A stretch of DNA of 64,000 nt from an uncultured bacterium. Its GTDB lineage: Bacteria; Babelota; Babeliae; Babelales; Babelaceae. A model generated the notes under the pieces. That model saw only the letters and a program-made list of their open reading frames with translations. It was not told the DNA's origin and searched no databases. Location of the stretch: NCBI GenBank assembly GCA_963848965.1, contig CAWKFG010000001.1, positions 96,001 to 160,000 on the forward strand. Direction: 5' to 3'. Shown here piece after piece: positions 1-64,000 of the stretch. A program made the position numbers and the translations under genes. Positions within the stretch are counted from its first letter, which is position 1, and each line of letters begins with the position of its first letter.

Positions 1-217
1 AAAGGTCACCAGCAGAGTACCATGCAATAAGGTGAGGGTGCTTGCCTGCTAAAGATGATCCGGAGGTAGACTTTCCGCTGCCTGGTGCACCAATGAGAAA
101 AAAAAGTTCTTTATTACTATGAATTTGAGCGGAGTCCTGATCATGCAAAGAAAACAAACCAACCAAGCATGAGCTACTTACTAAAGAAATAGTAAGGGCG
201 AAATAGTATCTATACAT
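1..217 (-). CDS. Adenylate/NMP kinase-like protein with N-terminal signal peptide (5' part only, runs off window)
   Basis: Manual translation from ATG at 217 (RBS AGGAGC upstream): MYRYYFALTISLVSSSCLVG...ELFFLIGAPGSGKST...WYSAGDL. P-loop and S-x-GDL motif of NMP kinases. Confidence 0.75.
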   Translation of the reverse strand, partial: MYRYYFALTISLVSSSCLVGLFSLHDQDSAQIHSNKELFFLIGAPGSGKSTSGSSLAGKHPHLIAWYSAGDL

Positions 218-236
218 AAAAATGCTCCTAAAAGTA

Positions 237-1340
237 TTATTGCTCAGGTTCCCAAGTACGTAAGAATTCAATAAGAGGTTCTAATGCTTCTTTAGAAAGA
301 GCAGAAACAAATACATGAGGTTGATATTTCTTAATCTTAGGCTCAAGTATCTCTCGTTCTGGAACAAGATCTGCTTTATTAAAGAGATAAAGCATTGGTT
401 TATCAACGTCAAGCTCTTTGAGTACCTCAAGCACTACTCGAATATGAACTTCCCAATTAGGATCAGAGATATCTACCACATGAAGTAATAGGTGGGCATA
501 CTGGAGCTCTGCTAAGGTAGACTTAAATGCTTCAATAAGGTGGTGAGGTAACTGCTGGATAAAGCCAACAGTATCGGAAATAAGACCTTTCTTTTTTCCA
601 TCAATATAAAGCTCTCGTGTAGTAGTATCGAGTGTAGCAAAGAGTTTATTTTCCGCAAGAACATCGCTTTTGGTTAAAGCATTTAAAATGGTTGATTTTC
701 CAGCATTCGTGTATCCAATAAGGCATATAAGAGGGATACGAGATTCAAGCCGTCTTTTACGCTGTGTTTGACGGTGCTTTTCAAGCTCAGCAAGCTCTCG
801 TTTAAGTTTAAGCATATGCCGTTCAATATGCTGCGTTTCTTTTTCTTTAGCTGTTTCACCGGGACCTCTTGTACCAATGCGGCCAGACTGTTGTGACATA
901 GCAACTCCACGACCTGCAAGGCGTGATTTGCGATGCTGGAACATAGCAAGCTCTACTTGTAACTTTCCTTCAGCCGATTGAGCTCCCTTTTCAAAGATTT
1001 CTAAAATAAGTTGTGTTCGATCGAAAATTTTACAGCGTAGTATTTCGCTTAAATTCCGCTCTTGTTGTGGCGTAAGAGGCTCTGAAAATATGGCCTCTTC
1101 AATATCATTTTGCCTACAAACATCAATGAGCTCTTCAAGCTTGCCTTTAGAAAGAAAAAAGGCAGGATCAATAGCCCGAATTCTTGCAAAGTAAGTAGTA
1201 TCATATTCAATACTATTTGATTTTACAAGATTGATAAACTCATCAAAATAAGATTGCATATGAGTCGTATTATAAGGGGCATAAATTCCCACTAAGAGTG
1301 TTTTAGGATGCTGAACTGTAGCTGTTTCTACTCGTTTCAT
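237..1340 (-). CDS. hflX: GTPase HflX
   Basis: GTRGPGET, GYTNAGKST, LFATLDTT, DTVGFI and NKAD motifs. Confidence 0.97.
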   Translation of the reverse strand: MKRVETATVQHPKTLLVGIYAPYNTTHMQSYFDEFINLVKSNSIEYDTTYFARIRAIDPAFFLSKGKLEELIDVCRQNDIEEAIFSEPLTPQQERNLSEILRCKIFDRTQLILEIFEKGAQSAEGKLQVELAMFQHRKSRLAGRGVAMSQQSGRIGTRGPGETAKEKETQHIERHMLKLKRELAELEKHRQTQRKRRLESRIPLICLIGYTNAGKSTILNALTKSDVLAENKLFATLDTTTRELYIDGKKKGLISDTVGFIQQLPHHLIEAFKSTLAELQYAHLLLHVVDISDPNWEVHIRVVLEVLKELDVDKPMLYLFNKADLVPEREILEPKIKKYQPHVFVSALSKEALEPLIEFLRTWEPEQ

Positions 1341-1527
1341 TGTAAAATTCCCTTGTGAGGTTGAATAGCTATGTACCCGACAAAGCGCTCTAACAATTTT
1401 TTATCTCAACGCTACTTATAGTATACTATAAAGCTCTATAAGACACAATGACAGATATGCCTACTCGATGTCCTTTATTTTTTATGATATAATTAGATTT
1501 AATTATTATATAAAGAGATAAAAAAAT

Positions 1528-1683
1528 ATGAATCGAATGATGTATTATATCCTAATTGTAGTAATAAGTGCTTTGATTATACTGCCGTTGCTTTGTGGAA
1601 GATGGGAACAGCTTATATATGAAACTCTTGCTGCATTCTTAGCTTACTGTGTGGCGCATGCTTTACATAAGAATAATCTCTAA
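1528..1683 (+). CDS. Small hypothetical membrane protein (51 aa)
   Basis: Manual ORF MNRMMYYILIVVISALIILPLLCGRWEQLIYETLAAFLAYCVAHALHKNNL with two hydrophobic stretches. Confidence 0.4.
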   Translation: MNRMMYYILIVVISALIILPLLCGRWEQLIYETLAAFLAYCVAHALHKNNL

Positions 1684-1795
1684 GTTGTCAGTATATTATC
1701 TAAGAAGTTTTAAGCTACAGAGAAAGCTTTCTCTTGTAAAATTTCTCTTTTTAGGGTAAATATAAAGAAAAAGCTTAGTACGAAGGGGGTGTATT

Positions 1796-1942
1796 ATGGA
1801 TAGCCACATTTCTCTTTTTAAAAGACTATTTCAAAAGGTAGAAGAGCTCTGTAAAGATCCAGTTCGTAAGTTTGAAAGAAATTTTAGGGAAGATGACCTT
1901 TTTAAAGATAAAAGGGTAAAGCCTAAAGGTCGTTATAAATAG
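1796..1942 (+). CDS. Small hypothetical protein (48 aa)
   Basis: Manual ORF MDSHISLFKRLFQKVEELCKDP... with RBS-like GGGGGT upstream. Confidence 0.4.
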   Translation: MDSHISLFKRLFQKVEELCKDPVRKFERNFREDDLFKDKRVKPKGRYK

Positions 1943-2052
1943 ATCTTTTCAAGAAAAAAAGAAAGCGAAGTCTTTTATAAATATTTTTTCTCAAAATTCT
2001 AATTTTTTGTTATACTAGAAGAGAAACACAGTTTATTATCGAAAAAAGGCTT

Positions 2053-3384
2053 ATGTTTGATTTTTTATCGAAAAAAATTTCCTCTATTTTTACCCGTTTA
2101 ACAGGGCAAGATAGATTAACTGAAAAAAATATGGATGAAACCTTAAGCAAGGTGTATGATGCCCTGCTTGAGGCTGATGTGCCGTACGAAGTTGTCCAAG
2201 CGTTTATTGACGAAGTAAAGGCAGACGCATTAGGCAAAAAGGTATTTTCTTCCTTAAAACCTGGAGAACAGCTTCTTAAGATAGTGCATGATAAATTGTT
2301 ACAGTTTTTAGGTGGCCAAACGACCGAAAATCATTTTGCGTTCCAGATTCCGTCGGTTATTATGATGATTGGTCTGCAAGGGTCAGGTAAAACGACCACT
2401 ATTGCAAAGCTTGCCCATTATATTCAAACAATAGCTCAAAAGCATGGTAAAACACGCCGTATTATGGTAGGATCCGTAGACTTTTATCGACCTGCAGCTA
2501 TTGATCAGCTTGAGATTTTGGCACAAAAGGCGGGAGTTGTTTTTTATCGCTCTCCTTTGAAGGATCCAGTAGCTGCTGCTCAAGATATTGTAAAGCAGTC
2601 TCAAAAAGAGCATTGTGAGTATCTTTTTTTAGATACAGCAGGGCGATTACATGTTGATAATGAGATGCTTGAAGAGCTACAAAAAATTAATGCTGTAGTA
2701 AAACCAAAGTATAAGCTCCTTGTAGTAGATGCTATGACAGGTCAGGAATCGTTGAAAGTAGCACGAGCCTTTGAAGAAAAGGTTGGTTTTACTGGAGCGG
2801 TACTTACTAAAATGGATAGTGATACGCGAGGTGGGGTAGCATTTGCATTTAGGTATGCACTTAAGAAGCCTATACTTTTTGCTGCAACAGGGGAAAAAAT
2901 AGCTGATCTTGAGCTTTTTAGGCCTGAACGAATGGCAAGTCGAATCATCGGTATGGGTGATATGATGAGTCTTGTAGAGAAGGCTGAAGAAAAGATTAAG
3001 CAAAGTGAGCAAGAGGCTATGTATAAGTCAATTTCTCAAGGAAGATTGACGCTCCAGGACTTTGCTCAACAAATAGATATGGTATCACGTCTTGGTTCTC
3101 TTACCAGTGTTTTAAAATATTTGCCAGGAGCTGCATCGTTGAATGTTTCCCCAGAGATGCTGCAAAAAGGAGAGTCTGAAATTAAGAGATTTAAGGCAAT
3201 AATAAGCTCTATGACACATAAAGAACGTGTATATCCAAAAATATTAGATGCTTCACGCAAAAGCCGAATTGCCAAAGGGGCAGGAGTTGCGGTAGCAGAT
3301 ATTAACACATTGCTTGATAGATTTGAACAGAGTCAGCAATTTGTTAAAATTTTTAAGAAGATCGGAAAAAATAATCCGTTTTAA
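2053..3384 (+). CDS. ffh: Signal recognition particle protein Ffh
   Basis: GLQGSGKTT, DTAGR and TKMD motifs; C-terminal M domain. Confidence 0.97.
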   Translation: MFDFLSKKISSIFTRLTGQDRLTEKNMDETLSKVYDALLEADVPYEVVQAFIDEVKADALGKKVFSSLKPGEQLLKIVHDKLLQFLGGQTTENHFAFQIPSVIMMIGLQGSGKTTTIAKLAHYIQTIAQKHGKTRRIMVGSVDFYRPAAIDQLEILAQKAGVVFYRSPLKDPVAAAQDIVKQSQKEHCEYLFLDTAGRLHVDNEMLEELQKINAVVKPKYKLLVVDAMTGQESLKVARAFEEKVGFTGAVLTKMDSDTRGGVAFAFRYALKKPILFAATGEKIADLELFRPERMASRIIGMGDMMSLVEKAEEKIKQSEQEAMYKSISQGRLTLQDFAQQIDMVSRLGSLTSVLKYLPGAASLNVSPEMLQKGESEIKRFKAIISSMTHKERVYPKILDASRKSRIAKGAGVAVADINTLLDRFEQSQQFVKIFKKIGKNNPF

Positions 3385-3409
3385 CACATTTTAAGAAAGG
3401 TTATATTCT

Positions 3410-3661
3410 ATGGCAGTTAAAATTCGACTTTCTCGTATAGGTAAGACACACACTCCTGTGTACCGTATCGTAGCTATTGATTCAAGAAGCAAGAGAGACG
3501 GTGCTGCACTTGAGATTTTAGGGACCTATAATCCATTGAGTGGTCAATTAGTACAGTTTCATGAAGAGCGTATTAATGATTGGGTATCTAAAGGAGCAGT
3601 CGTTACTGATGCAGTTAAGAGGTTACAAAAACTACATAAAAGGGCTGAAGTTCCTGCATAA
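3410..3661 (+). CDS. rpsP: 30S ribosomal protein S16
   Basis: MAVKIRL..., YRIVAIDSR, GTYNP. Confidence 0.97.
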   Translation: MAVKIRLSRIGKTHTPVYRIVAIDSRSKRDGAALEILGTYNPLSGQLVQFHEERINDWVSKGAVVTDAVKRLQKLHKRAEVPA

Positions 3662-3674
3662 CTAGAGTGAAAGC

Positions 3675-3908
3675 ATGCTCAAAAATATTATTGAATATTT
3701 TGTGACAAAGATGGTGGAAAAACCAGATGGAGTAACTGTTACTGAAATTCAGACAGCTGAAAAGACTATTATCGAGATCAAAGTAGCTGCACAAGATCTT
3801 GCAAAAGTTATAGGAAAAGAGGGTCGTACGTTCAAAGCTCTACGAGCTTTAGCAAATGCAGCAGATCCTCATACTCAAAAAGATATAGTAGTTGATATTA
3901 GTAGTTAA
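3675..3908 (+). CDS. khpA: KH-domain RNA-binding protein KhpA
   Basis: KVIGKEGRT KH motif; position after rpsP. Confidence 0.9.
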   Translation: MLKNIIEYFVTKMVEKPDGVTVTEIQTAEKTIIEIKVAAQDLAKVIGKEGRTFKALRALANAADPHTQKDIVVDISS

Positions 3909-5246
3909 ATGGTTATCTCGGTTCTTTCCTTATTCCCTGAACTTTATGTTCCATTTCTCAATACTAGCTTAATTGCACGTGCTCGTGAAAAAAAGTTGGT
4001 AACTGTCGATATACATAACTTATTTGGGTATTCAAAGCCAAAAGAGCGTGTTGATAGCCCTACATTTGGTCATGGTGCAGGAATGCTCTTAAGGCCAGAT
4101 ATTATGGAACATGCTATAGAAGATATACAAAGGCAGGCAGGACAAGCATATAAAATTTTTTTCTCTCCTCAAGGTAAAAAGCTTGATCAAAGGCTTCTTG
4201 AACAACTCGCTCATAGAGCGCAGGAGAAAGAGCATATAATGCTTTTGCCTGCTCGCTATGAGGGTATGGATACTCGAGTAGAGGAACATTATGGCGATCT
4301 TATAGTCTCTTTAGGTGATTTTGTACTTATGGGAGGAGATCTACCAGCAATGGTTCTTATGGAAGGTCTTTTACGTTTGTTGCCAGGAGTAGTTGGAAAA
4401 CAGAGTTCAATAGAGCATGAATCATTTGCTGGCCCTTTTGTAGATTATCCTGAATATACAGCTCCTGTAATATGGAAAGGTCTTGAAGTACCAGAAGTAG
4501 TGCGCTCTGGAAACCATAAAGCGCTTGCCCAATGGCGTAAAGAGCAGGCTATTCAAAAGACAGTGCTGCACCACTTTGCATGGCTTAGGTCTCATATAGA
4601 AAGCGAAGAAGATAAACGAGCGGTAGAGAAACTGCTGCCTGTACATTATGTAGTACTCATGCATGATCAGGTACTACTTGAAGCTGAGCGTGAAGGTACT
4701 AGTTCTGTAACATCGCTTGATATTCATGATATAGCACGGTCTGCACGCACATTTGGGATAAAAAAGTATTTTATTGTAACACCTTTGGTAGATCAGCAGA
4801 AGATAGTACAGCGATTACTCTCATTCTGGCTCACAGATGCTGGTATAGAGTATAATCCTCATCGGCACGAGGCGCTCAATCGAGTAATGGTAGTATCAAG
4901 TTTAGATGATGTTATTGCTGCTATTAAAGAGCTTGAACAGAAAGATCCTGTGCTTATTGCTACAGGTGCAAAAAGGAGAGGACATCAACAACTTATTACT
5001 TATAATGACCAGGAAATGGTATGGGCAGAAAAAAGGCCGGTTTTGTTTTTGCTTGGTACAGCACGAGGGCTTGCACCACAGCTTATTGAAAAATGTGAGT
5101 TTCTTCTTGAGCCAATTGAAGGATTTACTGATTTTAATCATCTTTCAGTCCGCTCGGCAGCAGCCATTATCTTTGATCGCTGGTTAGGAATTAATCATGC
5201 ATCAGGATCTACTATCTCAAGCAAGTCAACATCTAGAAAATTATAG
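3909..5246 (+). CDS. trmD: tRNA (guanine37-N1) methyltransferase TrmD fused to a C-terminal SPOUT-type RNA methyltransferase domain
   Basis: RYEGMD, SLGDFVLMGG and PEVVRSGNH TrmD motifs, then ~200 aa with SVTSLDIHDIARSARTFG and FNHLSVRSAAAIIFDRW. Confidence 0.93.
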   Translation: MVISVLSLFPELYVPFLNTSLIARAREKKLVTVDIHNLFGYSKPKERVDSPTFGHGAGMLLRPDIMEHAIEDIQRQAGQAYKIFFSPQGKKLDQRLLEQLAHRAQEKEHIMLLPARYEGMDTRVEEHYGDLIVSLGDFVLMGGDLPAMVLMEGLLRLLPGVVGKQSSIEHESFAGPFVDYPEYTAPVIWKGLEVPEVVRSGNHKALAQWRKEQAIQKTVLHHFAWLRSHIESEEDKRAVEKLLPVHYVVLMHDQVLLEAEREGTSSVTSLDIHDIARSARTFGIKKYFIVTPLVDQQKIVQRLLSFWLTDAGIEYNPHRHEALNRVMVVSSLDDVIAAIKELEQKDPVLIATGAKRRGHQQLITYNDQEMVWAEKRPVLFLLGTARGLAPQLIEKCEFLLEPIEGFTDFNHLSVRSAAAIIFDRWLGINHASGSTISSKSTSRKL

Positions 5247-5445
5247 CTTAGATTTATGAGAAATCGGTATAGTGCTTTCTTGTAAATCTTGTCCTCAATT
5301 GTTACGACTTTGAAGGATACAGAGGTTGACAGATAGTTTGATGTTCAATATAATGGTCATTATAGATGGTCAGCGAAGCCAACTATCGATCTTTAGGAAT
5401 CGGTTTGCTTGTAGGGGTGATTCTCGTACTTACTGGAATTTTACA

Positions 5446-5817
5446 ATGAACAAAAAAAAGACATTAAAAAAGCAAGGACTAAGCTTGGAAGATATTGAAG
5501 GGGTGACTTTTAATAAGGAAATATCAAAAACAATTACGAAATATTACCCTGAAAAAACTTTCAAGAACCACAATAAAGTTGCGAGGGTTCTTTTACAGTG
5601 CTTGATTGAAGGTGATGATGAAGCATATAAAGAGATCTTAGATTCTTATTTAAGAGTTAATAGATCGCATATTGCAACCAAAGCCAAATTATCTAGGACT
5701 ACTGTGCAAAATGCCTTCTCATCTAAGGGAAACCCAACGTTACGAACAATTGCTAAAATTGTTCATGAAGTTTATCAAGGATCGGACGTAAATCTCGTAA
5801 AAGATACAAAGAGCTAG
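5446..5817 (+). CDS. HTH (XRE-like) addiction-module antitoxin-type protein, orphan
   Basis: IATKAKLSRTTVQNAFSSKGNPTLRTIAKIV HTH; ATG at 5446 preferred to the track start at 5326. Confidence 0.75.
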   Translation: MNKKKTLKKQGLSLEDIEGVTFNKEISKTITKYYPEKTFKNHNKVARVLLQCLIEGDDEAYKEILDSYLRVNRSHIATKAKLSRTTVQNAFSSKGNPTLRTIAKIVHEVYQGSDVNLVKDTKS

Positions 5818-5892
5818 AAAGAAAGTATAGCCTTAATTAGTGATCAAGAGTTCCGATCTCTTACTTTGGGCTGCGGCTTTAGAATAATGTGC

Positions 5893-5921
5893 TTGCCTAA
5901 AATACAAGCATGTTTTATACT
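5893..5921 (+). promoter_or_regulatory. Putative sigma70 promoter for rplS
   Basis: TTGCCT-N17-TATACT. Confidence 0.5.
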
Positions 5922-6002
5922 AGAATATAAGGGCTCTAGCCCATTTTGTCTTAAAAGTAAAAAGGTTAAAAATAAGCATACTACTCTTTATAAGGAACAG
6001 GC

Positions 6003-6398
6003 ATGAGAGCAAAAAAGTATACAAAAGAAACTATCTTAAATATGGGCACTGAAGATCGTCCCTTTGATAAATTTTCTATCGGCGATACCGTAGTGGTATC
6101 TCAAAAAATTAAAGAAGGCGATAAAGAACGTATCCAGCTCTTTGAAGGGGACGTTATCGCTATTAATAATAAAGGTATAGCAAGCACTTTTACCGTTCGT
6201 AAAATAGGTGCAAATGCTATCGCAGTAGAGCGTGTTTATCCTTTCTACTCTCCTTTAGTTGACGGAGTAAAATTTGTACGTAAAGGTAAAGTTCGTCGTG
6301 CAAAACTCTACTATATGAGAGAACGTATTGGTAAAGCAGCTCGCGTAAAAGAAAAAGTACTTACTAAAGAACAAAAGGCTCAAGAAAGAGCAGCATAA
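6003..6398 (+). CDS. rplS: 50S ribosomal protein L19
   Basis: [25 protein letters not shown]. Confidence 0.97.
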
Positions 6399-6400
6399 CT

Positions 6401-6871
6401 ATGCGTTATTGGCAAGCAGGGCACTTATTTTGTATAAGTGCCTTTTTGTCTAGCTGTATAAAGCAGCTTCCTAGTACTATAAAGAACTCTCCTGAAGTAC
6501 GTTCAGTTGAGCCTCCTCTATCACAAGAATTACCACCGTTTCACATGCTTGGTGAAGAAGAAAGAGCATATCTTTTGGATGTGCCTTTTCCTCAGGGCAG
6601 TATTCCTCGTATAATGCGCACAAAAGATAAGCGAAACTATATGCTTATGTATGAATCAGGAAGTTCATTAGAAGATCTTTGTGCCTTTCATAGAGCTGAG
6701 ATGGATTATCACAAGTGGCATGAAATAGGAACTTTTTTGGCGTATGAATCATGCTTGGTATTTGAAAAGGCGTCTCGTCATTGTATTATAACACTTCGTC
6801 CTACCTCTGGTAAGTATTCTGTAATAGTCTGTGTAGGTCCTAAAAAACAAGTTATAAAGGACCTCTGTTAA
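6401..6871 (+). CDS. Hypothetical protein, possible lipoprotein
   Basis: N-terminal hydrophobic stretch with lipobox-like FLSSC. Confidence 0.6.
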   Translation: MRYWQAGHLFCISAFLSSCIKQLPSTIKNSPEVRSVEPPLSQELPPFHMLGEEERAYLLDVPFPQGSIPRIMRTKDKRNYMLMYESGSSLEDLCAFHRAEMDYHKWHEIGTFLAYESCLVFEKASRHCIITLRPTSGKYSVIVCVGPKKQVIKDLC

Positions 6872-6878
6872 GAGGTCC
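6859..6878. terminator. Hairpin between convergent genes
   Basis: GGACCTCT-gtta-AGAGGTCC. Confidence 0.45.
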
Positions 6879-6887
6879 CTCCGTTTA

Positions 6888-8006
6888 TTATCTTTGTCCG
6901 TTACTTCCTTGATCTCGTGTAGATAAATAGAGATTAAAGAGATCTGGATCGTTGAAATTAACAGTTACACGTACACGACCGGTAGCTCCTGTAGAACCAG
7001 GTACAGGAAACCCAGGAACTTGAATGGCTGTAAAGTTTTCTTGTTGTTTAAAGAGCGGTATTGGAACAAGAGCAGGAGGAGTTACAGGAGCTCCTGGTAG
7101 CGGCTTGTTAACAAGAAAGGTATGATTATCACCATATATAAAGAGAATTTGTCGAGCATTGCCAATTTCTTTTGCTTTTGCACTAATAAGGTTAATCATT
7201 GGTCTAAAGCCGGGAGAAGGATTTGCAAAATCTATAGCTGCTTGAGTAAAAATGACGATACCTCGCGATTGAAGTTGTGCGGCTACAGTAAAAGCTCTTT
7301 CAAGCCACGCTTGATTAGCAGCAATTCGTCTTACAGATTCAGCTCTTACTTCAGCTGAAGGGCTAGCAAGACCATTGTCTCCTCCAATAGTATGTACTGT
7401 GACAAAAACTATATTACCTAAAACCCAACGGCGGTTTTCAACAAACTCAGAGAATTCAGGAAATTCTTGTGGTTGTGCTACTACCTCAAAGGGAAAGGGA
7501 ACATTCGTTCGTGTAAAAAATAGTCGACGAATGGTTGCAAGTGTTCCAAGAGGATTTGGGTTGTTGATAGGTGGTCGTACAGTATCTGCCCAATCATTAT
7601 CGCCTGGTGTATAAATAAGTGGTTTATTTATTGAAAAAAGAATATTACGAGCTCGTGTAAGGCCCTCTTCTGTTATGGTTGAAAGAGCGTTAGGAAGTAC
7701 AAGAAGGCCTGTAGGAGAAGATTGGATGTCTCCTACATGTACTACAAAGCGCACATTTTCTCTATTTATAGTGTTGTTAATGAGCTGAATAAGTTCTGCT
7801 TCAAATGTGGTAGTATACGCAGTATCGCCAAGTACATCAAATGAGAAATTAGAGATAATATTTTGAGTTTTTTTAGAACAATGAGATAGTTTACTACAGC
7901 AGCTTTTCCCTCTCAATGGCTGTTGGGATTCCTCCTTTGAAAATAAGGGAAAAATTGCTAGAACAAACATACTTAGATAAAGAAATTTTACATTTATACA
8001 CTTCAT
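6888..8006 (-). CDS. Exported calcineurin-like metallophosphoesterase
   Basis: Signal peptide; LGDTAY, HVGD, PGDNDW and GDNH metal-binding motifs. Confidence 0.8.
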   Translation of the reverse strand: MKCINVKFLYLSMFVLAIFPLFSKEESQQPLRGKSCCSKLSHCSKKTQNIISNFSFDVLGDTAYTTTFEAELIQLINNTINRENVRFVVHVGDIQSSPTGLLVLPNALSTITEEGLTRARNILFSINKPLIYTPGDNDWADTVRPPINNPNPLGTLATIRRLFFTRTNVPFPFEVVAQPQEFPEFSEFVENRRWVLGNIVFVTVHTIGGDNGLASPSAEVRAESVRRIAANQAWLERAFTVAAQLQSRGIVIFTQAAIDFANPSPGFRPMINLISAKAKEIGNARQILFIYGDNHTFLVNKPLPGAPVTPPALVPIPLFKQQENFTAIQVPGFPVPGSTGATGRVRVTVNFNDPDLFNLYLSTRDQGSNGQR

Positions 8007-8201
8007 ACTACTCCTCTGTTTTGAAAGATAAAAAAGATGTAAAATTATTTTAGATCTTTTAGCATTTTGTAAGCAAGAATATGGAGCATAACTGAATAAC
8101 TTTAGATTTTTGTATGAAAGTTATGAGCACGAAGTAATAATCTTTTTGCTTATCTCATTTATGAAATGGCAGATATTTTTGATTTTAAAAGATATAGACA
8201 A

Positions 8202-8226
8202 AAGGGGACCATACATGGTCCCCTTG
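8202..8226 (-). terminator. Rho-independent terminator
   Basis: AAGGGGACCAT-ac-ATGGTCCCCTT, T-tract on minus strand. Confidence 0.7.
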
Positions 8227-8231
8227 TAGGT

Positions 8232-8906
8232 TTAAGATACAAATGAAAGTGGATCAGTGTCAGTAAGTGTCCGTTTAGATATTTTTGTTACTCTTTTTTC
8301 GATACCGAGGTCATGTTCGTTACCTTGGGCTTTAAGTAATTTGATTTTTAGTTCTTCTTCTTTAAGTTTCAGCTCTTTAGCTTTATTTTGTTCGCGTAAA
8401 AGCTCTTTTTGTTCTTTTACTAAAGCAAGTTGTGTTTGCTGCTCTTTTAAAGCTAGTTCTCGTTCACGTATCTCGAGTGTTTTGTCTTTTGAGCGACCGA
8501 TAGTCCGTGTTTCTACAATAGTATTTTCAATAACGGTATCTCTATTTAGTTTTCTCATCCTACGAGCATGTTCTTGTTGTTGAGCATGATAAGCGGCTTC
8601 TCGTCTACGAATCTCCTCTTCTCGTTCTCTGCGACGGTGTTCAAGTTCACGCATACGAATCTGTTCTTCACGCATTTGAATTTCCATACGCTTTTGTTCT
8701 GCATAGGGATCTTCTACATAATATACAGTAGGCGGATTATTATAATAAACTGCAGGTGGATTATTACTTGAAGCCATTTTGCTCATTATTGCTCCGCCAA
8801 CAAGTCCCGTGAAAGCACCCACACCAAACCCTTCACCAAAGCTATCAGCATATATATGTAAGAAAGCAGTTGAAAGCAAAAGAGAAAGAGCAAATATCCT
8901 TTTCAT
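8232..8906 (-). CDS. Exported glycine-zipper / coiled-coil hypothetical protein
   Basis: Signal peptide, GFGVGAFTGLVGGA, NNPPxVYY twice, long E/R/K/Q coiled coil. Confidence 0.75.
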   Translation of the reverse strand: MKRIFALSLLLSTAFLHIYADSFGEGFGVGAFTGLVGGAIMSKMASSNNPPAVYYNNPPTVYYVEDPYAEQKRMEIQMREEQIRMRELEHRRREREEEIRRREAAYHAQQQEHARRMRKLNRDTVIENTIVETRTIGRSKDKTLEIRERELALKEQQTQLALVKEQKELLREQNKAKELKLKEEELKIKLLKAQGNEHDLGIEKRVTKISKRTLTDTDPLSFVS

Positions 8907-9157
8907 CGAAAGTCTCCTTATATGAAAGGATGGTCTATATTAAAAGCTTGCTTAAAGTAAGCGCTTAAAGTCAATAATTTTATTGTTTATCTGAATATTA
9001 TTTCTGCTTATGAAGCTTTAATTGTTAAAACCATAAACTAAGCTTTTCACTAATAGCGTAACTGGAGAAAAAGTTTTTGCAACAGCCTCTTATTCCTTAG
9101 TATAGAAGCAGAAACAGCACTAAAAAAGGGCCCTTATGGGCCCTTAAAGCGTCTTTT

Positions 9158-9430
9158 TTAGTACCAGTAGTAAGCTGGATAGTATCCGTAATAGCCATAG
9201 GTTGGATAGTAGTTATAGTAGTATGCAGGATAGCCATAAGAGTATGGATAATATCCGTAACCGCCATAATATCCTGGGTATCCATAGCCGCTGCTTAATG
9301 CAGAACCAGCTAAAGCGCCACCTAAAAATCCAAAGCCAAAGCCTGCACCAAAACCACGACGAGCTTCAATTTGTGATAATGAAAGTATGCTTAGCATAAG
9401 AATTACTAGAGCGAATAGTTTCTTAGTCAT
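9158..9430 (-). CDS. Small exported Gly/Tyr-rich protein (90 aa)
   Basis: Start at MTKKLF (9430) with RBS AGGAGA; signal peptide, glycine zipper, YYGGYGYYPYSYGYPAYYY tail. Confidence 0.75.
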   Translation of the reverse strand: MTKKLFALVILMLSILSLSQIEARRGFGAGFGFGFLGGALAGSALSSGYGYPGYYGGYGYYPYSYGYPAYYYNYYPTYGYYGYYPAYYWY

Positions 9431-9449
9431 GATAAATCTCCTTTTATAA

Positions 9450-9992
9450 TTAATAGGTACCTGTAGCAGATGCATCTGTGCTAGATTCATCTGTAGCTGG
9501 CATATCTTCGGCACCAGACACGTCTGTCCCAGATACGTCTGTACCAGATACGTCTGTACTAGACAAGTCTGTACCTAATTCGTCTGCGTCAGATACGCTT
9601 GGCATTTCTGTTTCTATATCCTGAGCTTGTAGAGCTCCTTCATTAGGAGTTGCTCTATCTTGATCTGTATCAATGGTAAGATCGACATCTTCTACTGCTG
9701 GTGTTGTATCTTCTTCAACAATAAGATCTCTTCCTGTGGTTTCCATAACAGGTATCTCATCTATCTGTTCTACTGTAGCTGCGGGAACATCTGTTATAGC
9801 TGCAGGTGCGGGTTCTATAGCACTTGGTTCTAGTACTCGCGACACTGTCCCTGTAGTAGTACCAACAGCAGCTTCACCTATACCTAAAGCACCTTGAGCA
9901 GCACCTGTTGCAGCTCCTACTACATTTCCTATCATTGCATATGAGCTAGAAAATGCTCCTAGAACAAGTAATGCAAAAAACTTCTTATACAT
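9450..9992 (-). CDS. Exported acidic low-complexity protein
   Basis: Signal peptide, G/A-rich segment, D/E/T-rich tail with TDVSG repeats. Confidence 0.75.
   Translation of the reverse strand: MYKKFFALLVLGAFSSSYAMIGNVVGAATGAAQGALGIGEAAVGTTTGTVSRVLEPSAIEPAPAAITDVPAATVEQIDEIPVMETTGRDLIVEEDTTPAVEDVDLTIDTDQDRATPNEGALQAQDIETEMPSVSDADELGTDLSSTDVSGTDVSGTDVSGAEDMPATDESSTDASATGTY
9513..9572. repeat. 15-bp tandem repeat, 4 degenerate copies, encoding TDVSG-like units
   Basis: accagatacgtctgt units. Confidence 0.8.
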
Positions 9993-10165
9993 AATTTCTC
10001 CTTAGTTAAACGAATCTCTTTACTATAATTATTGCATACAATTAGCAAATAAAACAATATTTTATATATAATAATTGATTGTTTTTCAATAATAATGGCG
10101 GTGTGGCATGAAAATATAGTTATCTTTGTCTTGCATATGATGCTCGAGATAAGCTTCTTAATGTA

Positions 10166-11560
10166 TTAAGGATGAATAAGGTATTCTGCTAGTTTATTAA
10201 CTTTACCTGCTCCTAAAAGAAGCACAAGGTCTTGTTCTGTTAAAAGAGAGTCCAACTGTGAACTAATGGCTTTAAGCTGTGTATCATAAGGAATGTAGGT
10301 GATAGGGCATGATGGTTGCTTTTCTTTAATTGCTTGTACGAGGTTATAGCTCGTTATATTTTCAATAGGTGCTTCACTTGCTGGATAGATATCTGTAATA
10401 ATAAGATGATCTATGGGACTATAGGCAAAGAGATTTACAAAATCTTGCCAAAGCTTGTGAGTACGGGTATACCGTTGTGGTTGAAAAACTACAATAAGCT
10501 TTTTATGTGCTCTTTTACGAGCTACTAGTAATGTATTAAATATCTCAGTTGGATGGTGGCCGTAGTCATCAAAGAGTTCGGCCCCTCTATAGATGCCTTT
10601 ATAGCTGAATCTTCTTTCAATACCTTTAAAGTTTTTAAGAGCTTCAGCGCATACCTCAAAAGGAATTTCTACATCACGAGTAACAGCAAGAGCTGCTAGA
10701 GCATTAAGTACATTATGCCGTCCAGGCATGGCAAGCGTAAGAGAACCAAGAGGCTCTGGTTTGTCTTTAGCCCATACAGTGAATGTAGAATGATCTTTGT
10801 CTAAGATAACGTCCTTGGCGTATATGTCGGCTACCAGTTCGTTAAGACCGTACTTTACTGTTTTAATATGTGGTAAAGGAAGTATTGACTGAATATGTGG
10901 ATCGTCTATACATACAAATGCCTTGCCATAAAAAGGAACATTATTAAGAAACTGAGTAAATGTCTGCTTAATATCGTCAAGATCTTTATATGTATCAAGA
11001 TGCTCTAAATCAATGTTTGTAACAACGGCAAGAGTAGGATATAATCGTAAAAGAGATCTATCACTTTCATCTGCTTCTGCTACTATAAAATCTCCAGTTC
11101 CCCAACGTGCATTTGTAGAAATACTCTTAAGATGTCCACCAATAATAACGGTAGGATCTCTATGAGCTTCAATAAGAATATGAGAAATCATCGATGTCGT
11201 TGTCGTTTTTCCATGAGCGCCGGTAATAGCAATGCTGTATTTTGTGCGCATAATTTCAGCAAGCATAAGTGCCCGAGGAATAGTAGGAATACCACGTGCT
11301 TGAGCTGCAAGAATTTCTGGCGCATCTGGTTTAATCATTGTTGAATAAACCAGAACATCAATGCTCGGATGAGTACAAAATGGGGTATTATTTCCTTGAT
11401 AGATCGTGCATCCAATACTTATAAGCTCTTCTACACTTTTTTGTTCTAAATCTAAATCGCAGCCACTGATAGTATATCCTTGGTATTTAAGAACTTTAGC
11501 AATTCCGCTCATCCCAATACCACCGATACCTACAAAATGAATATGTCCCTTTTTGTACAT
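10166..11560 (-). CDS. murC: UDP-N-acetylmuramate--L-alanine ligase
   Basis: HFVGIGGIGMSG, GAHGKTTT, EADESD, DDYGHHPTE. Confidence 0.97.
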   Translation of the reverse strand: MYKKGHIHFVGIGGIGMSGIAKVLKYQGYTISGCDLDLEQKSVEELISIGCTIYQGNNTPFCTHPSIDVLVYSTMIKPDAPEILAAQARGIPTIPRALMLAEIMRTKYSIAITGAHGKTTTTSMISHILIEAHRDPTVIIGGHLKSISTNARWGTGDFIVAEADESDRSLLRLYPTLAVVTNIDLEHLDTYKDLDDIKQTFTQFLNNVPFYGKAFVCIDDPHIQSILPLPHIKTVKYGLNELVADIYAKDVILDKDHSTFTVWAKDKPEPLGSLTLAMPGRHNVLNALAALAVTRDVEIPFEVCAEALKNFKGIERRFSYKGIYRGAELFDDYGHHPTEIFNTLLVARKRAHKKLIVVFQPQRYTRTHKLWQDFVNLFAYSPIDHLIITDIYPASEAPIENITSYNLVQAIKEKQPSCPITYIPYDTQLKAISSQLDSLLTEQDLVLLLGAGKVNKLAEYLIHP

Positions 11561-11719
11561 TGAAGATCCCTACGCAAGTGAAAGCCTTTATAAGGAAAGT
11601 ATACTTCTTTTTGGGAAAAAGAAAAATGAGTAGTAACGGAACGTGTACGAGAAATAGGTATTCCTGCTATACTTATAAGCTTATTATTCATCGTGTAATT
11701 TCGTGAAAAAGGTAAAGAT

Positions 11720-13663
11720 ATGCATAAAATACTACTTTTTTACTGTATAGGCACCTCTCTTACAATGCAAGGAATGAAGAGAGAACAGGAGCCCATCGAC
11801 CATAAAGCACTAGAGAAAAAGCACAAATGCTCGAATGATGCACCAATGTTTTTACTTGTACAAGCGCTTAAAGAATCAAATGTAGAAAAAGTGCGTGAGT
11901 TATTAGCTTTATATACAGATATTAATGCTCATATTCATGAGGGAAAAACTGCTTTATATATAGCAGCACAAGGCGGTAATAGTACGATTATAAAAATGTT
12001 GCTTGACGCAGGAGCAAGTCCCAATAGCTCCTGTATAACAGCTCAAGGAAAAACGGGAACTCCTCTTTTTATGGCTATATACAGGAAGCATACGGAAATA
12101 GTTGATATGTTCATTAGTGCTGAAGCCTTTATTCATGTATCCGATAGCAGCGGTGTTACTCCTTTAATGGTAGCTTCCTATAGTGGGAGTCTTGAGATAG
12201 TAGAAAAATTACTTGCTTGTGATGCGCCTGTTAATGCTCAAAATGAAGATGGTTGGACTGCTTTAATGTTTGCAGCACAGGAAGGTTACAAAGAAATAGT
12301 GCATGTGCTTATATGTGCTAACGCAGATGTCAATGCACACAGTAGTAATGGTTTAACTGCTTTGCATTTGGCTGTACAAGAAAGTCATACAAAAGTGATG
12401 AAGCTATTGCTTAATAACGGAGCTGAGCTTGATAGAACATATACAAATGAAGAAGGTATGGCAGATATCACTTCTTTAATGGACGCAGTAGAGTGTGGGC
12501 ACAAAAAGATGGTAACCTATCTTCTTGAAAAAGGTGCAGATATTAATGCTCAAAATGCTTGTGGTGATACGCCCTTAATGCTTGCTGTAGAACAGGGAAA
12601 TAAAGAAATAGCGGAGCTACTTATTGCACAAGGTGCTGACATGGATATGCAAGATATTGATGGAGTAACTGCTTTGCATACAGCAGTACATCAGGAACAG
12701 ACAGAAATACTAAAGCTTCTGTTGCATAACGAAGCTAACCCTCATAGTGGGCGCAATGAAGTTGGTGAAGGAGAAACTATTATAGCGCAAAATGTAACAC
12801 CCCTTATGGATGCATCTGATAGAGGATATAAGGAGATAGTGCATACGCTTATTACGTCCGGGGCCTATATTAACGAATATGATACTCGAGGATACAGTGC
12901 CTTATTGTATGCTGCAAAAGGAGGTTATAATGAGATACTGCTTATGCTCCTTAAGCATCAAGCATGTTTTACTTTACAAGATAAGGGTATAGTAGAAACG
13001 AGAGGGAATGAATGGCCGCTAGAAAGTAAAATGCTTTTAAAGCTTTGTTTAATGTCAGGGATGCAGATGTATAGAAACAACTCTTTATCATATATACAGC
13101 AGATAATAAAAGAATGTATGTTACAGGGTATATATAAAAGGATGTGTCAATGTAGTTCTACACAATGCTTTCATCAGACAGTGCCTATGGTGCTCAGTAT
13201 ATTTGGTGATAAAGAAGGAACTGAAACTTTGCTAAAAGTAGGTTTACCGCTTTGGTACCTTAATGCTCAAGATGCAGACGGTAGAACAGCGCTTATGTAT
13301 GCCATTATTTTTAGAAATTACGATATAGCACAACTTCTTATGCAAGCATATGAAAGAATAGCATACCAGTGCTATGAAGCCTTGCACAGGGAAGTAGATT
13401 CTGTAAAACAAGTACAGCCTAAACAGGAATTAGTAAAAGCAGAAAGAGCAATAAATATCTGTGATAAACAGGGTAAAAATGCTCTTGCTTATGCTCTTGA
13501 GAAGAATGATAAAGATATGGTTCTCAGACTTTTACAAGCAGGTGCTCGGCCAAGTATAGAGATTATAGAAAAGATAGCTGCGCTCGCAGACAAAACTATT
13601 CTTTTGCAGCTTATACTAAAAGGCTTTATTCAACCAAATTATGAATACAAAGTTATTTTTTGA
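11720..13663 (+). CDS. Exported ankyrin repeat protein
   Basis: Signal-like N-terminus; multiple G-x-TPL/TAL ankyrin repeats. Confidence 0.9.
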   Translation: MHKILLFYCIGTSLTMQGMKREQEPIDHKALEKKHKCSNDAPMFLLVQALKESNVEKVRELLALYTDINAHIHEGKTALYIAAQGGNSTIIKMLLDAGASPNSSCITAQGKTGTPLFMAIYRKHTEIVDMFISAEAFIHVSDSSGVTPLMVASYSGSLEIVEKLLACDAPVNAQNEDGWTALMFAAQEGYKEIVHVLICANADVNAHSSNGLTALHLAVQESHTKVMKLLLNNGAELDRTYTNEEGMADITSLMDAVECGHKKMVTYLLEKGADINAQNACGDTPLMLAVEQGNKEIAELLIAQGADMDMQDIDGVTALHTAVHQEQTEILKLLLHNEANPHSGRNEVGEGETIIAQNVTPLMDASDRGYKEIVHTLITSGAYINEYDTRGYSALLYAAKGGYNEILLMLLKHQACFTLQDKGIVETRGNEWPLESKMLLKLCLMSGMQMYRNNSLSYIQQIIKECMLQGIYKRMCQCSSTQCFHQTVPMVLSIFGDKEGTETLLKVGLPLWYLNAQDADGRTALMYAIIFRNYDIAQLLMQAYERIAYQCYEALHREVDSVKQVQPKQELVKAERAINICDKQGKNALAYALEKNDKDMVLRLLQAGARPSIEIIEKIAALADKTILLQLILKGFIQPNYEYKVIF

Positions 13664-13715
13664 TAGTATAGTGCTTGAAAATTGCTGATGTATCAGGAAT
13701 GTTCGGTGAGTTTAG

Positions 13716-13755
13716 TACAAAAAAGAATCTTGGAGGTTGTCCAAGATTCTTTGTA
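13716..13755. terminator. Bidirectional terminator
   Basis: AAAGAATCTTGGA-ggttg-TCCAAGATTCTTT between convergent genes. Confidence 0.75.
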
Positions 13756-14142
13756 TTAGAGAATCTCTTGTAGGCGAAGAAGCTTTTTTTGCAAAGTAAT
13801 AATTTTTGCAAAAAGTTCTTCATCAAGATGTACGTGTGCAGGAGTAACTCTTGTATTTTGTTCTGCTAACGAGGCAGGGACAATTGGCTCTGAAGAAGAG
13901 CTTTTTGTTGTCTGCTTTTGAAAATATTTTTTTGCCCCTGCTATAGTATATCCTTTGCTATAAAGCAATTCTTTAATCTTTTGAATTTGTGCAATATCTT
14001 CAGGGGTATAAAATCGTTGTCCACCTTCAGTTCGCTCAGCTTCAAGGTTAAACTCTTTTTGCCAATGTCTGATAACAGATTGTTTTACTTTAAGCTTTTT
14101 GGCTACATCGCCAATACGCATCATATCTTTTTCTATCTTCAT
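13756..14142 (-). CDS. MerR-family transcriptional regulator
   Basis: MRIGDVAKKL...VIRHWQKEF...RTEGGQRFY...LLYSKGYTIAGAK. Confidence 0.9.
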   Translation of the reverse strand: MKIEKDMMRIGDVAKKLKVKQSVIRHWQKEFNLEAERTEGGQRFYTPEDIAQIQKIKELLYSKGYTIAGAKKYFQKQTTKSSSSEPIVPASLAEQNTRVTPAHVHLDEELFAKIITLQKKLLRLQEIL

Positions 14143-14509
14143 ACAGCCCTTTTTCAACTATAAAGAGGTGAATATACCTTAAGTTATACATTAAGTTTTT
14201 TTTGAAGTATAGGGTTTCGATAAGATTATAGATGAAGTCTCATTTTAGTATTACTTTTAAGGCATCGAGATATGTCTGCTAGTGCTTTAAAGAGCCCGAG
14301 AAATTTTTTCTTAATTTTGTTTGTACTTCTAAATCTGGTGCCGGTTTGAACTTGATTAAGCTTTATAGTTGATTTATACTATAAAAGAAGACTATTTTGG
14401 TTGAACTCTAAAGTAAAGAAAAAACAGAACCATATCTTTTACTAGTGCTTTGAGCATGTCTTAAGGTTATCGAATATACGCATTTCAACTTACAGATAAA
14501 GGTTTTTTT

Positions 14510-16042
14510 ATGAAATTAAAAGATCTCTTGCTTCCTCTGTCTCTTGCTCTTGTATCAACACTCGTTATTCAGTATTTTTTCTTTCCGCGAGAGGAGAAAA
14601 GGGCTGAGATAGCATCTGATCGTAGTTTTGTGGCACCAACCTCTGTACAAACAGCTGAACCGCTTGACCTTGATATTGATTTCTTTGATTCACAGCCAAC
14701 GCGCTCTAAGCAAATAGTAGAAGTGAATACTCCTACTACTCTCTACCAATTTTCTAATGATGGAGCAATTATAGAGTTCATGGGATATAAGCGTAATTTA
14801 GCTGGTAAAGAAGGTCTTATAGAAACAGTGATGCCTTTACCATCTCGTGAAAAGGGGGCATTTTTAGTAGCGCTTAATGGCCTTGGTAATACTCCTTATT
14901 ATTATAACCTTATAGAAAAAAAGGATGAAGACAAACGTTCTCTTTTGACCTATAAGGGTGAATCTAAAACTGCTACTATTACCAAGCAATTTGTTGTGCA
15001 TCATGATACGTATAAGCTAGATCTTAAGCTTACTATTGAACCGAAAGAAAAAGTCTCGTTACGACCACGTATCTTTTTCCCAGCTCCGCTTATTTCAGGG
15101 GCACTTGCTACCGAAGTTGTTAACGGAGTGTTCTCTAGTGAAAAGAAAGCAATTGAGAAAAAACCTTTAAAAGACATCTTACAGCTTGGTAAAGAAAATC
15201 CATCACTCTTTGGATTAGAAGATCGTTATTTTATTAATGCTATGATAGCTGATCCTCAAGCATTTGCAAAACGAGCATATTTTAGAGCTCAGGGTACAGA
15301 AGGAGCAGATGGAGTACTACAAAGCTCACCTATAGATAAATCAACAACATGGGAACTCTCATTCTATACTGGCCCAAAAGAGATGAAAGCACTTTCTGCT
15401 GTTGATAAAAGACTTGAAGGGATACTTTATTATGGCTGGTTAGCACCGCTTTCAAAGTTGCTTTTATATTTACTTAACTTCTTTTATGACATCTTTAAAA
15501 ATTATGGTGTTGCGATTATTGCGCTCACGTTTCTTTTGCGGCTTATTTTGGCACCATTTACAGCATCTGGTGAACAAGCGCGTCGTAAGCAATTAGAAGT
15601 GCAGCGCAAGTTACAATACCTTGAACAAAAACATAAGTATGATCCACAATTACTAGCACGCGAACGAACAGAAGTACTGCGCAAGCAAGGACTTCCTGGT
15701 ATGCTCGGCTGTTTACCAGTATTATTGCAAATTCCTGTCTTTTTTGGACTTCAGCAGGTTCTTGCTCATGCTATTGAGCTTTATAGAGCTCCTTTCTTTG
15801 GGTGGATTAAAGATTTATCACAACCAGATCCTTATTATGTATTGCCAGCGCTTATTGGGCTAGGCATAGCATTGCAAACAGCACAAGCAGGTGATCCACG
15901 CCAACGTGTTGCTAATATATTACTCGCTATTATTTTTGCAGCGATTACTGCTAATCTTTCTGCAGGTCTTGCGCTCTTTATTTGTGTAAGTACTCTCTTA
16001 GGATTGGCTCAATCGTATATTCAAAAGGCTTTAAAATTATGA
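14510..16042 (+). CDS. yidC: Membrane protein insertase YidC
   Basis: N-terminal TM, periplasmic domain, NYGVAII, GCLPVLLQIPVFF, WIKDLSQPDP. Confidence 0.93.
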   Translation: MKLKDLLLPLSLALVSTLVIQYFFFPREEKRAEIASDRSFVAPTSVQTAEPLDLDIDFFDSQPTRSKQIVEVNTPTTLYQFSNDGAIIEFMGYKRNLAGKEGLIETVMPLPSREKGAFLVALNGLGNTPYYYNLIEKKDEDKRSLLTYKGESKTATITKQFVVHHDTYKLDLKLTIEPKEKVSLRPRIFFPAPLISGALATEVVNGVFSSEKKAIEKKPLKDILQLGKENPSLFGLEDRYFINAMIADPQAFAKRAYFRAQGTEGADGVLQSSPIDKSTTWELSFYTGPKEMKALSAVDKRLEGILYYGWLAPLSKLLLYLLNFFYDIFKNYGVAIIALTFLLRLILAPFTASGEQARRKQLEVQRKLQYLEQKHKYDPQLLARERTEVLRKQGLPGMLGCLPVLLQIPVFFGLQQVLAHAIELYRAPFFGWIKDLSQPDPYYVLPALIGLGIALQTAQAGDPRQRVANILLAIIFAAITANLSAGLALFICVSTLLGLAQSYIQKALKL

Positions 16043-16638
16043 TTGAACAAAATCAAGCTCTTTTGGCTCTGCTTAGGCAGTTACAAAAAGTTCCTTACCT
16101 AGCTTCTAAAAATCTCTATTTAGTTGCGCACTATTTTCTTGAGATGGATGGAGCTGCTGCAGAACAGTTTTGCCAAACTATCCTTAATTTAAGACATACT
16201 ATAGAAAAGTGTCCACTTTGTTGGACATGGAAAGAAAAAAATAAAGACTGCTATTTTTGTGCATCTTCTAAGCGAGATAAGGCTGTTATCTGTGTTATTG
16301 AAACATGGCGCGATCTTATAGCGCTTGAAAAGACTGGCGCGTATCTTGGTATGTACCATGTGCTTGGCGGTGCTATTTGTCCTTTAGAAGGTGTTGGTCC
16401 AGAAGATCTTACTATTAAGCAGCTGATTGAACGTGTAGATAATGGATGCAGAGAACTTATCTTTGCTTTTAATCAGACACCAGAAGGTGAAGCTACAGCT
16501 GCTTATATTGCTTCTAAGTTAAAAGGCAAAGAGGTAAAGATTTCTTGTCTTGCCCGAGGTCTTCCTGTAGGATCGTCTCTTGAGTCTATGGACAGGCTTA
16601 CAGTATATAAAGCTCTTGCAGAGCGGCGTCCTTTTTAG
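16039..16638 (+). CDS. recR: Recombination protein RecR
   Basis: C4 zinc finger, YHVLGG, TPEGEATA, LARGLPVG; ATGA overlap with the yidC stop. Confidence 0.93.
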   Translation: MIEQNQALLALLRQLQKVPYLASKNLYLVAHYFLEMDGAAAEQFCQTILNLRHTIEKCPLCWTWKEKNKDCYFCASSKRDKAVICVIETWRDLIALEKTGAYLGMYHVLGGAICPLEGVGPEDLTIKQLIERVDNGCRELIFAFNQTPEGEATAAYIASKLKGKEVKISCLARGLPVGSSLESMDRLTVYKALAERRPF

Positions 16639-16810
16639 AAAAAGCTTACAATTTTTCGATGAGCTACAATATTCTACAAGAAAGCATTGTCAATTCTAAA
16701 AACTGTTTGAGAGCTTTTAAATCTTTTGGGATTAAGAAACTTATTTTGTATGAGCATAGAAAAAGTAGATAACTATGGATCTGTCAAGCGCATAGGTAAC
16801 GGAGTTATGT

Positions 16811-18109
16811 ATGAAAAAAAATTTTTCTCTTTTTAAGCATCGTCGTCAAATGCTCCTTAAGAATATTAAAGATTTCTATCAGCATGATCCACAAAAAGGA
16901 CTGCTTTTACTTGTAGGTGCTTTTGAGCATGAGCGTGATGTATTTCGCCAAGACAGCTCTTTCTACTATTTAACTGGTATAGAAGAGCCTGCAGTAATGC
17001 TTCTTGCGTATCTTGATAGTCGTACTGTTTTATCTGTACCTCAGTATGCAGAATCTCGTACTAAGTGGTCCCATTCAGCAGTGTATGGTGCAGATAAGAA
17101 AGGGCTTAACGAATTAGGTGTTGATGAGGTGCAGTATTTAGGAGCTATGTGTAAAGGCTATTCTCTTGCTCCACAGTGTGCCTTGCCTGTTTATGAGACA
17201 TTTTTAAATACTTTAGAAGATTTTGCAAGCAGTGGCGGTACTATTTTTACTTTGTATCCTCAAGATAGATATACTGAATCGGCTTCTATACTTAATAGAT
17301 TAATGGTACTTAGGCCTCGTCTTAAGGATGCGCTTGTTGATGTCTCTCCTTTAGTTGACAGAATGCGCCGTATTAAGAGTCAACCAGAGCTTGAAGAGAT
17401 GTATAAAGCTATTGATTGTACTATGGCAGCGCATGAAGCTATAGCACGTATTATCGACGAAGATAAATATGAGTACCAAGTGCAAGCAGGTATAGAGTTT
17501 GTCTATGCAGAATCGGGTGCACGAAAAGCATTTCCTTCAATTGTAGCGAGTGGACCTAATTCAGTAACGTTGCATTACAATGTAAATAATAGAGTAATGA
17601 GAAAAGGTGAGCTTGTTGTTGTTGATATTGGAGCTGAATATAATTATTATTGTGCAGATCTTACTCGTACTTATCCGGTATCTGGGACATTTAGTAAACG
17701 CCAACGAGAAGTATATAATCATGTCTTAGAAACTCAGTCATATATAGAAAGTATTGTAAAACCTGGTTATTGGGTTAAAAATAATCAGGAACCAGAAAAG
17801 TCTTTATATCATCTTGCCTATAAGTTTCTTGAATCTCGGGGCTATGCTCAATATTTTACTCATGGTATTGGACACTTTTTGGGAATGGATGTTCATGATG
17901 TTGGTAATTATGCAGAGCCCTTAGTAGAAGGAGATGTTATTACTATAGAGCCAGGCATTTATATTCCAGAGGAAAATTTAGGTATTCGTATCGAAGATAA
18001 CTATTGGATTGTAGAAACTGGTGCCGTCTGCTTAAGTGAAGAACTACCTAGAGAATCTTATAAAATCGAAGAGATGATGCTTGAGAGCATAGAAGGCTAT
18101 GAAGAGTAA
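16811..18109 (+). CDS. pepP: Xaa-Pro aminopeptidase (M24B)
   Basis: FRQDSSFYYLTG, DIGAE, ADLTRT, HGIGHFLGMDVHD, TIEPG, GIRIED. Confidence 0.92.
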   Translation: MKKNFSLFKHRRQMLLKNIKDFYQHDPQKGLLLLVGAFEHERDVFRQDSSFYYLTGIEEPAVMLLAYLDSRTVLSVPQYAESRTKWSHSAVYGADKKGLNELGVDEVQYLGAMCKGYSLAPQCALPVYETFLNTLEDFASSGGTIFTLYPQDRYTESASILNRLMVLRPRLKDALVDVSPLVDRMRRIKSQPELEEMYKAIDCTMAAHEAIARIIDEDKYEYQVQAGIEFVYAESGARKAFPSIVASGPNSVTLHYNVNNRVMRKGELVVVDIGAEYNYYCADLTRTYPVSGTFSKRQREVYNHVLETQSYIESIVKPGYWVKNNQEPEKSLYHLAYKFLESRGYAQYFTHGIGHFLGMDVHDVGNYAEPLVEGDVITIEPGIYIPEENLGIRIEDNYWIVETGAVCLSEELPRESYKIEEMMLESIEGYEE

Positions 18110-18179
18110 CGTGCCTTAAAGATACTTTGTGGATACCTCATTCTCGTGGGGAGCGAGATTTAATAAATCAAGGTACGTT

Positions 18180-19016
18180 ATGCTTCTAAAAATATTATAT
18201 ACTTTACCACTTTTACCATTTTTATGCCTCTATAGTATGGAGGCTCCGCCTAAGGAAGACAAAAATTATAATGACTTTGTTATTCTCTGTCAAGCTCTTG
18301 AAAAAGGTAATAAAGAGCTTATTGCTCAACTTACCTTTCAGTTAAATATAAATAGTCCAGCCACCTTTCTTTTAAATGAGCCTCTCTTACACTGGATACT
18401 TTTTAGAGCAGAACTTGCATGGATTCCTGAGGGATTACGTCAAGATTATAGGTATGAGCTTGTAACATGCTTATTGATCTGGGGTGCAGATAAGGATATT
18501 CAAGATGCTTATGGTATGGCTGCTCTTCATAAGGCAGCGATGGGAGGAGACAAGCGGCTTGTGATGTTTCTTGTAGCTCATGACGTATATATCAATTGTC
18601 GATCCTTGAGTGGTTGGACTCCTTTATCATATGCGATTGCTCAAGGACATGTACCTATAGTTTCTTATTTATTAGAATGTACTTCTGCTCTTATTACACT
18701 TGGTAATAATGTGTGGGAAGGAGATTATAAGCTTGCAGTAGACCATCTTGAGAGAGAAGTCAAGTTTTTGTCGGTCTTAAAGAACGTAGAGCAAGGACAA
18801 ATTGCACGGCTAAAAGAGCGTGTTCTGCAAAGAGCTGAAATAGTAAAGATACTTAAAACTCACTTATGTTCGGTAAAAGGAAGATATGCTCTTCTTCGCC
18901 GAAAATGCTTCTTATGTCACCGCCGATTTTATAAAAGTGATATGCTCTTAATTTGTGACTATCAGGGCTATTTTGCTCATGGTAGATGTATTAAAGGTTA
19001 TAAGGAAAAAAGATAA
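18180..19016 (+). CDS. Exported ankyrin repeat protein with C-terminal Cys/His (RING-like) motif
   Basis: Start at MLLKILY (18180); ankyrin repeats; C-terminal CFLC...ICDYQGYFAHGRCI. Confidence 0.8.
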   Translation: MLLKILYTLPLLPFLCLYSMEAPPKEDKNYNDFVILCQALEKGNKELIAQLTFQLNINSPATFLLNEPLLHWILFRAELAWIPEGLRQDYRYELVTCLLIWGADKDIQDAYGMAALHKAAMGGDKRLVMFLVAHDVYINCRSLSGWTPLSYAIAQGHVPIVSYLLECTSALITLGNNVWEGDYKLAVDHLEREVKFLSVLKNVEQGQIARLKERVLQRAEIVKILKTHLCSVKGRYALLRRKCFLCHRRFYKSDMLLICDYQGYFAHGRCIKGYKEKR

Positions 19017-19086
19017 AAACCATTGCTATCCAACTGTGTGAGAAATGCTGCCTGGTGTGCTCAAAAGCTTGAATAGTAAGTATAAT

Positions 19087-19115
19087 TTGACGATTCTTTA
19101 AATTTCTTATATTAT
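19087..19115 (+). promoter_or_regulatory. Putative sigma70 promoter of rplM
   Basis: TTGACG-N17-TATTAT. Confidence 0.55.
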
Positions 19116-19176
19116 AAGATATAAAGGGTCTTTATAGGGGCTTTTCTAAATAGTTTCATTGTACAAAGGTTTTTTT

Positions 19177-19620
19177 ATGGATATGAATAAGTTATTTTTT
19201 CTTCGAAAAGAAGATGAAAAGCCTCGTTGGCGAGTAGTTGACGCAAAGGGGCAAATTGTAGGTCGTTTGGCCACCAAAATAGCAGATATGCTTCGTGGTA
19301 AAGATAAGGCACAGTATACTCCACATGGCGATGCTGGTGACTATATAGTAGTTATTAACGCTCAAGATCTTGTATTTACTGGTAATAAGCTAGAACAAAA
19401 AACGTATGAGCGCTATACCGGTTACATTGGTAACAAAAAGATATTTACTGCAAAGCAACAGATGCAAAAAGATCCAACAGAGATTATTCATCTAGCAGTT
19501 AAGGGAATGTTGCCAAAAACAAAACTTGCTCGTCAATTGCTTAGGAAGCTTCGTGTATATGCAGGCGCAGAGCATCCACATCAAGCACAAATTGCAGGCT
19601 TTGGGGTAGAACAACGATAA
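19177..19620 (+). CDS. rplM: 50S ribosomal protein L13
   Basis: WRVVDAKGQIVGRLA, YTPHGDAGD, AVKGMLPK, HPHQAQ. Confidence 0.97.
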   Translation: MDMNKLFFLRKEDEKPRWRVVDAKGQIVGRLATKIADMLRGKDKAQYTPHGDAGDYIVVINAQDLVFTGNKLEQKTYERYTGYIGNKKIFTAKQQMQKDPTEIIHLAVKGMLPKTKLARQLLRKLRVYAGAEHPHQAQIAGFGVEQR

Positions 19621-19645
19621 AAACTGTACCTTTATAAAGTTTTGT

Positions 19646-19675
19646 ATAAGAGAGCTTTAAAGCTCTCTTATTTTT
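19646..19675. terminator. Bidirectional terminator after rplM
   Basis: TAAGAGAGCTTT-AAAGCTCTCTTA followed by T-tract. Confidence 0.7.
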
Positions 19676-19696
19676 ATAGTCTATTTTGAGAGGTGC

Positions 19697-20134
19697 TTAT
19701 CTTTGCATGTCTGCAACGCGCTCTCTAACACCTTCAAGTTTATCTTTTAGAGTATCTCTTACCTCAGGTGATATACCTCTGCGAATTTGAGAGATTTTTT
19801 CACGAATCATTTCTAGCTTATCTCTTACTTCCTCTGGATCAAGAGACTGAATACGATCTGCCAAACGTCCAAGTTTTTCACGTAACATATCTCTTTGTTG
19901 TGGATCAAGAGAGCTAATATGATCTGCTAAAGCAGAGAGTTTTTCCTGAATCATTGCTTTTTTTTCTGGGGAGATTGATTCGATTTTAGTTCTAATTCCC
20001 TCAATTACTTCTTGAACTCGTGGATCTTGGAGGGCAGTATGGATTCGATCCATAATTCCTCCTCCAAAACTTTGTCCTACTAAAAATGAACTGCAACTAA
20101 CAAGTAACGATAAAGATAAAATTATAGCTTTCAT
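19697..20134 (-). CDS. Exported helical-repeat (apolipoprotein-like) protein
   Basis: Signal peptide; Pro-punctuated ~22-aa amphipathic repeats. Confidence 0.7.
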   Translation of the reverse strand: MKAIILSLSLLVSCSSFLVGQSFGGGIMDRIHTALQDPRVQEVIEGIRTKIESISPEKKAMIQEKLSALADHISSLDPQQRDMLREKLGRLADRIQSLDPEEVRDKLEMIREKISQIRRGISPEVRDTLKDKLEGVRERVADMQR

Positions 20135-20313
20135 GCTAATACTCCTTATTTTTATGGGTTTTTATATAATTATTATGCATAGTAGCACTTTTATGCTATA
20201 AATTTGAATAGATAGAGCACTTTTTTATTTTAAAATCTTAATTCGTATTGTGAGAACTAAAGAGTTGTTTCTTAAGAAAACAGTCCTTCTTGGTAAAGAG
20301 ATATTTTGGTGTA

Positions 20314-21297
20314 TTAGAGTAAAACAGGAAGCTTTTCGCCAGTTGGTTGTCGCGCTATAAGTGAAAGAAGACGAATTGCTAGTTCATACAGTCCAAGTTT
20401 TGTAGCATATTCAATAACTTTAGTAGTAGGTCGAGCACCACTATCTGTCAGTGCTTTGACGAAGCGGATATCTCCTGTTTCAACTGCATGCATAAAAGCA
20501 GACTTGCCTTCAGTGTCAGCTACGTTTAATTCTTTTCTTAGTCCTTGAGGTATATATGCTTTAACAAGAGTTTGGACAATTTCAAAGTTACCAAACATAA
20601 GAGCGTACATAAGGGGAGTACGACCATACTCATCTTTATGATTTATATATTCAAAAGGAAGCTTAAGTTCTTCAATAAGATGGTGCACAACTGCTTGTTG
20701 TCCAAAAATAGCAGCGTAATGAAGGTATTGTGGATTTAGTGTGTTAGTAAGTTGAATAGAATCGGTGATGCATTTCAAGGGATTAACAAAGTAACCTTGA
20801 GTGGTAAGCATAGTGTGGAGAGTCAAAAGAGAATGAATTTCCCTTTGGTTTTCATTTTGCGCAATGTCCAAAGCTGTCTGCTGTACTGTATCTGTAAAAC
20901 CATAATTTTTATGAATGAGGATTGGTCTTTGAGCATTACTATCTGCACCTGCTTTTAAAAGAAGTATAACTATGTTTCTATGCCCAAAAAGAGTAGCGAG
21001 CATAAGTGGAGTAAGGTTAAATAGTCCATTTTTATAGAGTGGTTTATTAAGAGCTACGTCTGTTTTGCACAGTTCTTGTACTGCTTCTATATTATTCTCT
21101 TTTATTGCTTTTATGAGAGCTTTATAGTGAAGATCTTCATTTTCTTTCAAAAAATAAGCATAAAGTGCACCTTTGACCATAGTGCTATAACTTATTACAG
21201 GTTGTTTAGGTGTACCTGTAAGAGTTCTTTTCATGCTATAAGCAGAACTTGCTATACCTGCAAGAAGACAAAGAAAAAAGAGTTTTATTTTATACAC
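20314..21297 (-). CDS. Exported ankyrin repeat protein
   Basis: Signal peptide; TPLMLA and GRTPLMYA ankyrin repeats. Confidence 0.88.
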   Translation of the reverse strand: MYKIKLFFLCLLAGIASSAYSMKRTLTGTPKQPVISYSTMVKGALYAYFLKENEDLHYKALIKAIKENNIEAVQELCKTDVALNKPLYKNGLFNLTPLMLATLFGHRNIVILLLKAGADSNAQRPILIHKNYGFTDTVQQTALDIAQNENQREIHSLLTLHTMLTTQGYFVNPLKCITDSIQLTNTLNPQYLHYAAIFGQQAVVHHLIEELKLPFEYINHKDEYGRTPLMYALMFGNFEIVQTLVKAYIPQGLRKELNVADTEGKSAFMHAVETGDIRFVKALTDSGARPTTKVIEYATKLGLYELAIRLLSLIARQPTGEKLPVLL

Positions 21298-21382
21298 GGT
21301 GCTTCCTTGGTTTAATTTATTATGTCTACATATTCAGGATAATTATTTAATCATGTTTGTCAATATGATCCAGCGACATACT

Positions 21383-21411
21383 AAAAAAGCCCTCATAATG
21401 AGGGCTTTTTT
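21383..21411 (-). terminator. Terminator after rseP
   Basis: AAAAAAGCCCTCAT-a-ATGAGGGCTTTTTT. Confidence 0.8.
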
Positions 21412-22502
21412 TACCAACCGGCAAGTCTGAGAATGTCTTTATATGTTAAATAAATAACCAATGCTATAAGGCCGAGCCAGGTATAATAATGAATAGTCTG
21501 GCGAGCTTCATCTGAAAGTGGACGTCCAATAAGAGCTTCTATGGTAAAGAACAATACTTGCCCACCATCAAAAATAGGAAGTGGCAGTACATTAAACACC
21601 GCAAGATTAATGCTAATGAATGCGAGCATAAAGAGAAACATCTTAAATCCTACACCAGCACATTTGGTAATAGTAGTGATAATAAGTAATGGTCCGCCAA
21701 GAGCATCTCTGTTTTTTACAATACCTTTTAAAGCGCTAAACGTTTTAACTATCCATGCCCATGTTGTTCGAAAACCTTCTTTTAAAGCATCGGTAAACGC
21801 AAGGGGCGGTGTAGACCAGGAGATTTCTAGTACTGGGGTTTTTTTACCATCAACTGTTTGAGATCCTACGTCTACTGCTATATTTTGCTCTTGGCCTTGT
21901 CTTTCTACAGTTAAAGATACTGTTTTATCTGCTAAAGGCTCAAGCTCCTTCTTGAATTCTGCAATGGTTGATACTCGCTGATTATTAATGGAAATGATTT
22001 TGTCATGAGCTTTAAGTTGTGCTTTATCTGCTTTAGAACCAGGAATAACGGTAGCTACCACCGGTGCAAGTGAATTACATTGTTCTCCTGTACAAAAGGG
22101 GGCACCTACATAGAGTAAATAGCTAAATGCAGCATAAGAAAATATGAGATTAAAAAGGATACCTCCTGCAATAATAAGAAGTTTCTGCCAGTAAGGCTTA
22201 CGGTTAAAGGAGCGTTCACTGGTATCTTTTGCATGAAGCTGCTCTCCTTGTCCTATCTCAGGTGATCCTGCAAGCTCTACATACCCCCCTAAAGGAATGG
22301 CCGAGATAACAAAATTAGTATCCCCTATCTTTTTCCTTAAAATTTGCGGTCCAAACCCTATGGAGAATGTAGGAACGTAAACATTAAAAAGCTTTGCAAA
22401 TAAAAAATGCCCAAACTCATGGAACATAACCACAAAGCCGAGCCCAAGGATGCCTAGTAAAATAAGAGGAAGGTTGCAGAGTGCTTGATAGGCGATATTC
22501 AT
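21411..22502 (-). CDS. rseP: RIP metalloprotease RseP (M50, PDZ)
   Basis: HEFGH, FSIGFGP, PLGGYV, PDZ domain, NVLPLPIFDGG. Confidence 0.95.
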   Translation of the reverse strand: MNIAYQALCNLPLILLGILGLGFVVMFHEFGHFLFAKLFNVYVPTFSIGFGPQILRKKIGDTNFVISAIPLGGYVELAGSPEIGQGEQLHAKDTSERSFNRKPYWQKLLIIAGGILFNLIFSYAAFSYLLYVGAPFCTGEQCNSLAPVVATVIPGSKADKAQLKAHDKIISINNQRVSTIAEFKKELEPLADKTVSLTVERQGQEQNIAVDVGSQTVDGKKTPVLEISWSTPPLAFTDALKEGFRTTWAWIVKTFSALKGIVKNRDALGGPLLIITTITKCAGVGFKMFLFMLAFISINLAVFNVLPLPIFDGGQVLFFTIEALIGRPLSDEARQTIHYYTWLGLIALVIYLTYKDILRLAGW

Positions 22503-22733
22503 GTGTGAACTCCTAAAATATTAACAAATAAGACATTTTCTAATACGCTGCATATACCTAGCTTATCCTTTTCTTTATTTTGAAGCAAAGCTTTCTCATT
22601 TTTCAAGCAAAATTAAGTACAATTAAAGACACGTTAGAGAAAAAAGACCTAGAATTGACTACTGCTCTTTGAAATGTCGGAGTAGTGCCGTTTTGTAGAG
22701 TGGTTTACAGAATACAAGAAGATAGATATCTTA

Positions 22734-23813
22734 CTATTTTTTTCGAACACTGATAGCTGCTCTCAATATCTTTACTATTTCTTTATGATGCTCTTTTTCT
22801 GCATACATTATGGCTGTCCAACCCCTTTCATCTTGAATAATAGCGTTTGCTCCTGCATCTAGAAGCATTTTGACTATTTTTTGATTGTTTTCAGAATCAC
22901 CACCTTTAGATGAGGCAATCATTAGAGCAGTATGTCCAGAGTTGTTTTTAGCGTTGACATTTATTCCTGCTTCTATTAGTACCTTTGTTCTACCTACACT
23001 GTTAAAGAATACTCTAACTGCATACATTAATGCAGTATATCCCTTATTGTCTTGAGCATTAACCTCAGCCTTACGAGAAAGCAACTTTTTCAGTATCTCT
23101 TCTGAGTCATGAAAAGAATCTGCCGCTGCTATTAAAGGGGTAAATCCAATATCGTTGCGTGCATTAATAGTAGCGCCAGCATTTAAGAGAGGTTCTATGA
23201 GGTCTTTATGTCCTTCATGGGCAGCATAGAGTAAAGCGGTCCACCCGCCGTTTGTCGGAAGATTAATGTTAGCTCCAGCATCAATGAGCATTTGTACTAG
23301 TTCCTTATTACCATTGAATGCAGCTGCTGGCAGTGCTGTAGCATTATACCTATCCTTAAGATTGACGTTGGCTCCCCTTTGTATAAGCAAAGCCACAATG
23401 CTCGCACAGTTTTGTTGAGTAGCGTATACAATAATAGTATCGACTGGGTCTTGCATTTTATTGATACTTACCCCTGCTTTTAGAAGAAGTTTAGCTTTGT
23501 CTACAGCATTATCTTTTATTAACTTTAATAGTACAAGGGCTTTTTGCTCTTGTGATAAGCTTTCAGATAATAATTCTAACGCTAAACGCTTTTCTTGCTC
23601 AACAGTAAGTACGATCTTCTCCATAGCATTGAGAGCACATGAAAAACATAGGATAAAAAAGAAATAAAATAGTGATGATTGCCTTTGTGAGCAGAGCTTT
23701 ATGATTTCCATATGATTCCTTGAAATTTCCTCGAGCGCGTGACCCGGATGGATTTTAGACTGAAGAAATAGTACTGATAAAAGTCCAATTATTGTTTCTT
23801 TTTCTCTCATCAT
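22734..23813 (-). CDS. Exported ankyrin repeat protein (true start uncertain, probably nearer 23710)
   Basis: Hydrophobic LFYFFFILCFSCALNA-MEK followed by about 8 ankyrin repeats. Confidence 0.85.
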   Translation of the reverse strand: MMREKETIIGLLSVLFLQSKIHPGHALEEISRNHMEIIKLCSQRQSSLFYFFFILCFSCALNAMEKIVLTVEQEKRLALELLSESLSQEQKALVLLKLIKDNAVDKAKLLLKAGVSINKMQDPVDTIIVYATQQNCASIVALLIQRGANVNLKDRYNATALPAAAFNGNKELVQMLIDAGANINLPTNGGWTALLYAAHEGHKDLIEPLLNAGATINARNDIGFTPLIAAADSFHDSEEILKKLLSRKAEVNAQDNKGYTALMYAVRVFFNSVGRTKVLIEAGINVNAKNNSGHTALMIASSKGGDSENNQKIVKMLLDAGANAIIQDERGWTAIMYAEKEHHKEIVKILRAAISVRKK

Positions 23814-24190
23814 GAGCTTAATAATTTTTCTAAGATACTATTCTTAACTATACTACTTTTTGGCAAATTGTCATGTAGTAAGAAAAGTTTTATAAATAGT
23901 AGAAAGAACAGACTTTTCAAGGATACTCTCTTAGTTTTTAGAATAGTCTAACATCCAGTTTATGATGATTTTGCATGTCAATATTATTAGACAAATAGGA
24001 TACTTGTGATAAAATATAAAGACAATATTTATTATTTTAAATCAAAATTAAAAAAACAATAGGAAATTGTATGCTGTACCGTCTTTTAATCTTCTTTTCT
24101 TTATCTATCTTCTCTTTTCAATTGAGCGCTATGGAGCAGATATATAAAAAGCCAGATAATCATAAAAATACCAAGCAAAAGGGTGACTTA

Positions 24191-25119
24191 GAGCCTATCT
24201 CTAAAATGGAAAAAAGGTTGAAAATATAATAAAATCTCCTTCTAAAGAATCGCGATCAACGATCAAGAAGGAGATTTACACATGTGTCATACAAAAAATT
24301 GTTATGAAGTATGCATAAACAAGAAGTTTCTTATAACTCCAAATTTATGGAAAGATATAGAAAAAATAATACCAAAAATAAGCGAAAAATCAAAGCGGGG
24401 AAGACCCTCAATGGATATGAAAAGAGCAATAAATGGTATCTATTATCTGTTAAGGACAGGTATACAATGGAATGCATTGCCTAGATGCTTTGGATCGTAC
24501 TCTGCTGTCCATAAACTGTTTCAAAAATTAAGGTCTGTCGAGTTCTTTAAATATTTATGGTATGCTGAACTTGACCAATATGATAAAATTCACGGACTTA
24601 GTCTAGAAACTCAAGCTGCTGATTGTGTTTATATTAAAGCGCCCTTGGGTTCAGAGAAAACAGGCAAGAGCCCAGTAGATAGGAGAAAATTAGGAACAAA
24701 ACGAAGCATATTAACTGATAAAAACGGTATAGTTATCGGTTGTGCGTTAGGTAGCGCTAATCAGCACGATTCTCAGCTATTTTTGGATACCTTATTATCC
24801 ATTCCTAAGCATATATCCATGCCTTATAGCAAAATTATAAGTTTAGATGCAGCTTATGATTCAGCGCAAATAAGAGCCTACTTGCTGCATTACAGCTATG
24901 TACCTAAAATAATGAAAAATAAAAGAAAAGCTAAAAATAAAGTTTATGGTGTACCAGAAGGTTATCAACGCTGGTTCATTGAACCTACGCATTCATGGCT
25001 CAATCGGTTTAGGCGCTTGTTTGTTCGTTATGAAAAATACGCTTTAAACTATATGGCTATGGTTTATTTTGCCGTAGCTATCATTATTTTTAACAAATTA
25101 TGAATTTACGGATAGGCTC
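24191..25119 (+). mobile_element. IS5-family insertion sequence (929 bp)
   Basis: Terminal IRs GAGCCTATCtcTAAA / TTTAcgGATAGGCTC; TTA target duplication at 24188-24190 and 25120-25122. Confidence 0.92.
24282..25103 (+). CDS. IS5-family DDE transposase
   Basis: GRP..D...INGIYYLLRTGIQWNALP, LDAAYDS, RWFIEPTHSWLNRFRRL..RYEK. Confidence 0.93.
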   Translation: MCHTKNCYEVCINKKFLITPNLWKDIEKIIPKISEKSKRGRPSMDMKRAINGIYYLLRTGIQWNALPRCFGSYSAVHKLFQKLRSVEFFKYLWYAELDQYDKIHGLSLETQAADCVYIKAPLGSEKTGKSPVDRRKLGTKRSILTDKNGIVIGCALGSANQHDSQLFLDTLLSIPKHISMPYSKIISLDAAYDSAQIRAYLLHYSYVPKIMKNKRKAKNKVYGVPEGYQRWFIEPTHSWLNRFRRLFVRYEKYALNYMAMVYFAVAIIIFNKL

Positions 25120-27552
25120 TTACTTATAGAAGCTGCAAAAAATAATGATATAGCCACAGTTGAAGCTCTTTGTTTGGCAAAAGTAAACATTAATGCTCAA
25201 GATAAGAACGGAAATATAGCTTTGTTGAGCGCTGCAGAAAAAGGTTATAAAGAAATGGTAGCACTGCTTTTAGATAAAGGCGCTCAGGTTAATATTAAAG
25301 ATGAGTACGGTGATTTTCCCTTAAAGTATGCTGCACAAAGGGGTTATGCGGATATAGCAGAGATGCTTTTGGCACGTGGTGCTGATGTTAATGCTCAAGA
25401 TCGTTTAGGGTATACTGCTCTATATTGGGCTATTATTAATCGCTATAAAGAGATAGTTGCTATGCTTCTCAAGAAAGATGCTTCTATCATCACTCAAGAG
25501 AGATGGAATTACAACCTCTTGATAGAAGCTTCAGGAAAAGGTGGTAAGGAAATAGTAGAATTGCTGATAAATGCAGGTGCTGATGTTAATGCTCAAGAGG
25601 ATAGCTGCGGTTATACTCCCTTGATAAGTGCTGTAACGAAAGACAATAAAGAAGTAGCTGCTTTACTTCTAGATAAAGGGGCCAATGTTAATGCTAAGGC
25701 TTTAGAAGGGGAGACTGCCTTAACGCAAGCAACCAGACGTGCTTTAGGCCGCCCTAAGAAAATAGTACGATTGCTTCTAAGCAGAGGTGCTGATGTCAAT
25801 GCTCAAGATAATTATGAGCGTACTTCATTAATGGAAGCAGTACGATATGGAGATGAAAAACTAGTAGCTTTGCTTATAGGTGCAGGTGCTACTATTAATG
25901 CCCAAAATGCTCTCGAAAAAAGAGATGTAATGCAAGAAGGTCATAGGAAGATTTTTCATCTTTTAAGGCTATGTAGTAATCCAGAAGTACAAGTCTATCT
26001 TAAAGATCCTAAGGCCTATGCTCAAAATAAGCAGTATATTGATGGTGAGATAACAACGCTTATGCTCGCTTGTATCTTTGGTCATACTGAAATTATATCT
26101 TCATTTGAGAATTGCACGGATGAGTATCTTAATGTAGGAGGCTTAGGTTATACAGCTACTGAGTATGCTTGTATATTTAATAAGAAGAGCCTTTCTACTC
26201 TTGTTAATACATTTGGTGGCCGTTTACTTGTACAACCTGCAAAAGAGGGTGATATAAATACAGTTAGAAGCCTTTGTCTAGCGGGAGTAAATGTTAATGC
26301 TAAAGATAAGCAGGGTAGTCCTGTGTGGACATGGGCAGCTGTAAGCAAGGGCCGTGAGAGATTAGTAACTTTGTTCTTAGATAAAGGTGCTAATATTAAT
26401 GCTACAGATGTTTTCGGTTCTACTGCTTTGGCGTCACAAGTAAGATGGAAAAGACATAAAATGATGGCGCTGCTTTTAAAAAGAGGTGCTGATGTTAATA
26501 TCCAAGATGACAAAGGCAAAACTGCTTTACATTGGGCTGCTTATTGGGGATTTAAGAAAACAGTAACACTGTTGTTAAACAATGGTGCAAAAACTACTCT
26601 TCAAGATGAATATGGTCGTACCGCTATAATGCATGCTGCAAGAGAAGGCCATAAAGAAGTAGTAATGCTACTATTGAATAAAGATAGTGATCTTAATGTT
26701 CAAGATAAAATGGGTAAAACTGTTTTAAACTATGCTGCAGCGTGTGGTAACAAAGAAATGGTAACGCTGCTTTTAGAAAAATCTACTACTGCAAAGTATT
26801 CTGATATCTTATTGTCTGCGGCTGAGTTTGGTCATGTGGAATTAGTAGCCTGGATTTTGGACAAAGGAGCAGATATTAATACTCAAGATAAACATGGTCG
26901 TAGTGCCTTAATGCATGCTGCATCTAATGGACACAAGGAAATGGTGCTCCTACTTTTAGCTCGCGGTGCACATAGTAATCTTCAAGATAGTGAAGGCTTT
27001 ACTGCTTTAATGAAAGCTGTAAGAGAAAATTTTAAAGAAACAGTAGCGCTGCTTATAGGTGCAGGTGCTGATATTACTAGTCAAAATAAACTCAATAAAA
27101 CTGCTTTAATACTTGCTAGAGAGCATAATTACAAAGATCTTATACAACTTCTAGAATTGTGCCAAAACTCTGAAGTAAAAGAATATCTTAACAATCCTCA
27201 AGCATATATACAAAAAGAGCAGTATATTATAGATAGAACAACCACACTTATGCTTGCTTGTATATGTGGTCATACAGATGTTATTTCTTCTTTTAAAGAG
27301 TGCTCCAATGAATACTTAAACCCACAAGATAGTTATGGTTATACAGCTTTTGACTATGCTTATAAGTTTAATAAAAGAAGTGCTGTTACGCTTATTCATA
27401 TATTTGGTGATAAAATAGATAAAATAAAAAATAACAAACAGGAGCTTCTTAAAAATGCGTTAGAAAAAGAAGATTTGTTATTAATTAATGCCTTGTTAAG
27501 TGCTGGGGTTCTACCTTCTTGTGGAATAACTCAAGGAGCCCAAGATGCAGGA

Positions 27553-27645
27553 TACTTCACCATATTACCAAAAGATCTCTTTGTTCAGCTTCTTCTTTTT
27601 CTTAATAGTCAAGAAACAAGTACTGGAAAGTCTTAAAAGGGCTTT
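27553..27645 (+). repeat. Direct repeat copy 1 (3' end of the ankyrin/F-box gene)
   Basis: Near-identical to 28139-28232. Confidence 0.85.
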
Positions 27646-27677
27646 TTCTCTTTTAGTTTGACAGAACCAACGACGTG

Positions 27678-27709
27678 GTCGGTGAAGGGGCAAAAGCCCC
27701 CTCACCGAC
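27678..27709. other. GC-rich palindromic hairpin
   Basis: GTCGGTGAAGGGGC-aaaa-GCCCCCTCACCGAC, 14-bp stem with one mismatch. Confidence 0.75.
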
Positions 27710-27788
27710 TTGAGTTCTTATTTTCAAGTTATATAATTGTATTTAAGTATTTACACAATAAGCTTTCTAATAAGATGCTAGGTTTTTG

Positions 27789-28075
27789 ATGAAAACACTT
27801 TATTTACTCTACTTTGCATATTCTCTTCGTATGCTTATACCATGAAAGAAGAGAGAGCTTCTAATAATATTCAACAAGCAGACGCCATCATGGAAGAAGA
27901 CTCTGATGATATGCCTATATCATCAAAAAAATGTACTTATACTCTTCAAAGTCATGCTGACTCTGAGATCAATAAAAAGAGGCAAAAAAAAGAGCATGTT
28001 TGTGACAAATGTGGTAAAGATTTTACTCAACATGGACATTTAATTAGTCATATGCGTATTCATAACAAAGGCTGA
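27789..28075 (+). pseudogene. Exported C2H2 zinc-finger protein with 1-nt frameshift in the signal peptide
   Basis: MKTLYLL / LLCIFSSYAYT-MKEE joined by a 1-nt shift; KKRQKK then HVCDKCGKDFTQHGHLISHMRIH. Confidence 0.7.
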
Positions 28076-28138
28076 ATTATAAAAAAATTATTCTTAAGGT
28101 GTGGGTAATTCACTTCCAATATGACAGATTTTGCATCG

Positions 28139-28232
28139 TACTTCGCCACATTACCAAAAGATCTCTTTATTCAGCTTCTTCTTTTTCTTAATAGTCTAAG
28201 AAACAAGTATCAAAAAGTCTTAAAAGGGCTTT
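28139..28232 (+). repeat. Direct repeat copy 2
   Basis: Near-identical to 27553-27645. Confidence 0.85.
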
Positions 28233-28312
28233 CTCTTATCTTAAGAGGCAGTGCCAAAACTGATTGAAGCAAAGCTTTCATGTTTTTCAAGCAAAATCAC
28301 GCATACTTAAAA

Positions 28313-28340
28313 TTGACAAATATTACATTGGTGTTAAAGT
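28313..28340 (+). promoter_or_regulatory. Putative promoter of ankyrin gene
   Basis: TTGACA-N16-TAAAGT; paralogous leaders at about 23988 and 33731. Confidence 0.5.
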
Positions 28341-28387
28341 AGTTATAATTTCCATGTCTTAAAAAATTAAAAACAATAAGGCGCTGT

Positions 28388-31300
28388 ATGTTTTACTACC
28401 TTTTTATGATTCCTCTCTTATATTTTTCATTTTACCTTAATGCTATGGAAAAAGTAGCTGAAACAAGGTCACAAGAAAATCATATTATTTTAAACCTTTC
28501 TCCTGAGAGTATGCTTCTAAAAGCTGTGTTTAATAAGAATATAGATGAAGTTCAATCTCTCTGTCAGTCAAAAGTAAATGTTAATGTACAAGCTAAAGAT
28601 GGTAATACTCCTTTAATAGTTGCGGCAATAAAAGAATCTAAAGAGATAGTAGAAATACTTTTAGCTGCAGGTGCTGACGTATGTATTCAAAATACTAAGG
28701 GTGCTACAGCTTTAGTTGGCGCTATAGAGTTTAATCAAAAAGATATCGCAAGGGTACTTTTAGACGCAGATAAAGGTAGTGATATTAATGCTTGTATTGC
28801 AAATGGTCTTACTCTTTTGGGCCATAGCGTATCTCATGAGCATGAAGAACTAGTAAATTTATTTCTTGAAAAAGGCGCAAGCGTTAATGTTCGGGATACA
28901 TTTGGGCGTACAGCACTGATGTATGCAGTAGCCAAGGGAAATAAGAAAATAGTAGAGCTTCTTTTAGGTGCAGGTGCTGCTCTTGATATAAAAGATAACC
29001 AAGGCTGGACAGCAATAACATATGCAGCTTGCTATTTTCATGAAGAATTACTCTTGCTCTTTAAAAAAAGAGATAGAGAAAGGGTGCTTAAAGAGATTAA
29101 TGAGCTTTTACTGGCTAGTATACAGAATGATAACATCCGTTTGTTCACTCTGTTATTAAAATGTGGTGCCAGCGTTTACACTAAAGACATTACTGAAACA
29201 CCTGTTCTCATACGAGCTGCAAAAAGAGGTAATGAGGGAATGGTTAAAATGCTTTTAGATGAGCATGCGTACATTGATAAGACAGATTCTAAAGGGTGTA
29301 CTGCTTTAATGTATGCTGCACAAAATGGATATGAAGGTATAGTAAAACTGCTTATATCCAGAGGAACAGATATCAATTGGACAAGTTTTAATAACCTTAC
29401 AGCTCTTATGTACGCTGCAGCTAATGGCAGAGAAGAAATAGTAAAAATATTGTTAGATGCAGGTGCTGATAGTAAAAAGAAAGATCGTCAGAATACTACT
29501 GCTTTAATGTATGCGGTTAAAAACAATCATAAAGGAGTAGTAACATTACTTTTAGATAGATGTATACAAGATATTACTAAAGCTGATACTGCAGCTCTTG
29601 TATCTTCGGCTATTGAGAGTGAAAATAAAGATATGGTAGCGCTCCTTATAGATCGCGGGACTGACGTTAACCTTAAAGTTGGATACTATGATACTCCTCT
29701 CTTAAGTTTGGCGGCTTCTAAGGGCTCTAAGGAAATAGTAGGCTTACTTTTAAATAAAGGTGCTCGTATAAATGTTCGAGATAATGATGGCAAAACTGCC
29801 TTAATCCACGCAGCAAAGGATGGACATATTGAAGTAGTTAAGCTGCTTCTAAGTGGAGTATCAACAGCTGAGGGTAAAGATAGAGAGCCATCATTATTAA
29901 GAGATACTGCTGATATTAACGCCAAGGATAAGGATCTTAATTATACTGCTCTAATGAGGGCTGTAAAGAATGGACACAAAGAAGTAGTAGCCTTGCTTGT
30001 AGATAGAGGGGCAGATCTTGATATTCAAGATATAATGAATAAAACAGCCTTGATGCTTGCTACTGAGGGTAGACTTAAAGAAATAGTAGCATTGCTTATG
30101 GATAAAGGTGCTGATTCTTCTATTGCTAACAGTGAGGGGGATACACCGTTGATAAAGGCTGCAATGAATGGGCATGAAGATATAGTGACTGTACTTCTTG
30201 ATAAGGGTGCTGATATCAATGAGCGAAATTCTGTTCACGGTAATACTGCATTGGAATTTGCTGCAGGTGAAGGGCACAAGGAAGTAGTACAAATACTTTT
30301 AAAAAGGGGCTCTAAGGTTACTATTGCAAATAGATATAGAGGTACTGCCTTAACGTCAGTTGTATCAAGGAGCCATAATAAGGAAATACTAGAACTTCTT
30401 ATAGCTCATGGCGCAGACGTTAATACTATTGATCGAGAAGGTTGGACTGCTTTAATGTGGGCTTCCTATCAAGGTAGTAAAGAGCTGGTAAAAGTACTTT
30501 TAGATGCAGGAGCTGACGTTAATGCTAAAAGAGAATATGGTCCAACTGCTTTAATGAAGGCTGTCGAGAAAAAGCAAAAAGAGATAGCAGAAATGCTTAT
30601 TAAGGCTGGCGCAGATGTTACTATCCAAACTGGCAATAGCTGGACTGCTTTAATGGCAGCTGCCCAAAAAGGTGACAGGGAAATAGTAGCATTGCTTTTG
30701 GCTCATGGTGCAAACATTAATTTAGTAAATACTCTGTATGGTAATACTGCCCTCATGCATGCTCTAGTTACTGGTAAGAAAAAAGTAGCAGAAATGCTTA
30801 TTAAGGCAGGTGCTGATGTTAATGTGCAAAATAATGAAGGAGATACTCCTTTGATGGAAGCTATAAAGAGAAGATGTAAAAAGTTGGCGATTCTGCTTAT
30901 AGAAAGAGGTGCGGATATTAATGTTAAAAATAAGAAAAGCATAACTGCTCTCCTTGATGCTGCAAAAAAAGGAGATAAAGAACTAGTAAAAGTGCTTATT
31001 GACGCCGGTGCTGACGTTAATGCTCAAGGTAGCATAGATGGCTGGACGCCCTTAATGTATGCTGTACATAACGGATATCAAGAAATAGTGGTTTTGCTTA
31101 TAGGTTCATATGCAAAACTTAATCTGCAAAATAATAAAGGTGAAACTGCCTTAGATATAGCGATGAATAACAAATCTCAAGGAAGTAAAGATAATGTTCA
31201 TCTTATAACCTTATGTAATGATCCTGAAGTGCAAGCTTATCTTAAAGATCCTGAAGGGTACGCTCAAAGTAAGCGATACATTAACGGCACTCTGACAGTA

Positions 31301-31666
31301 TTGATGCTTGCTTCTATTTTTGGTCACTTTAAGGTTATAGAATTATATAAAGAGTGCTCTGGCAAGTACCTTAATGTATACGATGATACTGGGTCTACCG
31401 CACTCGATTACGCTTTAAAATATAATAGCCCTAGCGCTCGTATTCTTATTCATATTTATGGTGATAAAATTGACAGGGTAAAAGAAGATAAGCAAGGACT
31501 TCTTAAAATAGCGATAGCACAGAAAAATATGCTCTTAGTACAAGACCTTTTAGGTATTGGCGCAAAGCCTTCTTTTGATGTATCTCAAAAAACAAGAGAA
31601 GCAAGCTATCTTAATGCACTACCAAAAGAGCTATTTGCTCATCTTCTTCTTTTTCGAGGTAATTGA
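28388..31666 (+). CDS. Large exported ankyrin repeat protein with C-terminal F-box-like motif
   Basis: Signal peptide ..YLNA-MEK; more than 20 ankyrin repeats; ends YLNALPKELFAHLLLF. Confidence 0.92.
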   Translation: MFYYLFMIPLLYFSFYLNAMEKVAETRSQENHIILNLSPESMLLKAVFNKNIDEVQSLCQSKVNVNVQAKDGNTPLIVAAIKESKEIVEILLAAGADVCIQNTKGATALVGAIEFNQKDIARVLLDADKGSDINACIANGLTLLGHSVSHEHEELVNLFLEKGASVNVRDTFGRTALMYAVAKGNKKIVELLLGAGAALDIKDNQGWTAITYAACYFHEELLLLFKKRDRERVLKEINELLLASIQNDNIRLFTLLLKCGASVYTKDITETPVLIRAAKRGNEGMVKMLLDEHAYIDKTDSKGCTALMYAAQNGYEGIVKLLISRGTDINWTSFNNLTALMYAAANGREEIVKILLDAGADSKKKDRQNTTALMYAVKNNHKGVVTLLLDRCIQDITKADTAALVSSAIESENKDMVALLIDRGTDVNLKVGYYDTPLLSLAASKGSKEIVGLLLNKGARINVRDNDGKTALIHAAKDGHIEVVKLLLSGVSTAEGKDREPSLLRDTADINAKDKDLNYTALMRAVKNGHKEVVALLVDRGADLDIQDIMNKTALMLATEGRLKEIVALLMDKGADSSIANSEGDTPLIKAAMNGHEDIVTVLLDKGADINERNSVHGNTALEFAAGEGHKEVVQILLKRGSKVTIANRYRGTALTSVVSRSHNKEILELLIAHGADVNTIDREGWTALMWASYQGSKELVKVLLDAGADVNAKREYGPTALMKAVEKKQKEIAEMLIKAGADVTIQTGNSWTALMAAAQKGDREIVALLLAHGANINLVNTLYGNTALMHALVTGKKKVAEMLIKAGADVNVQNNEGDTPLMEAIKRRCKKLAILLIERGADINVKNKKSITALLDAAKKGDKELVKVLIDAGADVNAQGSIDGWTPLMYAVHNGYQEIVVLLIGSYAKLNLQNNKGETALDIAMNNKSQGSKDNVHLITLCNDPEVQAYLKDPEGYAQSKRYINGTLTVLMLASIFGHFKVIELYKECSGKYLNVYDDTGSTALDYALKYNSPSARILIHIYGDKIDRVKEDKQGLLKIAIAQKNMLLVQDLLGIGAKPSFDVSQKTREASYLNALPKELFAHLLLFRGN

Positions 31667-31676
31667 AAGGATTATA

Positions 31677-33137
31677 ATGTTATATGTAGTATATACTCTT
31701 TCTTTGCTTTGTGTTTCATTGTCCATTACTGCTATGCATGAAACAGATAGCAAAGAATTACAGAACCCCTGTAGCAATGTAGAGCTTTTATCAGAAGAGC
31801 AAAAGGCTTCTTTACTTTTTGAAGCAGTAAAAAATAATGATGTAACGGCTGTGAGAAGTCTCTGTTCTAGCATAAAAGATATTAATGCTCACTATAATGA
31901 GAAGATAGGCTTCACTTCTTTAATGTGGGCAGCTGCTCAAGGAAATAAGGAAATAATTGCCCTTCTTCTTAAGCATGGAGCTCGGACTGAAATACGAAAT
32001 GTACGTAAAATGACTGCTCTATCATATGCTGCAGAAAACGGACATCTAGAGATAGTAAAAATGCTTTTAGATAGTGGTGCTTATAGTGATGTTCAACGTA
32101 ATGATGGGGAAACGCCATTAATATCTTCAATAAAGGATGGCCATAAAGAAGTTGCAAAGCTTCTTATAGCACGAGGTGCTAATGTAAGCTTGCAAGATAA
32201 CATTGAACATTCAGCTCTTGATGCTGCTCTTAAGCTGGCGGATAAAGAGCTCATAAATTTGATTGTTAGAGCAGATGTACACATTAACGAGTACTATATG
32301 TCTGGTTATACTCGTTTAATATCTTCCTTAAAATATCACTACGCTAGAGAAGGAGCTTTGCTGCTTGATACAGATATTGATGTTAATGCTCCAAGTAAAG
32401 ATGGTGATACTCCTTTAATAGTGGTCTCAGAGCAAGGAAACTTAAAAGCGGTAGAGCTACTATTACAGAAAAAGGCGGATGTTAATAGTGCAAATAAGAA
32501 AGGTACTACGGCTTTAATGATGGCAGTAATACATGGATACAAAGAGATTGCAGCTCTGCTTATAAAAGCAGGGGCAGATTGTAATGCTTGCAATAGCTAT
32601 GGATACACTCCTTTGAAGTTTGCTGATGGCAAGAACCATAAAGAAATCGTGCGACTATTAGAGTTGTCTAATACGCCTGAAGTGCAAGCATATCTAAAAA
32701 ACCCTCAAGCATATGCTCAAAAAGAATGCTCTATTGTAGGAAAAACAACACCGCTGATGCTTGCTTGTATATTTGGGCACTACGATGTTATTTCTTCTTT
32801 TAAGAACTGCCCGCGTAAATACCTTATTGAATCAGATGATAGCGGTTATACAGCTTTTGATTATGCTTTTATGTTTAACATACGTAGTGTTGCTACCCTT
32901 ATTCATACTTTTGAAAAGAAAGATATTGTTTATACCTTTGGCAAAAATGCTGTTGCCAGTACTTATGACTGCCTTGAAAAGGCAATAGAAAGTAAAAACA
33001 CAGAAGCAGTTAGTGCTCTTTTAGGTATTGATATTGTTCCATCTTTTGGCATAGTTCAAGGAATAGAAGAGGCTGGATATTTCAATGTTTTACCTAAGGA
33101 TCTTTTTGTGAAATTGCTTTTTTTCACGAATAGTTGA
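31677..33137 (+). CDS. Exported ankyrin repeat protein with C-terminal F-box-like motif
   Basis: Start MLYVVY at 31677 (RBS AAAGGA); ends YFNVLPKDLFVKLLFF. Confidence 0.9.
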   Translation: MLYVVYTLSLLCVSLSITAMHETDSKELQNPCSNVELLSEEQKASLLFEAVKNNDVTAVRSLCSSIKDINAHYNEKIGFTSLMWAAAQGNKEIIALLLKHGARTEIRNVRKMTALSYAAENGHLEIVKMLLDSGAYSDVQRNDGETPLISSIKDGHKEVAKLLIARGANVSLQDNIEHSALDAALKLADKELINLIVRADVHINEYYMSGYTRLISSLKYHYAREGALLLDTDIDVNAPSKDGDTPLIVVSEQGNLKAVELLLQKKADVNSANKKGTTALMMAVIHGYKEIAALLIKAGADCNACNSYGYTPLKFADGKNHKEIVRLLELSNTPEVQAYLKNPQAYAQKECSIVGKTTPLMLACIFGHYDVISSFKNCPRKYLIESDDSGYTAFDYAFMFNIRSVATLIHTFEKKDIVYTFGKNAVASTYDCLEKAIESKNTEAVSALLGIDIVPSFGIVQGIEEAGYFNVLPKDLFVKLLFFTNS

Positions 33138-33362
33138 ATAATGCTGGGTAAAAGCCTTGCCTCTCCACTTAGGTTTGGCCATTCTTAATCTTTTAGAGTT
33201 AAGTATAAATGGCGAAAAGTTTATAGTGCCTACACTGTGAGATCTATTTGTTTGGTTCTTAGAAAAAATTAGAGCGGGCTCGTAATAATCGAGTTGGGCT
33301 CTAAGATTGTTTTTTTATAGTTTAGTACTGCCGCGGTATGCTTTTTTCTTGTATTAAGGATA

Positions 33363-33551
33363 CATTGCTTAAGAAATAGTGCAAAAATTTTTAGTATAAG
33401 TAAAATGTATCATGCTTTAAAATCAATGGGATATGAAATTAGCAAGAATACGCTTTATGATTATATGTCCTATTTTGAAGATGCATATTGTGTTTTTTCA
33501 TTAAGTAAATTTGATCTGTCTCAGCGAAGATCTTGCAGAAAGAGTAAGTAA
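33363..33551 (+). pseudogene. Fragment of AAA+ ATPase (COG1373 / DUF4143-type)
   Basis: FSISKMYHALKSMGYEISKNTLYDYMSYFEDAYCVF resembles the winged-helix region of that family; no start codon or P-loop. Confidence 0.65.
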
Positions 33552-33811
33552 AAGAGCTGTTGTATATTACAAAATTATGTATGGCGTATAGGTAAATTAC
33601 AGGACAACTAGAACCTTGAACTACCTTCCTCAAATAGAATAACGTTGCAATAAAGCTTAAGCAGGAATTATTGGTATTATTAATAGTAAATAGGTTTTCA
33701 GAAGTATATCCTATGCCAAAAATGCATTATTAGACAAAGTAAGATAAGTATGTTAAAATAACTCAAGATGCTTTTATTTTCAATCAAAATTAAAAAATAA
33801 TAGGAAGTTGT

Positions 33812-34989
33812 ATGCTTTACTATCTTTTAATGTTCTTTTCTTTTATATTTTTTCTTTTCAACTGAACGCTATGGAGCAAACCCTTGAAGAGTAATTTGCT
33901 TCAATGGAGAAATTAAAAATAGTGCATCTTAAAAAACAGTTTGATGTTCGGATAGAAGATTAATCAGAAAAAAGGAAAGTTGCTTTACTTGAAAAGTAAT
34001 AAACTACTATTCAATGCAATCAAGGAGGCGTTGAAGAAATTATCTTAACAATGTTATTGAAAGTCTTTTTCAAGCTAAAGTAGCTAGTAATGCACCAGAT
34101 GAGTATGGGCAACTTCCCTTAATATATGCTATATGGCAAGACAACGCATCGTTAATTTCGCTGCTTCTAGCAAATGGTACCCATGTTAATGATAAAGATG
34201 CTGAAGGTAAAACAGCATTGCTCCATGCAGCTCACCGAGACTATCAAGATATAGTGCACATATTGCTAGATAGGAGCAGAGGTAAACGCTCAAGATAACA
34301 AGGGTAACACTGCTTTAATGGGATGTGTAGATTTCTTAATCTATTCTTTATCGGCTCTCCTAATACGTGCAGGTGCTGATGTTAATGTTCAAGATAATCA
34401 AGGTAAGCTTGCTATAGCACATCTTCCTGTGATTTTAAGAGAAGTTCCTGCATATCAAGATAGAAAAAGAATGAAGCGCTTTTTGAAATTGTGTCAATTA
34501 CCTGAAGTACAAGCATATCTTAAAGACCCTCTAGCATTTGCTACTATCCATAAAGAAGAGTATTTTATCGGTAAAATAACAGCCCTTATGCTTGCGTGCA
34601 TATTTTGTCATGAAGAAGTTATCTCTTTCTATAAAGATTGCAGCGTCAATACCTTAATTTAGTAGATATTATGGTAACAGCGCTTTTGATTATGCTGTTG
34701 ATTACGATCGAAGTCTCGAAGCATTTATCTATACATTTGGTAAGGAAGTAGACAATTACAGCTAAAAGGTCGCACTATTCTTGAAAATGCTATGAAAAAA
34801 GAAAGAGTTCCTCTTATAGATGCAATTTTAAAAGCGGGGGTACAGTGCCCCTTTAAGGTTATTCAAGGTACATCAAAAGCTGGTTATTTAAATAAATTGC
34901 AGAGTAATCTTTTTGCTGAATTGCTTCTCTTTAAAAAAAGAGGTGAAATGCTATATTCAGATTACACTGCATGGCAGTTTAAAAACTAA
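33812..34989 (+). pseudogene. Decayed ankyrin / F-box-like paralog
   Basis: Leader and signal peptide (MLYYLLMFF...QLNAMEQ) paralogous to 24071; several stops and frameshifts; LCQLPEVQAYLKDP module and AGYLNKLQSNLFAELLLF tail. Confidence 0.85.
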
Positions 34990-35183
34990 TTATAATACCT
35001 TTCTTAATGCAACCTAAGGTCCTTCCTGTCTTTTAAGGTTAAAATGATTTGGCTGGATAATGAAACTTTTTAGCTTAAAGTGCTAAAAGCGTGACAGATC
35101 GCTATTTTAAGCTATACTATAAAAGAATAGTTAGCTTTTTTCCTTAAGAAAGGGCTTAAGGTTTCCTAATTTTTCAATTCCAC

Positions 35184-35211
35184 TTGAAAAAATTGATTAA
35201 AAGGGTATACT
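35184..35211 (+). promoter_or_regulatory. Putative promoter of the str operon
   Basis: TTGAAA-N16-TATACT. Confidence 0.5.
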
Positions 35212-35475
35212 GAAAATATCCACATTTGCGGATTTAAAGTATGCCTGGACCTAAAAAATGTAGAATATCTCTTACTAATCGAATATGTCAAGTAAAGCAA
35301 GGCGGTAGAGCCTACTTTATTCCTTACAGAGATCTGATTCAGATTGAATCATTTCACGTAATCTTGTATACTACACTCATACAGACTCTTAAGGTATAAA
35401 GATTTTACAGGCACATCAGTACAAGAGATAGACTACCAAAAACTAGAGAAAAACATTATTAGATGAAGGAATAGT

Positions 35476-35850
35476 ATGCCTACAATTAATCAGCTTTCGC
35501 GCTCACCGAGGGTGAAAGTAAAAAGAAAATCAAAGTGCCCAGCGCTGAAGGGGAATCCTCAAGCACGTGGCGTATGTACCCGTGTGTTTACTCAAACACC
35601 TAAAAAGCCTAACTCAGCGCTTCGTAAAGTTGCTCGTGTGAAGCTTTCAACAGGTATGGAAGTAACAGCATACATAGGTGGAGAAGGACATAACCTTCAA
35701 GAGCACTCTGTTGTATTAGTGCGTGGAGGACGTGTGCCTGATTTGCCTGGTGTGAAATATCATGTTGTTCGTGGTGCTCTTGACACGGCAGGAGTAGAAA
35801 ACAGAAAGCAAGGTCGCTCGCTCTATGGCGCGAAGCGTACAAAGAAGTAA
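35476..35850 (+). CDS. rpsL: 30S ribosomal protein S12
   Basis: [18 protein letters not shown]. Confidence 0.99.
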
Positions 35851-35865
35851 TAGGAAGGTTACAAT

Positions 35866-36348
35866 ATGCCTAGACGTAAATCGGTAAATTTTATTCGTCA
35901 GATTACTCCAGATGCTCGTTATGGCTCTGAAGTAGTAGAAAAGCTTATCAATATAGTTATGTGGCGAGGCAAAAAAAATGTCGCTCGTAACATTGTTTAT
36001 GAAGCTCTTGATGTTTTGACAAAGAAAGCAGGCGGAGACAAAGATAGGGGACTTGGTCTCTTTCTCAAAGCTCTTGATAACATTATCCCTGCGGTTGAAG
36101 TACGTCCTCGTCGTGTTGGTGGTAGCGTATACCAAATTCCTATGGAAGTGAGATCCAATAGAGGTCAAGCCCTTGCCATGCGTTGGTTAATCGGTGCAGC
36201 ATCTACACGCCCAGATAAAACTATGGGTATTCGTCTTGCTCATGAGCTCGTTGAAGCTTCAGAAGGCAGAGGTGCTGCTGTAAAGAAAAAATTAGATGTG
36301 CATAAGATGGCAGAAGCTAACAGAGCATTCTCCCATTATGCTTGGTAA
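35866..36348 (+). CDS. rpsG: 30S ribosomal protein S7
   Basis: RRVGGSVYQIP, HKMAEANRAFSHY. Confidence 0.99.
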   Translation: MPRRKSVNFIRQITPDARYGSEVVEKLINIVMWRGKKNVARNIVYEALDVLTKKAGGDKDRGLGLFLKALDNIIPAVEVRPRRVGGSVYQIPMEVRSNRGQALAMRWLIGAASTRPDKTMGIRLAHELVEASEGRGAAVKKKLDVHKMAEANRAFSHYAW

Positions 36349-36358
36349 AGGTGTATAG

Positions 36359-38434
36359 ATGAGTACGGACTTAAAGAAATTTCGCAATATTGGTATTGCA
36401 GCACATATTGACGCCGGCAAAACAACGGTGACTGAACGTATTCTCTTCTATACAGGTATTTCACATAAACTTGGTGAAGTTCATGAAGGTGAAGCTACTA
36501 TGGACTGGATGGAACAGGAGCGTGAGCGTGGTATTACCATTACCTCAGCAGCAACGACCTGTTACTGGAAAGGGCATCATATTAATATTATTGATACTCC
36601 TGGTCACGTAGACTTTACTATTGAAGTAGGACGATCACTTCGCGTTCTTGATGGCGTAGTTGCTGTATTTTGTGGTGTAGGAAGTGTACAGCCTCAATCT
36701 GAAACGGTTTGGCGTCAAGCAAATAGATATCGAGTTCCTCGTGTTATCTTTGTAAATAAGCTTGATCGTATTGGGGCTGATTACTTTAAAGTTATTACTG
36801 ATGTAAATACAAAACTCAAGGGAAATGCAGTTGCAATGCAATTGCCAGTTGGGCAATCTGAAGATTTCTCTGCTATCATTGATCTTCTTACTATGAAGAT
36901 GGCTACGTTTAGTGGTGATGATAAGGGTGCTTCAGTAACCTGGTCTGAAATCCCCGCTGAGTATAAGGAACAAGCTGAAGAGCTGCGCTCAAAACTTATT
37001 GAGAAAGTTGCAGATATTGACGATGTATTAGCTGAAAAATTCCTTAATGAAGAGGAAATTACAGTTGATGAACTAAAAGCAGCATTACGTAAAGGTACTA
37101 TTGAACGTAAAATAGTTCCTACTTTCTGCGGTTCTGCCTTTAAAAATAAGGGCGTTCAGCTCATGCTTGATGGAGTGCTTGAGTATCTCCCATCTCCTAT
37201 TGAAATTTCAGAAGTACGACCAATAGAAGGAACAGTACCAGGAACAGATGTAGTTGAAGTACGCCATCCAAACCCCAATGAACCGTTTTCAGGACTTATT
37301 TTTAAGTTAATGAACGATCCATTTGTCGGTGTATTAAGCTTTGTGCGTGTATATTCAGGTCAGCTTAAATCTGGCTCTTATGTATATAATTCTACTAAGG
37401 ATAGCAAAGAGCGTGTAAGCCGATTAGTGCGTATGCATGCAAATAAACGGGAAGAAGTGCAAGAATTAAAAGCTGGTGATATTGGTGCTGTTGTTGGAGT
37501 AAAAGACGCGACAACAGGAGATACGCTTTGCGATGAGAACAAGCCGATCATTCTCGAAAAGATTTTTGTGCAAGCACCGGTGATATCTGCCTCTGTTGAG
37601 CCAAAAAATAAAGCTGATTATGAAAAAATGACGATTGCTTTAAGAAAGATGGCTCAAGAAGACCCTTCATTCCACTTTACCTTTAATAATGAGACAAACC
37701 AGACCGTTATCGAAGGAATGGGTGAACTTCACCTTGAAATTGTGGTTGATCGTTTAAAGCGTGAACAGAAGCTTGAACTTGTGCAAGGTAAGCTTCAGGT
37801 AGCGTTTAAAGAAACGATTCAGCAGCCTATGGATATTGAAGGAAAGTATATCAAGCAATCGGGTGGTAAAGGGCAGTACGGTCACGTATGGCTTAAACTT
37901 GAACCACTTGAGCGCGGTAAAGGATATGTATTTGAGAATAAGATTGTAGGCGGTACTATTCCTCGCGAATTTATTCCTGGCGTAGAAAAAGGCCTTGCAG
38001 AAGCTAAAAATACTGGAATACTCGGTGGATATCCTGTTGTAGACTTTAAAGTAACGCTCTACGATGGATCATATCACGATGTAGACTCTTCTGAGTTAGC
38101 ATTTAAGATGGCAGCAAGTATGGCTTTCAAAGCAGGTATGGCAAAAGCGAGCCCTGTGCTCCTTGAACCTATCATGAAAGTGGAAGTAGAAACGCCAGAA
38201 GAGTACATGGGAGATGTGATGGGTGACCTTAACTCTCGCCGTGGCCGTATTTTAGGAATGGAATCAAAACTTGGCACAAGTGTTATTCTGGCTGAAGTTC
38301 CTCTTGCAGAAATGTTTGGTTATGCAACGATATTACGTTCTATGACCAAAGGACGAGCAACATACACAATGGAATTTGAATGTTACAGAGAAGTGCCAAA
38401 GCACACACAAGATCAGCTTCTTAAAGGTGCATAA
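36359..38434 (+). CDS. fusA: Elongation factor G
   Basis: [22 protein letters not shown]. Confidence 0.99.
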
Positions 38435-38477
38435 GGAAAACAAGTATAATTATAAATGTTATCGGGAGATATAAACG

Positions 38478-39668
38478 ATGGCAAAAGGTATTTTTGAACG
38501 TAAAAAACCTCACGTCAATACAGGTACGATTGGTCACGTAGACCACGGTAAAACAACACTTACAGCAGCAATTACAAGTGTTCTTGCAAAGAAAGGCTTA
38601 GCTGAAGCTCGTAAGTTTGATCAAATTGATAATGCACCGGAAGAAAAAGCACGTGGTATTACCATTGCGATTTCTCACGTTGAATACGAAACAGATAAGC
38701 GCCACTACGCTCACGTAGACTGTCCTGGACACGCTGACTATGTTAAAAACATGATCACTGGTGCAGCTCAGATGGACGGAGCTATCTTGGTAGTATCTGC
38801 TGCTGATGGTGCGATGCCTCAAACACGTGAACATATTCTTCTTGCAAAGAACGTGGGTGTACCTGCTATAGTCGTGTTCTTAAATAAAGTTGATATGGTT
38901 GACGATCCAGACATGGTTGAGATGGTTGAAGAAGAAATTCGTGACCTTCTTACTAAATATGGATTCCCAGGAAAAGAGATACCTATCATTCGTGGATCTG
39001 CTTTAAAAGCATTAAACGGTGATGATAGTGAAATTGGTTCTCAAGCGATTATGAAGCTTATGGATGCGCTAGACAGCTATATTCCAGAACCAGTTCGTGA
39101 AATAGATAAGCCATTCTTAATGGCGGTAGAAGGTGTGTTCTCTATTCCTGGTCGTGGTACAGTAGCTACCGGAAGAATTGAACGTGGTAAGGTCAAAGTT
39201 GGTGAAGAAGTTGAACTTGTTGGATTTGGTGCAAACCAAAAAACAGTTGTGACCGGTGTTGAAATGTTTAGAAAAGAGCTTTCAGAAGGTCAAGCTGGTG
39301 ACAACGTAGGTCTTCTCCTTCGTGGTATTAAAAAAGAAGAAATCGAACGTGGTCAAGTACTTGCAAAACCAGGTACTGTAACTCCACACAAAAAGTTTAA
39401 GTGTGAGTTGATTGTTCTTAGCAAAGATGAGGGTGGTCGTCATAGCCCATTCTTTAATGGCTATAGACCGCAGTTTTATTTCAGAACAACCGATGTGACA
39501 GGAATAGTACAACTTCCACAAGGTCGTGAAATGGTAATGCCAGGCGACCATGTGAGCGTAGAAGTTGATCTTATTTCTCCAGTTGCTATGGAAAAAGACC
39601 AACGTTTTGCTATCCGTGAAGGTGGTAGAACGGTTGGATCTGGTGTTGTAACACAGATTCTTGATTAA
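38478..39668 (+). CDS. tuf: Elongation factor Tu
   Basis: [21 protein letters not shown]. Confidence 0.99.
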
Positions 39669-39682
39669 AGTAGGTTTTATCA

Positions 39683-39988
39683 ATGAAAAAACAAAAGATT
39701 CGTTTGACGCTTAAGTCATACGACCATCAGTTATTAGATAAAGCTGTTAAGCAAATTGTTCTTACGGTAAAACGGACCGGTTCCCAACTTGTGGGACCGG
39801 TACCTATGCCGAATAAAAAACGTTGTTTTACAGTACTGAGATCACCTCACGTTGATAAAAAATCACGTGAGCAATTTGAAATAATAATACACCGACGTAT
39901 TTTAGATATTGTTGCGCCTTCAGATGCGACTATGGATGCATTGATGAAGCTCAATATCTCTTCAGGTGTAGATGTTGAAATTAAGTAA
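39683..39988 (+). CDS. rpsJ: 30S ribosomal protein S10
   Basis: [15 protein letters not shown]. Confidence 0.99.
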
Positions 39989-40005
39989 GGTAGAAAGGCA
40001 TTAGA

Positions 40006-40626
40006 ATGATGAAAGGTCTCTGGGGTAAAAAAATTGGAATGACCCAGGTTTTCTCAGATGCACAAAAGGTAATTCCTGTTACTGTTATTGATCTTGGAAA
40101 CTGGTATATTACTCAAGTTAAAACCAAGGAAAATGATGGATACAGCGCAGTAAAGTTAGGGCATGTCAAAGGTAGATATGCAGAACAAACTTTTTCTGCT
40201 GATTGGTTACAAGAACCAAAAAAATATTTTAGTGCATTTAAAGAAGTTCCTTTTGATGGAGAAATTGAACTCTCTGTCGGTCAACCAGCAGATGTAGCAG
40301 CTATCCTTGTAAAAGGTGATAGCGTTGATGTATTTGGTATTACGAAAGGTGCTGGTTTTCAAGGGGTCGTTAAGCGACATGGATTTGCTGGTGGTCGTGC
40401 AAGCCATGGTGCAACATTTGGTCGATTCCCAGGAGGACTAAGCTTTATGAGAAGCCGCGGCCGTGTTATTAAAGGAAGAAAAATGCCAGGACATATGGGC
40501 GTAGAGCGGCGAGTTATGAAAAATCTTGAGGTGGTTAAGGTAGAACCAAGTGTTGTGCTTGTCAAAGGTTCAGTACCGGGGAAAGCCGGATCACTTGTAT
40601 ATGTAAGAAAGGCAAGCAATGGCTAG
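40006..40626 (+). CDS. rplC: 50S ribosomal protein L3
   Basis: [24 protein letters not shown]. Confidence 0.98.
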
Positions 40627-41272
40627 GAAAAAACAAGCAGCGCAAGCTGAAGAAACAGTAACACACCATGTCATTGCACCAGAAGATTTGGCATTAACAG
40701 AAGAGCAAAGAGTTGCCGTATCGCCTACAGGGTTTTCCCAATGCGTACGTGCACTGCTCCAGAATTGGCGTCAAGGTACTGTTGCCTGTAAAGGTCGATC
40801 TGATGTGGCTTTTTCAAATAAAAAGCCGTGGAAACAAAAAGGCACAGGTCGTGCTCGTGCAGGATCAGCCCGCTCGCCATTATGGCGTAAGGGGGGCGTT
40901 ATCTTTGGGCCACAAGCAAGGACTCGTAAACTTGCAGTTCCTCAAGGCATGAAACATCATGTGTATAAAGGATTGCTGTGGGACTATTTAACAGATAACA
41001 AAATTGTGAGTCTTAATTTTGCTCCAGAAAGTACACCAAAAACTGCTCAAGCACATAAGGCATTGCAAGCAGCAGGATTAGGCAGCAAACGTATAGCATT
41101 GTTTGTAAGCCCGGAAGACAGGCTTACGCATGCTTCTTTTGCTAATCTGCCAAATGTACGCATGTTTTTATTTGATCAAGCAAATGCTTATGATTTAGCA
41201 AATAATGAGCAATGGGTAATACTTTCTAAAGATATGGATGCCTTTAAGCAGATGGTGAACACATGGATTTAA
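40619..41272 (+). CDS. rplD: 50S ribosomal protein L4
   Basis: [15 protein letters not shown]. Confidence 0.98.
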
Positions 41273-41598
41273 CATTATATGATATTATCAAAGGGCCTCG
41301 TATTACAGAGAAAGCATATCGCTTAAATCAGCGATTAAAGCAGTTGGTCCTTGAAGTCCATCCGCAGGCAAATAAGCCTCAAATTGAAGAAGCATTAAAA
41401 AAGTTATTTAATGTAGAGGCGGAGAAAATTGGTATCGTTACTATGCAAGGAAAGCGACGCCGTGTAGGACGTTATTGGACCGAAGGTAAAATGAGAAAAA
41501 AAGCTGTTATTACCTTAAAAGAGGGCCAATCTGTAGACCTTATGGGTCTCGGACAAACTGCTTCTCGCGAAGAGCCAACAACTGGTAGTAAGGAGTAG
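41263..41598 (+). CDS. rplW: 50S ribosomal protein L23
   Basis: PRITEKA, KKAVITL. Confidence 0.97.
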
Positions 41599-41601
41599 AA
41601 C

Positions 41602-42420
41602 ATGGCAGTTGTAACAAGAAAACCGCGTAACTCATCGTTACGCTTTCAAACATATATAGATACCAGTGATTTAACGAAAAAGAAGCCTGAGCGTAGCCTC
41701 ACGGTGGGACTCAGAAAGTCTGGTGGCAGAAATGCTTATGGACGTATGACCGTTCGTCATCGTGGTGGTGGTGCACAGCGCAAATACCGTATAATCGATT
41801 TTAAGCGTGAAGTACGGGATATTCCTGGTAAAGTTGTTTCAATGGAATATGACCCTAATCGTAATGTACGTATAGGGCTTGTAAATTATGCTAACGGTGC
41901 AAAACGGTATATCCTTCTTCCTGAAGGTCTTTCTGTAGGAAGCATCGTTCATGCAGGTAAAGAAGTGGAAGCTAAAGTTGGAAATGCGTTACCATTGCGC
42001 AGTATACCAGTAGGTTTCACCGTGCACAACGTAGAAATTATCCCAGGTTCTGGTGGTAAACTTGCTCGTAGTGCTGGTGCAGCTGTTCAGTTAGTGGCAA
42101 AAGCAGATGAGTATGCAACACTCAAGATGCCATCAGGAGAAATCCGTATGGTACATTTAGATTGTTGGGCTACCATTGGAACGCTTGGCAACGCTGAACA
42201 CAAAAACCTCTCTCTTGGGAAAGCTGGACGTACAAGGCATTTAGGTATTCGTCCAACGGTGCGTGGTATGGCAATGAACCCCGTTGATCACCCACATGGT
42301 GGTGGTGAAGGAAGATCCAAATCTGGTTCTCACCCTGTCAGCCCATGGGGTAAAGGTGCTAAGGGTACTCGTACCAGAAAGCGCAAGAATCCGCTTATTT
42401 TAAAACGAAGAAGACCATAA
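41602..42420 (+). CDS. rplB: 50S ribosomal protein L2
   Basis: [13 protein letters not shown]. Confidence 0.99.
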
Positions 42421-42442
42421 ACGAGCATAGAGGATAGATACT

Positions 42443-42730
42443 GTGAGTAGATCAGCTAAAAAAGGCCCTTTTGTTGACGAGCATTTACTGAAGAAAGTTG
42501 AAAAGATAAAGACCGGCGGCAAGAGGGAAGTAATTAAAACATGGTCGCGTAGAAGTATGGTAACTCCTGATTTTGTAGGACTTACCATTGCTGTTCATGA
42601 TGGACGAAAATTTGTGTCTATTTATATTACAGAAAATATGGTAGGCCACAAGTTAGGAGAATTTGCTCCTACGCGTACCTTTAGATTGCATAGTGGACAG
42701 CGCAAAGCAGGCGCTGCAGCTGGTAAATAA
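42443..42730 (+). CDS. rpsS: 30S ribosomal protein S19
   Basis: [13 protein letters not shown]. Confidence 0.99.
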
Positions 42731-42772
42731 TTTTAAAATAGTGTATAATTGTATAAAGAGGATCATTGCGAT

Positions 42773-43234
42773 ATGAAGAAGACAGAGACAAGTAAGCCCA
42801 AGGCTTCTGCTCGTGCTAAGGCTCCTAAGGCTTCCGCTAAAGCTCCTTCTCCTCGACCTAAAAAGGTTGCAGCGAGTACAACAGCGGATAAGGTGGTACC
42901 AAGCCAATTTACGGCACATGCTCGCTATGTCTGGTATTCTCCTTATAAGTTGAGATTGCTTGCGGATATAGTACGCGGTAAAGATGTAACGTATGCTTTA
43001 CAATGGCTTACTACTTATCGCACAAGGCGTGCTGAGCCAATTAAGAAGACTATAGAGTCAGCTGTAGCAAATGCTAAAAATCTTTCAAATGTTGATGCGT
43101 CAACATTAACAGTGAAAGAAATTCGCATAGATCAGGGACCTACACATCGGTATTTTAAACCGAGTGCTATGGGACGCTCGATGCCGTTGCGTAAGCGGTT
43201 GAGTCATATAAGTGTTATTTTAGGAACTAAATAG
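42773..43234 (+). CDS. rplV: 50S ribosomal protein L22 with K/A/P/S-rich N-terminal extension
   Basis: SPYKLRLLAD, SAVANA, SHISV; ATG at 42773 after RBS GAGG. Confidence 0.95.
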   Translation: MKKTETSKPKASARAKAPKASAKAPSPRPKKVAASTTADKVVPSQFTAHARYVWYSPYKLRLLADIVRGKDVTYALQWLTTYRTRRAEPIKKTIESAVANAKNLSNVDASTLTVKEIRIDQGPTHRYFKPSAMGRSMPLRKRLSHISVILGTK

Positions 43235-43241
43235 GTGAACA

Positions 43242-43877
43242 GTGGGACAAAAGGTTAACCCAATAGGGTTTAGAACAGGCGTCTATCGTGATTGGCCATC
43301 ACAATGGTTTGCTCGACGCCAAAATTATGCTAAACTAGCATTAGAAGATATGGCTATTAGAGGATATATAGCAAAAAATCTTCGTGGTGCTGAGATTGCT
43401 AAGGTAGAGATCGAAAAAGCGGCTGATAATGTGCGCGTTAGAATACATTCAGCTCGGCCTGGTGTAGTTATTGGTAAAAAAGGTCAAGATATTGATATCT
43501 TGCGTAAAAATTTAGCTCGTCTGCTTGGTCGTGAAAATGTAGAAGTATCTGTTCAAGAAGTAAAAAATCCTGAGCTTGATGCTACTATTGTTGCTAAAAG
43601 CATTGCTGAGCAACTTGAAAAACGAGCAAGCTTTAAGAAAGTTATGAAAAAAGCAGCACTTTCCTCTATAAAAGCAGGTGCACGCGGAATAAAAATTCGT
43701 TGTGCAGGACGGCTTGGTGGTGCTGAGATTGCTCGTGATGAATGGGAACGTAAAGGATCAGTACCCCTTCATACCTTACGTGCAGATGTAGATTATGGGT
43801 TTGAAGAAGCACATACTACCTATGGCGTAATTGGGGTGAAAGTCTGGATTTACCGTGGTGAATATAAATTAGTGTAA
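43242..43877 (+). CDS. rpsC: 30S ribosomal protein S3
   Basis: MGQKVNPIGFR, GRLGGAEIAR. Confidence 0.99.
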   Translation: MGQKVNPIGFRTGVYRDWPSQWFARRQNYAKLALEDMAIRGYIAKNLRGAEIAKVEIEKAADNVRVRIHSARPGVVIGKKGQDIDILRKNLARLLGRENVEVSVQEVKNPELDATIVAKSIAEQLEKRASFKKVMKKAALSSIKAGARGIKIRCAGRLGGAEIARDEWERKGSVPLHTLRADVDYGFEEAHTTYGVIGVKVWIYRGEYKLV

Positions 43878-43889
43878 GAGAGTATAACT

Positions 43890-44324
43890 ATGTTAATGCC
43901 CAAGAAAATAAAATACCGCAAGGTTCAAAAGGGCCGTAAATCTGGAAGATCCAAAGGAGCTCGTGAGCTTGAGTTTGGTGACTATGGTTTACAAGCTGTT
44001 GAACCATGCTGGCTTACGGCACAACAAATTGAGGCTGTTCGTGTGACAATTTCACGAAAGCTTAAGAAAGTTGGTCGTCTCTTTATCCGGGTATTTCCGG
44101 ACAAGCCTGTTACCAAGAAACCAGCGGAAACTCGTATGGGTAAAGGTAAAGGTAACGTAGAATCATGGGTTGCTGTCGTTAAACGAGATCGCATTATGTT
44201 TGAAGTAGCGGATCTTGATGAAGCAACAGCAAAACAAGTGTTAAAAGCGGCGACATATAAGCTGCCAATGAAAACAAAGTTTGTAAAACGAACTAATGAG
44301 CAAGTAGAGCAGAAACATGAGTAA
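43890..44324 (+). CDS. rplP: 50S ribosomal protein L16
   Basis: [12 protein letters not shown]. Confidence 0.99.
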
Positions 44325-44523
44325 AGAAAAAGATTTACGTGAAGAGCTGTGTAAGCTTTCAGCAGAAGAGCTTATAGGTAAGATTCATTCATTGCGTCGT
44401 GAACTCTTTAGCTTGCGTCTTCATGCAGCAACAACGCCTATAAAAGATAAAATGCAAGCTAAGCGTATGCGTAGAGATATTGCTCGCGCACTTACGTATT
44501 TGCGTCAATTAGATAAACATTAA
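44317..44523 (+). CDS. rpmC: 50S ribosomal protein L29
   Basis: ELFSLR...RRDIARALT; operon position. Confidence 0.93.
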
Positions 44524-44541
44524 TAAAGCATAAAGGTATCT

Positions 44542-44814
44542 ATGGTTGATACACAACAGACACCAAAGCATATACTGACAGGCGAGGTAATTTCTGATAA
44601 AATGGATAAAACAGTAGTGGTAAAAGTTGAAAGAACTTATACCCATCCTCGATTCAACAAAGTTATTCGTTCGTCAAAGAAGTATAAAGTACATGATGAA
44701 ACAGAGACTGCCAAAGTAGGTGATATTGTAGAAATCTATGAAGGTCGTCCGCTTTCAAAGACAAAATATATGTATCTTGCGCGTATTATCCACAATAAGG
44801 GCGCAAGACAATAA
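44542..44814 (+). CDS. rpsQ: 30S ribosomal protein S17
   Basis: [17 protein letters not shown]. Confidence 0.98.
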
Positions 44815-44830
44815 CAATAGGGTAAAAGAA

Positions 44831-45211
44831 ATGGTTCAAAAAGAGTCGCATCTTGTTCCTGCAGATAACTCTGGGGCATTGGATTTAAAGGTGTTTCACC
44901 TGGTAGGAAGCACTGGCAAAAGATTTGCTAGTATAGGGGATATTGTTATCTGTGCTGTTAAAAGGGCAATCCCTGGTGCGGAAGTGAAAAAGGGTGACGT
45001 TGTTACTGCTGTTATAGTGCGTACAAGAAAAGAGGTACGACGAGCAGATGGGAGCTATGTTCGCTTTGGAGATAACGCAGCAGTCCTTATTAAAAGTGCA
45101 GACGATACAACTCCAAGAGCTACTCGTATTTTTGGTCCTATAGCTCGAGAGCTTCGTGCTGGCGGGGAAAAGTTTTCAAAAATAATTTCATTGGCGCCAG
45201 AGGTTGTGTAA
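44831..45211 (+). CDS. rplN: 50S ribosomal protein L14
   Basis: [18 protein letters not shown]; start MVQKES at 44831. Confidence 0.98.
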
Positions 45212-45222
45212 AAGGAACTACT

Positions 45223-45531
45223 ATGATGCGTATTAAAAGAAATGATACTGTGCTTGTGATTGCAGGTAAGGATAAAGGAAAGCGCGGAGTTGTATTAGAA
45301 GTGCTTCCTGATAAAAACCTTATCAAAGTACAGGGGATAGCGGTAATGACAAAACACGTAAAAGCACGCCGTCAAGGAGAGATATCTGCAATTAAAAGGC
45401 AAGAAGGATTTATTCATCTTTCTAACGTAATGCTTATAAGTCCTGATGGTAAGCCATGTCGTGTTGGTGTTAAAACGCTTGAAGATGGAAAAAAAGTACG
45501 AGTATGTAATCGTACAGGGCAAACAATATAA
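45223..45531 (+). CDS. rplX: 50S ribosomal protein L24
   Basis: VIAGKDKGKRG KOW motif. Confidence 0.98.
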   Translation: MMRIKRNDTVLVIAGKDKGKRGVVLEVLPDKNLIKVQGIAVMTKHVKARRQGEISAIKRQEGFIHLSNVMLISPDGKPCRVGVKTLEDGKKVRVCNRTGQTI

Positions 45532-45544
45532 GAGGTAAGGCAGG

Positions 45545-46117
45545 ATGAGTAAAGCCCAAAAAAACACAGACAAAAAAGCTCGTTTAGAAGAGCTCTATGA
45601 GTCAAAGCTACGTCCACAGCTTCAGAAAGATCTTGGACTTCCTAACGTTATGGAAGTACCAAAACTCGATAAGATTGTTCTTAACATAGGGGTTAAAGAA
45701 GCTGTTGGTGATAGCCGAGTATTAAACACGGTCATGCAAACGTTAGATGCAATTGCTGGTCAAAAATCGGTAAAAACTCTTGCGCGTAAATCTATAGCAG
45801 GTTTCAAGATTCGAGAGGGAATGCCAATTGGAGTTCGTGTTACGTTGCGTAGAAAAAAGATGTATGACTTTTTGGATAAGCTTATTAACTTAGGTTTACC
45901 AAAGGTACGTGACTTTCAAGGGGTGCCTACAAAGCTTGATTCTCAAGGTAACTATAACCTTGGTATTAAAGAGTGGAGTATCTTCCCGGAGACTGACTCT
46001 ACGAGTGAAAAGGTTTTTGGAATGAATATTACAATACATACTACGGCTGCTAATGATGCTCAAGGATTTGAGCTTTTGAGAGCTTTTGGTATGCCTTTTC
46101 GTAAACAAACAAGGTAA
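45545..46117 (+). CDS. rplE: 50S ribosomal protein L5
   Basis: SIAGFKIREGMPIG. Confidence 0.98.
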   Translation: MSKAQKNTDKKARLEELYESKLRPQLQKDLGLPNVMEVPKLDKIVLNIGVKEAVGDSRVLNTVMQTLDAIAGQKSVKTLARKSIAGFKIREGMPIGVRVTLRRKKMYDFLDKLINLGLPKVRDFQGVPTKLDSQGNYNLGIKEWSIFPETDSTSEKVFGMNITIHTTAANDAQGFELLRAFGMPFRKQTR

Positions 46118-46126
46118 AGGAATTGA

Positions 46127-46312
46127 ATGGCGCGTAAAGCATTGATTGAAAAATCACAACAAACACCAAAGTTTGCAGTAAGACATCGTAATAGATGCAC
46201 ATTGTGTGGACGGCCACGCGGATTTATCAGATTTTTTCAGATGTGCCGTTTGTGCTTTAGAATAAATGCATCTAAAGGTGTGCTGCCAGGTGTAAAGAAA
46301 GCTAGTTGGTAA
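46127..46312 (+). CDS. rpsN: 30S ribosomal protein S14 (zinc-binding C+ type)
   Basis: RCTLCGRPRG...MCRLCFR, KASW. Confidence 0.97.
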   Translation: MARKALIEKSQQTPKFAVRHRNRCTLCGRPRGFIRFFQMCRLCFRINASKGVLPGVKKASW

Positions 46313-46333
46313 ATTATTTAGAGGATTGGTGGA

Positions 46334-46729
46334 ATGTCAGTTGATACAATTGGAGATTTTTTAACGGTAATACGTAATGGTGTATTAGCATCTAAAAAAG
46401 AAGTTACAACTCCTTATTCACGATTAAAGCACGAGATAGCACAGATTCTAAAAGATGAAGGCTTCTTACGTGATATTATTGTTGAAGATACAGGAAAAAG
46501 TTATAAGCAGCTACGCTTGATGCTTAAATACACAAAAGGTGAATCCGTTATTCATGAAATTAACCGGATAAGTAAACCGGGACGACGTACTTATGAAAGC
46601 ATTGCTCGTATAAAGCCAGTAATTGGCGGTTTAGGTATTACAATACTTACTACCCATAGAGGAGTAATGACTCATAAAAAAGCTCGACAACTAGGTGTTG
46701 GCGGTGAAGTCGTTTGTACAGTGTGGTAA
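46334..46729 (+). CDS. rpsH: 30S ribosomal protein S8
   Basis: RISKPGRR, GVGGEVVC. Confidence 0.98.
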   Translation: MSVDTIGDFLTVIRNGVLASKKEVTTPYSRLKHEIAQILKDEGFLRDIIVEDTGKSYKQLRLMLKYTKGESVIHEINRISKPGRRTYESIARIKPVIGGLGITILTTHRGVMTHKKARQLGVGGEVVCTVW

Positions 46730-46741
46730 AGGTAGAAAGCT

Positions 46742-47278
46742 ATGTCAAAGATTGGAAGAAAACCCATACAAGTAGGTGGGGCTCAAGTAGAAATAAAAGA
46801 TAATGAGATTCATTACAAAGGTAAAAAATCGTCAGGCGTTCATTTTTTAGATAAAGCTCTTCAAGCAGAGCTTAAGGGAAAAGATTTATATATCACGCCT
46901 CGTACGGAAACCCCTGATACAAATAGAGTATGGGGACTTCATCGAGCACTCCTCTTTAATAAGATTAAGGGTGCTGATGTTGGTTTTGAAAAGCAACTAA
47001 AGATTAATGGTCTTGGTTTTAAAGCAAATGCTGCTAATTCAAAAATGCAGTTCTCTTTAGGATTTAGTCATAAAATAGATTTTGACTTACCAAAAGAGGT
47101 GACTGTAGAAGTTGATAAAACCGGTCAGTTGCTTACATTTAGATCCTTTGATAAAGATCTTCTTGGTCAAGTATGCAGTGACGTGCGTGCTTTACGACCA
47201 CCAGAGCCTTATAAGGGAACTGGGATACAGTATGTTAATGAAGTTATTCTGCGCAAAGCAGGAAAAGCTAAATCATAA
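46742..47278 (+). CDS. rplF: 50S ribosomal protein L6
   Basis: [11 protein letters not shown]. Confidence 0.98.
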
Positions 47279-47295
47279 TTAAGTGGAGCTTTAAC

Positions 47296-47649
47296 GTGTC
47301 TTTACAAAGAAAAATAGCAAAACGAACAGAAAGACGTGCATTACGCGTTCGTGCAAAACTGAGAACTACAGAGGTCCCAAGACTTTCAGTATTTCGCAGT
47401 TTAAACCATATTTATGCACAAATTATTGATGATGCTCAGCAAAAAACGCTGGTAAGTTATTCATCACAAGAGCTTGAGAATGTCAAAGGAACTAAAAAAG
47501 ACGTTGCTCAAGCAGTTGGGAAAGAGCTTGCTCAAAAAGCATTGAAAGCGGGCATTTCCAAAGTAGTATTTGATCGTGGGCCGTTCTTGTATCATGGGCG
47601 AGTAAAATCGCTTGCTGAAGGTGCAAGAGAAGCCGGACTTGAGATGTAA
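47296..47649 (+). CDS. rplR: 50S ribosomal protein L18
   Basis: [20 protein letters not shown]. Confidence 0.98.
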
Positions 47650-47662
47650 ATAGGATAAAACA

Positions 47663-48184
47663 ATGGCAGAAACAGCAAGAGAAAAAGAATTTGTAGATAG
47701 CGTAGTGAGCGTCAACCGAGTAACGAAAGTTACTAAAGGTGGTAAAAGGTTCTCCTTTTCAGCGTTTGTTGTATCGGGAGATCAGCAAGGACGTGTAGGT
47801 ATTGGACTTGGCAAAAGTAAAGAAGTATCTTCCGCAATTGCAAAAGCTACTGCGCGAGCACGTAAAAATATGATCACTATACCGTTGCGTGGTACAACTC
47901 TTCCTTATAATGTAAAAGGTCGTCATGGCGCTACATGGGTTGTAATAAACTCAGCGTATAAGGGAACTGGTGTTATTGCAGGTGGTGCAGTACGTTCAGT
48001 TATGGAAGCGATTGGTATTAAAGATGTGCTTGCAAAAACAGTAGGGCCATCACGATGTGGTCAGAATGTAGTAAAAGCTACTTTAAATGCGCTTGCAAAG
48101 TGTCGTTCAGCAGCAGATATTGCTGCACTACGTGGTAAATCAGTTAAAGAATTGGTAAAGGGTAATCATGACACTGCTGAGTAA
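47663..48184 (+). CDS. rpsE: 30S ribosomal protein S5
   Basis: [20 protein letters not shown]. Confidence 0.98.
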
Positions 48185-48615
48185 TCTTTCTCGATTAGTA
48201 AAAAAAAGAAAGCGTGTAGGAAGAGGTGGAGACCTTGGAGGAACTTCTGGAAAGGGTCATAAAGGGCAAAAAGCTCGTTCAGGACCACGAATTGGTAGCG
48301 CGTTTGAAGGTGGTCAAATGCCACTTACTCGTAGATTGCCAAAAAGAGGATTTTCTAACGCTCCTTTTAAAGAGACCTATGAGATCGTAAATCGTACAGA
48401 AATTAGGTGTCATATTTGATACTGGTGCAACTGTCAATAGAGATGCTCTGGTTGAAAAAGGGATCATAAAGCGGAGTAGCAAACTTCCTATTAAGGTACT
48501 TGGTAATGGCACACTTGACAAGAAGCTTGTAGTCTATGCTGATGAATTTAGCAAGACTGCAGAAGAAGCCATTAAAAATAATGGTGGAGAAACTCATTTA
48601 ACAAGGGAGATGTAA
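48168..48615 (+). CDS. rplO: 50S ribosomal protein L15, split by +1 frameshift near 48393
   Basis: N-half [24 protein letters not shown]-half in the next frame VQKLGVIFD...[13 protein letters not shown]...[10 protein letters not shown]. Confidence 0.93.
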
Positions 48616-48619
48616 GGTT

Positions 48620-49936
48620 GTGGTTTTCTTAAAAAATTTTGGGAATATTTTTAAGATTCCTGAGTTAACACGAAAATTGCTTTTTACTCTCGGCGTTCTT
48701 GTTGTATACCGTATTGGTAGCTTTATTCCTGCTATCGGTATTAACGTACAACTTCTTGCAGAACATATGGCGAAGGCCTCTACATTTAGAGGAATATTAA
48801 GCTTCTTTGATACGTTTTCTGGTGGTTCCTTGCAATATTGTACTATTTTTGCATTAGGGATCAGCCCTTATATTACAGCATCGATTATGATGCAGATGCT
48901 TAGTATGACGGTGCCTTCTTTAGAGGCTCTTATGAAAGAAGGAGATTACGGCCGTAGAGTAATCAATCAGTATACACGGTATCTCGCTTTGATCTTAAGT
49001 GTAGGATATAGCTTTGCCTATGCGATGTATTTGAGTAATGCTAATGCTACAACAACACCGGGACTATTAATCTCACCAGGATGGAGCTTTAACTTTCTGT
49101 TTACTCTTTCCTTAACAGTAGGCTGTATGTTTACTATGTGGCTTGGTGAGCAGATCTCTTTGTTTGGTGTAGGAAATGGAAGCTCTATGATTATCTTTGC
49201 AGGTATCGTAGCACGGTTTCCAAGTCTTTTTGCACAAGTGCTTACTCTCCATCCAATTAAGGCATTCCTTGTACTTCTTGTGTTTGTGGCTATTACTGGT
49301 TGTATTGTTTTCCTTGAAAAGGGCGATCGCAAGATACCAGTACAGTATGCACGGCGTATTATAGGGCAGCGAGTCTATGGCGGACAAAGTACTTATATTC
49401 CGTTTAAAATTAATACTGGTGGGGTGATGCCTGTTATTTTCGCGTCTTCTGTGCTTAATATTCCTGCGTTTATTATAGGGCTTTTAGGTGAGCGATTTCC
49501 ATTTCTAAAACCAGTTGCTGCATCATTAGCAGGTACAGGATTCCTTTACAATGCTGTACTTTTTGCTTTAATTATATTCTTTACGTATTTTTATACGGCT
49601 ATTGTGTTTAATCCTACAGAGCTTGCAGATAATATCAAAAAGAGCGGTGGGTTTATTCCAGGTATTCGTCCTGGTAAACAGACAGCAGATTTCTTTGATT
49701 TTATTCTTACCCGTATTGGATTAGTAGGTGCTATCTATTTAGGTGCACTTGCAATAGCGCCAAATATTATTGGCGGGATGTTAAATCTGCCATTTGCGGT
49801 CAGTGGTACGTCTCTTCTTATTATGGTGGGTGTAGCGCTTGAAGTTTCTGCGCAGATTGAATCGTATTTAATAGAATATAAGTATGGATCATTTTTATCA
49901 TCAGGTCAGCGAATAAAGAGTAAGGTTACACGTTGA
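48620..49936 (+). CDS. secY: Preprotein translocase SecY
   Basis: IFALGISPYITASI, GNGSSMIIFAGI, IPGIRPG, GTSLLI. Confidence 0.99.
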   Translation: MVFLKNFGNIFKIPELTRKLLFTLGVLVVYRIGSFIPAIGINVQLLAEHMAKASTFRGILSFFDTFSGGSLQYCTIFALGISPYITASIMMQMLSMTVPSLEALMKEGDYGRRVINQYTRYLALILSVGYSFAYAMYLSNANATTTPGLLISPGWSFNFLFTLSLTVGCMFTMWLGEQISLFGVGNGSSMIIFAGIVARFPSLFAQVLTLHPIKAFLVLLVFVAITGCIVFLEKGDRKIPVQYARRIIGQRVYGGQSTYIPFKINTGGVMPVIFASSVLNIPAFIIGLLGERFPFLKPVAASLAGTGFLYNAVLFALIIFFTYFYTAIVFNPTELADNIKKSGGFIPGIRPGKQTADFFDFILTRIGLVGAIYLGALAIAPNIIGGMLNLPFAVSGTSLLIMVGVALEVSAQIESYLIEYKYGSFLSSGQRIKSKVTR

Positions 49937-50625
49937 GACATACAGATATTTTTATCTTTCTTGGTCCTCCTGGGTCAGGTAAGGGGTCAATTTCAGGATT
50001 ATGTACAAAACGGCTTGGCTGGACACAGTTTTCTACAGGAAACTTATGTAGACAGCATATTGCAGATAGAACGGAAATAGGTAAAAAGATAGATTTTATC
50101 ATAAAATCTGGTAAACTTATTTCTGATAGCCTTATTATGGAAATGGTTCATGAGTGGCTTATACCGTGGTTGGCAAATGGTCATAGTATTATTTTTGATG
50201 GACTTCCACGTACACAAGCACAAGCAGAAGCTTTAGACACCTTATTTAAAGCTTTAGATTCTCATAAAATTAAGGTGCATGTTATGCGTTTGGCTATAGA
50301 TGATAGCGTTATTATTGATCGAGTAAAGACACGAGCTATTTGTCAAAAGAAAGAGTGCCAAGCGGTATATTCGTTGCATGAGCATTCTCCACAGAGGCCG
50401 CATAAAGATATGATCTGTAATGACTGTTCTACTCCTTTGGCAAGAAGACAAGAGGATGAAGAAAACGTGCTTAAAGAGCGGTTGCTTATTTACCATAAGC
50501 ATGAAGATGAGATTATGGATTTTTACCGTAGTGTTGGTCAGCCGATCCATATCTTAAATGCTGAGGTGCCACTTGAAGAGGTGTATACACAGCTTATTTC
50601 GTTACTGGATCGTGAATCTTTATGA
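49933..50625 (+). CDS. adk: Adenylate kinase (Cys-containing lid)
   Basis: GPPGSGKG, STGNL, DGLPRT; position after secY. Confidence 0.93.
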   Translation: MRHTDIFIFLGPPGSGKGSISGLCTKRLGWTQFSTGNLCRQHIADRTEIGKKIDFIIKSGKLISDSLIMEMVHEWLIPWLANGHSIIFDGLPRTQAQAEALDTLFKALDSHKIKVHVMRLAIDDSVIIDRVKTRAICQKKECQAVYSLHEHSPQRPHKDMICNDCSTPLARRQEDEENVLKERLLIYHKHEDEIMDFYRSVGQPIHILNAEVPLEEVYTQLISLLDRESL

Positions 50626-51371
50626 TTACTATCAAAAACGAAAATGCTCTTGAAAGAATGGCTAAGGCAGGATCACTACTTGCACGCATGTTTGAAAAGA
50701 TGCCTCAGTTACTTGAACCAGGTGTAAGTACTGCTCACATTGATGCATGGATAGATGGTTATTTAAGACAGCATAATCTTGTGTCAAGTATGCGAGGGTA
50801 TATGGGATACCGTCATGTAAGTTGCATTTCGCTTAATGATGAGGTGGTGCATGGCATTCCAACCAATGATCGAAAGCTTAAGGAGCATGATTTGGTTAAA
50901 GTAGATGTATGTGCTTCATTTAATGGTTATTGTGCAGATATGGCACGAGCATTTTTTGTGGCAGAAGGAACTCAAGAGGCTCGACGTCTTGTTGATGTAG
51001 CATGGAGTGCCCTTAGTAAAGGGATAGATGAAGTGCTAGCAGGGCAGCGCTTAGGCAATGTTTCTGCTGCGATACAGCAAGAGGTAGAGGCTCATGGCTG
51101 TGGAGTGGTGCGAGAGTTTGCAGGTCATGGTATAGGAAAGCGGATGCATGAGGATCCGGAAATATTAAATTACGGAAAACCTGGTTGTGGTCCAGTGATG
51201 AAGCCTGGGATGGCATTTGCTATAGAGCCTATGATCACCGCTGGTGATTATAAAGTGTATGTAGCACATGATGGATGGACAGTGAAAACGATAGATAAAA
51301 GTCTTGCTGCTCATGTAGAGGATACGGTTATAGTGACTGAACATGGTCCACGTATTCTTACACGGGTCTAA
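50622..51371 (+). CDS. map: Methionine aminopeptidase type I
   Basis: CISLNDEVVHGIP, GHGIG, AIEPM, AHVEDT. Confidence 0.97.
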   Translation: MITIKNENALERMAKAGSLLARMFEKMPQLLEPGVSTAHIDAWIDGYLRQHNLVSSMRGYMGYRHVSCISLNDEVVHGIPTNDRKLKEHDLVKVDVCASFNGYCADMARAFFVAEGTQEARRLVDVAWSALSKGIDEVLAGQRLGNVSAAIQQEVEAHGCGVVREFAGHGIGKRMHEDPEILNYGKPGCGPVMKPGMAFAIEPMITAGDYKVYVAHDGWTVKTIDKSLAAHVEDTVIVTEHGPRILTRV

Positions 51372-51387
51372 AGGTAACGAGTAGACT

Positions 51388-51615
51388 ATGTCAAAGCAAA
51401 AAGAGGATATTATAAAAGTTGATGGGATCGTTAAGGAAACGCTTCCAAATGCTATGTTTCGTGTAGAAATCGAAGGTGGGCATGTGGTATTAGCGCATGT
51501 CTCAGGTAAAATGCGTATGAATTATATTCGTATCTTACCTGGTGACAAAGTAGCACTTGAACTTTCTCCTTATGATCTTACCAGAGGACGCATTGTATTA
51601 CGGTATAAAAGTTAG
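51388..51615 (+). CDS. infA: Translation initiation factor IF-1
   Basis: [23 protein letters not shown]. Confidence 0.99.
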
Positions 51616-51624
51616 GGTAATGAC

Positions 51625-51741
51625 ATGAAAGTAAGAACATCAGTAAAAAGAATATGTAGGGACTGCCGTATTATTAACCGTGAAGGGGTAGTACGAGTTC
51701 TTTGCAAAAAGAATCCGCGCCATAAGCAAAGGCAAGGATAA
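51625..51741 (+). CDS. rpmJ: 50S ribosomal protein L36 (not in ORF track)
   Basis: Manual translation [38 protein letters not shown]. Confidence 0.97.
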
Positions 51742-51763
51742 GTTAGTATAGTGAGGGTATAGC

Positions 51764-52153
51764 ATGGCTAGAATAGAAGGTGTTAATTTACCAAGAGAAA
51801 AGCGTATTGAATATGCGCTTCCCTATGTTTTTGGTATAGGTCTTAAAAGATCTCGAGATATTTTAAACAAAGTTGGTATAGACTTTGATCTACGAGTAAG
51901 AGATTTAACTGATGAGCAGGTAACTGCTATTCAGAAAGAGATTACTGCAAATTATGCAACAGAAGGTGATTTGCGTAAAGAAATTAGGCTTAATATTAAG
52001 CGTTTGCAAGATATCAACAGTTACAGAGGGTTGCGACATAAAAAGTCATTACCTGCTCGTGGTCAAAGAACAAAGACAAATGCGCGTACACGTAAGGGTC
52101 CACGTAAAGCAGGTTCTGCAGTAGCGCTTAAGAAAAAAATAACGAAGAAATAA
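51764..52153 (+). CDS. rpsM: 30S ribosomal protein S13
   Basis: [14 protein letters not shown]. Confidence 0.99.
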
Positions 52154-52174
52154 TCTGTGGTAAGGAGATGATCA

Positions 52175-52558
52175 GTGACTTACAAGAAGAAAGCGAAGAA
52201 AGTAAAACGACAAGTTGACACAGCAGTAGCGCATGTACAGTCAACGTTTAATAATACCTTAGTTTCGGTAACTACGGTAGAAGGTGATGTGTTACTCAGA
52301 TCCAGTGCAGGAAAGCTTGGCTTTAAAGGTGCTCGTAAAGGAACGCCGTTTGCAGCTTCTCAAATAGGGTCAACACTTGCAAAAGAAATGTCTGGTATGG
52401 GTATCAGAAACATAGAGGTTAATTTGCAAGGGCCAGGAGCAGGAAGAGATTCAATTGTACGAGCATTTCAGTCATCAGGACTTAATGTTTCGATGCTCAG
52501 GGATGTAACGCCGCTTCCTCATAATGGTACAAGACCTCCTAAAAAACGGCGTGTATAA
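52175..52558 (+). CDS. rpsK: 30S ribosomal protein S11
   Basis: STFNNT, DVTPLPHNG. Confidence 0.99.
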   Translation: MTYKKKAKKVKRQVDTAVAHVQSTFNNTLVSVTTVEGDVLLRSSAGKLGFKGARKGTPFAASQIGSTLAKEMSGMGIRNIEVNLQGPGAGRDSIVRAFQSSGLNVSMLRDVTPLPHNGTRPPKKRRV

Positions 52559-52591
52559 GGTAATTTATTTTTTAAAGGAAGATGCAAGAGC

Positions 52592-53164
52592 ATGGAAAGA
52601 AGAAATCCAGCAGAACGTTCTGCCAAACTTGATCGAACCTCTAAAGCTGAGCGTACTCCAAAACGTGTGCGTAAACTGTCAGAATATGGACGACAGCTTG
52701 AGGAAAAGCAGAAAGTAAAAGAAATGTATGGCATGCGTGAGCAGCAATTTAAACGATTTTTTTCAATCGCAACGAGAAGCCAAGAAGCAACTGGTGAAGC
52801 GCTTTTAAGTTTGCTAGAAAGAAGACTTGATAATGCTGTCTATCGCTTAAAGCTCGCTTCAACGCGAGCGCAAGCACGACAAATTATTGTTCATGGTCAT
52901 ATTTTAGTAAATGGTAAGAAAGTATATTCTCCTTCATATTTAATATCTATAGGAGAAGAGATTTCACTTGCTCCGCAAGTTGTTGATAAAACAACATTTA
53001 TTGAACAGGTAATCGATAAGCGTTTAAATTCTAATGTCAAGGTTCCAGAATGGATGGAATTAGATAAAAAAGGACGTAAAGGGCGAATTTTACGTTTGCC
53101 AGTACGAACTGATATTCAAACGCCAATTGAGGAACATCTTATCGTTGAGCTTTACTCTAAGTAA
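52592..53164 (+). CDS. rpsD: 30S ribosomal protein S4 (divergent short N-terminus)
   Basis: SEYGRQLEEKQK, LERRLDN, ARQIIVHGH, IVELYSK. Confidence 0.97.
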   Translation: MERRNPAERSAKLDRTSKAERTPKRVRKLSEYGRQLEEKQKVKEMYGMREQQFKRFFSIATRSQEATGEALLSLLERRLDNAVYRLKLASTRAQARQIIVHGHILVNGKKVYSPSYLISIGEEISLAPQVVDKTTFIEQVIDKRLNSNVKVPEWMELDKKGRKGRILRLPVRTDIQTPIEEHLIVELYSK

Positions 53165-53197
53165 AGTGATGATATCGTTTCATAGGGATACGCGCTT

Positions 53198-54274
53198 ATG
53201 GTTAAAAATGTGAAAGAAAATATGTCGAAAAGAAAGTATCAACCGTTAACGATTCCACGCTTGAGTTGGACAAGAGAAACACTAACAAGCTCTTTTGGAG
53301 AGCTTGTAGCACAACCACTTGAGCCAGGATTTGGGATTACATTAGGTAACGCTTTAAGACGTGTTTTATTAGGGGGAGTTGAAGGTTCTGCAGTAACAGC
53401 AGTCATTATTAAAGGTGTTAATAATGAGTTTTCACCACTTGAAGGAGTGGTTGAAGATACCATGCAAGTAGTTCTCAACATAAAAGAGCTTGTGGTAAAA
53501 AATGCTACCGGAGAGCCTGGTAAAATGAGCCTCAAGGTAAAGGGTGAAGCAGTCGCTACTGCAGCAGATATTGTAACGGACGAACATTTAGAAATTGTAA
53601 ATAAGGATCATCTTATTGCCCGTGTAGCTCAAAATGGCCTTTTGGAAATTGAATTTTTTGTAGAGTCTGGTAGAGGATATCAACCTGCACAGTGGCCTAT
53701 AGGACAAGCATTACAAGATGATAACCGTATTTATTTAGATGCTATGTTTTCGCCTGTTAGAAATGTAACATTTGAGGTTGAAAAGACTCGTGTAGGTCGT
53801 GAAATTGATTATGATAAATTAACGCTTGGTATTACTACTGATGGTTCTGAAACACCAGTGGATGTCATGCACTATTCAATTTCTGTATTACGTACCCAAC
53901 TTGAGCACTTTTTACTTGTTTCAGAAATTCCGTTTAATGAGATTTCTGCAGCACCACAAGAAGAACGAGTTGAACAAAGAACAGAAGCAGATGAGTCAAC
54001 TCTTAAAGGAATACCAGTTGATTTATTATTGAAGCCTATTGATGAGCTTGAGCTCTCAGTGCGTGCACATAACTGTTTGATCAACGCAGGTATTAAGCGT
54101 ATCATTGATCTTGTTAATCTTTCAGAGGACGAAGCTCTTAAGATTAAGAATTTTGGACGTAAGTCACTTAATGAAGTGAAAGAAAGCTTAAAATCCTTTG
54201 GTTTATCGTTTGGAATGAATATTAAAGAATCAGATGTAAAAAGACTATTAGAAAGTAAGGATATTGGGGTATGA
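53198..54274 (+). CDS. rpoA: RNA polymerase alpha subunit
   Basis: PLEPGFGITLGNALRR, LELSVRAHNCL, NFGRKSL. Confidence 0.99.
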   Translation: MVKNVKENMSKRKYQPLTIPRLSWTRETLTSSFGELVAQPLEPGFGITLGNALRRVLLGGVEGSAVTAVIIKGVNNEFSPLEGVVEDTMQVVLNIKELVVKNATGEPGKMSLKVKGEAVATAADIVTDEHLEIVNKDHLIARVAQNGLLEIEFFVESGRGYQPAQWPIGQALQDDNRIYLDAMFSPVRNVTFEVEKTRVGREIDYDKLTLGITTDGSETPVDVMHYSISVLRTQLEHFLLVSEIPFNEISAAPQEERVEQRTEADESTLKGIPVDLLLKPIDELELSVRAHNCLINAGIKRIIDLVNLSEDEALKIKNFGRKSLNEVKESLKSFGLSFGMNIKESDVKRLLESKDIGV

Positions 54275-54630
54275 AACATCAAACCGGTAGAGTAAAATTA
54301 AACCTACCATCGGCGCATAGAAGTGCCATGCTTCGTAACCAAGTGATTACGTTAATTACGTATGGTCACTTAGTGACAACGAAAACACGAGCAAAAGAGG
54401 TGCGCCGATTAGCAGAAAAGTTAGTAACACTTGCTCGTGAGGGCAATAACTTTAATGCTCGACGTCGAGCAAAGGCAATGCTTCCTTATAAAGAAGAAGC
54501 GCTTATTAAATTGTTTAATGATATAGCGCCACGCTATGTGCATCGCCCTGGCGGATACACTCGTATCATTCCTTTAGGACGTCGAGTAAGTGATACTGCA
54601 ACAATGGCGCGGCTTGAATGGGTACTATAA
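54271..54630 (+). CDS. rplQ: 50S ribosomal protein L17
   Basis: TTKTRAKE, RPGGYTRI. Confidence 0.98.
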   Translation: MKHQTGRVKLNLPSAHRSAMLRNQVITLITYGHLVTTKTRAKEVRRLAEKLVTLAREGNNFNARRRAKAMLPYKEEALIKLFNDIAPRYVHRPGGYTRIIPLGRRVSDTATMARLEWVL

Positions 54631-54636
54631 ATAAGT

Positions 54637-54873
54637 ATGACCTACGAGCATATTATTAAGAAGATTGAAGATCTTCTGCAAGAGCTACGTCCTACCATAC
54701 AGATGGATGGGGGAGATATCGAGTTTGTTTCTTTTAAAGATGGGATAGTTTCTTTGCGACTGCACGGGGCATGTGTAAACTGTCCTCTGTCCCTTTACAC
54801 GGTAAAGCTTGGTATCGAGGAACGATTAAAAGAGCATATACCAGATATCCAAGAAGTTATTGCAATTAATTAG
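54637..54873 (+). CDS. NifU C-terminal domain (Nfu-type) Fe-S carrier
   Basis: RPTIQMDGGDIE...GACVNCP. Confidence 0.9.
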   Translation: MTYEHIIKKIEDLLQELRPTIQMDGGDIEFVSFKDGIVSLRLHGACVNCPLSLYTVKLGIEERLKEHIPDIQEVIAIN

Positions 54874-54879
54874 CATATA

Positions 54880-54916
54880 AAGCTCCCTGCTTACAGAAGT
54901 TGGGAGCTTCTTTTTT
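54880..54916 (+). terminator. Terminator of the ribosomal superoperon
   Basis: AGCTCCC...GGGAGCT followed by T-tract. Confidence 0.75.
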
Positions 54917-55008
54917 GTATCTTTGTTAATTAATTGTTGACAAGAAAAATGCTCTTCCTATAGATTAGACATCAGCGCGCGTGATTATTAAGAAAGGGGA
55001 AATGGGGT

Positions 55009-55683
55009 ATGAAGAGAGTGCTTAGTGCTTTCATTTTGTGTTTTTTTACTATAAATATGTTACATGGTATGAATTCACAGAAAGATGATGCGTCAAAGAA
55101 AGATTTGACAAAAAGTTTCAATGGTCTTGGTTCATTTTATGATATAGCATCTCCAGATGGAAAGCTGCGGCAAGCACAAGGAGAGCCTGTTGTAGAACAG
55201 GTGGTACCACAACAAGCATCTTCTGATAAAGTACAAAGTCCTCGTGGGTCTGACCAACAACAGCAAGAAGAGCATATACATCTAAAAGCGCCTTCTCGGC
55301 AAGATTCTCCTCGTCAGATACATCAAGCTCCTCAAGAAGCAGTAGCTGAAACTGCTCAACCAGCTCCTACTAGCTTTCAAGAAAGATTAGCAAAGAAGGA
55401 GAATACTCAGAAGGAGCCACAACCTGCTGCAAAACAGGAAGCTCCGGTTACTATAAAAGAGTGTTCTTTGGCAAAACCAATTCTTTTGACTACTCTAGCT
55501 GCTGGTGCTCTTTATGCAGTACATAAACCAACACGTCAGAAGGTTAACGATCTTATTTCTCGAGCGAGTAAAAAAATTAAAGAAAGCAGGCGAGCGCAGA
55601 TACTAGTAGGTACTTCACTGCTAGCAGCTGCAGGATTAGTATGGTGGTGTTGTACGCATAACGGCGTAGCGAGTAATGTATAG
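55009..55683 (+). CDS. Exported membrane protein with Q/P-rich linker and two hydrophobic segments
   Basis: Signal peptide; ILLTTLAAGALYAV and ILVGTSLLAAAGLVWW. Confidence 0.75.
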   Translation: MKRVLSAFILCFFTINMLHGMNSQKDDASKKDLTKSFNGLGSFYDIASPDGKLRQAQGEPVVEQVVPQQASSDKVQSPRGSDQQQQEEHIHLKAPSRQDSPRQIHQAPQEAVAETAQPAPTSFQERLAKKENTQKEPQPAAKQEAPVTIKECSLAKPILLTTLAAGALYAVHKPTRQKVNDLISRASKKIKESRRAQILVGTSLLAAAGLVWWCCTHNGVASNV

Positions 55684-55965
55684 TTTAAAAAAAGGAGAGG
55701 AGAATGAAGCGCATGAACAATGAAGGGGGGGCATTTGATTAATACTTTCTTGCTTGCTATACTTATGTTTAATTAGTTTTGAAATTTGACACATAAGGAG
55801 GTCGGATAGCAAAAGTAATATAAGTGAAAGCTTTTAAACATAAGAGGCTATTGACAAGAAAAAAACATTCTATAAATTGGTAACAAGTAGAATGTGTAAT
55901 CCTTAACAAACAGTAAGGTTATGAATAAAACAATACTATTTCATAATTCTATGGAGGACAAACTT

Positions 55966-56694
55966 ATGAATTCTTTTAAAAAATCTTTTTTAAGTCTTGC
56001 ATTACTTGTTGTTGCAGCTCCTGCACTTGTTGCAGGTGGTGAAGCTCCTAAAGCTCCAGAAGCTGCTCCTGCAGAAGCACCTAAGGCTGCAGAAGCGCCT
56101 AAAGCTGCTGAAGCGAAAACTCCAGGATGGGCAAGCCGTCTCTTTACAGCTTCAAAAAGACCGTTCACAGAACCTAAAAAGATGTGGAACGAAGGTACCT
56201 GTAAAGACAGAGCGCAAATGGCTGGTACTTATGCAGCTATCGCAGCTGGTGTAACTGGACTTGCTTATAAATTTATTCCGCAAGTTCGTAGCACAATTAA
56301 CACTGGTTGGGCAAAAACCAAAGCTGGTGTTAACGCAGTTGTTGATCGCGTGAAAAAAGATAAGACAGCACAAGTGATTGCTGGTGGAACAGCTGCTGCT
56401 TTAACAGCTGTTACTGGTTATTTCATTTGGAAAAAAGTAAAAGCTGCTAAACCTGCAGTTGAAGAAAAAGCTAAGGAAGCTGCTGATACAGCAAAAGAAG
56501 CAGCTAAAGAAGCTGCTCCTAAGGCAGAACCAGCTGTAAGTGCAGAGCAACTTGCAAAAGATGCTGCTAAGGTAGTTGAGAAAGCGCATGAAGTGCCAAC
56601 TCATAACATTGGTGATGCTGCTAAAACTGTTAATGCAGAAAAACCAGCAGAACAATCTAAAGCTGAACCTAAAGCTGAACCTAAAGCAGTATAA
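55966..56694 (+). CDS. Exported membrane protein, A/K/E/P-rich with two hydrophobic segments
   Basis: Start MNSFKK at 55966 (RBS GGAGG); EAPKA repeats; AAIAAGVTGLAYK and IAGGTAAALTAVTGYFIWK. Confidence 0.8.
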   Translation: MNSFKKSFLSLALLVVAAPALVAGGEAPKAPEAAPAEAPKAAEAPKAAEAKTPGWASRLFTASKRPFTEPKKMWNEGTCKDRAQMAGTYAAIAAGVTGLAYKFIPQVRSTINTGWAKTKAGVNAVVDRVKKDKTAQVIAGGTAAALTAVTGYFIWKKVKAAKPAVEEKAKEAADTAKEAAKEAAPKAEPAVSAEQLAKDAAKVVEKAHEVPTHNIGDAAKTVNAEKPAEQSKAEPKAEPKAV

Positions 56695-56716
56695 GCACTT
56701 GCTTAATTCAGAAATT

Positions 56717-56747
56717 AAAGAGGCTCCCAAATCGGGAGCCTCTTTTT
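56717..56747 (+). terminator. Rho-independent terminator
   Basis: AAAGAGGCTCCC-aaatc-GGGAGCCTCTTTTT. Confidence 0.85.
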
Positions 56748-56864
56748 GTTAAAGTCACTTAAGGGTGACTTTTTCTTTTGACTATCTTGCTTCTCTTTTT
56801 ATACTTTTCTTTTCTACTAGACATTGGTTAATGTAGTACTCAAAAACCTTGATTTTGAGGGCTT

Positions 56865-56892
56865 TTGACAAAGCAATTTCTTTTTGTACAAT
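56865..56892 (+). promoter_or_regulatory. Putative promoter
   Basis: TTGACA-N16-TACAAT. Confidence 0.6.
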
Positions 56893-56939
56893 TTAGTAGG
56901 TGTAATAAAGCACATAAAAATTGTACCTAAGGAGTTACT

Positions 56940-57744
56940 ATGCAACTATTTAAATTATCGCTTATTGCAGTGATAGTGGCTCTTGGAGCTTCACTATCAG
57001 TCCTAGCTATGGAAAAAGAGCCCAAAAAGGCCGCTATAAATATTAAGTTAAAAACAGTAGATCCTAATAGTGCTATTGCACAGTTAGGTAAAAAGCTTGA
57101 GCCTACAATTGCACTTGCTTATGGAGCTGCTAAGGCAGACAAAGAGAATCCTCAGCCTCGAAGAGCTGTTCCTATAGCAAGAGCCTGCACCGGGAGCAGC
57201 AAAGATACCGCCACCGCCACTTGGAGGGATGCGTCCTGGTGTTGACGGAGTTCTTCTTGCTCGACTCCAGGAGGAGTTACATAAGATAGCGGATCTTGAG
57301 AGACAACTGCAGCGACTTATGGTGCGCTTAGAAGAGATGCAAAGGCAAGGTCAGGTTCAAGAAGATCTCAAGAAAGTTATTGAAGATCTTAAAGAGCTTA
57401 AAAAAGAAGCTGAAAAGAAAGCAGAAAAAATAGAAGAAAAGGTTGTACAAACATCTTCTACGCCATCATTGCAGTTAGATAAAGATGTGGTTATGATTGC
57501 AGGAGCTGTTGCTGCAGGAACGATTACTGGTGCAGTTGCGCTTTATAAGTGGTGTATGCCATTTCAACAACATTGTACTGCTGCATGGAATAAAGCAAAG
57601 CAAGGAGCTTCTAAAGCCTATACATGGTTAAAGGAGCACAAGGCAGTTACTGCATTTGTAGGAGGTGCTGCAGTAAGTGCAAGCGCCTTAGGTGGCCTTT
57701 GGTATCTTAACTCATCTATACACAAGTCTCCTTCTCGTAAATAA
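56940..57744 (+). pseudogene. Exported membrane protein split by frameshift near 57175
   Basis: Signal-peptide ORF 56940-57245 continues in the next frame from 57178 (QEPAPGAAKIPPPPLGGMRP...) into a coiled coil and two hydrophobic segments. Confidence 0.7.
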
Positions 57745-57747
57745 TTG

Positions 57748-57776
57748 AAAGCCCTCATTATGAGGGACTTTTTTTT
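57748..57776 (+). terminator. Rho-independent terminator
   Basis: CCCTCAT-t-ATGAGGG followed by T-tract. Confidence 0.7.
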
Positions 57777-57880
57777 CTATTAAAGGGGGGCTTTTGACTG
57801 ATAGGATAGATAGTGTAAATTAGAAAATAACTAGTAAAATAATAATTGTGCATATTCATTTTTCTTATGGAGGTTTACTT

Positions 57881-59395
57881 ATGAAATTGAAAAATGCGTT
57901 ATTTCTTAGCGTAAGTTTATTGCTTGCTGCAACGCCAGTTGTTCAAGCAATGGAAAAACAAGAACCAGAAGTTGTAAAGATAAATATTATAGAACCGGAG
58001 ATAAATCTTGAGATCAAGCAGCCAGCAGAACAGAAACCTGCTGAAGCGGCTAAGGCACCAGAAGCTCCAAAGGCTGAAGAAACACCTGTTGAAAAGCAAG
58101 CGTGGTTTAAGCGCCTTGGTAAAAAAGAAGCTCTTATAGCTGGCGGTGTTGCAGGTACTGCAGCTGTAGTAGGTGCTGTATCAACAGAGCAAGGAAGAGG
58201 CTTTATTAAAAGATGGACAGTAGATCCTCTTTATAATAAGTACCAAGCAGTTAAAAAGAATGGTGTTATGCAAGAGCTTGTAACAAAGCCTGTTTTAGGA
58301 ACTATAGGTCTTGCTAGTGCAGCGACAGCCGGATGGTTTGGTTACAGATGGTTGAATAACCCTGAAAATAGAGAGCAAAAAGATAAAGTAGTTGCTCAAT
58401 GGCAACAGCATAAGAAGAAGATCTTAATCGGTGCTGGTGTTGCTGCTGCAGGTGCGTTAGCGTATAAGCTCTTAAAATCAAACTCGGCGGGTGCTCTTTC
58501 TGAAGACAAGCTTCCTGAGGTTGATCCGAAACTGCAAGTATGGCTTGATGAAGTTCGTAAAGGTATAGCAAAGGAAGACTTAGAAAAAGTTGATGCAGCT
58601 ACCGTTGCACTTGTTCTTCGTAATCCAAATCTCTTTATCTTAAAAGAGCAGCATAGTGACTTATTTAAGCTTTTAATTCCTGGAGAAAAAGAGCTTTTTG
58701 AAGAAGCAGTGCAAGCAAGTAAGCTCTTTGTACCATTGTTGAATAAAAAGCAAAAAGAAGAGCTTGTTGGCTTGATTCATGAATATAACGATGCTTTCTT
58801 TAAAGAAATAAAAGCACAGTTAGCATACTTGCATCAACTAAATAAAGAAGTGCATCAAAAGATAGCTAATGCTAAAACAGCACAAGAGCTCCTTGCGCTT
58901 GTAGATGCTCATGAAGCAAAAGAAGTATTTAAGGCTACTATTGCTAAACTTGAAGCAGGTTCTGATGCAATAACGGCAAAAGAAGCAGTAGAAATACTGG
59001 ACATAAACAAAAACTTGCTTGCTCGTACTATATACTTTACAAAGCAAGCAGAAGTTTTTGCTGCATCACTTAAAGATGCATCTTCTGTACAAAAAGACGT
59101 TATCTCTCAAAAGAAAGAAGTATCAGCACAAGCTCTTGCAGAACTTCAAATGTTCTATGAGCTACAGCTTACTGCTTTAAAAGAATCTTTTGATGGAACT
59201 CAACAAGAGCAATTGAAAAAGCATAATCTTATAAGTGTTCTTGCAAAAGCAGATAAAGATGCTTCAGTGCTTGCACAATTGATTAGTCATAAAGACTTTA
59301 AAAAGTCATTACGACAAGATCAAGTTGGCTGCATTGAGCAATTACAGCAGCTTGCTGCTCAACAACAAGCTCTTTTGCATGAATTAACTGCATAA
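57881..59395 (+). CDS. Exported membrane protein with three hydrophobic segments and a helical C-terminal domain
   Basis: Start MKLKNA at 57881 (RBS GGAGG); LIAGGVAGTAAVVG, LGTIGLASAATAGWFGYR, ILIGAGVAAAGALAYK. Confidence 0.8.
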   Translation: MKLKNALFLSVSLLLAATPVVQAMEKQEPEVVKINIIEPEINLEIKQPAEQKPAEAAKAPEAPKAEETPVEKQAWFKRLGKKEALIAGGVAGTAAVVGAVSTEQGRGFIKRWTVDPLYNKYQAVKKNGVMQELVTKPVLGTIGLASAATAGWFGYRWLNNPENREQKDKVVAQWQQHKKKILIGAGVAAAGALAYKLLKSNSAGALSEDKLPEVDPKLQVWLDEVRKGIAKEDLEKVDAATVALVLRNPNLFILKEQHSDLFKLLIPGEKELFEEAVQASKLFVPLLNKKQKEELVGLIHEYNDAFFKEIKAQLAYLHQLNKEVHQKIANAKTAQELLALVDAHEAKEVFKATIAKLEAGSDAITAKEAVEILDINKNLLARTIYFTKQAEVFAASLKDASSVQKDVISQKKEVSAQALAELQMFYELQLTALKESFDGTQQEQLKKHNLISVLAKADKDASVLAQLISHKDFKKSLRQDQVGCIEQLQQLAAQQQALLHELTA

Positions 59396-59407
59396 GCTGA
59401 TAATTAT

Positions 59408-59436
59408 GAAGGCGCCCATTATGGGCGCCTTCTTTG
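59408..59436 (+). terminator. Rho-independent terminator
   Basis: GAAGGCGCCCAT-t-ATGGGCGCCTTCTTT. Confidence 0.85.
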
Positions 59437-59628
59437 TTAATTCTTGCTTTTCTCTTTTTGTACATGCCATTCTAAAGTACAGATGGAGAGCGGTTGACAA
59501 AAAAGCAGTGCTCTATAGATTTAATAAGAGGAGAGGTATTTAAAACCAGTGGAGGTTTTTTTGCACTACTTTTATTTTCTTTCTATTTTTCAAGCTTTTT
59601 GCTTATAATTCTAGTGAGGTTATATTCT

Positions 59629-60420
59629 ATGAAGTGTAAACGTCTAGTGGTACTATTCCTTACTTTTTTTAGTACAAATTCTTATGCTGCTCAAACAGCT
59701 CAACAAACAGAAGAAGCAACTACTGAGACAGTATCTAGCCAAGACAAGGGGTCTTTTAGTGCAGTAAAAGAGAAGGTCCAAGAACATCCTGTATTAACTG
59801 CTCTTGCGCTTTCAATTGTAGGAATAGGCTGTTATAAAAACAGTAACCACATAAATGGTGAAAAGATAAGAAGTTTAATACAAAGCACAAAAACTGCTGT
59901 AGAGCATAAAATACTAGTGCCCTTATATGTTAAATATACAGAGGTCAAAGAACAGGGTATTACGCTGAAAGATGCAGGTACATTAGGGATAACTGCTCTA
60001 ACTGCGTGGGGCCTTAAAAAAGCTCAAAGTACTTATAATGTGATTGCACTGGCAACAGACTATCTCAAGAAAGGTGCTGAAGCTGTTAATAAGTTTAGAC
60101 AAGAGCATCCAAAGACAGTTGCACTTATGCTCGCTACACTTGGATCAGCAGCTCTTTTTTTACGCTTATATAAATCTGTTGCAATTCCTAAACGGACACA
60201 GCTTTTGTCGCCATTAGATCAATTTCTTCTTGCAGTTGGTGCTCATGTAAGGAAAAACTTTTTACAGTGTCCACGGCTTCGATCGCTTATTATGAGTGAT
60301 CAAGGAGATCTTTCTTCTTTTATAGAAAGTGAAGAGTTTATAGAATTTCTTTCTTCACTTACTGATGAACAGCAGATCTATATCTCTTCACTCATTAACG
60401 AGTGCCAACAGCTAGGATAA
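59629..60420 (+). CDS. Exported membrane protein with three hydrophobic segments
   Basis: Start MKCKRL at 59629 (RBS GAGG); QEHP-preceded hydrophobic segments. Confidence 0.75.
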   Translation: MKCKRLVVLFLTFFSTNSYAAQTAQQTEEATTETVSSQDKGSFSAVKEKVQEHPVLTALALSIVGIGCYKNSNHINGEKIRSLIQSTKTAVEHKILVPLYVKYTEVKEQGITLKDAGTLGITALTAWGLKKAQSTYNVIALATDYLKKGAEAVNKFRQEHPKTVALMLATLGSAALFLRLYKSVAIPKRTQLLSPLDQFLLAVGAHVRKNFLQCPRLRSLIMSDQGDLSSFIESEEFIEFLSSLTDEQQIYISSLINECQQLG

Positions 60421-60449
60421 GCTTCTTTTGGTAGAGAGTATGCTATCCT

Positions 60450-60478
60450 TTGAAAAAATCTCTCAAGGTTACTATACT
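60450..60478 (+). promoter_or_regulatory. Putative promoter of trxB
   Basis: TTGAAA-N17-TATACT. Confidence 0.55.
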
Positions 60479-60526
60479 TGAGGATGTTATGGATAGAAGC
60501 AACTCTATGATGATGATGAGGATTTT

Positions 60527-61645
60527 ATGTATAAAAAAGGGCTTTTAAGCCTGCTTGTGCTGCTCCAGAGCATGCCACTGTTAAGTATAGTTCCGCAAGA
60601 GGAACCTGTACGTTCTTTTGATTTAAAAAGAGCATTTAATAAAAAGAATGTTATTCCTATTGCGATTATAGGATCGGGTCCTGCAGGATTTACTGCAGCA
60701 ATGTATGGTAAGCGGCTTGGTTATCCTACTACCGTTTTTACAGGACCGTTAATTGGAGGACAACTTACAGAAACTACTCTTATTGAAAACTGGCCAGGAG
60801 TAAAAAAGACAGAAGGATATACTGTTATGCAGATACTTCAGGATCAAGCAGAAGAAGTGGGAGCAGTAATTGTAGAAGATACTGTTGTACAGGTTGATTT
60901 TGGACAATGGCCTTTTGTATTGCATACAGAAGGAAAGTTAAAAGTACATGCACTTGCAGTTATTATAGCTACAGGAGCTGCTCCTCGCAAGCTTGGAGTA
61001 CCTGGTGAGCTTGAATATTGGGGTAAGGGAGTAACTGCGTGCAGTGTCTGTGACTGTGTATTTTTTAAAGGTAAAGATGTTGTTGTAGTAGGTGGCGGTG
61101 ATTCTGCTGTTGAAGAGGCAACACAGCTTTCTCGTTATGCTCGTTCTGTTACTATTCTTGTTCGTAAAGATAGAATGAGAGCTGCACCTATTATGCAAGA
61201 AAAGTTAGAAGACTATAAAAATGTTAAGATTGTGTATAATAAACAGATACTTAAAGTACTGGGTGATAAAGCTAAGCTAACAGGGCTTGAAGTACTTAAT
61301 ACAGATACTCAAAAGATAGAGACGCTTAAAACCGATGGTCTTTTTCTTGCCATAGGTCGAAATCCAAATACAGATCTTTTTAAAGATTACTTAAAGCTTA
61401 CACGCAACGGCTATATACATCTTGAAGACCGTTCTCAAATGACTTCAGTTCCTGGTGTCTATGCAGCGGGAGATGCGCAAGACAGTGAATTCCGTCAAGC
61501 AGTTGTAGCAGCAGGAGATGCTTGTAAAGCTGCGTTCGAAGCAACACAATGGCTTCATAAGATTGGTCTTACAGATCTTGCTATTAAACGTCATACTTCA
61601 TCATTTTTTGATAGCAAAGCTTATAAAGAAAATCTTACTAACTAA
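60527..61645 (+). CDS. trxB: Thioredoxin reductase with N-terminal signal-peptide-like extension
   Basis: IIGSGPAG, GGQL, IENWPG, CSVCD, VVGGGDSA, YAAGD. Confidence 0.93.
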   Translation: MYKKGLLSLLVLLQSMPLLSIVPQEEPVRSFDLKRAFNKKNVIPIAIIGSGPAGFTAAMYGKRLGYPTTVFTGPLIGGQLTETTLIENWPGVKKTEGYTVMQILQDQAEEVGAVIVEDTVVQVDFGQWPFVLHTEGKLKVHALAVIIATGAAPRKLGVPGELEYWGKGVTACSVCDCVFFKGKDVVVVGGGDSAVEEATQLSRYARSVTILVRKDRMRAAPIMQEKLEDYKNVKIVYNKQILKVLGDKAKLTGLEVLNTDTQKIETLKTDGLFLAIGRNPNTDLFKDYLKLTRNGYIHLEDRSQMTSVPGVYAAGDAQDSEFRQAVVAAGDACKAAFEATQWLHKIGLTDLAIKRHTSSFFDSKAYKENLTN

Positions 61646-61670
61646 AAAGGCGGAGCTTAGCTCCGCCTTT
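61645..61670. terminator. Bidirectional terminator
   Basis: AAAGGCGGAGCT-t-AGCTCCGCCTTT between convergent trxB and brnQ. Confidence 0.85.
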
Positions 61671-61671
61671 C

Positions 61672-62916
61672 TTATTGCTGTACTGGAGAGTCAGTATTAT
61701 CAGGAGCTGGTGTAACAGTAGGAATTCCTTCACGAAGTGTCTTAATGAAGTCTGGTCCATATACTACACTGCTTATAATAAATGTTGCTAGCACAGGAAG
61801 TTTAACTGGCTTGAAGCCCCACAATTTATAAGCTATATTACAGAACGTAAGTACTACAAGTACAGGATAGCCTAGCAAAATAAGTGGCTCTGAGTAAGCA
61901 AGCAACTTATCAAGCGTAAACTGTGCTATTACCGTAGTGGTAGCAAGTACTATAATAAGTGCTGTAGTATAATTGATCTTTTTGTTAAATACATCATTTC
62001 TCAGATATTCACTGACTACTGAAGCAAGTGCTATCATAGTAGATAAACAAGCAACTAAGACAGTGATACCAATAAAGAGTGACCCTGAAGGTCCTAAAAC
62101 TCTTTCTGTAACAATCTGGAACATTTTTCCTGCACCCAGAGCATGATTGAGACCTTGGCCATGGAAAGCGCCTAAATAAGCTATACCTGCATAGACGACA
62201 GCTAACAAAAATCCGCCAATAAGGCCGCCACGTAACATAATGCGTGCAAGAGCTCGTGAATCTGCAGCAGTATGTACATCAAGTGTTTTTCTTAAAATAG
62301 AAATAATGATATAGCCAAAGAATATAGTAGCTAACAGATCAAGCGTATTGTACCCTCTGTTAAATCCATAGAGGAATGAATCAAATGAGGATAAATTGGT
62401 AAGCTGAGCTGGCTTAGCTGTCCACAAACCTATTGCTATAATAACGCCAAGTGAGAGTAACTTGAGTGGACTCAAAATTTTACCAAGAAGATCTACAATA
62501 GTATTTTTCTTGTAGCAGCAAATAAAAGTGAGTACTGCAAATGCAAGGCTAAATGGCAAAATTGACATATGTTTTGACAATGTAGGACCCATAAGATCAT
62601 ACGTAAGACCTACAATTCGTGGCATAACCAATAACGGACCTATAACGAGCATACAAAAGAGAATAAATAGTGCTCCAGGAATTTTGCCAATTCTATAGAA
62701 GAAAGCTCTATAGTCACCATCAAAGAATACCATACCAATGAGGCCTGCAAGTGGTAACAAGATGCCACTCAAAATAAAGCCAATAAGGCCGAGTCCTACA
62801 TAGTTACCAGTAACTACACCAGTTTTAAGAGGAAAAATAAGGTTGCCTGCACCAAAAAGCATTGCAAATATTGCAAGGCCGGTGACAACTGTATTCGATT
62901 GTAAATACTTTTTCAT
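61672..62916 (-). CDS. brnQ: Branched-chain amino acid transporter BrnQ (LIVCS)
   Basis: FAMLFGAGNLIFP, IGPL..MPR, GYNTLDLLA, ACLST. Confidence 0.93.
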   Translation of the reverse strand: MKKYLQSNTVVTGLAIFAMLFGAGNLIFPLKTGVVTGNYVGLGLIGFILSGILLPLAGLIGMVFFDGDYRAFFYRIGKIPGALFILFCMLVIGPLLVMPRIVGLTYDLMGPTLSKHMSILPFSLAFAVLTFICCYKKNTIVDLLGKILSPLKLLSLGVIIAIGLWTAKPAQLTNLSSFDSFLYGFNRGYNTLDLLATIFFGYIIISILRKTLDVHTAADSRALARIMLRGGLIGGFLLAVVYAGIAYLGAFHGQGLNHALGAGKMFQIVTERVLGPSGSLFIGITVLVACLSTMIALASVVSEYLRNDVFNKKINYTTALIIVLATTTVIAQFTLDKLLAYSEPLILLGYPVLVVLTFCNIAYKLWGFKPVKLPVLATFIISSVVYGPDFIKTLREGIPTVTPAPDNTDSPVQQ

Positions 62917-63001
62917 TGAATTCCTTTATGCACACTATACGGGCATTAGTTGTTTTTATAAAAATATGAGATACAAAAATTTAAGGAGTCGGTAGAGGAC
63001 T

Positions 63002-63121
63002 TTAGAGAATAATCGTAGCCGTAATGGCCCACATCAGATAAGAATAACAGGCAAAGAAGAGAGAAGAAAAAGAAGTAGTAACCAAAGCTTTTTTTACAAC
63101 GTGCGGTAATTTATTGCCCAT
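63002..63121 (-). CDS. Small hydrophobic ORF (39 aa) upstream of brnQ
   Basis: RBS AGGAG then MGNKLPHVVKKALVTTSFSSLFFACYSYLMWAITATIIL. Confidence 0.5.
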   Translation of the reverse strand: MGNKLPHVVKKALVTTSFSSLFFACYSYLMWAITATIIL

Positions 63122-63249
63122 CTCAGGCTCCTTTACTTAGAGTTAATGTATTTCACTATCTCTTAAAATATACTAACATTCAATTTAATGCAAGTATATT
63201 TTGTGCTGTAACGCATGTACCCTTTGCTAAACTGTTGCTCCTTAACTAT

Positions 63250-63634
63250 AAGGGACGCTGTCCCTTTAACCCTGGCAAGGGCACGCCCTTGCAACCCGCT
63301 TTGTTTGCTCAGAGCTTCGCTCCTCGCTAGTTCTTTAGAGCAAAAAAACGTACCGATTTTTTGCAGTTGCACGCCGCTACGCGAGTCTCCATCCCAGGTG
63401 GAACGCACCTGGTCTGACGACACTCTGTTTACAGAAATACTATTGATGTGAAACTACCAATAAGTGGAACGAGAGTCAGCAACAGGCAACCAGGGAGTTC
63501 CCCTGGTTGCTTAAATCGCGTAGCGACTGCTATTGTTAAAAAACGCTGAGCGTTTTTTAACGCAGAAAAAGAATAAAGAAGCAAAAGGGTTCTAGGGCCT
63601 TGGCCCTAGCGGGGTGAAGGGGCGGCGCCCCTCA
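63250..63634. other. Highly structured non-coding element with imperfect double-hairpin terminal inverted repeats
   Basis: At least 9 hairpins plus long-range complementary blocks; GC-richer than the surrounding AT-rich intergenic DNA. Confidence 0.75.
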
Positions 63635-63635
63635 G

Positions 63636-64000
63636 TTAGCTGTTAGAGAAGGTGTCTAGAGCAGCACGTAGGCCTGCAGCTATGCGGGTAGTTTCAGTTG
63701 CTTGAGCGTAAGGTAGCCAGCTTGTGCGAGCATATGTTTGCAGGGGAGTAAGAGTTGGCAGAAGGTTGGGTGACCGGCAGAGTGTATGCTTAGTTGCAGG
63801 ATTAATAAGATGTAGATGGCAGTCATCAATAGAAGCCTTGATAGCGAGGTCTAGAGTGGATAGCAGAGGTTGTGCTTGATTGAGTGTATGCAGGAGGGCA
63901 GGGATAAGAACAACGAGTGGTAGGGGTGAAAGGGCGTTGCGTATGGCTTTAACTTCAGGAGAGTCGGTGGTGAAGAACGGTAAGTTGTATTGGTTGAGAA
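63636..64000 (-). CDS. Hypothetical protein, C-terminal part (start outside window)
   Basis: Open frame of 120 codons ending ...IAAGLRAALDTFSNS with TAA at 63636. Confidence 0.6.
   Translation of the reverse strand, partial: LNQYNLPFFTTDSPEVKAIRNALSPLPLVVLIPALLHTLNQAQPLLSTLDLAIKASIDDCHLHLINPATKHTLCRSPNLLPTLTPLQTYARTSWLPYAQATETTRIAAGLRAALDTFSNS

Follow-up and report, generated by a model that had tools for sequence, protein, structure and literature searches.

A 64,000-nt window (the whole stretch of DNA analysed here), from the genome of a protist parasite of the Dependentiae/Babeliales, encodes a series of exported proteins in which a methionine seems to follow the signal peptide directly. 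This raises the question whether Met at the first mature position (+1) is a rule in this lineage, for which proteins it holds, and what such an N-terminus would do.

Signal peptides followed by Met in the window

The original prediction listed 13 sites in the window. On the whole, 10 intact genes and one truncated gene among them do read as signal peptide, small residue and Met, whereas the other two (27789 and 33812) are frameshifted remnants. The 13 sites are as follows.

MYKKFFALLVLGAFSSSYA 9933..9992, minus strand: signal peptide and +1 Met codon (SSYA/MIG), in translation; 180-aa acidic orphan, S at -3 and A at -1
MHKILLFYCIGTSLTMQG 11720..11776, plus strand: signal peptide and +1 Met (MQG/MKR); 647-aa ankyrin protein, Pfam Ank
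MLLKILYTLPLLPFLCLYS 18180..18239, plus strand: signal peptide and +1 Met (LYS/MEA); ankyrin protein, Pfam Ank, longest ORF from GTG 18129
MYKIKLFFLCLLAGIASSAYS 21232..21297, minus strand: signal peptide and +1 Met (AYS/MKR); 327-aa ankyrin protein, Pfam Ank
MEIIKLCSQRQSSLFYFFFILCFSCALNA 23622..23711, minus strand: signal peptide and +1 Met (LNA/MEK); ankyrin protein, Pfam Ank
MLYRLLIFFSLSIFSFQLSA 24071..24133, plus strand: signal peptide and Met (LSA/MEQ); 53-aa truncated 5' gene fragment
27789..27844, plus strand: decayed leader (AYT/MKE); ATG 27789 (MKTLYLL...) and SSYAYT/MKEERAS are 53 nt apart and out of frame
MFYYLFMIPLLYFSFYLNA 28388..28447, plus strand: signal peptide and +1 Met (LNA/MEK); 1092-aa ankyrin protein, Pfam Ank, -3/-1 site picker agrees
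MLYVVYTLSLLCVSLSITA 31677..31736, plus strand: signal peptide and +1 Met (ITA/MHE); 486-aa ankyrin protein, -3/-1 picker agrees
33812..33873, plus strand: decayed leader remnant (QLNA/MEQ); the ATGs at 33812 and 33871 are 59 nt apart and out of frame
MKRVLSAFILCFFTINMLHG 55009..55071, plus strand: signal peptide and +1 Met (LHG/MNS); 224-aa orphan, -3/-1 picker agrees
MQLFKLSLIAVIVALGASLSVLA 56940..57011, plus strand: signal peptide and +1 Met (VLA/MEK); 101-aa orphan, -3/-1 picker agrees
MKLKNALFLSVSLLLAATPVVQA 57881..57952, plus strand: signal peptide and +1 Met (VQA/MEK); 504-aa orphan, longest ORF from GTG 57848, picker agrees

For the ankyrin ORF 22734-23813 (minus strand), we take a start at 23711, internal to the ORF, as the probable beginning of the MEIIKLCSQRQSSLFYFFFILCFSCALNA leader. 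As for the two remnants, the ORF 27842-28075, which carries SSYAYT/MKEERAS, is without an in-frame start upstream, and the ORF downstream of the ATG at 33871 runs for only 7 codons before its stop. The proteins had been described as several of them unrelated; 8 of the 13 sites belong to one ankyrin family, which leaves about five independent families within the window. Among the orphans, the 224-aa protein at 55009 has hydrophobic segments at its C-terminal side and was assigned to no family by Pfam comparison, and the 504-aa protein at 57881, used as a query, found no match in 40 relatives or in the five nearest genomes. A transposase ORF (24282-25103) adjoins the gene fragment at 24071.

Genome-wide enrichment and the cleavage context

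With cleavage sites and ORFs called by home-made heuristics over the whole 1.73 Mb genome, 185 of 787 signal-peptide-like N-termini (23.5%) have Met just before the first charged residue, compared with a background of 1.8% (binomial p ~1e-143), so the predicted enrichment stands well beyond the window. Neighbouring offsets have Met in 0-34 per 787 N-termini, and the residue preceding Met is A, G, S, C or T in 179 of the 185. A crude -3/-1 site picker that is blind to position +1 gives the same picture: of the 633 sites it chose, 148 have Met at +1, compared with 1.6-6.2% Met at six neighbouring offsets. Since only 23.5% of the signal-peptide-like N-termini carry Met, the rule is not general to signal peptidase I substrates.

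BLAST comparison groups the 341 carriers into 148 components, of which 106 have a single member. Anchored on the Met, the -3/-1 pattern of the carriers fits cleavage by signal peptidase I just ahead of it, as had been predicted and as far as a heuristic can tell: A (34%), G (26%), S (26%) or Cys (8%) occupies position -1, and position -3 has L (35%), I (12%), S (10%), T (10%), A (9%) or V (9%). Position -2 is Y, F, L or Q, the leaders are mostly 18-22 aa long, and 32% of the precursors have K as their second residue. Judged from these sequences, the carriers are shown to have ordinary predicted Sec signal peptides, with a Shine-Dalgarno (SD)-led start, a basic n-region, a hydrophobic core and a small-x-small c-region. 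The genome has SecY (48677-49933 in the window), SecD and YidC, together with a single Peptidase_S26 gene (C1:323737-324447); with only this one LepB found, one enzyme would handle both the Met and the non-Met class. Two other leader types were considered and rejected. A type IV prepilin leader (G/F or G/M cleavage, Glu at +5) does not fit, as such a leader is short, basic and cut ahead of the hydrophobic segment, and here the Met comes after that segment; neither does a lipoprotein signal peptide (signal peptidase II, invariant Cys at +1), as +1 is Met and Cys is a minor residue found at -1 only (8%).

A Met near the 5' end of a gene may also be a second initiation codon, giving a cytoplasmic isoform without signal peptide, an alternative that had been raised from the start. 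It is true that the codon is always ATG and is followed by A-rich codons, that the decayed leaders at 27789 and 33812 leave a Met-initiated frame briefly open, and that a few ankyrin paralogues without signal peptide exist. However, an SD-like motif precedes only 4.7% of the +1 Met codons, compared with 68% of the leader starts, in which G-richness peaks between -11 and -7, and 16% of deep internal Met codons. The folding energy of the mRNA tells the same, with -9.90 kcal/mol at the +1 Met, -10.01 at deep internal Met and -5.85 at true starts, and the next residue is unlike that of a start, being Glu in 45% of the cases, whereas real starts in this genome are followed by Lys in 15-32% and by Glu in 7%. 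A cytoplasmic role for hundreds of eukaryote-like repeat proteins is not evident either. Without SD motif, relaxed mRNA or start-like next residue, an internal start is disfavoured, and we regard it as very improbable.

The conservation of the Met bears on another explanation, by which it would be a neutral relic: cytoplasmic or host-derived genes would have been extended at the 5' end by a signal peptide, with their former start codon left behind as the Met, and family expansion would then have spread it. The pattern does resemble a fused start codon, and a single expanded ankyrin component accounts for 141 of the 341 carriers. The other 200 carriers, however, are spread over 147 further components, and the Met persists where its flanks have drifted to chance level, with pairwise identity of 6-31% at the flanking positions. 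The ankyrin family retains the Met although 136 of 137 leaders have a 15-mer of their own; a small residue followed by Met is also kept in five of six genuine orthologue pairs with the nearest sampled genome, with all neighbouring residues changed. Neither the residue after the Met, which is unlike the start context of this genome, nor the ankyrin proteins of relatives, which have a signal peptide but no Met, are as expected for a relic, and we give this explanation hardly any credence. By sequence comparison, the Met is shown to be maintained by selection.

Substrate class and spread in the phylum

The Met is concentrated in one class of exported proteins, as the contrast between effector-like and housekeeping proteins in the original prediction had implied. 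Eukaryote-like repeat domains are found in 27 of 70 sampled Met carriers and in 4 of 130 sampled non-Met signal-peptide-like proteins (Fisher p ~1e-10). The carriers include ankyrin, WD40, LRR, RING, PP2C and orphan proteins, whereas the non-Met set includes BamA, PBP, SecD, YidC, a solute-binding protein, S49 peptidases, MreC, SpoIID and PPIase. Some eukaryote-like exported proteins are without Met as well, namely a UCH hydrolase, a MYND-finger protein, a dual-specificity phosphatase, two J-domain proteins and four ankyrin proteins. The rule is thus shown, at the level of sequence, to be class-specific: it marks putatively host-directed exports, and the housekeeping proteins of periplasm, outer membrane and membrane do not carry it.

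The signature had been called lineage-wide, which holds only in part. It is clear in five of the 12 families sampled in the phylum and weak in one, whereas it is absent or nearly so in the other six. Pooled over genomes, Met is present in 78 of 522 signal-peptide-like N-termini from eight positive relatives compared with 6 of 308 from six negative relatives. In the latter, ankyrin leaders end in sites such as ...TYA/AP, ...LSA/AQ and ...CS/QQ, and charged residues are often near the cleavage site.

What the exposed N-terminus may do

Our search found no published description of a +1 Met rule. We think the chances about even that a small residue followed by Met and an acidic residue is an N-terminal code on hundreds of Sec-exported proteins in several Dependentiae lineages, and that it sets their delivery to, or survival in, the host. 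The Dependentiae are widespread and almost uncultured protist parasites, and a very large share of their proteome has export signals; with a selected marker that separates host-directed from housekeeping exports, effectors could be listed from genome sequence alone. If such a code is real, this uncultured phylum would have, on the bacterial side, an equivalent of the motifs by which eukaryotic parasites target proteins to their hosts, and the way effectors are delivered, or the hosts that receive them, would be reflected in where the code has repeatedly been gained and lost. The rule points to a further step past the inner membrane, either stability in the host or sorting.

An example of such a motif is the PEXEL of Plasmodium, a host-targeting motif of a eukaryotic parasite that is processed to a defined N-terminus. 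By analogy, in both cases host-bound proteins would be marked by the N-terminus that cleavage leaves behind and not by the leader as such; the Met rule differs in that it concerns a bacterium, signal peptidase I and a single Met with an acidic residue, with a putative role in export.

The closest known parallel is the Q-rule of Bacteroidetes, in which, according to the passages on it in PMC5837995 and PMC10653852, signal peptidase I substrates have Gln at +1 that is cyclised to pyroglutamate. Both rules are lineage-restricted, fix the first mature residue after an ordinary Sec/signal peptidase I signal peptide, and are thought to act via properties of the new N-terminus. They differ in the residue, Met and not Gln, and in scope, since the Met rule covers one substrate class (effector-like and orphan proteins) whereas the Q-rule spans most signal peptidase I substrates. 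The Met rule is also patchy inside its phylum. It would be the second known bacterial +1 rule after the Q-rule and the first confined to one substrate class. We know of no dedicated modifying enzyme for it.

The Q-rule is also a precedent for a simpler explanation without any host role, as those same passages have its +1 residue stabilising exported proteins (PMC5837995, PMC10653852). Met at P1' may aid the efficiency or placement of signal peptidase I cleavage, or protect from extracellular aminopeptidases, where the mature N-terminus is very acidic. In agreement with this, an acidic residue nearly always follows the Met, in 149 of 179 strict cases in this genome (~83%) and 63 of 74 in positive relatives, and with only one LepB gene found, both classes would share one enzyme. 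On the other hand, housekeeping exports of the same cell and all exports of six related families are without Met despite similar acidic starts. The sole candidate for an N-terminus-modifying enzyme that was examined, an export-tagged GNAT, does not follow the distribution of the rule (0 of 6 f1, 0 of 5 f10 and 2 of 25 f18 genomes). We therefore hold a mere processing preference to be quite unlikely.

In the same phylum, the account of Chromulinavorax destructans in PMC6561590 gives signal peptides for 44% of CDS, with ankyrin proteins and ORFans over-represented, and proposes a Sec route; the word methionine has no occurrence in its main text. That secretome has a large ankyrin and orphan share like the set described here, but as the Met rule is missing or nearly so in six of 12 families, it is not a general property of the Dependentiae secretome.

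Our best guess, held tentatively and at somewhat less than even confidence, is that the Met is a one-residue cap that would stabilise effectors inside the protist host. After export and cleavage, the mature protein would begin with Met and a large hydrophilic residue, an N-terminus that host methionine aminopeptidase would leave untrimmed and that matches no known Arg/N-degron, while a bare Glu, Asp, Lys or Gln would be destabilising in the eukaryotic cytosol. According to the review PMC8037982, a Glu that signal peptidase exposes becomes arginylated and the protein is degraded, whereas Met followed by a large non-hydrophobic residue is left alone by MetAP and is absent from the list of degrons; these rules concern host proteins, and their extension to exported bacterial proteins is ours. 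In the genome, a large hydrophilic residue follows the Met in 77.7% of cases (background 33.8%), a small one in 13.2% (36.9%) and a hydrophobic one in 9.1% (29.4%), which is weak evidence, since hydrophilic residues are expected after any signal peptide for reasons of export. Such a cap could be acquired gene by gene and independently, which would fit the patchy distribution among families. Acetylation of the exported proteins by NatB is a speculative addition.

A stabilising cap does not account for everything. The classical Arg/N-degron pathway would be evaded just as well with Ala, Ser, Thr or Val at +1, so stability alone fails to explain why Met is nearly exclusive. This near-exclusiveness favours the main rival, by which a bacterial factor would read the free Met-acidic N-terminus as a sorting tag and route the class across the outer membrane, through secretins or vesicles, with periplasmic residents staying behind. 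Sorting codes at a cleaved N-terminus exist elsewhere, as in the +2 rule of lipoproteins and the lipoprotein export signal of Bacteroidetes. We consider a sorting tag possible but rather doubtful: no candidate reader was found in this analysis, a receptor and hundreds of substrates would have to arise jointly and repeatedly given the patchy spread, and six sampled families export ankyrin proteins with signal peptides and the same secretins but no Met, so that Met is not required for secretion in the phylum. In its favour are the class specificity of the rule, the presence of secretins (three tandem copies here, and secretins in each of the 61 phylum genomes searched), and the short motif that follows the Met, with E/Q/K, then K/P/Q/R, then E/A/P/D, leading into a region rich in E, P and Q.

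Methionine at the predicted cleavage site

The genome holding the window comprises 1.73 Mb in five contigs, with a G+C content of 37%. From it we kept 1,472 ORFs of at least 80 aa, called by our own procedure, and 787 of them have a signal-peptide-like (SP-like) N-terminus, called on the n-region and hydrophobic core only; signal peptides and cleavage sites are likewise those of our own heuristics. Overall, Met directly precedes the first charged residue in 185 of the 787 N-termini (23.5%), compared with 0-34 of 787 at neighbouring offsets and a Met background of 1.8%, and Ala, Gly, Ser, Cys or Thr stands directly before it in 179 of the 185 (the strict cases). When the Met is allowed a few residues to either side, 341 of the 787 have such a pair after the core. 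Some of these carriers are chance hits with the Met inside the hydrophobic core, for example BamA, a TonB-C protein, an M50 peptidase and a TrxB-like protein. Most carrier leaders have 18-22 residues, and the profile anchored on the Met has L/I/V/A/S/T at -3, Y/F/L/Q at -2 and A/G/S at -1. A crude -3/-1 picker that is blind to +1 places Met at +1 in 148 of 633 sites, with 1.6-6.2% Met at six neighbouring offsets; it understates the effect, since its picks often stray into the hydrophobic core. Both parts of the original prediction hold by these heuristics, that predicted cleavage falls directly before the Met, where the -3 and -1 residues fit signal peptidase I, and that Met is more frequent there than background. 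Judged from sequence, the leaders are shown to be ordinary Sec leaders, with a predicted signal peptidase I-type site directly before the Met.

The window itself holds a ribosomal-protein operon with many ankyrin-repeat and orphan genes on its flanks. Thirteen of its proteins had been listed with a +1 Met, and ten of them stand as intact genes, with a typical leader, a small residue and the Met at once. The other three are not intact:

24071: 53-codon 5' fragment adjoining a transposase ORF
27789: decayed leader remnant, leader ATG and Met 53 nt apart and out of frame
33812: decayed leader remnant, leader ATG and Met 59 nt apart and out of frame

The last two are regarded as decayed because leader ATG and Met are out of frame. 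As 8 of the 13 sites belong to ankyrin-family paralogues, the window has about five independent families. Further features of the window are as follows:

24071-27636: ankyrin gene apparently split by a transposase ORF (24282-25103), the upstream 5' fragment keeping the leader, and the downstream 820-aa ankyrin ORF (25174-27636, TTG start) lacking one
27842-28075: 77-aa ORF behind a frameshifted leader, with a eukaryote-type C2H2 zinc-finger-like stretch (C..C...H....H)
25174-27636 (two copies), 28388-31666, 31557-33137, 34318-34989 (decayed) and 28121-28267 (decayed): conserved C-terminal module common to the ankyrin proteins of the cluster, roughly LC.(N/D)PEVQAYLK(D/N)P.AYAQ ... T.LMLACIFGH ... 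LPK(D/E)LF..LLLF
55009-60420: run of exported orphans (55009, 55921, 56940/57229, 57881, 59494) with one or two hydrophobic stretches beyond the N-terminal region, which may be membrane-inserted proteins; some have a +1 Met and others do not
9158-9514 (-): small exported protein made nearly wholly of Gly/Tyr repeats (GYGYY...), site SQIEA|RR, without Met
60527-61645: thioredoxin-reductase-like flavoprotein (Pyr_redox_2) with an SP-like hydrophobic N-terminus

With the queries used, orthologues of orphans 57881 and 55009 were not found in the five nearest genomes, nor was the 57881 protein in 40 relatives.

Proteins carrying the Met and its conservation

BLAST groups the 341 carriers into 148 components, 106 of them singletons, and one ankyrin component of 182 members includes 141 carriers. 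Pfam assignments were made for a 464-kb sample, that is, the window and the first 400 kb of contig C4, taking every SP-like ORF wholly inside and leaving out those crossing a 20-kb cut; the sample covers 200 of the 787. Among its 70 carriers are 21 ankyrin proteins (one also PP2C), three WD40, two LRR and one RING protein, together with one AAA ATPase, one FGase and one DUF2935 protein, the four chance hits named above and 36 without family. The 130 SP-like ORFs without Met are mostly housekeeping, including BamA, PBP, SecD, SecY, YidC, a solute-binding protein, S49 peptidases, MreC, SpoIID, PPIase, LspA, prepilin peptidase and transporters, along with a block of glycosyltransferases. The set also has a few eukaryote-like members: UCH, MYND, a dual-specificity phosphatase, two J-domain proteins and four ankyrin proteins, one of which, window gene 22734, does have the Met from an internal start. 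Eukaryote-like repeats thus occur in 27 of 70 carriers versus 4 of 130 ORFs without Met (Fisher p ~1e-10), in agreement with the expectation that +1 Met is commoner in effector-like than in housekeeping exported proteins. On the sequence evidence, the rule is shown to be class-specific.

One explanation is that the Met is a former start codon surviving as a neutral relic. Aligned on the Met, carriers have pairwise identities of 6-31% at positions -15 to +12, taken as what composition would give, and the ankyrin-family leaders give 136 distinct 15-mers among 137. Reciprocal best hits against 400 kb sampled from the nearest genome (SecY 81% identical) involve carriers in 13 cases, seven of them chance carriers and six genuine. 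In five of the six genuine pairs the small residue and Met are kept while every neighbouring residue has changed, at overall identities of 21-37%. Because the flanks have diverged and the Met is kept in orthologues, a relic is very unlikely; the comparison shows a Met kept by selection.

Distribution across the phylum

Relatives were analysed at protein level with the same pipeline, on stretches of about 100 kb each (400 kb for G087).

Counts of Met immediately preceding the first charged residue, out of SP-like N-termini, by sampled family and genome
f1 (G002, G003, G018): 9/44, 9/46, 9/59
unassigned, nearest sampled (G087): 22/177
f17 (G040): 7/55
f18 (G044): 10/56
f10 (G033): 7/47
f19 (G073): 5/38
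f4 (G027): 6/59, of which only about 2-4 have the Met preceded by a proper small residue
f5 (G070): 2/55 and 1/40
f11 (G071): 1/41 and 0/25
f12 (G076): 0/40
f3 (G026): 0/25
f6 (G029): 0/40
f2 (G025): 2/42

As the counts split into positive and negative families, the rule is common but does not hold throughout the phylum, and the original term "lineage-wide" has to be narrowed: it is absent or nearly absent in f5, f11, f12, f3, f6 and f2. Pooled, the positives have 78/522 and the negatives 6/308, figures that are descriptive only, the kin being non-independent and the genomes grouped by the feature itself. In the negative genomes, ankyrin proteins with signal peptides have ordinary sites without Met. 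These Dependentiae families serve as the control because 50 kb of E. coli gave ten SP-like ORFs, too few for that use. The rule may have arisen or disappeared on more than one occasion. A SecY tree, tried as a test of whether the carriers form one clade, resolves poorly, with 8 of its 17 inner branches left open and a wrong ORF in one outgroup row, so the polarity of gain or loss is not drawn from it. In this tree the positives are not seen as a single clade; the positive family f19 clusters with negatives (support 90/86), and negatives f12, f5 and f2 are unresolved among positives.

No description of the rule was found in the literature searched. The Chromulinavorax paper (PMC6561590) reports signal peptides in 44% of CDS and 98 ankyrin proteins, and there is no mention of methionine in its main text. 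The Bacteroidetes Q-rule (PMC5837995, PMC10653852) is the nearest known counterpart, and it differs in three respects: another +1 residue, coverage of most substrates and a known enzyme.

Possible roles of the Met

An internal start, with the Met as a second initiation codon, had been offered as an alternative. This genome does use Shine-Dalgarno sites, and a like motif, at positions -18 to -4, precedes 68% of the carriers' leader starts and 47% of other ORFs' first starts, but only 4.7% of +1 Met codons, compared with 16% of deep internal Met codons. Predicted mRNA folding is as strong at the +1 Met (-9.90 kcal/mol) as at deep internal Met codons (-10.01), unlike that at true starts (-5.85). 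The next residue is also unlike that after real starts: Lys 15-32% and Glu 7% there, versus Glu 45%, Gln 12% and Lys 10% after the Met of carriers. Only a few ankyrin paralogues have no signal peptide, and most of those are fragments. Taken together, motif, folding and next residue leave an internal start hardly credible.

Large hydrophilic residues follow the Met in 77.7% of cases (background 33.8%), small ones in 13.2% (36.9%) and hydrophobic ones in 9.1% (29.4%), and an acidic residue takes this place in 149 of the 179 strict cases from this genome and in 63 of 74 from positive relatives. A strong preference for Glu over Asp, considered as a sign of specific recognition, is not general, since the ratio is 141:8 here and only 46:17 in positive relatives. 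By the rules set out in PMC8037982, an N-terminal Met before a large hydrophilic residue escapes trimming by MetAP and is not among the listed N-degrons; bare Glu, Asp, Lys, Arg, Gln or Asn would be. The +1 Met would then be a stabilising cap for proteins entering the host cytosol. We favour this reading on the basis of these rules, and we infer the purpose only tentatively; its weakness is that Ala, Ser, Thr or Val should do equally well as a cap. A sorting tag for a second export step is rather doubtful, weakened because relatives secrete similar proteins without Met. A role in processing or aminopeptidase protection, resembling the Q-rule, is improbable.

Several candidates for machinery were rejected. 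A second, specialised signal peptidase is not indicated by the one Peptidase_S26 (LepB) gene in this genome, which is 88.7% complete, and the 1-3 matches in relatives do not evidently track the rule. Secretins are uninformative because they are present in 61 of 61 phylum genomes searched; three tandem secretin genes here (C4:764526-774999) have no +1 Met. An exported N-acetyltransferase (GNAT), as a Q-rule-like modifier, is not co-distributed with the rule and was dismissed as a general reader: a phylum-wide search with one export-tagged GNAT found it in only 4 of 60 other genomes, and in 0 of 6 f1 genomes. Four of six GNAT genes have SP-like N-termini (C4:739307-739843, C4:849042-849737, C4:495730-496557 and, on contig C5, C5:65882-66487), and three GNATs scanned against NCBIfam all fall below the curated cut-offs for RimI/J/L and spermidine acetyltransferases.

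In addition, two MutS-domain proteins of about 1,170-1,190 aa (C4:85991-89497 and C4:95335-98916, locus L007) have SP-like N-termini, an odd place for MutS domains, and both have Pro-Met-Glu after the leader (KPMEKE, APMEDI).

Follow-up and report, generated by a model that had tools for sequence, protein, structure and literature searches.

The tandem ankyrin genes at positions 24,071 to 34,989 of the 64,000 nt stretch of DNA analysed here (the window) raise the question of what purpose is served by the short tail that ends their predicted products. The window derives from a lineage, the Dependentiae/Babelota, in which about a tenth of genes specify secreted ankyrin proteins, the function of which is given as unknown (excerpts of PMC6561590 and PMC4378268); its YidC displays 53 % identity to that of Ca. 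Babela massiliensis, and all taxon-named matches are to Dependentiae/Babeliaceae. A previous sequence-only reading had proposed that the locus encodes a family of effectors that hijack host SCF ligases, with variable ankyrin arms and a constant F-box-like tail. The array comprises the following features.

24071..24187, + strand: leader-coding 5′ piece of gene 1, with a hydrophobic Sec-type leader, parted from the ankyrin body by an IS
24191..25119, + strand: IS5-family element of 929 bp, with a 3 bp TTA target duplication and Pfam DUF4096 and DDE_Tnp_1 domains
24282-25103, + strand: IS5-family transposase ORF, inside the 24191..25119 element
25123..27636, + strand: body of gene 1, with 16 Pfam Ank stretches and a terminal tail motif
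27550..27606, + strand: tail motif of gene 1, one-helix and F-box-like
28121..28267, + strand: orphan fifth tail copy in a 48-codon frame, a local duplicate of the 3′ end of gene 1
28388..31666, + strand: gene 2, intact (1092 aa), with leader, 23 Pfam Ank stretches, pre-tail domain and tail
31604..31654, + strand: tail motif of gene 2, one-helix and F-box-like
31677..33137, + strand: gene 3, intact (486 aa; ATG at 31677), with leader, 7 Pfam Ank stretches, pre-tail domain and tail
33075..33125, + strand: tail motif of gene 3, one-helix and F-box-like
33812..34989, + strand: gene 4, a pseudogene with many stops and frame changes, remnants of leader and ankyrins, and the pre-tail domain
34882-34932, + strand: decayed tail of gene 4, the motif without its proline

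Leader, repeats and tail lie within one frame only in genes 2 and 3. The start region of gene 1 has 82 % DNA identity to that of gene 4, and the IS5-family element that splits gene 1 is present in four identical copies within the genome. In gene 1 the pre-tail domain, which consists of degenerate ankyrin sequence, additionally occurs twice (about 25945-26218 and 27133-27409), and the gene is therefore probably a fusion of two paralogs. Duplication and loss are reshaping the array, which comprises two live genes, one that is IS-split, one pseudogene and one orphan tail. The tandem array of the sequence-only reading is thus real in that ankyrin frames with motif ends are present, although half of it is decayed, and the four C-terminal peptides it listed do occur on the + strand, albeit at coordinates 3 bases lower than those given. 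The fifth, orphan copy at 28121-28267 had been overlooked; positions 28139-28236 therein are 91 % identical, over 98 nt, to positions 27553-27649 of gene 1 (tail and 3′ flank).

With regard to the distribution of the motif, a profile seeded on the C-terminal copies was used to search the 1600 ORFs of the genome, with reversed ORFs serving as the control. This returned 58 matches in 57 ORFs, every one above the best reversed-ORF score, and 56 of the 58 lie at a protein end (≤30 residues from the C-terminus or ≤75 from the start), compared with about 20 under random placement. Only 18 copies are C-terminal, whilst 38 are found just behind the predicted signal peptide. The carriers, of which there are about 50 in the genome, are putatively secreted ankyrin, leucine-rich-repeat (LRR) and other proteins, including some without repeats, with LRR proteins also occurring amongst those with C-terminal copies. 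The tail core is the best conserved part (identity 0.59; pN 0.26, pS 0.64), as compared with the linker (0.38) and the downstream residues (0.16). Conserved and portable, the motif serves this lineage as a module at either protein end, and in relatives it grades into full F-boxes. The notion of a variable ankyrin arm with a constant C-terminal tail consequently holds for the conserved, modular helix, but not for its position or its carriers, as the motif is specific neither to C-termini nor to ankyrin proteins.

Leaders were called by an in-house rule based on hydrophobicity and cleavage pattern, rather than by SignalP. By this rule genes 2 and 3 possess a hydrophobic leader with a small-residue-M pattern, and leaders are predicted for 40 of the 57 motif ORFs, 106 of 147 ankyrin ORFs and 145 of 1435 others. 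Within the ankyrin ORFs the motif is present in 39 of 147 and lacking from about 108, of which 77 keep a leader, and hence the motif does not serve as a signal for export in general. The genome also encodes GspC, GspL/PilM and three secretins, as well as ATP/ADP translocases.

As to the nature of the tail, those of genes 1-3 and of the orphan satisfy φ-P-X2-φ-X3-φ, the poxviral F-box consensus (excerpt of PMC6232478), with gene 4 lacking the proline; a helix-1 pattern (L-P-x-E/D-φ, φ at +7 and +8, aromatic at +10) is likewise found in all three tails of genes 1-3. The three helices of an F-box (about 40-50 residues) are absent, since the proteins end 14-22 residues past the proline, and one helix is predicted. 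In F-boxes helix 1 supplies most Skp1 contacts, and in poxviruses, where two helices are retained, or one in CP77, Skp1 binding persists (excerpt of PMC4353913). AlphaFold modelling of the C-terminal 199 residues encoded by gene 3 gave a confident ankyrin part and, at low confidence (pLDDT 40-47, from 6 sequences), a tail helix that lies beyond a disordered 17-residue linker and is unpacked from the repeats. Foldseek with this model returned ankyrin/DARPin matches only, none at E ≤ 0.001, and the best ESM Atlas match to the tail region (0.94) was an OspC-like ankyrin cluster.

Family models do not recognise the window tails. A Pfam search with the C-terminal 78 residues from each of genes 1-3 gave no family at E ≤ 10, the F-box models (PF00646/PF12937) had no match over cut-off anywhere in the genome, and PRANC (PF09372; 97 positions) failed to match the window proteins, with a single sub-cut-off match elsewhere in the genome. 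The F-box or PRANC profile similarity anticipated by the sequence-only reading was accordingly not borne out for genes 1-3. Similarly, PDB profile searches with three motif alignments (A1, A2 and A8) retrieved no F-box protein at E ≤ 10, a lineage F-box profile scored genes 1 and 2 at 4.3 and 4.0 bits, respectively (best reversed-ORF score, 6.3), and on an F-box matrix the motif copies have a median of 15 bits, against 28 for true members.

Relatives supply part of the case for an F-box origin. True F-boxes are plentiful starting material in the phylum, with Pfam F-box-like matched over cut-off in 33 of its 201 genomes, and an alignment of 31 lineage F-boxes finds Fbw7, FBXO42 and Skp2 in the PDB at E-values of 3e-8 to 1e-7. 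Four proteins of relatives (L301, L296, L304 and L320) score 15-19 bits on a profile built from the motif of this genome only, and 15-20 bits on a second profile, which covers the part of the F-box that follows the motif (4 of 10 scored); one of them, L304, exceeds the Pfam F-box cut-off. On these profile scores, intermediates in relatives join the motif to full three-helix F-boxes. Three C-terminal tails of relatives (L299, L313 and L317) furthermore match F-box-like, PRANC and F-box_4 at E-values of about 0.01. The short helix is thus most likely a cut-down F-box, as judged from sequence comparison. What survives of the sequence-only reading is a family of putatively secreted ankyrin proteins that end in a conserved and modular helix, the best match of which is the F-box first helix, in a lineage of protist parasites with true F-boxes.

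The main rival, absent from the sequence-only reading, is that the motif is a ubiquitin-binding motif of the UBM type (PF14377) present in REV1, Pol iota and HUWE1; for the N-terminal class the fit is roughly as good. Effectors would thereby be recruited to ubiquitin-bearing proteins or membranes of the host, or undergo coupled ubiquitylation themselves, with no involvement of a cullin. The UBM is a helix-turn-helix around Leu-Pro with hydrophobic residues at P-5, P-4, P+3 and P+7 (excerpt of PMC8468184), a feature that is present in the tails. Amongst 56 motif members UBM is the commonest weak Pfam match (8, compared with 3 for PRANC, best E-value 0.014, and 2 for F-box-like), and of 9 Pfam UBM matches in the genome at E ≤ 1, at least 7 fall on motif positions. 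UBM proteins top the PDB and representative searches, with REV1 (E-value 0.027), HUWE1 (0.057) and Pol iota (0.39) all ahead of Fbw7 (1.3), and of 22 matches amongst 1.84 billion proteins 5 have a Pfam UBM and none a Pfam F-box, although score summing favours multi-copy motifs here. The N-terminal class keeps most UBM contact residues (aromatic P-5 in 33/38, Glu P+6 in 32/38, R/Q/K at P+4 in 26/38), and its hhalign match is 95.8 % for UBM and 94.2 % for F-box.

The window tails themselves argue otherwise. Glu P+6 forms a salt bridge with Arg42 of ubiquitin, and the aromatic P+11 likewise contacts ubiquitin (excerpt of PMC8468184); genes 1-3 have neither (0/3), with Q, H and K, respectively, at P+6, whilst their P+4 is hydrophobic and their P+10 aromatic. 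Across the C-terminal class Glu P+6 is found in 6 of 14 copies, as opposed to 32 of 38 in the N-terminal class. The best UBM score, from the N-terminal class, is 17.5 bits against a cut-off of 23.3, with the window tails unmatched, and the cut-off is reached in none of the 201 phylum genomes. By position-specific scoring all 14 C-terminal tails are nearer to lineage F-boxes than to UBMs, whichever of two UBM reference sets is used, both of which are small (4 independent, HUWE1-type sequences, and 14 after thinning, the larger being partly chosen by the analysis' own profile). An aromatic P+10 is shared by 21/26 F-boxes, 12/14 C-terminal tails and 32/38 N-terminal copies, but by 0/4 independent UBMs, whilst an aromatic P-5 (12/14 C-terminal tails versus 1/26 F-boxes) is UBM-like. 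Profile-profile scores over 21 columns barely separate the two for the C-terminal class (F-box 93.5 %, UBM 91.7 %). As UBM-like first helices also sit inside full F-boxes of relatives (L320 and L301), the likeness can arise by drift, and we consider this reading unlikely for the family.

For the N-terminal class, a 96 % hhalign match of its alignment to lineage F-boxes was discarded as partly circular, because the alignment held four canonical-looking F-boxes; with these removed the value is 79.7 %. Its downstream part alone does not match F-boxes significantly (E-value 0.062), although that part reaches ≥3 bits in 6 of 36 copies versus 1 of 81 controls. AlphaFold modelled this class (70 aa) with a pTM of only 0.31; a wide structural search with that model gave a best Z of 4.4, with F-box and UBM absent from the best 50 listed, and in the ESM Atlas nothing exceeded 0.76.

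It is also possible, if improbable, that the motif is derived from an F-box yet has lost the ability to assemble a working SCF, binding a different host adaptor with the Skp1/BTB fold, acting as a decoy only, or providing a handle at the protein end by which secretion, chaperoning or localisation proceeds. Consistent with this are its score, which lies halfway from F-box to UBM and is about half that of true F-boxes, and its use at either end of the mature protein. Moreover, a sister ankyrin set with the pre-tail domain bears a different conserved terminal motif, a C-terminal [LI]F[KN] being present in 19 of 144 ankyrin ORFs, compared with 1 of 1174 other ORFs, and so terminal tags of some sort exist in this genome. 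The residues retained, however, are those of F-box helix 1, the main Skp1-contact helix, and a handle for export is disfavoured by the many leader-bearing ankyrin ORFs without the motif.

Less probable again is a division of labour in which the Babeliae made a captured F-box helix 1 into a portable 17-residue tag on some 50 secreted proteins per genome. The C-terminal copies would still bind Skp1, whilst the N-terminal copies, having acquired the glutamate of UBMs and shed helix 3, would now bind ubiquitin or both partners, as an F-box-to-UBM switch in progress. If true, this would constitute a bacterial ubiquitin-reader family for which the searches found no counterpart.

A very improbable reading, modelled on cellular ankyrin-SOCS and poxviral ANK/BC proteins, is that the motif is the Cul2/Cul5 box of a SOCS/VHL box, recruiting Elongin B/C with Cul2 or Cul5. 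In cullin boxes, a critical Pro and hydrophobic residues follow a BC box (excerpt of PMC6232478). Several proteins of the same genome do have a BC-box-like stretch 13-19 residues before the LP helix (strict in L001 and L012; loose in L003, L008, L005, L011 and L014), but the loose pattern has a chance rate of 27 %; a SOCS-box cluster at rank 5 (0.89) in the ESM Atlas search with the gene 3 tail region is a lead only. The BC box ([TSP]-L-X3-[CSA]-X3-φ, strict or loose, 6-30 residues upstream) is found in 0/3 of genes 1-3, in none of their three closest paralogs and in none of five C-terminal tails of one relative (G203); N-terminal copies abut the signal peptide and so leave no room for it, and Pfam SOCS_box has no match in the genome, such that this reading was rejected for the window genes. 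Equally remote, a mere structural capping helix of the ankyrin stack would accord with the amphipathic character of the helix, its place behind the final degenerate repeat and the lack of a matching family model. It was rejected for the window genes because the motif is also carried by LRR proteins, by proteins devoid of repeats and at N-terminal positions, because a linker precedes the low-confidence helix, and because the pre-tail domain occurs without an LP tail in 37 of 43 proteins.

Returning to the cut-down F-box, the genes of this Babeliae protist parasite probably encode effectors, namely ankyrin adaptors exported by Sec and type II secretion, with a one-helix F-box that docks on host Skp1. 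The Sec leader would carry them to the periplasm and the type II system release them into the host cell, where the variable ankyrin stack, going by what is known of such repeats, would hold a host protein. The free C-terminal helix, an F-box cut to its loop and helix 1, could then dock on Skp1, and the host SCF ligase would therefore ubiquitylate the captured protein, or Skp1 would simply be sequestered. Were this so, about a quarter of the ankyrin ORFs of the genome (39/147) would be SCF adaptors, its F-box count would rise from none over the Pfam cut-off to about 50, and the bacterium could steer the protein-destruction machinery of its host, as do poxviruses and Orientia. The tail would then be a minimal one-helix Skp1-binding element, functional at either protein end, and a further independent origin of the ankyrin and truncated F-box design, after those two.

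Ankyrin proteins of Orientia are exported by type I secretion. The Ank-PRANC effectors of O. tsutsugamushi resemble the present family in their many ankyrin paralogs and pseudogenes beside mobile elements, in an obligate intracellular lifestyle, and in a C-terminal F-box-like motif detected only at low cut-off; there, Skp1/Cul1 binding is demonstrated (excerpt of PMC4148323). The differences lie in an unrelated phylum, an inferred protist host, the unmatched PRANC model, and a Sec leader with a type II system. Poxviral ANK/F-box proteins (PRANC) share the ankyrin stack, linker and truncated C-terminal F-box with the same consensus, and are also an expanded paralog family with many truncated copies (excerpts of PMC4353913 and PMC6232478); in contrast, the proteins here are bacterial and Sec-led, are unmatched by the PRANC model, retain the first helix only, and have counterparts with the module N-terminally and on LRR bodies. 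The amoeba-associated Parachlamydiaceae possess hundreds of F-box effectors under birth-and-death evolution, which are Pfam-detectable and use type III secretion (excerpt of PMC4209131), whilst those described here fall below the Pfam cut-off, use either end and are Sec-led.

Within the phylum, the ankyrin proteins of Babela number 126, of which 79 have signal peptides, alongside a single F-box protein (excerpt of PMC4378268), Chromulinavorax has 98 ankyrin proteins, 78 % with signal peptides (excerpt of PMC6561590), and F-box domains are listed for TM6 genomes (excerpt of PMC4776705). The available portions of these three reports describe no ankyrin protein with a C-terminal F-box-like tail, no family of about 50 carriers per genome, and no N-terminal F-box with an inserted helix, such as is carried by relatives here. 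The novelty claimed for the lineage must thus be narrowed: F-boxes in the phylum were already reported (excerpts of PMC4378268 and PMC4776705), and the ankyrin and truncated F-box design is known from poxviruses and Orientia, whilst the Pfam-invisible, either-end, expanded form is new.

The pre-tail domain is itself of restricted occurrence. A homologue search with residues 320-486 of gene 3 returned only two proteins, both from the same genome, and a scan of GTDB contigs added one unrelated Rickettsiales ankyrin only, and so the subfamily looks genome-specific at the search sensitivity used.

With regard to the array itself, the four peptides named in the sequence-only reading are all present on the forward strand, at coordinates 3 bases lower than first given (27550, 31604, 33075 and 34882 being correct). 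A tandem array of four stands only in part: genes 2 and 3 are its sole whole members, whilst gene 1 is split by an insertion sequence and gene 4, a pseudogene, retains the motif without its proline. The interrupting element belongs to the IS5 family (929 bp, TTA duplication, four identical copies in the genome). In gene 1 the pre-tail domain occurs twice, apparently through the fusion of two paralogs. Duplication and loss are reshaping the array, and its end directly precedes rpsL-rpsG-fusA-tuf and the ribosomal protein operons at 35476. Further elements of the window are as follows.

11720-13663: leader-bearing ankyrin gene without the tail
18129-19016: leader-bearing ankyrin gene without the tail
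20314-21297: leader-bearing ankyrin gene without the tail
22734-23813: leader-bearing ankyrin gene without the tail
24071-24187: leader piece of gene 1, cut off from the gene 1 body by the IS5-family element
28121-28267: orphan fifth tail, a 91% identical duplicate of the gene 1 3′ end

Genes 1, 2 and 3 contain 16, 23 and 7 Ank stretches, respectively, in a Pfam search, display pairwise identities of 36-38%, and have in common a degenerate-ankyrin pre-tail domain followed by the tail, a short C-terminal LP helix.

A motif profile was started from 12 C-terminal copies and iterated at a threshold higher than any reversed ORF scored; it returned 58 matches in 57 of 1600 ORFs (minimum length 120 codons). 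Eighteen are no more than 30 residues away from the C-terminus and 38 no more than 75 from the N-terminal end, the latter directly after a hydrophobic leader, with 2 elsewhere; about 20 terminal copies would be expected by chance, against the 18 and 38 observed. Ankyrin repeats occur in 39 of the 57 carriers, the remainder being LRR or unknown, and a leader (by our own rule) in 40 of the 57, compared with 145 of 1435 other ORFs. The motif is a conserved, portable terminal helix on leader-bearing repeat proteins. Amongst six close paralogs, identity is 0.59 in the 16-residue core, 0.38 in the linker and 0.16 past the core, with an uncorrected pN of 0.26 and pS of 0.64 for the core. Of the 43 proteins in which a pre-tail domain is terminal, these same six, from which the profile used for this count was built, are the sole tail carriers; the tail was therefore added to one subfamily. 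Homolog and contig searches found no pre-tail subfamily outside this genome.

Beyond this genome, the N-terminal profile matches 15 of 40 family genomes (12 matches in G203 and 11 in G173, both related genomes), and a combined profile, which itself contains 16 sequences from relatives, matches 40 of 201 phylum genomes at E ≤ 0.01, this one included. Most copies in those relatives that were examined likewise lie after the leader or at the C-terminus, and the C-terminal tails of G203 closely resemble those of the window. The motif is a real, selected, lineage-wide module. Several other arrangements were observed: in the present genome, a 31-kb cluster at C1:578602-609806 encodes about 14 paralogs in which the N-terminal form precedes ankyrin repeats; locus L077 of the related genome G209 possesses the motif and then WD40-like repeats (judged by eye), as in the cellular Fbw layout; and the small proteins P0008, P0021 and P0024 (144-179 aa) begin with two tandem copies without a leader.

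The tails had been read as F-box-like, and a profile check of the final 78 residues encoded by each of genes 1-3 matched no Pfam family. None of the Pfam models F-box, F-box-like, PRANC and SOCS_box scores over cut-off in this genome, which for PRANC sets it apart from poxviruses and Orientia, and a PDB search with the C-terminal profile found no F-box protein. By profile, the motif belongs to neither the PRANC nor the cellular F-box family. The case for an F-box is indirect. True F-boxes are common among members of the phylum (E ≤ 0.001 in 48 of 201 genomes, over cut-off in 33), typically after a signal peptide and with an extra helix; all 32 candidates scored in G173 were Pfam-positive, and the phylum alignment recovers Fbw7, FBXO42 and Skp2 from the PDB (E 3e-8 to 1e-7). 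The motif helix is tied to these lineage F-boxes through intermediates: 4 of 10 scored proteins of relatives match both the profile built from this genome alone and the downstream F-box region, one of them over the Pfam F-box cut-off. Speaking against an F-box, genes 1 and 2 reach about 4 bits on the full lineage F-box profile, below the reversed-ORF maximum of 6.3, and the cleaned N-terminal class gives a 79.7% match with a non-significant downstream part. Likeness to poxviral F-boxes lies in the shared consensus phi-P-X2-phi-X3-phi (PMC6232478), and PMC4353913 reports Skp1 binding by a poxviral F-box consisting of one helix. The motif most likely works like a poxviral truncated F-box. G173 (loci L270-L285), a genome of the same family, carries at least 32 Pfam-positive F-box genes and 135 candidates in tandem clusters, each after a leader; in many of them an additional helix interrupts the F-box ahead of its final helix.

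A ubiquitin-binding motif (UBM) is the first rival, albeit an improbable one. UBM is the commonest weak Pfam match (8 of 56 motif members); REV1, HUWE1 and Pol iota rank above Fbw7 in the PDB, none significantly; and, amongst 1.84 billion representatives, a search that favours multi-copy motifs, UBM proteins provide 5 of 22 matches and Pfam F-box none. For the N-terminal class, 32 of whose 38 copies retain the UBM glutamate, the two readings are evenly matched: 23 of the 38 lie nearer to F-box when the larger UBM set is used, and hhalign gives 94.2% for F-box and 95.8% for UBM. On 21-column matrices (26 F-boxes; UBM sets of 4 or 14 sequences after thinning), however, F-box outscores UBM in all 14 C-terminal tails with either set, albeit at about half the score of true members (15 versus 28 bits); these class statistics leave out 4 of the 18 copies as a separate BC-box-like type. 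The window tails lack the UBM glutamate and P+11 aromatic described in PMC8468184, and carry the F-box aromatic at P+10; UBM exceeds cut-off in 0 of 201 phylum genomes; and full F-boxes of relatives (loci L301 and L320) contain UBM-like first helices. The likeness is therefore read mainly as drift, although the motif may have changed binding partner. A tag derived from an F-box and now filling another role is about as improbable a reading as the UBM. A cullin box is very unlikely, as no BC box occurs 6-30 residues upstream of the tails in the window genes, in the three paralogs nearest to them or in five cases from G203, although a BC-box-like plus LP arrangement exists in a few other proteins, so that a second adaptor type may exist in the genome. 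A capping helix deserves equally little credence; AlphaFold renders the tail as a low-confidence helix past a disordered linker.

The BC-box-like arrangement is seen in secreted proteins (loci L001, L002, L003, L004 and L008, and C2:39777-40547), where the LP helix follows the C-terminal BC-box-like helix by 13-18 residues. Their ends resemble SOCS/VHL boxes, Pfam SOCS_box giving no score, and in L008 a window-type tail comes next.

The assembly (1.73 Mb, 37% GC), in which the window occupies C1:96001-160000, encodes ATP/ADP translocases and three secretins with adjoining GspC and GspL/PilM homologs. The YidC encoded in the window shares 53% identity with its Ca. Babela massiliensis counterpart; amongst 120 listed of 188 YidC matches, all with a taxon name are Babela, Babeliaceae or Dependentiae. 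From this lineage and these genes we infer that the organism is a parasite living inside protist cells and using Sec and type II secretion. The type II locus, L238 (C4:757001-777000), comprises the three secretin genes, the GspC and GspL/PilM homologs and a MoxR-type AAA ATPase. On the F-box-like reading, a leader-bearing ankyrin protein would be exported to the host cytosol, its ankyrin stack would capture a substrate and its terminal helix would dock on Skp1, leading to SCF-dependent ubiquitylation or Skp1 sequestration; we lean towards this scheme as a whole. A large block of unexplained effectors would thereby gain a testable function. The design of ankyrin plus C-terminal truncated F-box, here putative and drawn from sequence, is already known: it is established in poxviruses (PMC4353913) and Orientia (PMC4148323), F-box expansions are established in Parachlamydiaceae (PMC4209131), and secreted ankyrin expansions and F-box proteins are reported for this phylum (PMC4378268, PMC4776705, PMC6561590), with one F-box protein in Babela (PMC4378268), F-box domains listed for TM6 genomes (PMC4776705) and ankyrin function called unknown (PMC6561590). 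The available part of PMC12172432 does not mention 'F-box', and a literature search of main texts, few subscription papers amongst them, found no published C-terminal F-box-like tail, motif family or UBM for the lineage.

Another conserved tag, [LI]F[KN], frequently preceded by proline, closes 19 of 144 ankyrin ORFs compared with 1 of 1174 others. It is found on sister proteins that share the pre-tail domain (examples at C4:809804-820491 and C4:683214-698960, with a distant member in the window at 20314-21297). A short remnant frame at 33380-33550 (forward strand), between genes 3 and 4, may be a fragment of an AAA-ATPase/DUF4143-type gene. Finally, a small frameshifted gene at 27789-28075 (forward strand) encodes a leader-bearing product that combines a single C2H2 zinc finger, for which Pfam zf-C2H2 scores over cut-off, with a basic, NLS-like stretch; genome-wide, C2H2 patterns occur in 15 ORFs and MYND-like patterns in 11.
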